Origin: Chiloscyllium plagiosum
Lineage: Eukaryota
Length of the DNA: 64,000 bases
Assembly: GCF_004010195.1 (NCBI RefSeq)
Contig: NC_057753.1
Span: 5,963,961-6,027,960, forward strand
Direction: 5' to 3'
Shown here in pieces: positions 1 to 64,000 of the stretch. The notes under the pieces were generated by a model. The model saw only the letters and a program-made list of their open reading frames with translations, was not told where the DNA came from and did no database searches. Every line of letters starts with the position of its first letter. Position 1 is the first letter of the stretch. The position numbers and the translations under genes are program-made.

Positions 1-905
1 AGTAAAGTATTCATTCAGTGTCTCCCCAATCTCTTCCGCCTCCACACGCAACTTCCCACTACTATCCTTGACTGGACCTATTCCTACCCTAGTCATTCTT
101 TTATTCCTAACATACCTATAGAAAGCCTTAGGGTTTTCCCTAATCCTACCAACTAAGGGCCTTTCATGTCCCCTCCTTGCTGCTTTTAGCTCTCTCTTCA
201 GGTCCTTCCTGGCTACCCTATAACTCTCAATCGCCCCAATTGAACCTTCACGTCTCATCTTGAGATCGGCCGCCCTCTTCCATTTAACAAGGGATTCCAA
301 TTCCTTATTAAACCACGGCTCCCTCGGACGACCCTTTCCTCCCTGCCTGACAGGTACATAATTATCAAGGACACTCAGTAGTTGCCCCTTGAACAAGTTC
401 CACATATCATTTACACTCTTGCCTTGGAGTCTACTTTTCCAAGCCACACATCCTAGGTCGTGCCTCACAGCATCATAATTTCCCTGCCCCCATCTATAAC
501 TCTTGCCCTGTAGTGCACACTTATCCCTCTCCATCACTCGAGTAAAGGTCACCGAATTGTGGTCACTGTCCCCAAAGTGCTCATTTACCTCTAATTCTAA
601 CACCTGGCCTGGTTCGTTACCCAGAACCAAATCCAGTATGGCCTTACCTCTTGTTGGCCTGTCTACATATTGTGTCGGGAAACTCTCCTGCACACATTGA
701 ACAAACGCTGACCCATCTAACGAACTTGAGCTATAGCTTTCCCAATTAATATCAGGAAAGTTAAAGTCCCCCATAACAACCACCCTATTACTTTCACTCT
801 TCTCTTGAATCATCCTCGCAATCCTTTCTTCTACGTTTCTAGGACTGTTAGGAGGCCTGTAAAAAACTCCTAACAGGGTGAGCTCACCTTTCCTATTCCT
901 AACCT
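1..905 (-). mobile_element. CR1/HER1-type LINE ORF2 fragment (endonuclease and linker), runs off the window
   Basis: Minus strand reads GVFYRPPNS...MGDFNFPDINW (APE endonuclease) and ILDLVLGNEPGQV...EHFGDSDHN. Confidence 0.85.
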
Positions 906-1039
906 AGGTATTCCATATCGATAAAACAAACAAACACAGGATGTATACAATTAAAATTCGAACATAGTATAGTGTTGTAGAACAGAGAGACCTCAGAATT
1001 CCTCTTCTGAAGAACTGTGTCCAATTCTGTTTGCCTTGT

Positions 1040-1315
1040 TTAGATTAGATTCCCTACATAATGGAAAAAGGCCCTTCAGCCCAACAAGTCCACACCGACC
1101 CTCTGAAGAGTAACCCACCCAGACGTGTTTCCCTCTGATTTATGCATCTAACACTATGGGCAATTTTGCATGGCCAATTCACCTGACCTGCACATCTTTG
1201 GACAGTGGGAGGAAACCCACGCAGACACGGGGAAAATGTGCAAACTCCACACAGACAGTCGGTCGATGCTGGAATCGAACCTGGAACCCTGGCGCTGTGA
1301 GGCGGCGATGCTAGC
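1040..1315 (-). mobile_element. HE1/V-SINE-type tRNA-derived SINE
   Basis: tRNA B-box-like ggttcgattcc, tgtgtggagtttgcacatt core, CR1-like tail with aatct repeats on the minus strand. Confidence 0.85.
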
Positions 1316-1339
1316 TGTTACTGGATATTAATAAGCCAG

Positions 1340-1795
1340 ACAGAGTTCAGAAGAATGTTGTCAGGAATGGAGGATTTGAGTTATAAGGAAAGGCTAGATA
1401 GGCCGATATAATTTTCACTGGCGTGTTTCACTGGTTGAGGGATGACCCTGCAGAAGTTCAATAAAGTCCCGAGGGAATAGATATGACGTAAGGCAGATGT
1501 GTTTTTTCCCAAGAATTAGAAATTTCAAATCTAGGGTGCATATTTTTCAGATGGGAGGAGAAAGATAAAAAAAACATAATGGGCAATGTTTCTACAGAGT
1601 GTGAGGAATGAATTTCCTCAGGAAGTGGTAGATGTAGGTGCAGTTACAACGTTTAAAAGACATTTAAGAAATTGTTTGGAGAGTTGTATGCCAAGTGCAG
1701 GCTGGTGGGATAAGTCCGGTTTGTGGTTTTGGTCAGCATTGACGGACTAATTGGACTGAAGAGTCTGTTTCTGTGCTGTACAAATGTATGACTCA
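1340..1795 (+). mobile_element. Old CR1 3' fragment (paralogous copy at ~16435-16880)
   Basis: RT C-terminal relic (SYKERLDR) and a CR1-like 3' tail. Confidence 0.65.
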
Positions 1796-2048
1796 TAGTC
1801 AAAACGGATCCGTTGATCAGTAATGTGATTCCTGACATCCAAATCTTTGCAGCTATCCGTGTGGACACCAGCTGTTCATCGGACACAGGTATTGGGAACA
1901 TTATGCAAGGGCAGGGGTGTGTGGCAACTTAACTAGTGTCTCAGTCATAAATACCAGTGACGCAGGTCACAAACAGAATATTTTTCGGCTCACAGAGATG
2001 ACAGGGATGGTTAAAGGATCGACATCAGTACAAATTAAAACTTACATT

Positions 2049-3065
2049 TGTGACGAAGGTGCTCCTTTAGCAAGGTTAATTTGTGCTTGATTTTTCCCTG
2101 GTTTGGTTTAGTTTGATTTTAGAACAGTAGTGTTGCTGAATCTCAAATATGCAGGCTGATCCTCTTCTCTCTCTGACCTCTCTCCTGTAAGACCCTGGAT
2201 GTGATTTTCCCTTTAGTGCTAATTGGTGTTTATCAGGATTGTTCCAAGTATTTGGAAGAGCATCATTAAGCTGGTAAAGTCTGGTGGGTTTTCGGATAGG
2301 TTAAGTTATTCGGTAATCTGTTCTCTTATGTTTGTATTTCATTCGGTAATCTTGTAAATAGATGCTGTTTTGTTTAATACTAAGTGGTTTGACCAGCTGT
2401 GTTTCTGTTGGAATATCTGTGTTACACCTGCTTAAAACGACTGGCAAAGATAGGGTCTGGGCTGCTTTCTTGAACAGTTTTGAGATGGTCTGGTTTACTT
2501 CATAACAGACTGGTGGCTCTTTGGGGGACTTGTTCTGTAGTTCCAAATTAGGGTAAAAATTATTGGACTCCAAGGCAGCGACTGGTATGTATTTAGTGTC
2601 TTTTGTTCTGGGTGTTGAATTCGATTTGTTTAAACAGTGCTTGGGACAGCAATAGCTCTTTCAGTCACCAAGATTTTTCTGCTGGTGAAAGAAGTGAGTA
2701 TTCGGGTTTTGCACAGGGTAAAAAGGAAACGCTTGAAGGGGAAAGAGAAGTTAAAAAGATCTGGTATTTTCACTGCAATAATGTAGGCCATATGAAATTA
2801 GTGTTGGCTGTTAGGAGAAGCACTGCAAAGCCAGATGTACGAAAACAGGATAAGCCAGTGAATTTTGTTGGAGTATTAACAGAAAACACTCTGCACCAGG
2901 ACGTACAAACTGGCCGGAGGATCGCTAAGGAGGAAGTGAAAGATCTTTTTAAACCACATACTGCGAAGATAAAGTTTATTCCTATAGGGCAGCAGCAAGT
3001 TAGGAGGTTACAATATTAAGAGATTAAGGATCTTCTCAATCTGTGATGTTGGAAGATGAGGAGCA
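2049..3065 (+). mobile_element. Gypsy-like LTR retrotransposon remnant: LTR (2049-2507, TG...CA) plus gag/protease relic
   Basis: tgtgacg...cataaca termini, PBS-like TGG directly after. ORF 2603..3019 has a degenerate zinc knuckle (YFHCNNVGH). Related LTRs at 17318, ~21000 and 10052. Confidence 0.65.
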
Positions 3066-3254
3066 TGAGGAATGACAATCTTGTACTGGGAAAAAAATTG
3101 GATCACCTCTCACAGTTCAGTATAGTCGTCCAGAGGAGGTTGTTTGCAATTGCTCCCCAGTCTCTATCAGTCAATTTCACAAGCAACCACAATGACCAAG
3201 CTATATTTCTTGGAAACTGATCAAAACAGTTTCAGATGAAGTGCCTTTGTAAGT

Positions 3255-3529
3255 GGGCGGCACGGTGACACAGCAGTTAGCACTGCTGCCTCACAGCACT
3301 GGAGACCCGGGTTCAATTCCCGCCTCAGGCGACTGACTGTGTGGAGTTGGCACATTCTCCCCGTAGCTGCGTGGGTTTCCTCCCACAGTCCAAAACCCTG
3401 CAGGTTAGGTGAATTGTCCGTAGTGTTAGGTGAAGGGATAAATGTAGAGGAATGGGTCTGGGTGGGTTGCACTTCGGTGGGTCGGTGTGGACTTTTTGGG
3501 CCTGTTTCCAAGCTGTAAGTAATCTAATC
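3255..3529 (+). mobile_element. HE1-type SINE
   Basis: gggcggcacggtg..cagttagcactgctgcctcacagc..ggttcaattccc head, central core, aatctaatc tail. Confidence 0.88.
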
Positions 3530-3861
3530 ATAATGCAACTCTTATATATGTTGAAGTCGCCGATTTTTACTTTTCTTAGGAGCTGCTGTAATGGGTTCTT
3601 TATTTCGGCTTTGATGTTTGTTATGATGTCTGATAATTGCAGTGACAGATGTCTGCCCAAAGATGGCCTGACAATGGTGATAAGCGTGTTACACAACATT
3701 TACATCTATGCAATTACCTCCTTTAAATAGATCTGTTCACCATTTATCCAGCTATGTATCTGCCCAACTATCTTTCTATCTACCTACCGAGCTTTCAATC
3801 TATTTGTACAACGTTTGTGCTTATTTGAAAAAAAAAAGGTAGAATGATTTCTGTTCCTGAA

Positions 3862-4106
3862 AGACTTCACACAGAGTGTGGTGGGCGTTTGGAACGCGTT
3901 GCCAGCAGAGGTGGTAGAGGCAGGCACGGTAGATTCATTTAAGATGCTTCTGGACAGATGCATGAGTAGGTGGGGAGCAGAGGGATACATATGCTTAGGA
4001 ATTGATCGACAGGTTTAGACAATACATTTGGATCGGCTCAGGCTTGGAGGGCCGAAGGGCCTGTTCCTGAGCTGTAAATTTTCTTTGTTCTCTTCTTTGT
4101 TCTTTG
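3862..4106 (+). mobile_element. 5'-truncated CR1 3' end
   Basis: FTQSVVGVWNALP... plus gggccgaagggcctgttcc tail. Empty site visible in the paralogous region at ~27490 (gactt duplicated). Confidence 0.85.
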
Positions 4107-5021
4107 ACTTTCAACTTGAAGCAGCACTTCTCTTTCTTTCACTGTTGTTCCTGGACCTGTTAAATGTTCCCAGCAAGTGCAATTCTGCCACAACACTTCG
4201 CTCAGGTATAGTCTCAGTGACAGTGCCAGAGCATCGACTGACATCATTGAAAATGCTACACTTGTCTTTTCCCTAGCAAAATATAGGTGGGAGACCATCA
4301 ATGGTGGCTTAAGTCGAAGGTTGTCACAGCTCAAGGGAGGGAAAGAGTAAGATGGAATGTCCTTTATAGCCAATTCAGCTGGTGCAGGAATTGGACTTGG
4401 GTTGTTGACGTGACTTGCATGAACCAGCTGTCTAGTAATCGGAGCTATCTGACTGTAGTTTGCTTTTGTCTTATTGAGGAATACAAATAATTGAGCAAAA
4501 TCTATCAATAAATTTCAGACTACCCCTGTTCAGATATGTGTAATCAATTGCATGTTTTTGCATCTTGCAGACCCCTTCTCTCTGCATGTTTCTGGCAATT
4601 TTTTGAATAATACATTATCAAGAAATTCAATAAATGCAATTATAATCGTCCAATATGGACAAATTGTTGCAATAGTTAATTTACAGCAAAGTGGGAAAAT
4701 AAATAAGTTGATTAAACAGTTAGGATAAAATTCATCACCCAATATGGCACGTGCAGAAATTATCTTTTTTATTACAATTAGCATAAATTATCAGTTGAAC
4801 AATGTGCTTTGTGCAGAACCTTCTTGTCTCACTTGAAATGATGCGTCAAGCATATTGAAAATTTTGAAGTCAATATCAATGACTATTAAGTAAGTTAATT
4901 TGATCAACAGCAAAGTTAAAAAAGAGAGTTAAGTCTTTTTTTATACAGTAATTGTGTCCAACAGGAACGGTGACCTAATGGAATCTGTTTGTTCAATGAC
5001 TATAACTACTTGTGAAACCAC

Positions 5022-5082
5022 CTAATTATGGCCCTGGTGTGTTAACTTCAAAGATAATTGTGGATTAAAAGAAGACTATAAA
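5022..5082 (+). promoter_or_regulatory. Putative core promoter of gene A1 (CTAATT-N4-CCCT..GTTAAC module plus TATAAA at 5077)
   Basis: TATAAA 55 nt before the ATG; same 55-nt distance in A2. Upstream module shared by all three intact genes. Confidence 0.55.
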
Positions 5083-5131
5083 TAGATTGCATGCAGAATC
5101 AGGAACAGACATCACTATCTCTGGCAGAGCA

Positions 5132-5201
5132 ATGCATGTACCACCAAGAGGTCTCGAATATGCTATTTTTTACACATTGCTTGCAGCTATTGCGGTCCCA
5201 G
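5132..5201 (+). CDS. GPR139/GPR142-like class A GPCR gene A1, coding exon 1 (MHVPPRGLEYAIFYTLLAAIAVP + 1 nt)
   Basis: ATG at 5132; 70-nt exon ending CCA G|GTAAAG (donor 5202). Encodes the start of hydrophobic TM1. Near-identical exon at 28325 and an equivalent one at 49786. Splices in frame (phase 1) to the acceptor at 6336. Confidence 0.88.
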
Positions 5202-6336
5202 GTAAAGTACTTTGGCTCACACAACAGGTAAAGTACTGTGGACTAGATTACAGAGATTTTGAAGTTGTGCTATACTTGTATAATTTATTAGTTAGACTCC
5301 ATCTGTGAGATTTCCTTTAGTTGTGGACGCCTTGCATTGGAAAGATAATCTGTCAAGATGTTCAAAATAGTTGAATGAATGTCATAGCATGACATATAGA
5401 TTTCCTCTGATATAGGGATGCAAGTGCGCATTAGTTGTAAATTGTCTTTTTTAAAAATCTTGAATGCACGTGTTACTGGCGAGAGTACCATTTGTTACTC
5501 TTTCCTAATGGCCTTGGAGTAGGTATTGCTGAGCTGCTACATTGAACTACTGGAATCTCTGCGGTTTTGATACATCCAAAGTGACGGCCATGAATATCTT
5601 CTCGAACCATAACCACACATTCGTGTAGTTTAATGTTAGGATTTTCTGTGGTTATAGAAGGACCTTGCAGTTATTGGTTTCACATTCACCTATTGCATTT
5701 CCTCTTCTCGTTGACTGTTTTATAGAACAGGCTGAGGAGACTTAGTGAGTTGTTGCAATGGACATTGTAGAGGGTAAACATTTCTACTATTGTGCATGCG
5801 TGGTAGTAAAACTGAAGATTGCAGGTGTTACCTTGCATGGTAATCAATCTGTCTATTATGACCACTCATAAATGCATTTATGAACGCCAGGATCACTCAG
5901 TTTTATGTCGAGATCTGTCAGTGCAACTGATTTCGAATATATTGAGATTTTGTCCATTGTTTCATGTTAATACAGGTTCTAATTCTTTTCTTTCGCAGTG
6001 TGGGGAATAATCAGCGATTTACTGAATTGAACATATCTTGACTAATTGATTCAAATCATTTGAAATGTCCATGTAATAATGTATTTTCTTGTCTGCATGA
6101 GTTTTAACATGGTTTTCATTAAACTGTCTTATTTAGTCTGTTTCAGCTTCACCGTAGTTATGATGTTTCTAATGGTACTATTGTAACATCTGATATAGTA
6201 ATGTAAGAATTTGATTATTTTTAGTCCCCAGTGAATGAAGCTATTTATGATGCGTTGAAACGTTATATAATGCAGATCACAAATAATACTCAATCTTGAA
6301 ATCTCTTCTTAGCTGTTTGTCTCTTTAATATTACAG

Positions 6337-7241
6337 TAAATGTTGTCGCAATTGTGATCCTCTCCCAAGGAAGATGTGGTCTCTCTAAATGTATCACGCA
6401 GTACCTGGTATCTATGGCAATTACAGATCTTCTGGTTATTATCACTGCTGTGTTATTAAATCGTATTCCGGGTATTTATTTTCCAGGCAGTTTTCTGTCC
6501 ATTACTCCCGTGTGCAGTATGAGTACCACATTGATTTATGCCTCCAGAGACTGTTCTGTGTGGCTAACAGTCACTTTCAGTTTCGACCGGTTCATAGCAA
6601 TTTGTTATCAAAAGCTGAAAATAAAATATTACGCAGAAAAGATGGCAATTTTTGTGATAGTAATGGTCTGTGTCCTGAGTTGTGTAAAAAATATCCCTTG
6701 GTATTTTATTCATGAACCTATCTACACAATTGGAATTGTCCCCTGGTATTGTAGAATAAAAGATGTACGTTATACTTCAGTTGCATGGAAAATATTTGAT
6801 TGGGCTGACCGTATTTTAACTCCATGTCTCCCATTTCTTCTGATTCTTCTATTCAATGCTGTCACTGTCAGGCATATTCTTGCAGTCAACAGAGCCCGAA
6901 AAAGGCTCATGATCCACAAAAATGAATGTAACCAAAATGATCCTGAGATTGAGAGCAGGAGAAAGTCCATCGTTTTACTCTTTGCCATCTCTGGCAGTTT
7001 CATCCTATTGTGGCTGACGTACATTATACGCTTTATATACGACCGATTGACAACTGACAATAAAATCAATGGTTTCACTGACCCCAAGTTCATTTTTCGT
7101 GAATGTGCAAATATGCTTCAGCTTTTGAGCTGTTGTACAAACACTTTTATTTATGCTGTGACTCAGAGTAAATTCAGGGAGCAGTTAATTAACAAGTTAC
7201 AAAGTCCACTGACTCTAATGCGTAACTTGCTGAAACAATGA
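6337..7241 (+). CDS. GPR139/GPR142-like class A GPCR gene A1, coding exon 2 (spliced product 324 aa)
   Basis: Pyrimidine tract + TTACAG acceptor (6331-6336). Open frame (ORF 6354..7241) with class A hallmarks: N1.50 (PVN), MAITD (D2.50), TPVC (C3.25), SVWLTVTFSFDRF, ECL2 PWYC, LTPCLP (TM5), FILLW (TM6), ANMLQLL..NTFIY (TM7), SKFR (helix 8). Motifs resemble GPR139 (P-ANI..IILS, YL..A..D, SIWITV..T.DRY, ANMLALL). Confidence 0.92.
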
Positions 7242-8004
7242 AACATAAAAACTCACTGAATTTCCCTTGTCAACCTTAAATATTCGAAAACGACGATTAG
7301 TTTTGTTTGTTGTATTTTCGTTTGATAGTTATGCATTAATTGAGCATGCAAACATAGACTGTGATCGTACAACACAATTTTTGAAATAATCCTGTACCGA
7401 AAAGGAAACAAAAAAATGAATGCTCACTCCGCATGATCTGCCTCCACCAGAGAAAGAAATGTTTCCATTTCCTGGCAGATGACGTTCTGTGGCAATGACG
7501 TAGCCATTACATTTCCCAACAAATAATAACTCCAAAAGCAATGGCATGCGTTTTACTGACAATTAAGCATCGGATTTTCATGATCTTACCAAAAGATTTG
7601 CAAGGGTTCAGAAGAGTTGCTCTTCTACAATCTAGGATTCTTCGAAGATCGTGATTGTAAAGTCCATCAACCTGTTTCATTCTGTCACAATTGAAGAGGT
7701 GTGTGTATGTTATGTGCGTATATGTATGAGCAACTGTTGTTCCTTGAATCTGGAATAAAGAAGATAAGTCCGTCTTTACTAGAAGCTATTTAATGTGCAT
7801 AGCTTGTGAAATAGACATTTGCAAGGAACTAGACAGAATGAAATAAAGTCATAAACATGTCTGAATATATTAACAGTAAAACACTGTTCATGCTTAGAAT
7901 TACTTTCCTCATATACATGACATATTTGACATTCCAAAGGTTTCCAATTATCCAGAGAATTAAACATTCCTGGCATCTTTCATGAAATTACTCTTGCTTT
8001 ATGG

Positions 8005-8356
8005 AATCATAAAATTCATATAGTGTTCAAGCAGGCTATTCGGTCCATCAAGTCCACACGCACCTCAAAAGAGAATTCCATCCAGACCGACTACACTATC
8101 CCCGGAACCCTGCAGCACTCTTGGCTAATTCAACTATCCTCCACATCCCTGGACACTATGGGCAATTTAGCATACCCACTTCACGTAATGTGTACATCTT
8201 CAGATTGTGAGAGTAAGCCAGAACACTAAGAGAAAACCCATGCAGACAGGAGAATGTTCAAACTCCAGACAGAGAGTCACATGGCAGAGGAATGAAAACT
8301 GAGTCGCTGTTGCTGTGAGGCAGCAAAACTAAAAAAATGCGTTATCACCATGCCCC
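8005..8356 (-). mobile_element. HE1-like SINE (diverged)
   Basis: Same head, core and tail as 1040-1315. Confidence 0.7.
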
Positions 8357-9200
8357 TGTGGCTGCACATGTCAAACAATAATGCATGGTCTAATCACCAA
8401 CTGTTACCCTTTCTCGTGTTAAATTATCATTTCATAATCGTGGTTCACCAGCTTTGATATTTTTGCATATGGTTATTAATCTTTGATATATTTGACAAGT
8501 TCAGGATGTCCTGTCAGACGGAAATAGAGGATATTAAGGATGTTATGTACAATTACCACCAGGAAACCAAACAGGAAAACTCAATGATTAATCAAAGTCC
8601 CCAATTTCCGAGTTAGTAGAATGCTTAATCTATTGAGCGTTATTGAGTGGTTTAGGGAGAACTTTAAAAGGTGGCATTTCATAGGTTAAGGAGAAAAAAC
8701 TGGAAATCAGTTCAAAGACCATGGCAAAATAATAAATCTTAGCAACTTTTATAGCGTAAGATCGATTATATATAATTCCGTTACAGAGAAGTGAGATGAC
8801 CTTTAACAGTGTAAGTAAAGGGTGTTTGAACAACACGACTTACATTGCGACACAGTGTGACACAATATCACGTACTCTCAGTCAATCAGAGCCTCTTTAA
8901 TATTGACAAAAACAGATGCCATTGAGGAAATTAAGCAATGTGACATGGAGACCTCAGGATGTAAATAATAAAAAATTGGGAATAAACACCGCAGCGATAG
9001 TGAAAAATCCAAGTTGCCAATTTCCTTTTGTAATTCATATACATATGATGGATTTGTCCTGGAAAATGTGTCTGCAATTCTAAGTAGAGAAAGGCAGTTC
9101 GGCTGCAGTAATCACTTCACATTGGTCTTCATGGTAGTGGAAGAGGAGCAACTAACAATGAGATGAGGAAAAAAAACGACCTGGAACACGTCTGGCGAAT

Positions 9201-9301
9201 ACGTGCAAACTCCACACAGTCAGTCGCCTGAGGCGGGAATTGAACCCGGATCTCTGGCGCTGTGAGGCAGCAGTGCTAACCACTGTGCCACCGTGCCGCC
9301 C
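9201..9301 (-). mobile_element. SINE 5' head only, flanked by a ~90-bp direct duplication
   Basis: Reverse complement of 3255-3355; flanks 9110-9200 and 9304-9392 are direct repeats. Confidence 0.85.
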
Positions 9302-9607
9302 ACAATCACTTCGCATTGGTTTCATGGTAGTGGAAGACGAGCAACTAACAATGAGATGAGGAAAAAAATGACCTGGAACACGTCTGGCGAATCTCCTTCT
9401 TTCTTCTTCAATTGTAAAAGAAATGACATGAGCACGATAGAGATGACAGATTGCCAAAGATCGAACGAGGTGATGTGAAAGAAGACTAGTTGAAATGTAC
9501 CCGGAACCATCCCCGTTCTCTACCGCCCTCCTCCGCCAGGCCAAACCGCTCTCATTTTGGACAACTTCTTCATTAATGCCTCTCACTATTACCCGATCAA
9601 AGATATG

Positions 9608-10050
9608 AACATGGAATACCCATGGCTCAAAGTAATAAGTGTCTCTTTGTATGATACTTGTCATATTCCAGTCCTATTCTAGTCCCTCCCCTTCATAACT
9701 CTTGCTTAGGTACATTAATGACTTTGTTGGTGTTACTTCTCTGTCTTGCCCACAGTTGGAAAAAGAGTTAACAATCTTGCTTCCAAATTTCACCTGCTCT
9801 CACCTTCAACAATCCATCACTGATTCCTCCCTCCCCTTCCTCGCCATCTCTATTTCCATTTCTGGTGATAGGGTGGTCACCTATAGGCAAGACAAAACTA
9901 CTTATTCCCACAGTTAACTTAAGTGTACACCCTCACACACTGCTTCCTGCAACGTCTCCTTTCCATTTTCCGGTTTCTCCAGCTCCATCGCACCTGTTCA
10001 ATGATGCCAGCTTCTACATGAGGCATTCTGAACGTTCAAAAAACTTTATC
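9608..10050 (+). mobile_element. Penelope-like RT fragment (decayed)
   Basis: LRYIND (YIDD-like), SITDSSLPFL.ISISISGDR, ..TYSHS, then SC...PFS-like sequence. Appears to resume after the LTR at ~11081 (RGF-like). Confidence 0.7.
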
Positions 10051-10051
10051 T

Positions 10052-11080
10052 TGTTATGGATCAGACCATACTCCACCACCTCCCTCACACCAGAAAAGAA
10101 AAATAAAATAAAGTAAAGAGGCAACCTAGACATAAGCCTTTATATTCATTTAAAGGCAAGTTTAAGGCGCCGTAATTAATAGACAATAGACAATAGGTGC
10201 AGGAGTAGGCCATTCCGTCCTTCGAGCCTGCACCACCATTCAGTATGATCATGGGTGATCATCCTCAATCAGTATCCTGTTCCTGCCTTATCTCCATAAC
10301 CCTTGAATCCACTATATTTGAGAGGTCTATCCAACTCTTTCTTAAACTAATCCAGAGACTTGGCCTCCACAGCCCTCTGGGGCAGAGCATTCCACACACC
10401 CACCACTCTCTTGAAGAAGTTTCTCCTCATCTCTGTCCTAAATGGCCTACCCCTTATTTTTAAGCGGTGTCCTCTGGTTCGGGGCTCACCCATCAGTGGA
10501 AAGATGTTTCCTGCCTCCAGAGAGTCCATGTTCATGATTTCGATACAACCGCTAGATACAGGCAAAACACACTTTATTTTTTCCATCACAGTTAAAATAT
10601 AACTTGATTGAAATACTTACCAATATGATATATAATTTAACCACCAATCATTAACTATTCTAATGTAAGCACTGCTCCCTAAACACATCCTTGGCATGGC
10701 AATTTAGACAATCATTTTTTTTTGTTTCCAGTGCTGACTTTCTCCAGGGCAGCCGGAAAATAATACTGAGAAAAGGAAGTCTACTTTTATTTCAAAGAGG
10801 AAAATCTTTCTAACTCTTCACGAGCAGAAGGAAGAGAGAGCTCTGCCTATTTGCTCCAGCAGTTACCAACTCAAAATCAAACTGAAAGCAAAACCAAAAG
10901 AACCCTTGTTTTTGCCTGACTCCACCCACTCATGCTTCTATTGTCGGATTTTTTTCTCTAAGAAAAGCAACATTATTTACTCTGCTTTCCTAAAATACGC
11001 ACCCGTCCACCAAGGTGGCAATACGCTTCTGCAAAAGACACAGGACAGATCATGTCTCTTTAAGGCATAGTCGCATCACA
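10052..11080 (-). mobile_element. Solo LTR (Gypsy-like), interrupted by a CR1 3' fragment (~10178-10530)
   Basis: Minus strand begins tgtgatgcgac and ends ggtctgatccataaca, matching the ends of the LTRs at 2507 and 21554. Confidence 0.55.
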
Positions 11081-11174
11081 TCCTCACACAAGGGTTCGCC
11101 ACCAAATGTTTAACAGGGGCATTAACTATATCGATCCACCTCTGGCACTTCTTCCCACAAACCTGATCTTCTCG

Positions 11175-11298
11175 CTGACTATGCGTAGCAGCTGGTTTTG
11201 GACTCGGGTAGACAAAGATAAAAATTGCACGACATCAGTTCGGAATCCAACAGGTTTATGTGGAAATGCTAGCTTTCGGAGCACTGCTCCTTCATCAG
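11175..11298 (-). mobile_element. pLTR-derived short repeat with hammerhead core (same family as 26016-26224)
   Basis: Minus strand CTGATGA-AGGAGC AGT GCTCC-GAAAGCTA followed by ataaacctgttgga. Interrupted at ~11300 by a CR1 3' tail. Confidence 0.65.
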
Positions 11299-11863
11299 TT
11301 AAAAGAACAAAGAAAATTACAGCACAGGAACACGCCTTTCGGCCCTCCGAGGCTGCACTGATCCAGATCCTCCATCGAAACCTGTTTCCCATTTTCTAAA
11401 GATCCGTATCCCTCTGCTCTCTGTAGACGAGGAGCGAGAATGACAAATTTGCATTTACATTGATGATTTTGCTTCTCAACGGGTAATTTGTGCTTTATTT
11501 GTAATCTGTTGCATTTTTAACCAACTTCATAGTCGTAAAGATATGCCACTGCCTTCATGCGTTTTCACCATTACTGTTTTGTAAGCTACTTCAAAAATTC
11601 ATTGTTCTCTTTCTTTTTGTTGCACGTTCCTGCATTTTATTCAAACGTCCTGCATTATATGTAACGTAGACAAATATTCCAAGTACAGAAATACTTGCGT
11701 GTGACAATGTAATGCAACTCAGGATTACTTTCGAAAGTGTAAACTTCACTTAAAGTGCAAATTTGATGAGTTTGCTTGGACTTTAATAAGGCAGTGTTCT
11801 GCCTAATATTGCTCACATTGAAATTAGTCCAACCTTCTCTCAGATTGCCTCTCTTTCTTACAG

Positions 11864-12527
11864 TTGACGTGGTGTTTGTTCTGTGCAAAACACAATGTGG
11901 TCTTTGACACTTTATGGCAATACGTTATCAGAAATTAAAAGCAAACTATTGCACTAAAAAAAGACCCTGCAGTGTTGGCTATATGTACTATATGTGCATT
12001 TAGCTGCTAAAAAGCAAGTTTCTGCATTTTAACAATATAACCTAGTTCTGCAGTGCTGAATCTATATTGTACTCATCATCTGCCTGGATTCGTGTGACTG
12101 GATTCTTCGCATCGTCAGCTCTTTTTTGTTAATTGCATTGATTTCACTGCTCGCTTTCATGACTGTCAGGCATATTATGGCAACCAGTAAAACTCCAAAA
12201 ATACTCTGCAAACACGACAATAGTGGCAATCAGAGTATTCCAAAGATGGAGAAGAGGAGAAGTTCATGGTTTTATTGTTTGGCATCTCAGTAGATTTCTT
12301 CAAATAATAATTGCTAAGTATTGTAAAATTCCTTGATAGGCAAATTACCAGCGTATTTCTTAGGTGCTAATTTCAAAGAATGAAGCTATATTCTGGAGGA
12401 AACCAGACTTTTCCTAAAGATCTTGTGTTTCTGCATCAATCGATTTATTTATGCTGTGACTCAGAGCAAGGTGAGGATGGTAATAATACCCCGTCAGTAA
12501 AATCATTGAGTTGTTTTAAGCGATGAA
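11864..12527 (+). pseudogene. Unprocessed pseudogene psiB1 of the B-type GPR139-like receptor (exon 2 remnant)
   Basis: Acceptor CTTACAG (ends 11863), then sequence colinear with B2 exon 2 (caatgtggtcttt; cagaaattaaaagcaaactattgcact; gactggattcttcgcatc; gatggagaagaggagaag; tttatttatgct). Has a ~200-bp deletion of TM2-TM3, frameshifts and stops. Intron (11465-11863) and 3' flank (to ~12790) also align to B2. No exon 1 found. Confidence 0.85.
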
Positions 12528-12789
12528 AACAGCTAAATACAAAATGACTTATACATTACAGCAATGTCTTCTTATTTCTGTCCATGCCACATATAACCTC
12601 TTTTCCCAGGTCGATGGTCACTTAGATACACTTAGCAGTTGTGTGATCTATAAAAAAAGACATCAATTTATGTATCCTGTGGCAACATTTCTCTATTAAA
12701 TTCCCGTTCCATTCCTTATGTTATGCCAAGTCTGATCATGCTCCACGGTTCAGAGGTGCCCGAGGTATCCTCTTTCCTCAGGGTATAGG

Positions 12790-15490
12790 AACCTCAATTG
12801 TAGCTCCAGTGTACAGAATGTTGAGAGTAGTGACGTCACAAATAAGGTTTCAAGGTCGCAGGAGTGGATTGGTCGGCAGGAAGGTGGTTTGACGTGTGTC
12901 TATGTCAACGCCAGGAGCATCCAGAATAAGTTGGATGAACTTGCTGCATGGGTTTGTGATGCATGTGGCCATTTCAGAGAAATGGATAGAGCCTAGACGG
13001 GAATAGTTTTTACAGATTCCGGGGTTCAGATGTTTCAGTAAGACCAGAAAGTTGATAAAAGAGGCTGAGTTATGGCATTGTTAGGCAAGGACAGTATTAC
13101 GATGGCCAAAAGAACGTTTGATGAGTATTCCTTTGCTCTGGTAGCATGGCCTGAGGTTAGAAACAGGAAACGAGAGGTCACCCTGTTGGGTGTTTTCTAT
13201 AGGCCTCCGAACAACTCCAGATATTGCAAAGATGATTCTGGACAGGAGCGAAAGTAACAGGATAGTTGTTATGGGGTCTTTAACTTTCCTCATATTGACT
13301 GGAAGCGCTATAGTTCAAGTACCTTAGGTGGCTCAGTTTTGTTTAATGTGTGAAGGAGGATTTCCTGACCCATTATGTAGACAGGACAACAAGAGGCGAG
13401 GCCAGATTAGATTGGGTACTGGGTAATGAACTGGGCCAGGTGTTAGATTTGGAGATAGGTGAGCACTTTGGTGATAGTGGGCGCAATTTGGTAAAGTGTA
13501 TTTTAACGATGCAAAGGGGCAGATATATACCACAGGGCAAGAGTTACAGCAGGGGGAACAGCAATGATTATGCAATTTAGCAAGATTTAGAAAGCATAGG
13601 ATGGGGAAAGAAACTGCAGGGGATGGGAAAGTTTAAAATGTGGTTCTTGTTCAACGAACAGCTACTGCATGTCATTGATAAGTATGTATCTGCCAGGCAT
13701 GAGGGAAGGTGGCCGAGCGAGGAAACCATGGTTTACTAAAGAATTTGAAGCCTTTTTCAAGAGGAAGAAGGAGGCTTGCGTAAAGATGAGACATGATGTA
13801 TCCGAAAGGGCGCTTGAGTGTTACTAGTTAGCTAGGAAGGACCTAAAGAGAGAGCTATGAAGAGACAGGAGGGGACATGGTCTTTGGCAGGTCGGATCAA
13901 GTAAGACCCCGCTTTCCTTTCTATAGGTATGGCAGGAGTAGAAGAATGACTAGAGTAAGATATAGGCATGTCAAGGACAGATGTGTGAAGTTGTCCTTGG
14001 TGTCCGAAGAGGTAGGAGCAGCCTTTGCCTTTGATCCTTGCGTTGTTGTTGTCTACAGGAATAGTGCCAGAAGACTGGAGAATGGTAAATGCTGTCCGGT
14101 TGTTCAGCAAGGGGAGTAGAAACAACCCAGGTAATTATAGACCAGCGAGATGTACTTCTGTTGTGGGCAAAGTTTTGGAAAGAATTATAACAGATTGGAT
14201 TTTAATCATCTAGAAAGGAATAATCTGATTCGGGATAATCAACACGGTTTTGTCAAGCGTAGAACGTGCCTCATAATCTTTATTGAGATTTTTGAGAAGG
14301 TGATCAAACAGGTGGATGGGGGTTAAGCAGTTTTTCTGGTGTATATGCATGTCAATAAAGCGTTTGTTAAGGTCCCCCACGGTAGGTTATTTCAGAAAAT
14401 ACAGAGACATGGGATTGAAGGTGATTTAGTGGCTTGGATCGAAATTGACTAACTGAACGAAGACAGAGGGTGGTAATTGATGTGAAATCTTCATCCTGGA
14501 GTTCAGTCACTAGTGGATTACCACAAGGGTCTATTTTGGGGCCACTGCCGTTGTCATTTTTATAAATGACCTGGATGAGGGCGTAGAAGGATGGGTTAGT
14601 AAATTTGCGAATGACATTATAGTTGGAGTTGTGGATAGTACTGAAGGATGTTCCAGTTTACAGAGGAAGATAGGTAAGCTGCAGAGCTGGGCTGAGAGGT
14701 GGCAAATGGAATTTAATACGGAGAAGTGTGACATGATCAACTTTGGAAGGAGTAACAAGAATACAGAGTACTAGGCAAATGGCAAAATGCTTGGTAGTGT
14801 GGATTACTAGAGATGCCGGTGTCCACGTACATAGATCCCTGAAAGTTGTAACCCAGGTTGAGAGGGTTGTTAAGAAGCTGTATGGTGTGTTAGCTGTTAT
14901 TAGAGGAGAGATTGGGTTTCGGAGCCACGAGGTAATGCTGCAGCTGTACAAACTCTGGTGCAGTTGCACTTGGGATATTCCATACAGTCCTGGTCACCGC
15001 ATTGCAGGAAGATGTGGAAGCGGAAGAAAATGTGCAAAGGGCAGTTACCATGATGCTGTTTTGTATGGAGAGATGGCGGAGGTATTTGAGGCTGTTATTG
15101 TTAGAGAGAAGAAGGCTAAGAGGTGACATAAAAGAGACATACAAGATGTTTAGAGAATTAGATATGGTGGACAGTGGGAGCATTTTTTCGCGGATGGTGA
15201 TGGCTAGCACGAGGGGATTTCGCTTTAAATTGAGGGATGATGGATACAAAACAAGTGCCAAAGGTACGTCTTTTTTTACTCAAAGTGTAGTAAAGACGTA
15301 AAATGACCTAGCTGCAACAGTGGTGGACTCACCAACATTAAAGGCATTCAAATGGTCATTGTATAAATGTACAGATGACAGTAGAATAGTGAACATTAGA
15401 TGGGCTTAAGATTGGTTTCACAGGTCGGTGCAATATCGATGACAGAAAGGGGCTATACCGCGCTGTAATGTCCCATTTTCGATTTTCTAT
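12790..15490 (+). mobile_element. CR1/HER1 LINE ORF2 (EN-RT), degenerate with internal deletion, 3' tail present
   Basis: CVY.NARSI.NK, GVFYRPPN, VPEDWR..N...F.KG...PGNYRP, QHGF, SKFA.D motifs with many stops and frameshifts. Confidence 0.9.
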
Positions 15491-15524
15491 CCAAATCACC
15501 GACACAGGTAACATACAGTGATGG

Positions 15525-16390
15525 GCCGAGCCTGATTCCTGTGGCACACCATTAATCACAGGCCTCCAGTCTGACAAGCATCCTTCCACGATCGTCCTCT
15601 GCTTCATACCATCAAGCCAATTGTCTAAATAATTTGTCAGCTCCCTTTGGATTCTATGTGATCTAATCTTCCAAAGCAGCCTACCATTTGGAACCTTACC
15701 AAATGCCTTACTGAAATGCATATATACTGCATCTGCCGCCCTGCACTCATTCACATTCCAGATTCATCACAGAATTCGAACAAATCTTTGTGGTATGATC
15801 TCTGATGCACAAGGCCACGCTGACTACATCTAATCAAGCCCAGGCTTTCCAAATCTTATCCCTCCGAAACTTCTCAATTAACTTACCCACAACAGGTGTT
15901 AGGCTTACTGGCCTATACTTCCCATGTTGTTCCTTGCAACCCTTCTTGAATAATGGCACAACATTGGCAACCAGCCAGTCCTCTGGGACCTCAACTTTGA
16001 CTAACAATGATGCACGAAATCAGCCTGGGCCTCCGCAACTTCGTCTCTACCCTCTTGCAGTGGTCTTGGAAACATCTGGATATAACCAGGAAATTTATCC
16101 GAATCCATACATTCTAATACATCGAATAGCTCCTCCATAGCGATGTGGACTGTCCCCAAGATATCAAAACTTCCATCCCTACTTTGGCAAGTGTTCATGT
16201 CTTTCTCCATGGTAAACATAGAGGAGAAGTATTCATTGAGGCCCTTGCCCAGCTCCTGCTTTTCCACACGTACATGTATCCTCTTTCGACCTTGATGGGC
16301 TGTACTCTGTCCAGTTATATATTTTTTTCCTTTAGCATACTTAAATAATCTCTTTGGATTCACCCTAATCGTCTCAGCCAACGCCATCTG
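15525..16390 (-). mobile_element. CR1 LINE RT fragment
   Basis: Minus ORFs with VYMHFSKAFGKVP, WRPVINGVPQ, LNEYFSSMFT. Confidence 0.85.
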
Positions 16391-17317
16391 CTATACTAAG
16401 ATAGGAACTTAACATTATTAAGTTGGAAGGGGTATAGAAGAATGTTGTGAGGAATGGAGAGTTTGAGTTAGAAGGAGAGGTTGGATAGGCTGGGAAGATT
16501 TCAGTGGAAATTGACATTGTAAAATCATGAAGTGTACAGATATCATGATGGCAGGTGACTTTTCCCTGGGGTGGGGGATTTCAACAGACTAGGGGCATTT
16601 TTAACGTGAAAGGAGAATGATTTAAAAAAAAAAGACCATGGGACGTCCTTTTATACACAGAGAGTGGTTCATGTGTGGAATTAATTTCCGGAGAAAGTGG
16701 TGTATACAGGTATAGTTACAGTTTCTAAAGTACATATAGGCAAGTGCATGAATGAGAAATGTACAATGAGCTAATAGTCAACTGCAGACAGATGGGACAA
16801 GTTTACTTTTGGTTTATGGTCCGCTTGGACTGACTGGACTGTAGGGTCTGTTTGTGTGCTGGACAACTGCATGAATCTGAGTCAAAACGGACCCATTTAT
16901 CAGTGAAGTGATGCCTCAGGATTCAAATATTTACAACTCTCGATATGGAAACCAGGTGTTCATCAGACCCAGGTGTTCAGAACATTGCCCCAAGGTAGGA
17001 GTGCGTGGCAACGTATTTTGAATCACAATCATAAATGTCAGTGACACAGGTCACAAACATAATATTTTTCTGCTGAAAGACAGTAAAGAAGGGGTGAGGT
17101 AATGATAGATGTCAGGACTAATTCAGACTTACATTAACCAGAGCTAATCCGATATATATATATAGCCCACATAGTTGGCATGAGGCACGTTTCTCAGGGA
17201 ATGCAGAAATTGTTCTGCAGGTTCAAGAGAACTTCACTTTTAAAACTTACTTTCAGTTGCTGACCAGTGCAATTACTGTAGCCAGTTTTTTAATATCAAT
17301 TTTGTAATCGAGAACTG

Positions 17318-18048
17318 TGTGACGACGCTGCTCATCAGTAAAGATTATTCTCTTGTTTTTTTGGGGGGGATGCAGGAGGGGTGTCGTAAATGCAGAGGTT
17401 CAGATTTTTCTGGAATTATTTCCTTGAAAAAGGTTTTAAGTTTTTTTTTTACAATTGCGCCATGAAAGTGGAGTGGCTTGTTCTCCCAGTTCAAGGCTTG
17501 ATTTAGTTTGATTTTAGCTAGCTATTTTGTTTGCAGCTGCTAGGTTTTAGCAAGAAACCCAGGTTCAGATTTTTCTGGAATTATTTCCTTGAAAAAGGTT
17601 TTAAGTTTTTTTTTTACAATTGCGCCATGAAAGTGGAGTGGCTTGTTCTCCCAGTTCAAGGTTTGATTTAGTTTGATTTTAGCAAGCTATTTTGTTTGCA
17701 GCTGCTAGGTTTTAGCAAGAAACCCAGAGAAGCTGCTGGCACCTCAAAGAAGGAGCAACATGCATATTCTCATTCTCTGCAATGTCTTCCCCTGGTAGAA
17801 ACTTGTGTTATCTTTTTTGAATTGGGGGTGTACTGGTATGTTGGAGGAAATCGGAAGAGATGTTTTTCATGTTGCGCTTTCGTGTTGGTTGGGTTTTCAG
17901 ATGGGTTACATTATTCTAAATACGTCTTTCGTTTATTAATCTATAAATAAATTCTGTTTTGTTTAAGACTGAATGATTGGGCCAACTGCATCATTCCTGG
18001 AATTTCAACTCTTAACCTCCTTAAAGCAACTAGAAAAGTTTGGTATTA
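17318..18048 (+). mobile_element. LTR-like element (related to 2049-2507) containing a 165-bp tandem duplication
   Basis: Starts tgtgacgacgctgctc like the 2049 LTR; shares tttagtttgatttt and taaattctgttttgtttaa blocks. 3' end cut by the Penelope element. Confidence 0.6.
17396..17725. repeat. Near-perfect tandem duplication, 2 x 165 bp
   Basis: Units start aggttcagatttttctgg at 17396 and 17561. Confidence 0.93.
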
Positions 18049-18153
18049 ATATTAGCCTGAAGACGAAGCACTGCTGGTGTTTCCTGCTTTCTATTTATAT
18101 GTTTGAGTTTCCTTGGGTTGGTAATGTCATTTCCTGTGGTTCCTGTCCTCCCA

Positions 18154-18195
18154 TTCACTGAAGATGTTACCTAGTAAGGTAACGAAATATCTGAA
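18154..18195 (+). ncRNA. Minimal type I hammerhead ribozyme motif in the 5' pLTR
   Basis: TTCA-CTGAAGA-T-GTTACC(TAGTAA)GGTAAC-GAAA-TATC-TGAA: stem I TTCA/TGAA, 6-bp stem II, palindromic ATAT stem III, AUC cleavage triplet. Confidence 0.7.
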
Positions 18196-18752
18196 AATAA
18201 ACCTTCCAGCTCAGCAAGCAAACCCACATCCAAAACCTCAACGTGAGCTACAAATCTTCTCAAAACTCGTTAACACCTCGGGCTAAAACTGGCCTGAAAA
18301 TGGGAAACAAATGCTATCCGACAGAGCACCACCTTTGAACAGCTGTATTCGTGCACGAATGTGTAAGAAAACAGGTACTACCTAAATATCTTAAATACAA
18401 ACCTCACCTTTTCACCTCACTAGCCCAAAGAATAACAGTGCAGAATGCTTCGAGAAATGATTGTTGATGCCCACAACAGACTCTGTAAATACAATCGGGA
18501 AATGTTGCACTAGCAATATTTACTCACTCATGCAACAGGCCATGAATGGACAGACTCAGTACAACAAGCCATAGATAATGGACAGCAACAAACACAGTAA
18601 AAGATAAAAAAGCTAAACCTGCAGAAAATACCTAGACAAATTTACACAAAATAACAACACTGACAACACAGAAGCATGGATTAAAAAAACTTATCTGACC
18701 GACCCTCAACAGACACTGAAAAAAACGTCTTAGTAAGAGGATTAAATTACAA

Positions 18753-18955
18753 CTTCTTTTTCTCTTTTTTTTATCTCTCTTTTTCTTTCTCTTTTTCTCT
18801 CTTTTTTCTCTCTTTTTCTCTCTTTTTCTCAAACTTTTTCTTTCTCATTTTCTCTCCGTTTTTCTCTTTTTCACTCACTTTTTCTCTGTTTTTCTCTATC
18901 TTTTTCTCTTCTCTCTTTTTTCTCTCTTTTTCTCTCTTTCTATCTCTTTTTCTTC
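18753..18955. repeat. Polypyrimidine low-complexity (TTTTCTC-like) tract inside the Penelope ORF
   Basis: ~200 nt almost purely T/C, lying between GLNYN and QGVDKNNFLAALE coding sequence. Confidence 0.9.
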
Positions 18956-20889
18956 CAGGGTGTGGACAAGAACAATTTCTTAGCAGCATTAGAAACAACC
19001 ACTGAAAGGCAACCAACTCACAGAAGAAGCCCAGAAAGCTATCAGACAGGTAGTCACTACAACATTAACCAGGAAAAAAGAAGGAAACACACTCCATACA
19101 CAAGAAAGGAAATCACTGGAAAGACTAAAAAAGAGACAAAAAAATTGTTATCCTACCTGTAGACAAGGGACGCTTGAGAGTGATTTTAAATCAAAGAGAC
19201 TACATTAAGAAAGCTAATGCACTACTTGCAGATATCAACACTTAGCAACAAGTAGTGATAGAAGACCACACAACTCGAGAACCGAATCACAGCCCGACTC
19301 AAAACAGACTTCAGAAATCTGGAGAAGTTAATCATACTGACTTCCAAAAATGAAACCAGATGGATTCAACACACCACGCTTGTGCGGATTACCAAAATTC
19401 ACAAACCAGGAGACCCCTCAGACACCTCTCGCCACCTGGAACACCTACTTACAGATTGGCCAAGGAACTACACCAAAGACTAAAACACTTAGTAGAAGAC
19501 TCACTCCACTCCATCCACTCCACCCAAGCATTCCTGAAGACCATCAAAGACATCAAGATAGAAGAGGATAGAATAATGGTCTCCTTTGACATAACAGCCC
19601 TGTTCACATCCAAAAAAATTTACCTGACCAAGGAAGCACTGACTATACTATTAGAAGACACAAAGACACATACCAAACACCACCAACTTCATCAGCAAAG
19701 ATGGTATCGTCAAGCTTGTGGACCTATGCCTTCTCACCCACTTCACCTTCAACAACAAAACCTACAGATAAGCCAACGGAACACCCAAGGGATCTCTGAT
19801 ATGAGAGTTCTCAACTGGGACAGTAATGCAGAGAATCGAACAACAACTTTGCCAACCATTCAACCCAAACTCTGGGTCACCCTTACTGCTATACAATTCA
19901 CTAAAGAGGAGGAAAACGACAAGAAACTGCCATTCCTAGATGTCACAGTAGAGTGAACAGCCAATGGGGAACTTCAAGCCAGCATATACAGGAAAATAAC
20001 ACATACTGACCAAATATTAAACTACAGAAGCAATCATCCCAAAGTTCACAAACGATGCTGCATTAGAACATTATTTCAACGAGCCACCACACACTGCAGC
20101 ACAGAGGAACTATGCAGAGCAGAGGAAAGTTACATATACAGTGTATTCAAAAAGAACGGGTACCCAATGAACACAGTCACCGATTTCACAGCAACAATCC
20201 CAAAAGAGCAGACAAAACGCGTCCAGAAACCTTAGCTACTCTCCCTTACATCAAAGACATCTCGGAAATGGCTGCCAGACTGCTCAGATCCCTTGGAATC
20301 ATGGTAGCCCAGAAACCCACGAACACACTAAAACAGCAGCCAATGAGCTTGAAAGACCCGATATAGACAACAAGCAAAACTAATGTTATTTACAAAATAC
20401 AGTGCAAGAACTGTAAGAAATAGTGCATTGGAGAAACAGGCAGAACACTCGCCACCAGGATACATGAACATCAACTAGCCACAAGACAACATGACCCTCT
20501 CTCACTAGTATCCTTTCATACAGATAAGGGAGGACACCACTTCGATTGGGACAACACAAACATCCGAGGACAGGTCAAATAAAGACATCCACGAGAATTC
20601 CAAGAAGCATGGCATTCCAAACAGAAATCTATCAACAAACACATTGACTTGGATCCCATTTACTACCCCCCTGAGAAAAAGAACGGGAAATGGCACCATC
20701 ATAGGAAATGAATTCAGCACAGGAAACTAAATAATTAACACAAGGAAACCCAAATATATAAATGGAAAGCGGGCTACACCACCAGCGCTTCGTCCAGAGG
20801 CTCACTGAAGATGTTACCTAGTATGGTGACGATATGTCTGAAAATGAACCTTTCAGCTCAGCGAGCAAACCTTCATCCAGAAGCTTATG

Positions 20890-21136
20890 TTGTCCTTGGT
20901 TTCTTCAAGAGGAGCTGGAAAACACAGCTGTTCTAATTTCTCTGGAATGGCCGACCGATACCAGTAAGGTAACAATCAGGAAAAGTCATTTAGATCTTTC
21001 ATTCTAAAAAAGACACATGTGAAATGAAAGGGGAGCGACCAGTTCTCGCTGTTCAGAGGTTTTGTTTTCTCCTGGTTTGGTTTAGTTATAACAAGCAGTC
21101 TTTCCGAAGCTGCTGGTCAAAGACAACCACCACTCT

Positions 21137-21172
<36 letters not shown>

Positions 21173-21554
21173 GGGCCATACCTCAGCAGATGTTTCTTGC
21201 CTGACTTCTCTCTCAAACATTTCTCCTGTTAGAATTTATTTTTGAATGTACCTTCTTGCTTCGTTATATGTTTATGGGATGGTGCAGGTAATCAGAACAA
21301 TTCTTTGTTAAATTGCAGGTGATATCGTGACGGTTGGGGTTTCAAATGGGTGTTATTCACAATCCTGTTTTCTTTCCTTGTGTTTCATCCAATGGTGCTG
21401 AAATAAATTCTATTTCACTTGAATCCAAGTGGTTTGACCGACTGCATCATTCCCAGAATATAGTTCTTACATCTGTCGAAAACAACTAAAAATGTTAGGG
21501 TCTGGGTTACCTTCTTAAAATGTTTTTTTACGGGGTCTGGACTGACCCATAACA
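20890..21554 (+). mobile_element. LTR-like element (related family); 5' boundary uncertain
   Basis: Shares aagtggtttgacc.actgcatca and ttagggtctggg...ggtctg...cataaca with the 2049 LTR; contains a G35 run. Confidence 0.55.
21137..21171. repeat. Poly-G run (35 nt)
   Basis: Direct observation. Confidence 0.95.
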
Positions 21555-21824
21555 ATACATCAGTGAGTAAGTGATTTCATAAATTGCTGCCAGTGATACC
21601 TTACTTTCTTTTTTAAAAAATAAAATCGTGCTAAATATCAAGTGCTTTCAGCTATCAGAACCAGTTCTCATCTATTTGACTAACTGAATTGGATGATGTC
21701 CTCAAAGGAAGAGCATAGACGAAGTGATGAACTGTATCTGTTTTTGTGCAATGTGCTTTGATTAATAGTGATGGCACGTTGCAATTACCATAGTGTGAAT
21801 ATTGCATTAATTATAAAGATGTAA

Positions 21825-22763
21825 ATTATGGAACAGGCCCTTCGACCCTCGATGTTGCACCAACCTGTGAACTAATCTAAGGCCATCCCCCTACATCATC
21901 ATCCTTGTGCTTATCCAAGGATTGTTTAAATGCCTCTAATGTGACTGAGTTAACTACATTGGCAGGCAGGGCATTGCACGCCCTTTCCACTCTCTGAGTA
22001 GAGAACCTGCCTCTGACATCTGTCTTAAATCTATTACCTCTCAATTTGTAGCCATGCCCCCTCGTAAAAGCTAACGTGATCATCCTAGGATAAAGACTTT
22101 CATTGTCCACTCTCTCTAATCCTCTGATCATCTTGTATGTCTCAATTAAATCCCCTCTAAGCCCTGTTTCCCTCCAATGAGAACAGACCCAAGTCCCTCA
22201 GCTTTTCCTCATACGCCTTAGCTCCAGATCAGACAATATCCCAGTGACTCTCCTCTGCAACTTTTCCAATGCTTCCACATCCTTCCTGTAACAGGGCGAC
22301 CAGAACTGTACTCAATATTCCAAGTGCGGTGTCACTAGTGTTTATTATAGTTGCAGCATGACATTACGCCTCCAGAACTCAGACCCTCTACCAATAAAAC
22401 CTAACACACTGTATGCCTTCTGAACAGTACTATCAACCTGGGTGGCAACTTTCAGGGATCTATGTACATGGACTCCAAGATCCGTCTGCACATCCACACT
22501 ACCATTGACACAGTGTTCTGCCTTCCTGTTATTCTTCCCAAAGTGCATCACCTCACATTTATCTGCATTGAGCTCCATTTTCCACATCTCAGCCCAATTC
22601 TGCAGTTTATCCAAGTTCCCTTGCAACCTGCAATATTTTTTCCACACTGCCCACTACTCCACCAACGTTCGTGGCATTTACAAACTTACTAAGCCAGCCG
22701 CCTATGCCTGCGTCTAAGTCATTTATAAAAATGACAAGCAGCAGTGGTCCTAAAACAGATCCT
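21825..22763 (-). mobile_element. CR1 LINE 3' portion
   Basis: Minus ORFs WAEMWKMELNADKCEVMHFG, TRGHGYKL, RVERACNALP; CR1 tail. Confidence 0.88.
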
Positions 22764-25700
22764 GTCATTAATTCTATTATGTAGTACTATCAAATTAAAT
22801 AAGAACTGATGAGAACACGAAACACAGCCAGTTAAAGTTAATTGGCGACAGAGGCAATAGAATAATGAATAACCGCGCAGGAGCACAAATTTATGGTAAT
22901 ATTTCAGAAAATAATATTTACATAATTGCTGTGAACTAAGGTAACAAAATCCATAATAAAGACCCAATATCCTTGATTGCCATTTATACAATAGCTTCGT
23001 GCACTAACGAAACTGTATCTACAATACGGTGTGCCGATTGATTCTTATTTATGGAATGCTGTAAATGCGCTTGTAATTGTTCCGTGGAGAATTGTTAGAT
23101 AAATAAAATAGATGGATGGGTATTCTGCGAGCAAGCTTTCTACAGGATACGCTTGTGTCCAATTGGAATTTAAAAGAGTGATCAATTGGTTGAAACATAC
23201 TGAGTGTTACTGACAATTTGCATGTGAAAGAAATACTTCCTCTATGAGGAAATTGTAGGACTGGGTGTCAGAGTTGAAAAATAAGAAGTTGCCCATTTAT
23301 GATAAAATAAGAGCATTTATGACTCACAGGTTTAGTAAATATCTTCACCGAAATTAGCGGAAGTGGAATCGTTGGCCCTTGTAAAGGTACAGGTCGACAG
23401 ATCTTGGGATACTTTGGAATGAAAGATTATTGGGAGTAGGCTGTAATATCGAGTGATCGTGTAACCATGAGTAGCCTGTTGCTAATTTACACGGTTTAGC
23501 TGTTGTATGAGAGGGAAGGAAGGGGTCAGGAGAGATTTTGAGTGTGTCAGTTTAATGGTGTGACAATGCAGTGGTCAGTCTGATACAGGCAGGCATGGAA
23601 ATGCTTTGGCAATAGGGGATATACGAGTATATTTTCAACAACCTATCGTAACGTGTTATATATAAATGTATTTGCAATGTCCTTACAGTTTAAATTAATA
23701 TAAGGGTAGGTGATGGGGAAATATACAACTTATATTAATAGCCACCTACACATTACAGGTTTACTTTGTGTACTTTTGCCTATCTAGGAGCGGCAAAACA
23801 ATGCAATTAACTGGGACAGTGCTTATTGTATCTTTCGGTGAATCAAAATCGGTTTGATCTTACGTAAAAAATGACAAATGAGGTTGTCCTCATCTTTGTT
23901 TTAATTTGTTGCCCCTTATTCTGAAATTATGACCTATTATTCTACCTTACATCAAGTAAGGGTTTTGCACCTTTTCTATGTCTACTTTGTCAATCACTTT
24001 TAGCTTCTTATATTCCTCAATTAGATCTCCTCTTATTTTTCTAACCCCGAGAGAGTCCAAGCCTAAACTGTTAAATAAAACCATTGCCAAATATTTGGCG
24101 TCAAACCAGTGAACGTGCTCTGAATTTTCTCCATCCCTCCTCGAGTAAAGGAACCAATACTGTACGCAATTATCCAACAGAGACAGTTCAATGCTGTTCA
24201 TTGAGACGATCTTTAAAGTTCGCAGTCATTAACAAATTTAAATGCCAGCATCAAGCATGAAAAGATTTAAACAAGTTTCACCGTAGCACATTCTGAGGCT
24301 CAGACGTGTAATTCCGATTATTTCAGCATCACGTCAAAGAATCTTCCTAAAAAAAGCAAAGCTACCAACAACACGGCGCAGTGCAATAACAGCAGAAAAA
24401 AAATCAAACATCATATGTAGAATGACATTATATGATGCATCAATAAATGTAACTGCTCGTTGATTCATGCTCCCTCCGACTCTGGATTTAATCCCTAGTT
24501 CCACTTCAAGGTTCTAATCACGTAGGCATTGCCCTTTGATGACAAGAGCACTGCTTGTCAATGACCACACGGGGGTTTCTCCTTCCAGGTGGTGGAAGTC
24601 CAAATAAAGTTTTCTGCGCTCGTTGTTCCTTCACTCTATCCCAAACCTGTACACGCACACGACACAGGTGCTGGGAGAAATAAGCACTACCACTCTTTGG
24701 TGGTAGTGTGGGGGTTGGGTAGAAAAAAGAAGAAAAAAAGGAAAAGAAAGAAAAAAGAAACCAAGAGCAACATCAAAAACAATACAACCAGGAGATGTAG
24801 AATCTTCTGTGTCCAGGGACTGAATGTGGAGCTGCCTGCCTCAAGCTATTGTACAGCGATCATGCAAATAAAGATTGACATTATGACGGGATACCGGCCT
24901 CTGTACAGTTATTTCATCAGGCAGGCTTACTGCTCTGACATGAAACTTCATGCCGATTTAAACTGAATTTTACTAAATTATTTTGGTCTCCCCGCTTCCA
25001 TTCTTTGTAATTGTTGAGATCACTGACTTCTCTTTTTCAAATATCGACCACATGATTATCCAATGCATCATTTCAAGCACGGAATGAAACCATGCAAACT
25101 TAATAGAAGGCTTTTATCATAATTAAGTCGGCATGTGTAATTTAGATCCAAAATTTAAATGTCGAAATCGTAAAAAAAACTAAGGTTAAGAGCTTTATTG
25201 CATTCGTATGATTAATCTCTGAGTGAGCAGATCTTCGTTTTAATCCTCATACCAAATATTTCAGTTCATTGCTGATGCACAGTGCAACGCTGGTGTGGCT
25301 ACAACAATGATTTTGTTTAACCTTTGAGCATGTTTTTGTTTATGCCATTGTTCTCTTATAAATCTCCTAACATTACCAGCATACCAGGAGTAATCCAAAG
25401 GCTTGTCGTAATGTTCTGAAGAGAAGATTTCAACTTCTCTTCATGAAAGCAGTGGAAGAAGATACACCAAATAATTAAAATGCAAGCATACAGAATAACA
25501 GTCACCGACTGGAAATCATTCTGCATTTTCCTCCAGAGAAGGTTATTTGGTAATACTCCCAAGTCTAGCAGACCTATTTCACAGTATGGTGGTTATCTCT
25601 AGCCTGCCCTTGAGATTGGCTACCAAGCCAAACGCTTAACATTTCTTCAAACATGAAATGTTCTAGCTGTTCTGCAATGCTTTAAAATAGTAGTTGATCA

Positions 25701-26015
25701 CAACATTCTTGGGCTATGCAATCAAAACTGATTTCGTCAGAGATGAACTAATAATGAAATAGTGAAAACTGCTGTGCATTATGGAAATCTGAAACAAAAC
25801 AGAATGGGCATAATGGAAATACTCAGCAAATCAGGATGAATAGACAGAGAGAGAGAATCTGATACAGTTTTTAGATCAAAGACTGGATTAAAGATCGCCC
25901 ATGAAAAAACTCTCAGAAGCAGGCGACATCTCCACAGTATCCTAGTGCAATAATTATTACAGGACAACTGTTCTTGTTCGTTGCCTTCTGCTGGTGGTCC
26001 CAATGTTTCTGACGC

Positions 26016-26224
26016 AAAGTTAAAAATCACACAACACCAGGTTACAGTACAACAGGTTTCATTGAAAACACTAGCTTTCGGAGCGCTGCTCCTTCCTCAG
26101 AAATACCTGATGAAAGAGCAGCGCTTGAAAGCTAGTGCTTCCAAATAAACCTGTTGCATTATAAACTGGTGTAGTGTGACTTCTAACTTTGTACACCCCA
26201 GTCCAACATTGCGTCTCCAAATTA
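26016..26224. mobile_element. Inverted-repeat pLTR-derived element with two opposed hammerhead cores
   Basis: Arms ~26016-26100 and ~26107-26191 are imperfect reverse complements. Plus core CTGATGA..GAAAGCTA; minus core CTGAGGA..GAAAGCTA. Imperfect TSD tttctgacgcaa / tttctgatacaa. Confidence 0.75.
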
Positions 26225-26507
26225 TTTCTGATACAACTAATTGAAAGTGGACCAGGCTAATTGGCCCTATCTTACTGTCAGCATTTGATCAAAATGGGTC
26301 GATCCTGGTCATGTATTGTTGTTCGTAACTTTTAAAAGGATTTCGCCAAGGCTGCAGTATGGTCACTGTGAGAACATTAATATGAGAATATCTTTATATT
26401 CATATCTTTATAAAGACAATGTGGAAGCAACCTTTCTCAAACTAGAAAGTTGCAGAGCCTCAATTTGAAGTCTTCCTTTGCTCAGGTTTAGCTGAAGTGC
26501 CTTTATT

Positions 26508-27143
26508 GGTTGTTAAGAAGGTGTATTGTGTTTTGGCTTTTATTCACAGGGGCGTTGAGGTTAAGAGCTGTAGGTTTTGCTGCAGCTCTAAACATCCCTG
26601 GTTACACCACACTTAGAATATTGTGCCCAGTTCTGGTTGTCTCATTATAGGAAGGATGTAGCTGCTTTAGAGAGGATGCAGGTGTGATTTACCAGGATGC
26701 TGCCTGGATTTGCGGGCTTGGCTTATGAAGAGAGTTTGAGTGAGTTAGGGATGTTCACACTGAAGAGAAGAAGGAAGAGAGATGACTTGATAGAAGTGTA
26801 CAAGGTAATCGGAGGCATAGAGAGAGTAGATAGCATGAGACTTTTCCCCAGGGCAGAAATGGCTGTAACGAGTGGTCATAATTTTAAGGTTATTGGAGGA
26901 AGATAACAGGGGAGAAGTCAGAGGTAGGTTCTTTATGCAGAAAGTTGTGGGTGCGTGGAATGCACTGCCAGCAGTGGTCGTAATGTCAGAGACTTCGGGG
27001 ACATGTAAGCGACTTCTGGACAAGCACATGGACGGCATAAATTGAGGGTCGCGAAGGTCAGGTTGATGTTAAATTAAGATAAATGCTCGGCTCAACATCG
27101 CGGGCAGAAGGGTCTGTACAGAATTGTACTGTTCTATGTTCTA
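26508..27143 (+). mobile_element. CR1 LINE 3' portion
   Basis: HLEYCAQFW, DLIEVYKVI, WNALP, ctgttctatgttcta tail. Confidence 0.87.
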
Positions 27144-28191
27144 CGATGCAACTCTTCGAAATATTGAAGCTGTCGAATCTTTAATTTTTACCATGAGCGA
27201 CACTGAAATCAACTGTTACGTGTTCATTATTTTGGCTTTGATGTCCATTATGATATCTGGTCATTACAATGAATGATGTCTGCCTAAAATGGTCCTCACA
27301 ATTATGGTAAGCGTGTAACAGAGCATTTAAATCAATGCAATCCCCTCCTTCAAAGATATCCGTCCACGCATCTATCCAGCCATGCATCTGTTTAAATATC
27401 TATCTGTGAAGCTATTGATCTTGCCATCTATCTGTGTAACATGTCTGCTTACTTAAGACAAATACAGCATTCAATGCCCCCTGCTCTTGAAAGACTTTCG
27501 ATTTAAAGCGGTTGTTTTTTTTCTTTCACGGTTGTTTCTCGACCTATTGAATGTTTCCAGCATAAATATATCTGCCACAGCACCAGGAGCGCACTCTGCT
27601 CTCATGTCGTTTCCCTGGCAGTGCCAGAGCAACAATGACGTCATTAAAAATGTTAACCTTTGTCCAAGCGAAACAAAGGTCTGCACGTTTGGTGATGGGA
27701 GATTAAGCTGAAGGTTGCTACGGCTCAACCGAGGGGAGAGGGTAAGATGGAATGACCTTTCTGGCAACCTCAGCTGTTGCAGGAAATGAGGCTAGGCTAG
27801 TGACGTGGCTTTTACGAACGATCTGTCGAGCTTATTGAACTATCTGAACCCATGTTGTTTTGTTGACAAAGACAACTTCTTGAGCAAAGCTTAACAATAA
27901 AGTTCAGGCTACTCTTTTTTTAGATGTGCATAATGAATTACACCTTTTATGTGTTCAATGCATCTACTGTCGCTATACACCACGTTTCTGGCCACTCATT
28001 AAATAATACATTATTAGGAAATTCAGTAAAAGCAATTCTCGAAGTTCAGGAAGGAGAAGTCATTGCAATATTTAGTTTACTGAAACATCGCTGGTGAGAA
28101 AAGAATGATGCTGATCAAACTTTTAAGACATGGTCATGGTAACATGATCGAAACTCATTAGTTCAACGACTGTAAATAATTGTGAAGCCTT

Positions 28192-28275
28192 CTAATTGTG
28201 ACCCTAGTGGATTAACATTAAATATGATTCGAAATTTAAAAATAAATATATCTGTATGTATGTGCAATATATAAA
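28192..28275 (+). promoter_or_regulatory. Putative core promoter of gene A2 (module at 28192-28216, TATATAAA 28268-28275)
   Basis: Positional conservation with A1; TATAAA at 28270 is 55 nt before the ATG. Confidence 0.55.
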
Positions 28276-28324
28276 CAGATTGCACATGCAATCAGGAACA
28301 CAGATCAATATCTCTGATAGAGCA

Positions 28325-28394
28325 ATGCATGTACCGCCCAGAGGTCTCGCATATGCAATATTTTACATAGTGCTTGCAGCTATTGCAGTCCCAG
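28325..28394 (+). CDS. GPR139/GPR142-like GPCR gene A2, coding exon 1 (MHVPPRGLAYAIFYIVLAAIAVP + 1 nt)
   Basis: ATG 28325; donor CCA G|GTAAAG at 28395. Paralog of 5132-5201. Downstream intron is alignable to the A1 intron. Confidence 0.87.
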
Positions 28395-29384
28395 GTAAAG
28401 TACTGTGGCTCACTCAGGTCTATGTTGCAAAATCTGTTGGTAAAACCACATCTGTGAGATTGCCTTTAGTTCTGGACACCATGTCTCGGAACAATGAACA
28501 ATCAATCGCTAAAAGAATTTAATAGACTGGAGTATTGATTTCTGCTGATACAAGGATATAAGTGTCCATTGTTTTGAAATTGTATTTGAAAAAAAAAGAC
28601 ATGAATGTAAGTGTTGCTGGCTGGAGTACCATGTATTATTCTCCCCTAATTGCTTTGAAGGAGGTGTTGGTGAGCTGCTTTCATGAACCAATGGAGTACA
28701 CCCCGTTCTGATGCATCCAAAGTGATGTTCAGGAGTGACTTCTGGAGTCGTAACCAAACACTCACATAGTTTCAAGTTAGGATTCTCTGTAGCTTAGAGT
28801 AGGTTCTTGCAGTGAATGGTTTCTCATTCACTCGCGGCATTTCCTCTTCTGATGGATTGTGTTTGCATATATAGAACGGGCCAAGGAGACTCAGCAAGTT
28901 GTTGGAATGGAGATTGTAAAGGGTAGAAATTTCTAATATTGTGTATAATCTGTTGTAATATGGAAGATTGAAGGTGTTACCTTACATGCTCATTAATCTG
29001 TTTATTATGCCGATTCCTAATTTCTTTGCTAAAGTCTGGCTTTAGAAATTGGATAATTTAGGTTTATGTTTGGATCTGAAAGTGCATTTTTCTTCTAATT
29101 TATTGAGATTATTTCCATTGTTTCTTGTTAATACAAGTTTTTGGACTTTCCTTAAACTGGGTGACGAATAATCAGTGATTTTCTGAATTGCTAATTGATT
29201 ATTATTTTTAAACTATTTGAAATGTTCATGCAATAAGGCAATTTCCTGTCTGTAGGAGTTTAAGTATCGTTTTCATTTACCCACAGTATTTAGCCTGTGC
29301 CAGCTTCACCTTAACTATTTGTATATTTTCTTGTACTACAAACGTAAAAGCGGTGATATAGTAGTGTAAGAAATTAATTAGAAT

Positions 29385-32300
29385 AACAGAATATAGAACA
29401 GTATAGAACAGTACAGGCTCTTCGGCCCTCGACGTTGTGCTGATATTTTATCCTACTCCAAGATCAAACTAACCTGCATCCCCTTAATCTTACTATCATC
29501 AATGTGCCTGTCCAACTGTTCCTTAAATGTTGCTCATGTATCTGACTCTACTACCACTGCTGGTAGTGCATTCCACGCACCCACCACTCTCTGTATAAAG
29601 AACATACCGCTGACGTTTCCTCCAAGCTTTCCTCCAATCACCTTAAAATTATGCCCCGTCGTGATAGCCATTTCCAATCTGGGAAAATGTCTTTGTTTGT
29701 CCATTCCATCTATACCTCTCATCATCTTGCATAACTTTATCAATTCACCTCTCACCCTGCTTCACTCCAACGAGAAAAAGCCATAGCTCTCTCAAACGTC
29801 CTTCTTAAGACCTGCCCTCCAGTCCAGGCAGCATCCTGGTAAATCACCTCTGCAGCCTCGCTGAAGCTTCCACATACTTCCTAAAATGAAGCAACTAGAA
29901 CTGTGTTCCAATTGTGGTCTAACCAGGATTTCATAGAGCTGCAGTATAACCTCGCAGCTTATAAAAGCAATCCCCCTTCTAATGAAAGCCAACGCACCTG
30001 AGACCTTCTAAACAAACCAATCAACTTGAGTGGCAACTTTGAGGGATCTATGGACGTGGACCCCAATATCCCTCTGTTTCTCCACACTGACAAGAATCCC
30101 GCATCTAACACTATAATCTGTATTCATATTCGACCTTCCAAAATGAATGACTTCACATTTTCGCAGTTTGACCTCCATCTCGTAATTCTCAGCCCAGCTG
30201 TGCATATTGTCAATGATCAGTTACACCCTACAGTAGCCCTCGACACTATCCATAACTTCACCAACATTCGTCTCATTTGCAATCATATTAAGCCACTTCC
30301 TCAGGCAAGTTATTTATAAAAATCACAAAGAGCAGAGGTCCCAGATTAGATCCCTGCAGAACACCGCTGGTCAACCAACTTCAAGCTGAATACTTTCCAT
30401 CAACTAACAAACCCTGTCTTCTCTGGACCAACCAATTCTGTATCCAGACAGCCGAATGTCCCTGCATCGCATGCTTCTTTACTTCCTGAATGAGCCTACC
30501 ATGGAGAAACTTATCAAACGCCTTGCTAAAGTTCGTGAACCTGACATCCACTGTTCTACATTCATCAATGCAACCTGTGACATTCTCAATTAATTCAATA
30601 AGGCTTGTAAGGCATGACTTGTCCCTCACAAAGCCAACTTGACTATCTCTAATCAACTATGCTTTTTCAAAACAATCAAGTCCTTTGTCTCAGAATCTTC
30701 TCCAATAATTTGCCCACCACCGACGTAATACTGACTGCTATGTAATTCCCTAGATCAACGCTATTCCCTTTCTTGAAAAAGGGAATAACAGTTGCCATAC
30801 TCCAATCATCTGTGGAGTCCAGTGGACAGTGAAGATGCAGATATCATCGCCAAAGGCTCAGATGTTTCTTCCCTCTCTTCCCATAGCAACTGAGGTCATA
30901 TCCCGTCTGATCCAGACAACTTTTCTATCCTCAGGTTTTTCAAAATTTCCAGCACATCCTCCTTCTTAACATCAACCTGTTCGAGCGTATCAACTCGTTT
31001 CACACTGTCCTCACAAACGACAGATTCCCTCTCACAAGTTAGTACTGAAGCAAATTATTCAATAAACTCCCCCCCCATTGCCTCTGACTACACACGCAAG
31101 TTCCCTCCACTATCGTTGGTCGGTCCTACCCTCACTCTGCAATCGTATTGTTCCTCACATTAGTGTAGAACCTCTTGGGGTTTTTCCTTAATCCTATCCG
31201 CCAAGGCTGTCTCATGCCCTCCTCTATCTCCTCTCAGTCTATTCTTCAATTCCTTCCTGACTATTTTGTAACCTTCTAGAGCCCTGTCTGGTCCTTGCTT
31301 CCCTCAACCTTAAGTAAGCTTCATTCTTCCTCTCAACTAGATGTTACACATCTCTTGTCACCCAAAGTTCCTTCACCCTGTGATCCCTTCCTTGCCTCAG
31401 TGGGACAAACCTATTCACCACTCGCAGCAAGTATTCCTTAAACAACCTTCATATTTGTGACATACATTTAGCTGAGAATATCTGTTCCCAATTTATGCTC
31501 CACAGTTTCTGCCTAATAGCATTGTTTTTCACGCTCTCCCAATTAAATATTTCCCCAAACCCCCGCGTCCGCGCTCTCATCCCTCCCACTGCTGCAATGT
31601 AGTCCGCCCATTCACGAGGTATTTATCAAGAAAACTTACCTTCCGGGTAGCCCCTTGGTCTGCACTCTCACCATTCCCACTGGCGCAATGGAGGCCGTTG
31701 ATGTGGGAGACAAGTTTTTATTTAGATTTTTAAAAAATGTATTCAAATGCTCTTCACAATTTAGAGCAGAGGGGATGGAGGCTAGGACAGTTGCGTGCTC
31801 CCTGTTGCAGAAAGTGGGAGGTAAGACTCACCACTAGTGTCCCTGCTGACCTCACTGCGAGAGGTGCACACGACTCCAGGTCCTCACAGAGCTCGTTAGG
31901 GAAATAGAGCTGGAGCTGGATGAACCTCGGATCATTCTGGAGGCTGTGGGGGTGACAGAGACGGGTTTATAGGCAGCCTATCACACCTAAGTTACAGGAC
32001 AAAGGTAGCTGGGTGACCGCTAGGAGTGGGAACGGGAATAGGTAGACAGATCAGGGACTCCCGTGGCCGTCGCCCTCAATAATAAGTATCCTATTTTGTA
32101 TATTGTTGGGGGAGAGTCACCTACCAGGAGAAAGGCACAGCGACCATGTCTCTGGCACTGAGCCTGTCTCTGTGGTTCAAAAGGGAAGTGGGGAGAATAG
32201 GAGAGAGATAGTGATCGGAGATTCGATGGTGAGAGGAACAGAGAGGAGATTCTGCATTCGCAAACGAGACTGCCGGAAGATATGTTGTCTCCTGCGTGCC

Positions 32301-35045
32301 AGGGTCAGGGATATCTCGAATCGAGTGTAAAAGGATTCTTAAGGGGGAGCGGTCAGAAGTCGTGGTACACGCTGGTACCAATGACATCGTTAGGAAAAAA
32401 AGGATGAGTACGTGAAAAATGAATATAGGGAGTGAGGTTGGTAGTGAAAAGGCAGGACGAGCAGAGTAGTATTCTCAGAATTGTTAGTCATGCCATGGGC
32501 TGGAGAGGCTAGGAACAGAGAGCGAGTACAGTTGAACACAGAGCTGCAGAGCTGTTGTCGGAGAAAGGGCTTAAGATATGTGGATCCCTTGGTTTGACTG
32601 AGGCCAGTTGACAATCCTGAAAAAACAGAATACCTGGCTTCTTTTACATCAGGGAGACAACGCGCAGGCTGGGTGACCACTTTGCGGAACGCTTCTGTTC
32701 AGTCCACAGAAATGTTTCTAAGTTTCCTGTTGCCTGCCATTACACCACACCACTATGTTCCGAGCCAACATCTCTCTCCCTCGGGTTTGCTGTAGTGCTT
32801 CAGCGAGGCTCAGCATCAACTGCAAGGACAGCGCTTCATTTTCGCCTTGGGGACCATGTAAACTGCTGGACTCGATATTGAGTTGAACAATTCAGCAAGG
32901 AGAAAGTGAGCATTGCAGATGCTGGAGAATCAGAGTAGAGTGAGTGTGGTGCTGGGAAAGCACAGCAGGTCATGCAGCACCCGAGGAGCAGGAGAATCGA
33001 TGTTTCGGGTAGGAGCCCTTCATCGGGAATGAGCCCTTCATCTCCTCTGAGGGGCACCAATATGCGGGCATAAGGTTCACGAGAACTGTTCAGGAGGGTT
33101 TAAACTAGTTTCACAGCGGGCTAGCAACTGTAGCTACGGGTCTGAGAATGGAGTCGCTAGTGAAGAGCCAGATACAACGTGCAAAGAGCCTGTGACGAAG
33201 AATAGACAACTGATATGGCAAAGTTGCAGTCACTGTGGTGGTTTGAAGTATCGCTATTTTAATGCAAGGAATATCAGGAATAAGGTTAGCTAACTTTGAG
33301 CATGGATGAGTACTTGGAAATATGGTGCTGCGTTCATTACGTAGACATGAACATTACAGGGGTAATGGTTTCTCGATGTTCCAGGATTTAGATGCTTCAA
33401 AAGGATTAGGGTGGGAGGTACAACAGCTGTGGAAGTGGCATTACTAATTAGGGATGGTATCACAGCTGTGGAAAAGGAGGTCACCGAGGAAAGTTTATCA
33501 ACAGAGTCAGTATGGGTGGACTTCAGAAAGAGGAAAGGGGCAATCACTTTATTGGGAGATTTCCACAGACCCTCCAAAGCAACAGAGACACAGAAGATCA
33601 AATTGCGAGATAGACTTTGCAAAGTAGCAGGGTTGTTGTCATGGGTGACTTTAACTTCTCGAATATTGACTGGAACCTCCTTAGTTCAAATAGTTTGGAT
33701 GGAGCATTTTTGTCAGGTGTGTCCAGGAAGGACTCTTGGTACTGAATCAGGCTAGGTGGCAAATCTCGCAGTGGGAGAGCATTTCAGAAATAGTGATCGC
33801 AACTCCCTGACCTTCACTATCGTCACGGAGAGGGATAAAGAGCAGAAAGTATGGGAAATCTTTAATTGGCAGAAAGGGAATTACAATGCTATTAGGCCAG
33901 AACTGGTGCGCCGAAATTCGCAACAGATATTCTCAGGAAAATTTACGATAGAAATGTGAAGATCATTTAGGGAGCACTTGGTAATAGTGCTGGATAGGTT
34001 TGTCCCACAGAGGCAAGGAAGGTACGGTAGGGTAAAAGATACTTGGATGACAAGAGATGTGGAATATCTAGTCAACAGGTTTAAGAAAGCTTACTGAAGG
34101 TTGAGGAAGCAAGGATCAGAAAGGCCTCAAGAGGGTTGCAATGTAACCAGAAAGAAACTGAGCAATGAATTCAGAAGAGCTAAAAGAGGACCCGAAAAAG
34201 CCTTGGTGGGTAGAATTACGGAAAACTCTAAGGCATTCTACACTACCATGAGATATAAGGGATTGGCTAGAGTGAGAGTAGGACCCAACCTCGACTACCT
34301 CCCTTTCTGCAGCTGTTATATTATCCCTGATTATCAATATCACTCCCTCACCTCTTTTACCTTCCTCCTTATACCTTTAGAAACTTCCGGACGCCATACC
34401 ATCCAACAAACATTCCTGCCCCTGTAATGTCTATGTCTCCATAATGGCCACAACATCGTATTCCGAGTAGTGATCCATACCCTAAATACATCAGCCTTAT
34501 CTCTGCCACTTACTGCGTTAAAATAGGCACACTTCAATCCATCACAATCACAGCAAGTTTGCTCTGTCAGCTGTCCATCCATCCTTCCAGACTCTCTGCA
34601 TCTCTCTGTTCACCAGCTACCACCTACTCTGATCCATAGCTCCAGTTCCCATCTCCCTGCCAAACTAGTTTAAAGCCTCCCGAAGAGCGATATAAAACCT
34701 CCCCTGCAGAATATTGGCACCACTCCAGTTCAGGTGCAACCCGTCCTCGTACAGGTCCCAACTTCCCAAGAGTGTTCCCAAGTATCCGCATATCTGAACC
34801 CCTGTCTCCAACACCAGTTCTGCAACTACATTTTCAGATGCACTTACTCTGTCTTTCTAGCTTTGCTAGCCTGTGACATCAGTAGCAATCTTAAGACTAC
34901 TACTCTGGCTCATCCTGCCTGTGAGCTTCCAACCTAACTCCCTACATTAAAGTTTCAGATCCTGCTCCATTTTCTGAACTATGTCATTCGTACCAATGCG
35001 TACCACAACTTCTGGCAGCTCACCCTCCCCCTTCAAGGTCTCCCT
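29385..35045. mobile_element. Composite CR1 insertion in the A2 intron: minus-strand CR1 (29385-31560 and 34290-35045) enclosing a plus-strand CR1 5' part (ORF1 esterase + EN, ~31760-34290)
   Basis: Minus RT ORFs (FSKAFDK, KCEVIHFG, WNALP); plus ORF1 zinc-finger/coiled-coil and IVIGDSMVRG (SGNH). Absent from the aligned A1 intron; TTAGAAT at both junctions (29378, 35046). Confidence 0.85.
32630..33045. mobile_element. Penelope-like GIY-YIG C-terminal fragment (+) followed by an oppositely oriented pLTR with degenerate hammerhead (-), nested in CR1
   Basis: Plus strand resembles YI.ET.RRLGD.FAE...PVACH...QR.IF.LGT...GL.IE.NN. 32899-33030 is the ggagaaagtgag..gatgctggag repeat with minus-strand ccgatgaagggctcctacccgaaac. 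Confidence 0.7.
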
Positions 35046-35169
35046 TTAGAATTATGCTTAGCGCCCAGTGAATATCTTTATCATGTGCGGAAACTTAATA
35101 TAATACAGATCAGATATAATACTTAATCTGTAAATCTATTCATAACCGTTTGTCTCTTTAATCTTACAG

Positions 35170-36071
35170 TTAATTTTGTGGCAGTTGTGATACTCTCCAG
35201 AGGAAGGTGCGGTCTCTCTAAATGTATCACAAGATACCTCGTATCTATGGCGATTACCGATCTTCTAGTCATTATCACCGCTGTGATATTAAACCGCATT
35301 CCTGGTATTTATTTTCCAGGCAGTTTTCTGTCTATTACTCCAGTGTGCAGTATGGGCGCTACATTAATTTTTGCCTCTAGAGACAGTTCTGTATGGCTAA
35401 CAGTCACTTTCAGTTTTGACCGGTTTATAGCCATTTGTTATCAGGATCTGAAAGTAAAATATTGCACAGAGAAAACGGCAACTTGGGTGATAGTAATGGT
35501 CTGCATCCTTTGTTGTTTGAAAAATATCCCCTGGTATTTTATTCATGAACCTGTCTACACAATTGGCAATGTCCCATGGTATTGTAGATTAAAAGATGTA
35601 CTCTACACTTCAGTTGTATGGAGAGTAGTTGATTGGGCTGACCGCATTATAAATCCATGTCTCCCATTTCTTCTGATTCTTATATTCAATGCTGTCACCG
35701 TTAGGCATATTCTTGCAGCCAGTACAGCACGGAAAAGACTCATGGTCCACAAAAAGGAATGCAACCAAAATGACTCCGAGATGGAGAGCAGGAGAAAGTC
35801 CATCGTTTTACTCTTTACCATCTCTGGCTGTTTCATCCTGTTGTGGCTGACGTACATTATCCACTTTATTTATGACCGATTTACAACTGACAACCAAATC
35901 AATGGTTTCACTGACCCCAAGTTCATTTTTCGTGAATGTGCAAATATGCTTCAGCTTTTGAGTTGTTGTACAAACACTTTTATTTATGCTGTGACTCAGA
36001 GTAAATTCAGGGCACAATTAATTAACATGTTACAAAAGCCACTGACTCTAATAGGTAACTTGCTCAAATAA
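35170..36071 (+). CDS. GPR139/GPR142-like GPCR gene A2, coding exon 2 (spliced product 323 aa)
   Basis: TTACAG acceptor ending 35169; intact ORF 35178..36071, close paralog of A1 (FDRFIAIC, PWYC, NTFIY). The 6775-bp intron is inflated by a LINE insertion. Confidence 0.92.
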
Positions 36072-37077
36072 TGAATTAAGAAAAATAAAAAGCATTCCAC
36101 AATATCTCTTTGCGTATCCTTTGTCGTCTTCAGATGCTGGCAACCAAAGTTTTGTTTTGGTTTTGTTTGTCTTTCATTTGATAGTGTTGCATTAATCGAC
36201 CATGCAAAAATGGGTTGTGATCATAGAGCACAATTTATGATATATTCCTGAGCCGGAAATAAAACAAAAAAGAATGTTATTATCATGTGATCTTAGTCCA
36301 TCAATGACAGAACTGGTGCAATTTCCTGCCAGGTGACGTTCCATGTCAACGACGTGATCGTTAAATTTCCCAACAAAATACAATCCCAAAAACCTTAGCA
36401 AATGATTTACTGACGATTAGGCATCCGAGTTCCAGCATCTTACAGTGAGCTTTGCAAGGGTTAGTTTGAGTTGCTACTGTGCCGTCTAGAATTCTGCAAA
36501 AATCTTGATTCCAGTGTCGATCAAGTAGTTTCATCCTGAGGTAATTGATATGCTGTCTGTATTTTATGTGTGTTTGTATATCAACAACAGCTATTCGTTG
36601 ATTCTGGAATGAAGATTTAACTATTTAGAATTAACTAGGATCTGTTTGATATGTGTTGCTTGAGAAATAAACATTTCCAAGGCAATGTTCAAAATGGAAG
36701 GACGCTAAAAGTATGTCTCAATCTACTAATAAAAAGAAAATCATGGTTTGTGTTTGTTTTTCTTTCTTCATATATATGACATATTTGACATTTGAAGTGT
36801 TTCCTATTAATTCCAGTCATTCCGAATCCGTGCAATGCTGAAATCGAAAATGCATTCGACGTTTAGGGAGAACTTGGTAGGTAAAGGACAGAAAACTGAT
36901 CATGCTTTCTTACGTCATGCTAAAATAATAAATCCAAGCGAATCCTGTAACTTAAGGTCAATTTTATATAATTTTATATACTGTTAACAAGAGGTGAGAT
37001 TACCTTTAACATGATACTATAGGCTGCTTGAAGAATATGAGTTACATTGCGACGTTGTGTGACACAATATCATTTAA

Positions 37078-37375
37078 CCTTTTCCTTAGATGACGTCAGC
37101 TTGTCCGAAGGGGCATAATTACAAATTGAGGGGTCATAGATTTAAGACAGATGTCAGAGGCAGGTTCTTTACGCAGAGAGCGGTAAGGGCGTGGAATGCC
37201 CTTCCTGCTATTGTCGTCAACTCAGCCACATTAGGGAGATTTAAACAATCCTTGGATAAGCACATGGATGATTTTCGCATAGTGTAGGGGTACGAGCTGA
37301 GAACAGTTCACAGGTCGGCACAACATTGAGGGCCAAAGGGCCTATTCTGCGCTGTATTGTTCCATGTTCTATGTT
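37078..37375 (+). mobile_element. CR1 3' end fragment
   Basis: KGHNYKLRGHRFKTDVRGRFFTQRAVRAWNALP plus tail. Confidence 0.85.
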
Positions 37376-38613
37376 CACTGAAACAGAGCCTGTATAATTT
37401 GGGAAATTCTGCATTCTTCCATAAACAATGCTGTAATAAATGCCATCTCATCAGTTCTGTCATGGAGGAGGAGTCGGAACACTGTTTTTGTTCAAACAGT
37501 GACACGGGCTAAGTTACATCAGCAGAGAGATCAAACAAGCCTTCAGTTTCATCTCTCATTCTAAGAGAACATCACTTCCTCAGGGCTCAGCTGATATTCA
37601 GTGCTGTGCTCATCTTCTGCAATGGGATTTTCAGCTCTAAAGAATGTAATTGACATGTTGTGTGGACACCGTTTCAACTCCACATGTTTTCATTTCTCAA
37701 ATTCTACTGGCAGTTAGTGGAGAATTTGTGGCCATGTTCTCCATGGATTTACCCTCAAGTTCTGGACTGTGAAACTATCGCCCATCATTTACATTCTCTA
37801 TTCCCACAAAAGAACATTTTATGGACATGTGTCTCTTTGGATCCAACTGGTTGTTTATGTCCAGTTAAATTTTATTCACTCTTTGGATAAACCAATCAGC
37901 AATGAGGAGTCAGCAAACGCTTTTGAACACTCTCTTTTCAGTACAAATGCATTGGCAGATTTTTTTTTAAAAAGCCAGCTTATTCCAAAACTCTCCCGCT
38001 TTTAGGCGCGTAATTGGTGATTGCAAGGGGAACACAGTAACTGGAATTGAATCCAATGAAGTTTTTGCTGGAGGTCAAAGGACAAAGAAAATTACAGCAC
38101 AGGAACAGTCCCTTTGGTCCTCTAAAATTGCATAATCCAGATCTTCTATCGAAACCTGTAACCGATTTTCTGAGTATCTGTATCCCTTTGCTCAATGTCC
38201 ATTCATGTGTCTGTGTAGATATATTTAGTGGATATATCTTGTTGATTGTGAGAGAAGAACAAGGGAAGACAACTCATACGCAATCCGGAGGAGTGGGAAA
38301 AGCCAGGTCAACCAGACTGATTGAGTTGTTGCTTTCGCGAGCCTATGTAGACAGAATAGGCTGAATCGAAAGCAAAAACATATTGGGCAAATCTAGCAGG
38401 TCTACCCGTATCTATGAAAATAAAAAAAAGTTAAGGTTTCAAAATGTCGAGTTGTATCAGTTCTGATGACGTCACTTTTCGTGAGTTGATTGCGGAGATC
38501 CTTAGAAACATTCACTTGTTTTCTATAACCAATGATTCCTTGCCACCTTGCCTGACAGCCCTTATGATCAAGAAATATATAAAAAGAATCTGGATCCAAC
38601 TGTCCTTTAGTAG

Positions 38614-38724
38614 GACAGCTCTCTGCCTGTATTCCTGATGAAGGGCTTTGCCCGAAACGTCGATTTTACTGCTCCTCGGATGCTGCCTGAACTGCTGTGC
38701 TCTTCCAGCACCACTAATCCAGAA
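38614..38724 (+). mobile_element. Short pLTR-derived insertion with hammerhead core and 13-bp TSD
   Basis: CTGATGA(38635)-A-GGGC TTT GCCC-GAAA-CGTC. Flanked by an exact TGTCCTTTAGTAG repeat at 38601-38613 and 38725-38737. Confidence 0.8.
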
Positions 38725-39647
38725 TGTCCTTTAGTAGCGGCCGAGTTGTGACGGTGAAGGATATGGAAGTCCAATGGGTGCTCCCAGTGTGGATTTAATC
38801 TCTGCTGACTGTATTCCATTTCCTCCCTGATTTCAGCCCAATGTTAATTCAATTCACTTTCTGTGGGGTTCCTATATTTTCGCCTGCTTAAAAAACGGAA
38901 ATGACTGAAATTTGCGGTTCTCTGTTGGAAAGAAATTGTTGTTTATGTCAGTGCACTCAAAAATGGTTTGCTGTTTCCTTTTGATTAAAAAAAATCCGCA
39001 AAATATAAAGGGTTGAAATTTGCTGACAGCACAAGAGATGAAAAACGTTTAATATTTTTACAGTTACTGCAGACAGAGTATTAGTTCATTCAGTCAGGAG
39101 CAGAAATCAGTGTTCTTAATAAAGAATACATTGCAAACGAATTGAATGCGATGATATTCACAGTAGATGAGGGAAAATTGGAATGCACTGCTCCCAGTTA
39201 AATTGTCCTTTCTGAGAATCAGCAGTGACATTATGGATTGAGATGCAGTGTGGTCTTTGAACATTTTGAAATGCAGTGCGGTCTTTGAACGCCAAGGTTA
39301 GACTCCTGTCCATTGTCTCTTATCACTCCTTATTTAAATCATGTGCTGGCAACATTAAAATCTTGATGGCAGTGGTTGGTGCACATCTCAAACAGTACCT
39401 GCGCGAAACACAGGGTGGAAATTAATGATTCCACAATTGAAACTGAGGAAATGAGAGAAAATGCTGCAATATCAACTCACATCCGTCCCTTTAGTGGAGG
39501 AAGTGGAAGAATTACAAGTGAGTGCAGACCTGTTGAAGCTTTTACTGTCTTACCAAACTGGGAAATAGCCAATAACGGGATTGAGGTGCTAGAGTGTTAA
39601 AGATCTGATGAAATGATTTGTGTGGTCAACGTTTATCCTACAAACAT

Positions 39648-39884
39648 TGTTGTGGTTCTGTTCGCCGAGCTGGAAGTTTTTGTTGCAAACGTTTCGTCCC
39701 CTGGCTAGGCGACATCATCAGTGCTTGGGAGCCTCCTGCGAAGCGCTTCTTTGATGTTTCCTCTGGTGTTTATAGTGGTCTGTCCCTGCCGCTTCCGGTT
39801 GTCAGTTTCAGCTGTCCGCTGTAGTGGTTGGTATATTGGGTCCAGGTCGATGTGTTTGTTGATGGAGTTTGTGGATGAATGCCA
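39648..39884 (-). mobile_element. Penelope-like element 3' fragment (ORF C-terminus + pLTR)
   Basis: Minus strand encodes WHSSTNSINKHIDLDPIY, homologous to ~20608-20665, followed by a pLTR with a hammerhead. Confidence 0.82.
39685..39724 (-). ncRNA. Minimal hammerhead ribozyme motif (intact core)
   Basis: Minus strand GCA-CTGATGA-T-GTCGCC(TAGCCA)GGGGAC-GAAA-CGTT-TGC: stem I GCA/TGC, stem II with one mismatch, palindromic ACGT stem III, GUU triplet. Confidence 0.75.
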
Positions 39885-41600
39885 GCCTCCTGCTTATCTA
39901 CCTTGGATTCCAGCATCGATTTTATTCTATCTATATTTCCAAAGCAGCCTACCACGTGTAAATTTATCAAACACGTTACCGAAATCCATGTTGACGCATG
40001 ATCTCTGACGCACAATGTCACACTGTTTCTAAGCGAACCCGGACTTTCCGAATTCATGTATATCGTACCTCTCAAAGTCTTCTGAAGTTACTGACCTACT
40101 GCAAATGTGGTAGGTTTTCTTTCCCAGGTTTTTCTTTGTGAGCATTCTTTGAAAAGAGTACAGCATTCTCTATTCTTCGGTCTTCTGGAACCTCACCCAT
40201 GGCTAATGGTGATGCAAAAGTATCAGCCAGGCACTCCATTCTCGAGATTCTTGTATTTTATTCATCTTCACAAATTCTAATACATCTAACACTTTCACAA
40301 CTGTGATATGGACTGTCCTCAATTATCAACACCAACGTCCCCAACAGCCAATGCTTCATGGCTTTCTCCATGATAAACACAGATGAGAAATATTTATTGA
40401 GAACCTCACCCAGCTCTCGCGTTTCTACATATACATATTCACTCTGCTCCTTGAATGATCATACTCTGTTTCTAGTTATTCTTTATTCTAGTTAGCCTGG
40501 TTGGATTCGCCCTAATCATCTCACCCAAGGACATCTTGTGTCTACTTTTCACCCTTCTGATTTCCTTATTCAACAAGCTGTTATATCCCCTATAAATTCC
40601 AAGGATTTTCTTGACCTCAACTGCATGTAAACGAGGCATGCGCCCTTTTTTTTCTGGTCCAAGCCTCAATATCCCGGCATCCAGGGTTCCCTGTTCCTTT
40701 TAAACTTGCCTTGCACTCTCACACAAAGATATAGACTTAGAATGTTAGCTATCACATTTTAAATGCCTCCCACCTGCCTGAGGTTCCTTTGCTTGCAAAC
40801 AGACTACTCCAAGCAACCACTGCAAGCTCCTGTCTAAATGCACTTAAGTTTGTCTTGTCCCAGTATAGAACTTGAACCTGTGGATCAGTTCTGTTCCTCT
40901 CCATTGCTATTTTGTTGATATAACTAAGTTCATTGCTCCCACAGTGCACACTCACTGTGAACTCCGTTACGTGTTCTGCCCTATTTCTCAAGAGTAGATC
41001 GAGTTTTGCCCCTTCCCGAGTAGGACCGCCTATATACTCCTTGAGGAAACTTTCTGAAACGCCTTTAAGAAATTCTAACCCATCTAAACCCTTAAAGATC
41101 TGGTAGTTCCAGTCTCTTCTAGAACAATCAACTTCCCTTATTATAACTTGTTCCTGCAAGCCTTCCCAATCTCCCTGCTGATTTATCTGTCTAAATCTCG
41201 TTGACGATTTAGATGCTCATAGTACAACCCCAATCACGTCACCACCCCCTTCATGTTGCTTATCTCCACCCACAAAGCCTTGCCAGGTAATTCTTTAGTT
41301 ATTTCATCTCTGATTTCTGCTGTGACTCTCGCCTTGATTAAAAATGCAACTCCCCCTCCCACTTTCAACCACCTCTGTCCCATCTAAAGCATCTGTGTTC
41401 TGGCACATGAAGCTGTCATTCTTGTTCCTCCCTTCACCATCTATCTGTATTGGCTGTCATGCCCTGATTTCATCAGTCTTACCTGTCAGCCCTCTTAGGT
41501 TAAAGTAAATGCAATTCAATCCAACAGGCCATCCTGGCTTCCTGTCATGTTCCAGCCTTACCCGCCTCTTCAATTTATTATTACTGCATACTATATCTCT
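39885..41600 (-). mobile_element. CR1 LINE ORF2 5' part, decayed
   Basis: Minus ORFs LNCIYFNLRGLTGK and PTREGAKLDLLL. Confidence 0.75.
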
Positions 41601-42624
41601 TTCCAAACTCGCACTTGCCTCCTTGCAAGTTTCAATTTCAGAATAAGACGATTGTTTAATTTGTTTAATGACAACAGATGGAGGACAAATACAATAGGAC
41701 ATTTGAAATGCGACTAATTTATTTCATACGTCACTGGGGTAGAGATTTCACAAAGCTATCATTTTTTACACAGTAAACTGAACGTGCGCTACTTTGCAAA
41801 AAGTCATGATCAACAACAATGTTCATGGTGGAAAATCAATCCTTAACATCAGTGCACAGAGTGCCTTGTTTCTACATCGAATTTATTTACCGTCTTCTCT
41901 TGCCAGTTTTGGAGTTTTTTTTTCTGTTTAACAAACCCTTACTTATAAACAGAAGTTGCTGAACAGGTCAGTCGGTCTGGCTGCATCTGTGAAGATAATT
42001 CAGAGTTAACGTTGTGGATCTACTGACCCTTCCTATTTTATGCACTTCGGCAAGGTTAACTGTGCAGTATCGGGAATGTGCCATTTTCTGTCCATTTGAC
42101 TGATCCGTCGTTATGGATAATGCAATGATTTCCTGTTCTTCATTGAGCAGCTATGACTATTTAAGGAGAGTAGCGTGTGACTGTCACGTTTTAAATATAA
42201 TTGAATGGATACGTTAACATTCTTACTAGTTAAAGATTCTTCAGCTTCTCCTGGCGATTGGCAATCTGGTGACTTCTTAGCAAGGGATCTTTCCATAATT
42301 TATGTTCAACTTTGTCATCACTTCTCGACAGCGCATGATTCATGAGGAACTGTAGATACTGCGTTTATGCATCATGTTTCTTTAGTCATGGAAAGACGGA
42401 AAGATAAAATGCAGAAGAATCCCTTCATCTTACTTTTCAGAACCTGGCTATATCATGTAATAGATTGATGGGAATTTTTAACTCATAAAGTAAGGAAATG
42501 AAAACCGAGTAAAATCCGCCTACATGTGCTGGGTTGTACATATTGATTCCTGTAGTGGAAGTGTATCAATTTAACCTATTCAAATGAACTTCTGTATTAC
42601 AATATTTGCATTTCAAGCACAACT

Positions 42625-42915
42625 GTTAATTAGATTCCCTGCAGCATGGAAGCAGGCCATTTGGCCCAACCAGTCGACACCGACCCCCTGAAGGGTAACC
42701 CTTCCAGATACATTCCCCTATAAATATAGGATGCAATACTATGGGCAATTTAGCATGACCAATCCACCGGATCCGGGCCTCTTTGGATTTGGAGAGGAAA
42801 CATATCCAGACACAGGGAGAACGTGCGCATTCCACACAGCCAGTAGCCAGAATCGAATCCAGGAGCCTGGCGTTGTAAGGCAGCAGTGCTAACCTCAGAA
42901 CCACCGTGCCACCAC
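42625..42915 (-). mobile_element. HE1-type SINE
   Basis: Same architecture as 1040-1315. Confidence 0.8.
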
Positions 42916-45119
42916 ACATTACCTTGGGGTAACATTTACGCAGATTCTGGAACTTTTATCTTAATCAGTCGAAATGTATACATCCTTTTGCAATAGTTTT
43001 CTCCGTATGCTGCTTCTACAAACAAACTAAGATTCATACAATGCAGAAATTCCTTTATTCTTTAACAGGATTGGACAATTGCTGGTTGGGCAGCAATTTT
43101 TTGCCAATCCCTAATTGCCCCAGAGAGCAGTTGAAAGTCAACCCCATGTCGGCTGGACCAGGTAAGGATGTTCCTTAAAGGATGTTAGTGAAAAGATGGA
43201 GTTTCCAACAATTGTGAAACTGATTCATAGTCGTTATTAGATTCTTAAACCTAGATAATTACGATTGAAATTCCACCCTTTTCCCCATAGTGGGATTCGA
43301 ACGCGGGTCTCTGGAACATTGCCAAGTTTTCTAGATTAACAGTGATAATACCACTGAACTTTCTAATGTCAGCTGTCAATCAATTTTTTCTGTACCTGGC
43401 AAAAGCAAAGCTAGCATAAAACCACAATAAGTCGCATAAAGTTGAAAGTACCTATTGTTATCAGTGCATCCCTTTGGTATAGAGAGTGTCATTTGACATT
43501 TTATATAAATGTGCAAAATCATGAGCGGTTCCATAGAGAGTAGAAAGGTTTGAAAATTATAAGTGCTTGCCACTGGGAACTGGAACAAAATGTTGGTGGT
43601 CAATCTTTCCTGATTGACAAAATAACTAAATTCCAATTGAGGATTTCTTCCTTCATAGAGTGAGATGTTGAGATTTCAGCAACAAATGATTAGCGATATG
43701 ACGTCATATATGACGTGGACTTTAAAATGGCGATTGGAAAGCATGGCAGGAGAATAAATTGTATGTGAGCGTACAATCCAAACAGAGAATGCCATTGACA
43801 GAAAAATCTCTCTCTCCTCATAACTGATAAATAAGTTGGGTTTGGGAGGTGGGTGGACATATTCGGGGTGGGGGGAGACACAGAAGTTGACAGTTTACAG
43901 ATTGTGGTAAAAAAAAACAAAATACAAAATATGATTCCTGTTCAGAGAAATACTCAGACTGCAATCAAAACGTTAACCCCGTTTCTCTGTCCACAGCTGT
44001 TGACAGACCTGCTGTGCTTTGCCAGCATTTTCTGATATTGATGAAAAATATTGGAAGTGTTCACCTGTGGTATTATTCCTATTTTTGTTTTTGCCCGTGT
44101 TCTACTCCAATGACATGAATCTCGGAGTTCATACAATGCAAAACAAGCCAAATTATAATCCGAGCAAAAGTGGGCAGGGGAAACTTTTATCAATAGATGT
44201 TGGAATAATTTAGCTCACTTGTGAAGTGGATATTTGAATATACTTCTTGCCTGAACTTTGAAGGATGGAAAATTCTGCACACATTTTAATTGTCTTGAAC
44301 GTAATACACTTTCTGTAACAAACATGTGTAAAGTGGTTTTCTTCACTTTCGATTGCTGTTTATCTACTGTCGTTTCTTCTTGTTGTTGACGTTGGTGTAT
44401 ATTGCCTTACAAATCCTTATTTTATATAAAGCTCCCATTTTGAGTCTATGCGGTTCCATGTTTAGTGTCTGTTTCTGTCAATCAGATAGATCAGTGCTTA
44501 CAGGTACTGTCCTTCCATGATAGTACCTTCTGCCTGGTCTTGGTTAAAGCTATTGACTTCAACATTATGATTCCGTATTCTAAATTCAATGTGGCCTTGA
44601 GAAAAGTATGTGTCAAACACCTGTCAGAGCTAATTGGCTTGATATGTCAACAACCTTTATTAAGTAACGCTTTGCGGCCTCCCTGGCGTGACTGAGATTT
44701 GAATGACATTTTTTTTTAAAAAAAGGATCTGTATGTAGCCATTCTCAACATTACTTGATGTCACTGTGGAGAATTATACTGACCATATGATGTTTTGGCT
44801 AAGAAATGAAAATGTGTCAAACAACGAGTGAAGTGATACCAATGTTCCTGGACAATGAGCAAACAGTCCTGACTGGAATTAGGCAAGATATAAGAAAACT
44901 AAACAGAAAACTAGCAATTAAGGGAAATGGGAAATATTGAGTGCACTAATAATGGTCTGGAATCACAATTCGTCGAAATCTGACCTGGAAGATTGTCCAG
45001 AAGCAATTGAGAAGCTGAGATGAACTTAGTAGATATGGCATTTTTGGATAAAGGCAGCAGGCTTAATATGGACAGTATACCTTGAGAAGAAGATCGAGCA
45101 TGAATATCGGCACCAGAGG

Positions 45120-45415
45120 ATGGCAGCACGGTGGCTCAGTGGTTAACGCTGCTGCCTCATAACACCAGCGTCTTAGGTTCGATTCCAGCCTTGGCGACTG
45201 TCTGTGTGGAGTTTGTTCATTCTCCTCCTGGCGCTCTGGTTTCCACCCCCAGCCCAAAGATGTGCAGGTCAGATGAGGTGGCCATGCTAAATTGCCCATC
45301 GTGTCAGGTGTATTACTCAGAGGGAAATAAGACTCGATGAGCTACTCTTTAGAGGGTCGGTGTGGACTTGTTGGGCCGAAGTGCCTGTTTCCACACTGTG
45401 GGGAATCTAATCTAA
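45120..45415 (+). mobile_element. HE1-type SINE
   Basis: ggcagcacggtggctcagtggttaac..ggttcgattcc head; gggaatctaatcta tail. Confidence 0.85.
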
Positions 45416-45849
45416 GACTGATACCATATGATAAGGTTCGCAATGCAGAACAGCGATGGCAAAATCCGAGTCTGTTCTGCTCAATAGCAATGTAGTACAA
45501 TTTATGAATTGTGTTCAGATGCAAACAGCATTTTGGCAATTTCAATTTCGTCCCTCTGTTTGATGGGTTGCACCCTTTCTGGAAACTACTCGATAACTAA
45601 TTTGCAATTGAGATCTGTTGTAATTATAAATTTTGTGTAATCCAAACTTTGTTTGTCTTGAAATAGGAAAGCGTTTGTGACTTCACTTATTTTGCCATGA
45701 CACCAGCCAATATTTGTAACCTCGTATATTATTGTAGTTAATAGACAGTACATTGTAATTTTTTTAAAGATTCTGTTGGAAAATGATGACAGTTTAGAAT
45801 TTACCCCATTTCTGTCTCGACAGATGTCCAAAAAATCAAAGTATCATAC

Positions 45850-47590
45850 GATTCCTAAAATAGGGATCCTCAATAGTAGAGAGGCAAGTGCAAGGCTCGA
45901 AGGACATCTCGTAATCAGAAACAGTAAGTTAAAAGGAGAGGTCAAGGTTGAACACGACAGGAACCAAGGAAATCATTTATCATTAAATTGTATTTATTGC
46001 AATACAAGAGGGCTGACAGGTAAAGTTGATTAACTCAGGGCGTGAACAGTAACGTGGGACTGGGACATTATATCGATTACAGAAACAGGTTTAATGGAGA
46101 GAAAGGTCTGGCTGCTTAATGTGCCAAGACAGAGCTGTTTCATGTGGGACAGAGGTGGTAGAAAGAAGGGAAGGAAAGATACATTTTTGATTAAGGTGAG
46201 TATCACATTATTAATCAGAGTCGAAATAACTGAAGGATCACCTGGTGAGGCTTTGTGGGTGGACCTAAGGAACACGCAGGAGATGGTGACGCTATTGGTG
46301 TTGTATTAGAGGCCCACAAATACTCAACTGGAATTAGGGAGAACTTTAACAAGCAATAGGGCCGTCATAATTTCCCAAACACGGAAGGGACTGCCACAAC
46401 GTTGATGGGTTGGAATTTTTTAAGTGTGTTCTGCAAAGTTTACACCAGCAGTATCTAAAGGGTGCTACTTGGCAAGGGGCAAAACGCGACCTACTTTCGG
46501 TAGGGCAGAACAGGTGATAGAGGTGACAGTGGGTGAGCACTTTGGGAGTAGTGGTCATAGTTCTCCTAATTTAAAAACAAAGATATGGAAAGGGACGAAA
46601 GATTCTAGTTTTAAATTAGAGAAAGGCGAATTTTGATGCAATTAGACAGAAGTTTGCAGGGGTTTATTGGAATAGTTTGCAGGCAATCGGACATCTGGAA
46701 CGCCTTTAAAAGTGAGATAGCTAGATGCAAGATCTATATGCTCCTGTGAGCGTGAAGGACAAGGTTGGCAGGAAGAGGAAACCCTGGACGACAAGAGATG
46801 CGAAGACTTTGAACAGAAAAGAAAGGAGACTTATCTTCAGGTTCAGGGAGTTGTAATCAAAAGAATCCCTAGAGGTACAGTGTGAGGTGCTGCATTTTGG
46901 AATGTCAAATCAATGTAAAAGTTCCATGGTGAATGGTAGAGCCTTAATGAGTGCAGTGGAAGAGACGAATCTTTGGGTTCAGGCTCTGAGTTCTGTGAAA
47001 TTTGAGTCACTGGTAGACAGGGCATTGAAACAAGGCCTTTGGCACACTGGCCTACATCAGTCAGGAGATTGGTATAGAAATCAGGAAGTTACATTGTAGT
47101 AATGCGTGACGTTTCTGAGCCACATTTAGAGTACTGTGTTTAGTTTTAGTCACATGAAAAGGGCGTGATTAAATTAAAAAGAAAATTCGAAATTTTTGCG
47201 CATGTTGCCTGGACTCAATCATCTGAGTTATGGAGAGACTTTAGACAAGCTGGAGTTTAGGAAACAGCAGGAGAATGTTATTTTAGTGCATAATATCATG
47301 ATAGTGTGAGTGTACTCAGTCTTTCTCTCAGTGTTCGGGAATCGAGGACTCGAGTGCATGAGTTTAAGTTGAGAGGAGAAAGAACGCAAATGGTTGAGCT
47401 GCAAGCGGAAGTGGCTGAAGCAGACACATTAACAACATTTAAAGGCATTTGGACACATACATAAACAGGAAAGGATTAGAAGGAAATGGGGCAATGCAGA
47501 GGAATGGGCTTAATGTGGACGGACATCTTCTTTTAGCAGGAGCCAGTTTTTTGCCAAAGTGCTTGTGTCTGCGCTTTAGGAATCCATGAG
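45850..47590 (+). mobile_element. CR1 LINE, internally deleted and decayed
   Basis: LNCIYCNTRGLTGK, EHFGSSGHS, CEVLHFG, LEYCV motifs. Confidence 0.75.
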
Positions 47591-47794
47591 TCTACGATTG
47601 TAATGTGGAAAGCGGCCATTTGGCCCATCAAGCCGGCACGGACAATTTGCATCACACCGACTCAGTCCCTTATCCTCTCCCTGTAACCGTACCAAGTTTT
47701 TTTTTTCATTTAGCCTGCACATTCCTGGACACTGTGGACAATTTATCATAATCAATCCACAGAAACAGCACATCTTTTTTAACTCTGTGAAGAA

Positions 47795-48760
47795 ACCGGT
47801 TGCAAACAGTGAAGAAACCAGTTGACCAGTGGTGTTCCAAAGAGATCAGTGCTGAGCCACTGTTGTTTGTAATATACATAATTGATCTGGAAGAGCGCAC
47901 TGTTGGTACGATCAGTAAGTTTTCGGAGAGTTGGGTGGAGAACTGGCAGATGGATTTCAATCCTGGCAAATGTGAGGTTATGCATTTTGGGAAGTCTAAT
48001 TCTAGAGTGAATTATACAGTAAACCGAAAAACCTTGTTAAAAGTTGATCAGCAGGGAGATCTGGGAGTTCGGGTTTATTGTGTCCTGAAGGTTGTTGCAC
48101 AGGTGGATAGAGTGGTCAAGAAGGCAAATGGTATGCTTGTCTTCATCGGACGGGGTATTGAGTATAAGAGCTGGCAGGTCATGTTAAAATTGTACAACAT
48201 ATTGGTTCGGCTGCATTTAGAATACTGTATATACTTCTAGTTGCCATATTACCAAAAGGATGAGGATGCTTTGGAGAGGGTACAGAGAAGGTTTATGGGG
48301 ATGTTGTCTGGTATGTAAAGTGCTTGCGATGAAGAGAGGTTGAGTAGGTTAGGGTTGTTTTCATTAGAAAAAATGAGTTTGAGGGTCACATGTTTGAGGT
48401 CTACAAAATCATGAAGGGTATAGACAGGGTTGATAGAGATAAACGTTTTTCCCAGGGTGAAGGATTCAATAACGAGAGGTCACACTTTCAAGTGAGAGGT
48501 GAAAAGTTTAAGGGGGAATACCCGTGGCAAGTACTTTACAGAGCGGGTGGTAGGTGTCTGGATTGCGTTGCCAGCAGAGGTAGTATAGCCAGGCACGATA
48601 GATTCATTTAAGATGTGTCTAGACAGATGCATGAGTGGATGGGGAGCAGAGGGATACAGATGCTTAAGAATTGGGCGACAGTGGAATTGGATCGGCTCAG
48701 GCTCCGAGGACCGAAAGGCCTGCTCCTGAGCTGTAAATTTTCTTTGTTCTTTGTTTTTTT
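47795..48760 (+). mobile_element. CR1 LINE 3' portion
   Basis: ORF 47800..48240 WQMDFNPGKCEVMHFG...HLEYC; tail like 3862-4106. Confidence 0.88.
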
Positions 48761-49258
48761 TTGTAAATGCACGCCGGCGCGGGAAGCGCGTACACACTCT
48801 GTGGAGACAGTCTCCCAAGGCAAGAATCGAATCCAGGTCCCTGGCACTGTAAGACATCAGTGAAGTAGCATTATGTATTTTATTGCATTTCTTTTCTTTT
48901 TACTTTGACTCAGATATTACGCTCATGTTCTGGATGGAAATTAGAGGGAACATGTCTTGTCCACAGTGAATTTCATTACAATAATCGACACTTGTCCTAC
49001 GAAGATTGTAACATTGCTGACGTTGATGCTGCCAACCGGCAAGGTTAACATAAGGTAAATAACGTTTGCAGACATTCAGATTATCCCAAATACCACATCA
49101 ATAATTAGGAACAGGATATATTGATTTTAACTACGTTAAATTTATTGAGTAAAATAGGTCTGAATAGTGTTCGGTCACATTAAGAAAAAAATATCATTAG
49201 ATAAATAGATAGATTGGTGGAGAGACTTGTTAAAACAATGTGAACAAGTGTGGAAGTT

Positions 49259-49312
49259 CCAGCAACACATTTTCAGCTCTGGTCTCCAGCATCTGCAGTC
49301 CGCACTTTCTCC
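49259..49312 (+). mobile_element. Short 3' fragment of the pLTR-derived repeat
   Basis: Nearly identical to 51719-51772; flanked by tggaagtt / tggaggtt. Confidence 0.65.
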
Positions 49313-49678
49313 TGGAGGTTTTAGAAGCCAGGATCATGCTATCCAATTTCGTGTCGGCCAACGTGGTGAAAAGAAGATGGAACCAGAGTTTACATCATTT
49401 CCCACAGCATCAGAACATCGTAACATCGTTGTTCATTAAATATTTTCCTGAGGCTATCCTATACAGCGTTTGGGAAAAACAATCTCACAATTTTCTGAAG
49501 CACAAGAATACATTTTAATCCTTAAACAATATGAAAATCATATGTACAACACTGTCGTCGTCTATATTTATTCCACGAAAAACACTTGATTTTCCTTTAA
49601 AATATTTTAGTTCATTAAAGTGTTATCATAAATTCGCGAGCAGATGTTGTAGTCTCTTTTCTTCAATTAGTATGATTA

Positions 49679-49733
49679 ATTTGCATGATAAAACGCTCTA
49701 ATTTTCTCCCTGAAGGTTAACATCAGGTATAAG
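49679..49733 (+). promoter_or_regulatory. Putative core promoter of gene B2 (octamer ATTTGCAT 49679, module 49698-49721, TATAAG 49728)
   Basis: TATA-like box 58 nt before the ATG; CTAATT-N4-CCCT spacing identical to A1 and A2. Confidence 0.45.
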
Positions 49734-49785
49734 TGCCAACAATCCTTGAATGCAATCTAAACCTCAGTGAGGATTTCCTATAGCG

Positions 49786-49855
49786 ATGCATGGGTCAAAG
49801 AAAGAACTGGTGTTTGCCATTTGCTACCCAGTCCTTGCGTCTATTGGCATTCCAG
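49786..49855 (+). CDS. GPR139/GPR142-like GPCR gene B2, coding exon 1 (MHGSKKELVFAICYPVLASIGIP + 1 nt)
   Basis: Below the ORF-track cutoff, found by eye. ATG 49786, exactly 70 nt, donor CCA G|GTAATT at 49856. Same length and phase as the A1/A2 first exons; joins in frame to give IGIP-ANLVVIAILS. Confidence 0.85.
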
Positions 49856-50796
49856 GTAATTAGTGCTATTAAATGACTTATTTTAAAAGTCGTTTGATAG
49901 TATTCCAGTAATGTTGGTAAGTTCAGTATTATTTTTCATCAGAAAGCTCATCCATAATTTTTCTTGAGAAGGTCCTGGTAAGTCAACGTTGGAAACCAGT
50001 AAATATTTTGAACACGTCTCGATCCCTCTGTAAAATGTTTCCAGGGTTTCAATGACGTGACGGTGAAGGAACATCGATAAGTTTTCAAGACAGTATGTTG
50101 TGTAGCTGGGAATGAACTTTTCAGGCAATGACGTTCCTTTGCAAGAAAGCTCAGGTGACAGGTTTGGAAAGGACTGAGAAAGAAGCTTAAGCAAATTGTC
50201 GTAGTTGTAATTTAAATGGGCACACTGCTCTCTGTACATCTGTACTTGAGGATTTAAATGTTAATGTAAGGCATCCAGTCCATTTTTTTTGGACTTCTCT
50301 AATATTGTAAAGAATTGTTTGTGTGTTCTTGGAGCTACATTCATTCAGATAAGTTTTGAGTATTACTTCACACTGATGAGGACTTTAAAAGCAGAAGGCT
50401 AAGCAATTTGCTGCAAAATTCCCAGCGTCTGATCTACTGTTTTAGGCATTTCTTTTAATAGTTCAGTTCAGATTATGAGCACATATCGTCTCCATTGTGC
50501 TTAGTACATCTTCAGTCTTTTCAGGACTGGCTTCATGGCTTAAAACACCACAGTATCTAATGCATTATCCACATTCTTGACGCTGGTGGTCTCTGGGCGA
50601 AGTCAGTCTATCACTAATTCACGAATTGCAGTTATTGTAGTTGCTTAATGTTTCTAATTTATTATGTCATGCCGGAATCACATCACAAATTGTGATCAGG
50701 GAATTTGATGTGCCTTTCCTTCCAATGTTTAAGGTCATACATCACTTCCTTTCAAATTTTTAGTATACTTTTATTGGTCTGAGTGAAGCATTTAGG

Positions 50797-51130
50797 GAGG
50801 CCCGATGGCTCAGTGGTTAGCAGTGCTATCTCACAGCAGCAGGAAGCTGGGTTCGATTCCAGCTGCGGACGACTATCTGTCTGGTGTGTGCACATTCTCC
50901 CCGTCTCCGTGTGGGTTTTCTTGAGGCACTCTGGTTTCTTCCAACAATCCTAAGATGTGCAGGTTAGGTGAATTGGCTGTGGTAAATTGCCATAATGGTC
51001 AGGGATATGTAAAGGTTTGGTGCATTAGTCAGGGGGAAAACACACTGTAGGGGAATGGGTTCCTAATTGGAGGATGGGCACAGAATTATTGGGCTGAAAG
51101 GCCTGTTTACATGTTGTTATGATTCTATGA
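50797..51130 (+). mobile_element. HE1-type SINE in the B2 intron
   Basis: tggctcagtggttagcagtgct..ggttcgattcc head, core, gattctatga tail. Confidence 0.8.
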
Positions 51131-51605
51131 TATAACTGCTCTTGGTAACAAACATATCTTCTCCAGATGCAATTGCTATTTAAAAGTGTATCTTTTTTCA
51201 ACAACCTTTATGTTACTTCAAAAAGAGTTAATTGTCTGTTTTTGGGTGGGAGAAAATGTGAAACAGGAGGCTTTTCCAATGAAGGAATCATTGTTTTTGG
51301 CGATTCAATGTATAGGAATGCATTTGATATCTAGGATAATATAATTCAATTTACTTTGACGTTTTGCCTTCTCAATGATTAATTTGTGTGTTATGTGTAA
51401 TCTGTTGCATTTTAACTAACTTCATGACGTTTACAAAATGTCACTGCCATCAGGTTTCTTCAACATTCTTGTTTTGCAAACTTCTTTATAAAAACAAGCA
51501 TATTTTCCTGCGTTCATTTTTGCACATTTCTGCATTTTATTCAGACGTTTTGCATTGTTCTTTAACCTACATAAATTTTGCAAGTACAGACGTGGAACAA
51601 TATAA

Positions 51606-51772
51606 GCTGAAAAATGTGTTGCTGGAAAAGCGCAGCAGGTCAGGCTTCATCAAAGGAGCAGGAGCCCTTCTTCATGGCCGAAACGTCGATTCTCCTGCTC
51701 CTTTGATGCTGCGCTTTTCCAGCAACACATTTTCAGCTCTGATCTCCAGCATCTGCAGTCCTCACTTTCTCC
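51606..51772 (+). mobile_element. Hairpin-forming pLTR-derived insertion in the B2 intron, 13-bp TSD
   Basis: gctgaaaaatgtgttgctggaaaagcgcagc ... gctgcgcttttccagcaacacattttcagc inverted arms. Exact TGGAACAATATAA at 51593-51605 and 51773-51785. Absent from the paralogous psiB1 intron. Confidence 0.82.
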
Positions 51773-51929
51773 TGGAACAATATAACCCAACTTCAGGATT
51801 ACTTGACAAAGGTGTGAACTTCATCAAAGTGCTATAATTTTGATGATTTATAAGGCAGTGTAATCCCTAATATTGCTCATATACATGCTGCTCCGACTTT
51901 CTCTCAGTTTCCCTCTCCCTTTCTTACAG

Positions 51930-52843
51930 CTAACTTGGTGGTAATTGCAATTCTGTCCAGAGGACAATGTGGTCTTTCCAGATGCATCACAAATTATCTG
52001 GTGTCTATGGCGGCAACAGACGTCCTTGTCATGATTACTGCTGTGGTATTAAACCGGATTCCTGGGATATATTTCCCTGTCAGTTTCCTCTCCATCACAC
52101 CAGTATGCAGTTTACGTTCTGTCCTAATCTATGCAAGCATGGATAGTTCAGTTTGGTTGACTGTTTCATTCACTTTCGATCGCTTTGTAGCAATATGTTG
52201 TCAGAAATTCAAAGCAAAATATTGCACTATAAAATCTTCAGTTAGGATTATATGTACTATCTGTGCAATTAGCTGCTTAAAAGCAAGTTTCTTGTATTTC
52301 ATTTATGAGCCGTCATATGTAATTAACAATATACCTTGGTTTTGCAGCATTAAATTTATATTTTACACATCACCTGTCTGGATTGTATATGACTGGATTC
52401 TTCGCATCTTAAGTCCTTTTCTGCCAATCGCATTGATTTTACTGCTCAATTTCTTGACTGTCAGACATATTGTTGTAACCAGTAGAGCCCGAAAGAGACT
52501 TCGGGCACACAACAATGGAGTCAATCAGTGTGACCCAGAGATGGAGAAGAGGAGAAGGTCCATGGTTTTATTGTTTGCTATTTCGGGAAGTTTCCTCTTG
52601 TTGTATTTGTTAGATATTGTGACTTTCCTTTATGTACAAGTTGTGGGCGCTACTTATTTCTCAGGTGCAAATTCCAAGGAATCGAGTTTTATTCTGGAGG
52701 AAACTGGACTTTTCCTCCAGTTTTTCTGTTCCTGCATCAATCCATTTATTTATGCTGGCACTCAGAACAAATTAAGAACTGAATTACTGAAAGGAGTGAA
52801 ATTTCTGCTCACTAAAGTTATTAAGTTGTTTCAAAGTATGTAA
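51930..52843 (+). CDS. GPR139/GPR142-like GPCR gene B2, coding exon 2 (spliced product 327 aa; divergent subfamily)
   Basis: TTACAG acceptor ending 51929. ORF 51935..52843 with MAATD, TPVC, SVWLTVSFTFDRFVAIC, PWFC, LSPFLP, INPFIY (NPxxY). Confidence 0.92.
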
Positions 52844-54613
52844 ACAGTAAAATGCAAAGTGACTTGTGCGTAAGAGCAAAGCCTTCGTATTTCTGTACAG
52901 GCAGCATATGACGGTCTCCTCCCAGATGTAGTTTCACTTTGATATACTTCACCTTGTGCGATTTGTAAAATAAAAATGACATTAACCTACGTGTCCTGTG
53001 GCAATCTTTTTCTGTTAGTTTCCTCGTGTTATTTGAATCCTGATCACTTACCACAGTCCAGGGAGGTCGGGGGTGGCTGAGGTAAATTCTACTCCATTTC
53101 CTCATGGCACCGTGGATGGAATTATGCCACGACAACGTTGCAGTTCAGTAAATTGGGCAACCACTACTTTCTGCATGCTAATTTCGGACGGCTGTGAACG
53201 TACCCGACGCAGTGAAGTCACTATCATATAGACAAGTAAATTGGAAGTAACATGCCCTGAATGACAACTCTGTAGTTATGATTATGGGAATATGGATTTT
53301 CCACGTTTGTCGGGAAATTTTATTACGGATTGAAGTAGTCTCAGTAAATTACTAGGAATCAAATAATTTAACTCTTTTGAGAAATTCACATACCCCCTTT
53401 TTGATCCTAACATGAAGAAAGTGAAATTGCAATTGTCGACTGATTTTTCCAGTCACATTACGATTTAAAAAGTAGGGGGAAAACACTCTTCATTCTTTTC
53501 CTCCGGAAATAAGACTCAGTCTTATTTGAACCTACACAACTTCACTGAATATGGAAGATGTAACAATGATTATCGGTTAAATGCTGTTACTTTGGAATTT
53601 GAGAAATGGCCGACTTTTAACAGTCAAAGCCTGTGTCTACAGAGAATTTGCCTCATTTGTCTGGCCACTTATGAAAGTCCAAACTATTTTTGCTCACCGT
53701 CATGTAGTAACTTCGTTCCATGTACCTCCATTCGTTGGATTGGTGCAGTGAACTATACACAGTTTCCTTCATGCAATTGCGTCACTCGTATGTATTTTTC
53801 ACCTTTATATCAGTCTATCGGTTCATTGTGGACCTGTTGTTGCATTCTGGAGTTGGTTACGTTTATCATTGCTATGACAGTATTAATTAAGCAAAAAAAG
53901 AATCCTCTAATGTTGTTCGTTTTTATTCGAAAGAGTTTATTTTCATTTTAGTTCTTGTTCATTCATGATATTCTTACAGCCTTCCACACCTTTTGCATTC
54001 TCCACGCCGAATGACAACAATATCTTTCAAGCTCTGTCTTTTTTTAAATAATGAAAGAACCAACATTGCTAAATGTGCATGCATATTTTATTTTGGTTTG
54101 TTAATGCGTACAGAATTACTGTTACTCTTGTGAAAAAATCCTTCGTCAAAGAAGCGTTTGCGTATTTGACCTTGATACTATTGGAACAAAGACGCCCAGT
54201 CTCTACAATGGACAATCCAATGAAAAGATTTCTTTTTAGATCCATAATTTCTGATCATTGTAAAGTTAACTTTAATTCATTGTCAACCTTATGGCTCAAG
54301 CTAATTAAATTCTCGCATCAGTTTGAGATAGTATGCAGTTACGTTTAATTTGTCTTCACGTGGGAACAGAAAGCTCATTAATCGTATTGTAGCAAGTATG
54401 AAGGCTGGTTGAATATTTGTACACAGTCTCATACAGCAAGGAAACAGGTCCTTCGATCCAAGTAGTCCATGACACACAGGTTTCCTACGAGTTAGTTGAA
54501 CAACATTCTAAAATTACATCCAAATGAAACAAATCTCATATCTTATTGGCAAAAGGGTGAGCAATTGGTGACATTCGATGAAGTATTAACAATAACACTG
54601 TCAGGGCTTTAGT

Positions 54614-54909
54614 TATCTGGCGTGGCCACAGGGCGTATTTGGGAATATGATGTAGTGAAGCTGCTTAGTTTCAGGCCTGAGAAGTATAAGCTGATGCTTA
54701 TGGGAGTAGCTATAGAATGGCTGGAGAAGTTTGGACTTGAGCAGTGGGATGCACCAGATGATATCTGGCGTGGCCACAGGGCGTATTTGGGAATATGATG
54801 TAGTGAAGCTGCTTAGTTTCAGGCCTGAGAAGTATAAGCTGATGCTTATGGGAGTAGCTATAGAATGGCTGTAGAATTTTGGACTTGAGCAGTGGGATGC
54901 ACCAGATGA
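54614..54909. repeat. Near-perfect tandem duplication, 2 x 148 bp
   Basis: Units start tatctggcgtggccacagg at 54614 and 54762; two substitutions seen. Confidence 0.93.
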
Positions 54910-57347
54910 GTCATGTCTCCTGTCATCGCATTCACAATTATCTTCATGGGTGGGCAATGCATGAACATGGATAGAGAATAGACTGACTGGCAGAAGACAG
55001 ATGTTGGGTATAAAGGGAACTTTGTTAAGGATGAAAGCTGGTGACAAGTGGAAACCCATAGATGTCAATGATGGGACCAAACCTTTTTTTGTTACATGTT
55101 ATCAATATGGATGAAGGAAGTCAGGGCATTGCTTATATGTTTGAAGTTGACAGATAGACAGATTGAGGGACAGGCATTGACAAAGAGAAAGGAAGCTGCA
55201 GAAAGACTTTAACAGAAAAAGAAATGGAAGATGGAATGCAATGGGGGAAACTGTGAGTTCATGCTCTTTAGTGGGAAGAAGGGACTTTTTTTCTAAATAG
55301 GGAAAGGCTTCAGAAATCTGAAGAATAAACGGACTCGGTAGTTCGAGTTCAGGACTATCTTAATGTTAACATGCAAGTTCAGTTGGCAGTCAGGAAGGCA
55401 AATGCAGACAAGTAGAATGCGAGAGCAAGGTTCTTACTGCAAAGGCTATATACAGCTCTGGTCAGACCATATTTGAAGTATTATGGGCAGTTTTGGCCAT
55501 GTTGTCGACCGAAACACATGTTGGCGTTAGAAGGGGTAAAGAGAGGATTTCCTAGAATGATTCTTGGGATCAAGAGAAGATTGTTTGAGTAGCGGTTCAG
55601 CATTCACTGTCTGCATTATGAAGCCTGCTTGGGCAAACGAGAGTCCCTTGGAGTTTGTTGCAAACAGGGAGTTTCAAGGGGAAATTTGAAGTGCTAAGTC
55701 GTAATTAAACTTAATTTCGAGGAGAACTTTTAAAGCTACATTAGGGCTTTAATCTATTAATTGCAAGTTGCTCTGTTTGTCTGCGGTTTTAGTTGCATTT
55801 GTGAATCAGGATTTAGCTGAGACATTCTTAAGTTAAGCTGGTTCACTAAAAAACTGGTTTGGTTCATTGAGAAGCCTTGCTTGTGGACCTCTAAAAGGAG
55901 GCAACCTCGGTGGTGTTTGGCTACATAAAAGTGCATTATATGTCGGCGAAACCAGGTGAGATAGTGAATAGGTGATCCTGTAAAACTGTATGTGGCGCTC
56001 AGTCTCAGTCTGGGAATTTCAGAAAGTGATACAGTCCCAAAGGAAACAAGTAAGTGGTAAGTGATACTTTCAGAGAATTGTCTTAGAGATAAAACATTCT
56101 ATGTTAACGTAGGGACTTCATTTATAATAGTTTTCTTTTAAACGAAGAAAGATCACTAACTCAATGAAATACCCTAAAATGAGGAGATTAGTTGAATCGA
56201 AGCAGAACTCATGACAGGAGACCTCAGAACCTTAGTGTCGTCCTCTTGAACAACATGGGAATTAATGGAATCTTTTAGTGTACCGGCTGACCTCTGGGGA
56301 CAACAAGAAGTGTGTCCACCTGCAGCTACTGGCTATTTACGTTTTGGAGGTGGAACTGTGGGTGATCCCGCGTCTTGGAGCGTCTGCATTGTGGAGAATG
56401 TAATATCTGCACATGTAGCGAGGTGTTCGCACCTCAGGCGAGTAATACACAGACAGAAAGGGAAAGGTTGGCCATCAGACAAAGTAAAATACTCAGGGAA
56501 CAACTGTAGGAGTATCCTATGGTCAACACCTCTCAAGCAAGTATACCACTGTGGACACAGTCAGGGAATTATTTGTAAAAAAGATAACAGTATCAGAGAG
56601 GGTCATGACAGCACAGGAGGCTCTGTTGCATAGAAGTGGAGAAAAGTGAGGGGCAGGGCTGCATTTACAGGGGATGCATTGGTGAGGGGTATAGACAGGC
56701 GCTTCTGAGGCTTCAAATGAGAATCAAAAATGGTATACTGCCTCGCTGGCATCAGAAACAGGGATGTTGCGCAGAAACTGTAGGACGTTCTGGGTGCAGG
56801 AGGGTGAATACCAAGTGGCAGTGGTACTGTACACATAAACGGCAACGGCATACATAGATAAAAGGATGAGGATATGAAAGCTTAATATAGTAAGTTCGAG
56901 GATAAATTAAAAAAACAGAACTTCAAATTGAGCAATCTCAGGATTGTACGTAGTGCCATGCGCTAGCAAGAACAGGAATGAGAGAGTAGATCAGATGATT
57001 GCGTGGCTAGAGAAATGGTGCATCAGGGAGGGATTTAGATTCTTGATGGATTGGGAACATCTATGGGGAAAGTGGGACCTGTGTAAGTTTGACGCATGCA
57101 CGTTGCTACAACGGAAACCTGACTAAATCAGAGGCAAATTTAGCAGCTCAATATCACTGGTTAAGGAGTTTTCAGACAGGATAGGGTGTGTGACAAAAAA
57201 TGAGGGCGTTGCAGTGTTGGTTAAAGTATCAATTATAGTTGTGAAAGCGGATAATATACTAAATGTAACATAATGTGACTTTATGCGTTGAATTTAGGAA
57301 AGAAACGACACAGTCAAAGCTAGCAATATGCTACAGACGCCTAAATA

Positions 57348-57391
57348 GTGTGTGTGTGTGAGAGGGAGAGAGAGAGAGAGAGAGAGAGAGA
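57348..57391. repeat. Compound (GT)n(AG)n microsatellite
   Basis: Direct observation. Confidence 0.9.
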
Positions 57392-57639
57392 TAGAAGAAC
57401 ATTCGTGTAGAAAGACTTCTGCCCATAAGAATAAGACAGCAATAATATTAGAAACTTTAAGTGCCCAAATTTTAGCTATGTTTCAAACCATATAACGGAA
57501 ATTGAGAGTGAAAATTTCATGTACTGTGTCTGGGAGTTTTATAACAAGATGTGAAGAGCCCAAAAGAAGAGAAACAATTCTGTACTTAGTTTTGGGAAAT
57601 GAAGATGGTCAAGAGACTCAAGTGACAGTCGATAACGAT

Positions 57640-57766
57640 GATGAAGGGCTCCTGCTCCTTGGATGCTCGATTTTTCTGCTCCTCGGATGCTGCCTTTCAG
57701 GCTGTGCTTTTCCAGCACCACTCTAATCTTGAGTCTAATCCGCGGCATCTTTAGTACCCACTTCCA
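57640..57766 (+). mobile_element. Degenerate pLTR-derived short repeat nested in CR1
   Basis: gatgaagggctcctg...ctgctcctcggatgctgcc...ttttccagcaccactctaatc, similar to the 38614 and 58466 copies. Confidence 0.6.
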
Positions 57767-58465
57767 ACTAGTTGGTAATCATCTCGGGCATAGTAACCGC
57801 CTAACAGTTAGGTTTAATATTATGGAAAAGGACAGAGGTAATTCCTAAGGACATTAGGAATCAAAAATTCGTTTTAACTGGGGGAAGGCAAACTTTACAA
57901 AACTAAGAAGTAATTTGGCTGATTTCCAAAGGACACGACTGCAAAAGGACAAATCAATGCCCCCACAGGAAGGCACAAGAAAACGAAATCCTTAGGGCTC
58001 TAAGCAGACATGTCCGCACAAAAACAAGAATGTAACTGCAAATTCCAGACATCCATGGTTAACTAGAAAAATACAAGAGAAGATTAAACATAAAGGAAAG
58101 CTTAAAAGATAGGTCTGAAGATGTCATATCTGAATACATGCAATTTAATGAATAAGAGAAATGAACTTGCGGCGCTGATTGAATTTAGCAGATATGACAT
58201 GGTGGGCATCACGGAAATGTGGCTGCATGCGGACGAGGATTGGGGGCTGAAGGATATGCATCCAACTGAAGAGATAGTCAGGTGGGCAGAGGGGGTTGGG
58301 TTGTCTTATTAGTAAGAAAAGAAATTAAATTAATAGTAAGAAACGACTTGGGGACAGATGATGTAGAATCTGTGTAAAGGTTAAAAATTCATTGCTGGAG
58401 TTATATACAGGCATCCAAATAGCGTCAGGAGTGGGGGCACAAGGAAGGAGAGGATAAAACTAAGA

Positions 58466-58585
58466 AGGGCTTTTGCTCGAAACGTCGATTTTACTGCTCC
58501 TAGGATGCTGCCTGAACTGCGTGCTCTTCCAGCACCACTAATCCAGAATCTGGTTTCCAGCATCTGCAGTCATTGTTTTTACCTC
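58466..58585 (+). mobile_element. 5'-truncated pLTR-derived short repeat (family of 38614-38724) nested in CR1
   Basis: agggcttttgctcgaaacgtcgattttactgctcc... nearly identical to 38642-38724. Flanking repeat AACTAAGA at 58458 and 58586. Confidence 0.75.
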
Positions 58586-61500
58586 AACTAAGAGGGTAAG
58601 CTAGCCAGTAATATGAAGGAAGACTGTAAGAGTTTCTTTAGGCATATAAAGGGGAAAAACGAGGTTAAAATGGAAACTGGGCGCTGGGAAAATGACGCTA
58701 CCGTGATATTAGTTGGAAACAAGGAAATGACTGAGGAATTGCGTAATTACTTCACATCAGGCTTTATGGTGGAAGACATGAGTAACATTTCAAAAATTAG
58801 AATGATTTTTTTTTGGGGGGGAGTAGAGTGTGATGGCCATTGCCCAGGAGAAGGTGCGAGAAAAGTTTAATGGCCTGAAGGTGGTTGCATCAGATGAACC
58901 AGTTGGATTAAACTTCAGAGTTCTAAGGAAGATAGCTGAGGAGATGGTGAAGGCTTTTGTAGTGATTGTTCAGGAATCACAAGAATCAATGAGGGTCCCA
59001 GTGGATTGGAAAGTAGCTAACGCGACACTCCTATTTAAACTAAAAGACAGAAAATGCCAGATCGATTAGCCTAACCTCACTCGTGGTTAATATCCTAAAA
59101 TCCATTTTGAACGATGGGATTTCTGATTACTTGAAAACATGTCATAAGACAGGGCAAAGTAAACACGATTTCATCAAGAGGAGTTCATGCCTGACAAATC
59201 GCTAGATTTTTTTCAGGAAGTAATGAGCATGTTAGACCAAAGAGAACCAATGAGTGTTATCTAATTGGACTTGAATAAGGCCTTTGACAATGTGCCATAC
59301 AGGAGGCTGCTGGTGTTAGAGACAAGGTGCTCATATGGATAGAAGCTGTGCTGTGTAACAGAAAGCAGAGAATGGGAATAAAAGGGTCATTCACAGGATG
59401 GCATCTGGTGGCAAGTGGTGTTCTGCGAGTCTCAGTGTTGGGAGAACAACTTTTCGCTTTATGTATTAACAATCTGGATGAAGGAACTGAGGGCATTCTA
59501 GCTAGGCTTTCAGACCATACAAATATAAGTACAGGGACAGGTAAGATTGATGAATCGGGACGGCTGCAAAAGGATTTGTACAGATTATGAGAGTGGCCAA
59601 AGAAGTGCAGATGGAGTACAAGGTGGGCAAATGCAAGGCCATGCACTTTGCTATGAAGAATAGAGACAAGCACCATTTTCTTAAAGTGGAGAAAATTCAT
59701 AATTCTGAAAGTAGATATTGGGAAAATGTTTGATTGGTGGGAGAGACTGGGACACAAATGTACAGTCTCTGAGTAAAGGGAACACCTTTTAGAAGGGAGA
59801 TAAGGATAAACTTCTTCAGGCAGAGAGTGGTGAATCTGTAGAATTCAGTGCCACAACAGGCTGTGGAGACCAGTTCATCGACCATATTTAAGACTGAGAG
59901 AGAAAAGTTCTCGAGTATCAGGGGAATGAGGGATTACTGGGAGAAAGCGAGAAAATGTGGTTGAGAAACTTATCAGCCATGATTGAATGGCAGAGCAGAT
60001 TAGATGGGTTGAAGGCCTTAATTTCTGCTCCTCCATATTATGGTCTTATGATCCTAATGTCCCCTTTTGTACTGCAGCATATTTGTAGTCATATAGTTCT
60101 CTGCATTCGACAGCATTTACAAAGATGAGGGCAGTCTCATTAGGAACTCTCAGAATACTGAGAGGCTTGGATAGAGTGACCATATTAGGCAAAACTAATA
60201 CGCGTGTCCAGATTCGGAATGAAGTGACAACCGTTTAGAAACGAGATGAGGAGGGATTTTCTCAGCTAAACCGTAGTGAATCTGCAGAACTCGCTGCCTC
60301 GTAAGACTCTGGAAGCCATGTGCTACGAAGTCGAAAGAGCGTATATTCACTTTAAGATAGAAAATGTTTTCTGAATTTTAACACGAATTTAAAGTACAGC
60401 CACAGCTGTCAAAACAGCTAAGAGATTGCTCCAAAACAGATACATGTAACAATTCGCTGCTAAATGGATATCTGAATTTTGTTTGCTGTTTCCACAACAA
60501 TTCAAATTTAACCAATTATTTAACATAATGCCAAAGGTAATAATAATAATAAAAACTAATTGAGTTTGATTTTATTGTGTTCACAACATGGGACCAATGA
60601 GAGGGAAGGATGTTGGGGTTTAAAAACGCGGGCATTTCGTGTATTTATCACATGGGATGGTTGGTTATTAGCATGAGAATCAAAGTTTACACGAAGAAAG
60701 CAAGAGAATACGCTGACAAACTTATCAACAATGATCTAATGGCAAAGTAGACTCGATGAAATGACTATCCTATACCTTATGGCTTGATTACAATGAAAGA
60801 CAATTTTGTCACCAGACAACACATGATAACAGTATGACAGGGGTGAAAGAAATATTATGCCTTGGCTCACTGATACCTCAATCTATCGGCTCTTTTAAGA
60901 TGCAGGCGTCCAAAAGGCGATCATATGGAAATTCGATAACCAAAACAAGTGTCAATGCGTAATGACAGAAAAGTGGTTAGAAACGTTGTGCTTGTTTGAA
61001 CGCTATTACTCATCCGAACAAAGACAACCTTTCTTGTTACACATAAAGTTTAGGTTCCTGCTTTAGATGCGTCTTATGAATTGATTTCCCAACCTCTACT
61101 TCACTGGAAAATTTATGAGAGTCAAAATTGTTGTAGCCTCTCTTGAGAAGGCACTGTTGAGGCATTCCCCACTGGTACATAACTGCACAATGATGAACAC
61201 ACTACAATGTCGCGTGTGCTTTGAAGATGCGTGTGCTTTTAATCACGTTCAACAATTGGTGTTGTTTTTGCTTGCAAAAAAAGAGAGCAAAGCAAATGGA
61301 AACATGCACGAATCAGCGGAAATTTGGCGAGCATTGAGAGTATTGAGGAAATTGTGCTGAAAATGCTATGCATTGCAGCAATACAATTAATTACCAATGG
61401 TGATAGTGTGCAGTATGCTTTTAAAATAGAATCACCCAAATGATGGGCGTAAGGAACATATAGCATGCTATTAGTCTTTTTTTTTGCTACCTTATTTGCC

Positions 61501-61983
61501 TGTACTACCACTTTCAGTGGTCTGTGGACCTGCACAAGCAGGTCTTTCTGCACATTAATACCCCGAGGGTTCTTTTATTCACTGTATATTTTCAACCTGC
61601 CTTTGACCTCTTCATTAGTTCACTTTGTCCGGATTAAACTCCGCCAGCCATTTTTCTGACCATTCCTCCAACTGACCTATATCCTGTTGCAACCTCTTAA
61701 AATCCTCCACACTATCCATAAGTCTAACACGCGTTTTATCATCCGCAAACTTCCTAATGATACCATAAAGGTTTTCCCCAAATCTCTTATGTCGACCACG
61801 AACAGCAGATATCCCACCACTGATCCATGTGGAACGCCACGAATCACAGCCCTCCATTCCGTAAACCATCCTTCCACCGCTACTCTATCTCATATGACTA
61901 AGCCAGTGCATCGGGATGCGACTTCCACATTTGCACCAGTCTGTCATGAGATAAGTGATCTTTTCAAATGTTTTACTGACGTC

Positions 61984-62193
61984 GAAAGAGAAAATGCTGG
62001 AAAATCTCAGCATGTCTGGCAGCATCAGTACGGAGAGAAAAGAGCTGACGTTTCGAGTCTAACTGGACAGTTAGGCTCGAAACGTCAGCTCTTTTCTCTC
62101 CTTACAGATGCTGCCAAACCTGCTAAGATTTTCCAGGATATTCTCTTTTGGTTTCAGATTCCTGCATACGCAGTAATTTGCTTTTATCCAGTA
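61984..62193 (+). mobile_element. Hairpin-forming pLTR-derived insertion nested in CR1, 13-bp TSD
   Basis: ~80-bp inverted arms centred on ctaactg-GA-cagttag (62059-62074). TSD ttttactgacgtc (61971) / ttttactggcgtc (62194). Confidence 0.8.
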
Positions 62194-63259
62194 TTTTACT
62201 GGCGTCCCTGCAGACAACATCAACAAATTTTTCCCCAACAACCATCTTTGTCACCTTCTCAAATAAATTGATCAAGTTCGTGAGACCAGACCTTCTCCTC
62301 ATAAAACCATGCTATCTATTGCTCATTAGTCAATATGCTTCTAAATGTGTATAGGTCGCTTCCCTACCACGGATGTGAGGTTCATTGGCCTGTAATTTTC
62401 TGGTTTAACCCAGCTAATCTTCTGAAACAGTGGGACTGCAATGCCAATTCTCCAGTCCTCTGGGACCTCATATTGGACCAAAGAGGATACAAACAGATAT
62501 CAATGCTCCAGCAATTTGTTCTCTTAACCCCTCAACATGTTGGGACACATCCCATCAGGACCTGGGGACTTACCTACCTGAATAATATTTTAGGTACTCA
62601 ACACCCCTTTCTTTTTGACAGCAACGTGACTTAGAAATTCGACCCTCCCCTCCCTGACACCCATCACCACCATTCCTTCCCTTTGGTGCATACTGAAAAA
62701 AGTATTCGTTCAGAACCACAATCACCTGTTATGGCTCCAGACATAGACTCCCTCCTTTTACCTGGAGTGAGCCAACATTTTCCCTGGCGATGCTCTTGCT
62801 GTTTAGACATTCATAAAACCCTTGGGATTCTCCTTACTTCTTTTCGCTAAGAGCTTTTTACGACCCGTTTTGGCAGTTCTAATTCTTTTTGCTGAAGTTC
62901 TTTCCTACTTTCTTAACATAGCTCGAAGCATTCATCAGTTTCAATTCTCCCAGACCTTATTTATGCTTGTTTCTTTTCTGTTTGACCAAGATTCATTACA
63001 TTCCTGGTCATCGAAGGTTCACATAAATTGCCACACTTATCCATCATTTTCACAGGAACATGCCGTTCTCTCCCATCAACTGCTGTTTGAAATATTCCCA
63101 CATGCTGGATGAGGATTTCCCTTCAAACAGCACACTCCAATCAATATTCTCCCGATCTTGCCTAATATTGTTGTAGGTCCCTAAATTTAACACTTTTAAG
63201 CAAGATCTGCTATTATCCATATCCATGAATATCTTCTGCACTCTTTCCAGGTTAATAAC

Positions 63260-63587
63260 ATCATAGAATCCTTACCGTGTGGAAACATGCCATTAGGCCA
63301 AACAAATCTACACCGATCCTCTGAAGAGTAACCGACCCAGACCCATTCCTCTACCCTATTTCTGTGCATGTACCCCTGACTAATCACCTTACCTACACAC
63401 CCTGAACACCATGGGCAAATTAGAACGGCCAATTGACTTAACCTGCACATTTTTGGACTGTGGGAAGAAACCTACATGCGAATGTGCAAACTCAACACAG
63501 ACAGTCGGCCGAGTCTGAAATTGACCCCCGGTCCCAGGCGCTGTAAGACAGCAGTGGTAACTACTAAACCACTGTGCCATCCTCCCC
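63260..63587 (-). mobile_element. HE1-type SINE nested in CR1
   Basis: Minus-strand head ggatggcacagtggtttag..actgctg, core tgtgttgagtttgcacatt, gattctatga tail. Confidence 0.8.
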
Positions 63588-64000
63588 ACAGAAAGGTGAG
63601 CAAAACAGAATACAATACTTCAAGTGTAGCCTCAAGAATGTTCTGTACAACTTTAACATAACTTGCAACTTCTGAACTCAACGCCCTGACTGAAGAAGGC
63701 CAGTGTCCCAAAAGCCTTCTTCGCTGCCCTGCCTACCTGTGACTCAACTTTCAGGGAACCGTGCACCTGAACTCAAAAGTCCCTTTGCTGTGTTACACTC
63801 TTTAAGGTCCTATCATTCAACATGAAAACGCTGCCTTGTTTTTACTTTCCAAAGTGCAAGACCTCACAATAATCTATACTAAGCTCCATTTGTCTTTTCT
63901 TGGCCCACTTCCCCAGCTGACCAAGGTCCTGTGGTAATTTCTTACAACATTCCTCACTGTACACGAAACCACCTATTTTAGTATCATCTGTAAATTTAAA

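Follow-up and report, generated by a model that had tools for sequence, protein, structure and literature searches.

Which receptors are encoded by the cluster of G-protein-coupled receptor (GPCR) genes in this window (the whole stretch of 64,000 nt of Chiloscyllium plagiosum DNA that was analysed), and what might they sense? A first-pass annotation had read the cluster as part of an expanded cartilaginous-fish repertoire, GPR139/142-like without including the true GPR139 orthologue, and possibly serving amino-acid or peptide sensing.

Gene models in the window

Gene models, sequence identities and self-BLAST confirmed the annotated arrangement of three intact genes and one dead paralog, in two subtypes on the same strand. 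The intact genes (A1, A2 and B) are two-exon class A GPCR genes and the dead copy is a B-type pseudogene, all on the + strand. The features, including the duplicated A+B cassette, are as follows:

5132-5201 + 6337-7241, + strand: gene A1, 324 aa
5132..5201, + strand: A1 exon 1, 70 nt; N-terminus and first part of TM1
5202..6336, + strand: A1 intron, phase-1, 1,135 nt, GT..AG
6337..7241, + strand: A1 exon 2; remaining 7TM domain, helix 8, stop
~11865..12525, + strand: B-type pseudogene, exon-2 remnant; intron remnant from about 11453
28325-28394 + 35170-36071, + strand: gene A2, 323 aa
28325..28394, + strand: A2 exon 1, 70 nt
28395..35169, + strand: A2 intron, phase-1, 6,775 nt
35170..36071, + strand: A2 exon 2
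49786-49855 + 51930-52843, + strand: gene B, 327 aa
49786..49855, + strand: B exon 1, 70 nt
49856..51929, + strand: B intron, phase-1, 2,074 nt
51930..52843, + strand: B exon 2
3586..12704, + strand: A+B cassette, copy 1 (self-BLAST)
27213..53023, + strand: A+B cassette, copy 2 (self-BLAST), longer via extra repeat-like DNA
3586-4684 with 27213-28080: cassette block match (self-BLAST)
5077-6217 with 28270-29380: cassette block match (self-BLAST)
6214-7955 with 35051-36816: cassette block match (self-BLAST)
11453-12704 with 51349-53023: cassette block match (self-BLAST)

Each intact gene has a 70-nt exon 1, a GT..AG phase-1 intron directly 5' of N1.50 and 0 internal stops. The short N-terminus without a sequon, as first described, was found in all three (A1 and B have no sequon, and the one in A2 lies in ICL3), and the exon-1 model is supported because annotated relatives in other elasmobranchs begin with the same short N-terminus. 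Both ends of the A2 intron match the A1 intron, the middle consisting of extra repeat-like DNA. Identity is 84% between A1 and A2 and ~55% between A and B. All three are class A (rhodopsin-like) GPCRs, scoring 69-72 bits against Pfam 7tm_1 (cut-off 30.5); besides 7tm_1 and one sub-threshold Srx match the Pfam search returned nothing else, and at E<=0.01 no OR, TAAR, V1R or T2R profile was matched.

The pseudogene has 71% DNA identity to B and carries a ~200-nt deletion (ICL1 into TM3), frameshifts and stops; its exon 1 was looked for within the window and not found. Non-coding blocks of the two cassette copies are alike at 68-79%. Since the flanking DNA matches, the four copies represent a single A+B unit duplicated in tandem, and the duplicated cassette is old.

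Family size and spread

In the shark's own genome, 1,963 exact TM3-motif matches (966 + 997) and 590 + 641 TM7-motif matches were obtained, with 0 in the control in both cases. Capture-recapture (100 and 76, with an overlap of 52 among the matches listed) gave ~2,400-2,900 family loci, some of which may be allelic because the assembly consists of 101,977 contigs. The genome-wide count, which had been suggested as a check, thus amounts to ~2,000 or more loci and not to a few, and the expanded birth-and-death repertoire is borne out by at least 1,963 loci and by damage in 48 of 78 ungapped sampled loci. Judged on exon 2 alone, the main exon was intact in 25/73 ungapped WF-type loci (46/73 were broken) and in 21/30 ungapped WL-type loci. 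Extrapolation from an intact fraction sampled mostly on two contigs gives ~770 (530-1,010) motif-bearing copies with an intact main exon. Of the first 100 TM3 sites 96 were examined; 20 evenly spaced 10-kb tiles of contig C44 held 3 loci, 1 of them intact, too few for a density estimate.

At least 554 loci, all outside the window, belong to a further subfamily, C, for which exon 1 was located at 1/10 loci in a search within 15 kb. At ~80-89% identity, the DNA upstream of C-type copies is shared over as much as 15 kb, even between contigs C5 and C8. The family grew by DNA-level duplication with the intron retained; retrotransposition as the spreading route was rejected because intron acceptor and long upstream DNA persist in dispersed copies.

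Related proteins numbered 2,221 at E<=1e-5. Among the best 120 of these, 118 were named and all 118 were elasmobranch, from 17 species of sharks and rays, in agreement with the annotated family of cartilaginous fish. Elasmobranch relatives carry the RefSeq label 'probable GPR139', a wrong automatic name that misleads and under which the family has been hidden so far. An Atlas search returned only GPR139-like and FMRFamide-receptor-like clusters, and a literature search found no paper describing the family.

Phylogenetic placement

A first tree had the family directly beside GPR139/142 because closer relatives were absent from it. This placement was superseded by trees with such relatives added, which gave as sister group of the family L3 (support 95/93), a non-mammalian orphan receptor that occurs as a single copy and is represented by L221 in the own genome and by P0426 (catshark), P0431 (coelacanth), P0422 (sturgeon), P0398 (frog) and P0421 (turtle). 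L3 is probably the 'GPR210' group, among the tentative 'GPR210A/B' gene sets of Rinne et al. 2019 (PMC6504862). An exclusive clade of the family and GPR139/142 was rejected (AU test, p=0.020), and on the family profile the best rows of L3, L4 and amphioxus reached 111-134 bits, GPR139/142 44-66 bits. A 32-row group of the family, GPR139/142 and invertebrate relatives stood apart from amine and peptide receptors (support 99/94), the inner node linking GPR139/142 with the family's side being weaker (90/70), and the phase-1 intron acceptor of the family coincides in position and phase with that of L001, L002 and L219-L221. 'GPR139/142-like' is therefore correct for the wider group with its common intron and incorrect for the strict clade, outside which the family falls. 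As had been stated, the true GPR139 orthologue is not among these genes: the own genome has one locus each for GPR139 and GPR142 elsewhere, on C21 and C24.

Motifs, pocket residues and predicted structure

The DRF motif, the missing P6.50 and the NTFIY of A1 and A2 are all present as annotated, B having NPFIY. Because F3.51, the lack of P6.50 and the short N-terminus are common to the family and its conserved single-copy sister, and the NPxxY proline is missing from GPR139/142 too, these odd motifs do not mark the genes as chemoreceptors; they are inherited from the sister lineage. C3.25 and the ECL2 cysteine were both 100% conserved in 123 aligned sequences. An alignment-based model of the C-type locus L007 (pLDDT 84) predicted a 7TM fold with the C3.25-ECL2 cysteine pair, helix 8 and an ECL2 hairpin. 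Its best fold matches were mostly peptide receptors; a wide range of class A receptors scored about equally, and the matches do not point to a ligand.

The Trp/Phe pocket site of GPR139 includes E3.32, F3.33, H5.43, W6.48, R6.51 and N7.38 (PMC7318219). All 10 family rows lack E3.32 and R6.51, and H5.43 survives in 2/10, while A1 retains W6.48, N7.38 and Y3.33, position 3.33 being aromatic in A-type receptors.

Selection

M0 omega was 0.21 for 16 A-type genes (20 loci were fetched; L206, L212 and L213 dropped out at extraction) and 0.26 for 11 B-type genes, with dN 0.075 and dS 0.36 between A1 and A2. The window subtypes A and B are under purifying selection, and no positive selection was found in the A-type and B-type sets (2dL 0.0 and 0.8). 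For 17 C-type genes (19 rows less L140, broken in TM7, and L167, a near copy of L166), M2a versus M1a gave 2dL 322.6, with omega2 7.7 and 15 sites, in a site model run with the author's own code on a fixed tree, where gene conversion could inflate the signal; three null simulations gave 2dL 0-1.1. The selected sites, 14 within 57 loop codons and 1 within the other 233 (Fisher p 4e-10), carry 5-11 different residues each and map to the loops and the tops of TM5-7 on the 7TM model. The loop-average omega of 1.06 (95% CI 0.77-1.43) is not above 1; outside the loops omega was 0.27, and non-loop codons alone gave 2dL 16.1. Positive selection acts strongly on the extracellular face of subfamily C, so that the site-wise dN/dS check proposed earlier came out positive for subfamily C and negative for the subtypes of the window. 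The low omega values of A, B and the C-type non-loop codons show that selection maintains many copies at the protein level.

RNA evidence

Run X5, a single-cell library without tissue label, contained 351 reads on a C-type gene, 22 of which end in a poly(A) tail ~17 nt past AATAAA, at a site without a genomic A-run; C-type RNA is polyadenylated. Reads for A1 numbered 1 in X5 (at 90-95% identity), 0 in X6 and 0 in X7. In published data, the catshark nose has been described as V2R-dominated (PMC10116579), and no GPCR was among the top 50 entries listed for a brain and olfactory library (PMC11979771). The label GPR139 was not found in the supplements of PMC11372145, PMC13188829 and PMC10529500, and in that of PMC13689627 it occurred, among the rows shown, in orthology tables only.

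Functional interpretation

A chemosensory role is likely the best reading of the family, with an immune role as a close rival. Birth-and-death arrays of comparable size are typical of OR, TAAR and V1R/V2R repertoires. The lack of positive selection in the A and B subtypes, the near-absence of A1 reads, the V2R-dominated catshark nose and the brain and olfactory library list speak against this role. It is quite possible, if somewhat short of probable, that the family is a ligand-diversified chemical sensor array for the outside, probably for peptide-sized cues, in sensory cells. Each paralogue would then bind a different, peptide-sized ligand, the cells carrying the receptors would be sensory, and the G-protein face used for signalling would be conserved; sharks and rays would have A and B in common as old, stable receptors, with subfamily C as the fast-changing front. 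A more doubtful possibility is an independent shark/ray chemoreceptor family derived from an orphan peptide-type GPCR, with several hundred to a thousand intact genes and sparse expression in olfactory or other sensory cells, forming the missing repertoire of their large olfactory organs, more than 10 times the size of all OR, TAAR, V1R and V2R genes together.

Cartilaginous fishes have 20-62 known olfactory receptor genes (mean 43.8), the smallest vertebrate repertoire (PMC10869828), and a 'relative paucity' of GPCRs has been stated for them (PMC8455134), which the 530-1,010 intact main exons estimated in one shark contradict, whatever the function of the family. If sensory, the family would explain the many olfactory neurons of sharks versus their few known receptors; if immune, it would provide the oldest lineage of jawed vertebrates with a large array of germline-encoded detectors. 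The sister gene, conserved and single-copy, offers a tractable route to the ancestral ligand.

A repertoire of immune or barrier tissues for microbial, parasite or non-self peptides, akin to the mammalian FPR/MRGPR expansions, appears rather unlikely. The very strong positive selection seen on the outside of subfamily C receptors is consistent with it, an omega near 8 being typical also of immune and reproductive genes, as are the fast turnover of WF-type loci and the C-type mRNA in the unlabelled single-cell library, with A1 absent. The conservation of A and B across sharks and rays argues against it, as does, more weakly since paralogues without a name may be listed under other ids, the missing GPR139 label in supplements to two single-cell papers on shark immunity. 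Reproduction or individual recognition, whether in gametes or by sensing peptide signals of conspecifics outside the nose, is improbable: gamete-recognition genes are also marked by positive selection this strong, but the known systems use fewer than hundreds of paralogues. The wider clade, which takes in insect sex-peptide/MIP receptors (PMC8514136), lends this role some weight. We attach a similarly low probability to copy number being mostly a by-product of segmental duplication, with few copies that matter and loop variation due to relaxed constraint and gene conversion; this would fit the long upstream DNA shared by C-type copies, the broken majority of sampled loci and the loop-average omega of about 1, but not the low omega in A, B and outside the C loops, the concentration of selected sites in loops or the persistence of the family in 17 species. 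Least probable are aromatic amino-acid sensors like GPR139/GPR142, the ligand guess of the first-pass annotation, since in spite of the pocket residues retained by A-type receptors, the common TM1 intron and human GPR139 as best PDB sequence match (E 2.5e-9), the analogy is unsupported because E3.32 and R6.51 are missing, H5.43 is mostly lost and the exclusive clade is rejected.

Comparison with known receptor families

GPR139 and GPR142 belong to the same superclade as the family, have the same phase-1 intron before N1.50 and also lack the NPxxY proline; unlike the family, they have no C3.25 and retain DRY, P6.50, E3.32 and R6.51. L3 is closer, matching the family in its TM1 intron position, short N-terminus, C3.25, F3.51, T6.50 and the absence of a 7.50 proline, but it keeps R6.51, which the family has lost, and appears as about one gene per species in jawed non-mammalian vertebrates, against thousands of loci in the family. 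Formyl peptide receptors and MRGPRs are likewise class A expansions with variable extracellular loops, serving immunity and sensing, in another branch of class A and with far fewer genes. For the chemosensory reading, the closest parallels are the OR, TAAR, V1R/ORA, V2R/OlfC and T2R repertoires, which have no homology to the two-exon family beyond class A and resemble it in forming clusters on many chromosomes, in birth-and-death evolution with many pseudogenes and in the short N-terminus; the large clustered family with turnover that characterises chemosensory repertoires is found here as well.

Receptor genes and a duplicated cassette in the window

Three intact two-exon class A GPCR genes (A1, A2 and B) and one dead B-type copy (pseudo-B) were resolved in the window.

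Receptor features in the window (joined protein lengths in brackets)
5132, + strand, first exon of A1, 70 nt
6300-7238, + strand, long ORF, second exon of A1, splice acceptor 6337 (324 aa)
~11865-12525, pseudo-B
28325, + strand, first exon of A2, 70 nt
35127-36068, + strand, long ORF, second exon of A2, splice acceptor 35170 (323 aa)
49786, + strand, first exon of B, 70 nt
51854-52840, + strand, long ORF, second exon of B, splice acceptor 51930 (327 aa)

A scan for first exons (from ATG to a G/GT junction, 64-76 nt, proline at the end) returned exactly these three candidates in the window, and all joined proteins were open. The dead paralog proposed in the first-pass annotation was confirmed as a B-type copy carrying a ~200-nt deletion, frameshifts and stops, for which no exon 1 was found in the window. 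The motifs listed there (DRF for DRY, no TM6 proline, NTFIY for NPxxY in A1 and A2) were correct on rechecking, and the short N-terminus is common to the window genes and annotated shark and ray relatives. Because the non-coding DNA of A1 plus pseudo-B matches that of A2 plus B at 68-79%, the two units are two copies of one cassette. Another A-type gene lies ~23 kb beyond the window's end, and a fragment directly before its start. Decayed retroelement-like fragments lie between the genes (1-903, 13154-15439, 19354-19953, 21849-22763, 40644-41621 and 45881-46826), which we take to be LINE-like, one of them presumably reminiscent of a Penelope-type reverse transcriptase. Two short tandem duplications, one of 165 bp (17396-17727) and one of 148 bp (54614-54909), are near-perfect at 98% and possibly assembly artefacts.

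Size, dispersal and taxonomic range of the family

The feature is real, and constitutes an undescribed elasmobranch-wide GPCR repertoire on the order of a thousand genes; a full-text literature search, with most subscription papers outside its reach, turned up no publication on the expansion. The expanded family suggested from the window proved larger than was seen there, with the exact TM3 motif at 1,963 places in the C. plagiosum genome and the exact TM7/helix-8 motif at 1,231 (control 0 for each). The stretch covered by both searches held 100 TM3 and 76 TM7 sites, 52 of them common, which scales to ~2,400-2,900 loci. A protein search of the same genome gave 8,357 candidates; all 131 scored were matches (52-100% identity), 126 of them stop-free and 55 on the window's 15-Mb contig. 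Among 96 of the first 100 TM3 sites, exon 2 was intact in 28, broken in 48, gap-interrupted in 18 and open without a clear acceptor in 2, and among 30 loci of the WL-type motif variant it was intact in 21, open in 1 and broken in 8. Weighted by 267 WL-type matches, this gives ~770 (530-1,010) intact second exons among motif-bearing loci, an estimate that considers only exon 2, draws its samples mainly from two contigs and depends on a fragmented assembly.

Subfamily C, a branch of the family with at least 554 loci in this genome and none in the window, has dispersed copies that keep the intron acceptor and have upstream DNA in common over up to 15 kb (~80-89%); they are therefore DNA-level duplicates, like the window cassette. 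With a mean amino-acid identity of 79% (range 65-98%), C-type copies are too divergent for most of them to be assembly duplicates. On one 108-Mb contig (G000:C8, 0.3-76 Mb) C-type copies lie a few hundred kb apart, on either strand, with no tight tandem arrays. The intron of several C-type copies (L007, L004 and L014) holds a minisatellite with a ~40-bp unit and variable copy number, ~0.6-1.7 kb ahead of the TM3 motif, and some copies have a second array (~65-bp period) farther upstream. Other class A GPCR clusters were seen at G000:C37:14.9-16.8 Mb (about a dozen long-loop 7tm_1 matches) and G000:C29:31.7-32.1 Mb, where the sole inspected member (L096) looks chemokine-receptor-like.

Outside this genome 2,221 proteins match, and among the best 120 all 118 named proteins belong to 17 shark and ray species, mostly under the label 'probable GPR139'. 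As both sharks and rays are represented among these best matches, the expansion likely predates the shark-ray split.

Phylogenetic origin

With one mismatch permitted, the GPR139/142 motif was found at two loci of this genome: L001, which closely tracks the human GPR139 stretch, and L002, 92% identical to white shark GPR142. Both have the family's intron position. That they are separate loci upholds the earlier view that the window genes are not the true GPR139 orthologue. When relatives were sought with L001 among 50%-identity representative proteins, a frog protein, proteins of bichir and lamprey, and an amphioxus 'GPR139' gave family-profile scores far above those of GPR139/142. The receptor represented by the frog protein (L3) occurs roughly once per species in amphibians, reptiles, coelacanth, ray-finned fishes and sharks, is fused with TMEM183A in some annotations, and had no mammalian protein among the 120 matches listed. 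Its single copy here (L221, G000:C26:36600778-36601665), of a type conserved from sharks to reptiles, and two further relatives (L219 and L220) make up a low-copy set of orphan receptors related to GPR139 but distinct from it and from GPR142.

A 38-row mixture-model tree placed (GPR139, GPR142) as sister to (amphioxus, (L4, (L3, family))), L4 being a further related group that includes lamprey, with inner-node support of 99/97, 100/96 and 95/93. Membership of the GPR139/142 clade, as proposed earlier, was not supported: L3 is the family's sister (95/93), and a constrained grouping of the family with GPR139/142 was rejected (AU p=0.020), a rejection to be read with the family's long stem in mind. 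The family is misnamed GPR139 and stems from a different orphan lineage. Coelacanth and fish orphan sets near GPR139/142, tentatively named GPR210A/B by Rinne et al. 2019 (PMC6504862), probably correspond to L3/L4.

Expression

Reads were sought in sequencing runs that carry no tissue label. A1 had a single read (90-95% identity) in the single-cell run X5 (~13 million records) and none in X6 and X7; X1 spans the A1 intron and behaves as DNA. A C-type locus had 351 X5 reads at >=80% identity, from many paralogues, 99 contigs in X7, and 0 reads in X6 and X8. As 22 of the 351 terminate in a 3' UTR poly(A) tail, ~17 nt past AATAAA, and the copies inspected have no genomic A-run there, C-type genes make mRNA. 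Some X5 reads on this locus, in reversed orientation, may stem from unrelated transcripts. At locus L015 (4503-4636 and 4905-5373) X5 reads are opposite in orientation with loose ends, which family fragments embedded in other transcripts, or internal priming, might explain.

Selection

Subtypes A and B form the conserved part of the family: omega was 0.21 for 16 A-type and 0.26 for 11 B-type genes of this genome, indicating purifying selection, with no positively selected class in either set. For 17 intact C-type second exons, with loop boundaries taken from topology anchors, pairwise omega in the extracellular loops was 1.06 (0.77-1.43), against 0.27 elsewhere, and a site model gave a class with omega 7.7 (2dL 322.6) and 15 sites, 14 in loops and 1 at the top of TM7, with 5-11 different residues per site. 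In three simulations under the null, run without recombination, 2dL was 0-1.1; the real data restricted to non-loop codons gave 16.1. On a structural model (pLDDT 84) the selected sites map to ECL1, the ECL2 hairpin and the outer ends of TM5-7, and the deeper pocket and intracellular face are nearly constant, from which we infer ligands that would contact the outer vestibule in the manner of peptides.

Motifs, putative role and comparison with GPR139

The family and its conserved sister L3 have F3.51, T6.50 and the short N-terminus in common, and the 7.50 proline is absent in the family and GPR139/142 alike (generic numbers were assigned from alignments in this analysis). These odd motifs are thus inherited rather than marks of a sensory role. 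A putative sensory role is, tentatively, the best reading of the family, and a putative immune role, somewhat less likely, is the main rival.

The agonist site of GPR139 comprises E3.32, F3.33, H5.43, W6.48, R6.51 and N7.38 (PMC7318219). E3.32 and R6.51 are absent from every family row, whereas R6.51 is kept in L3, lamprey L4 and amphioxus. With both residues missing, Trp/Phe sensing of the GPR139 kind is unlikely, and the suggestion of amino-acid sensing as in GPR139 was not supported. The C3.25-ECL2 cysteines, finally, are present in the family, whereas GPR139/142 lack them.
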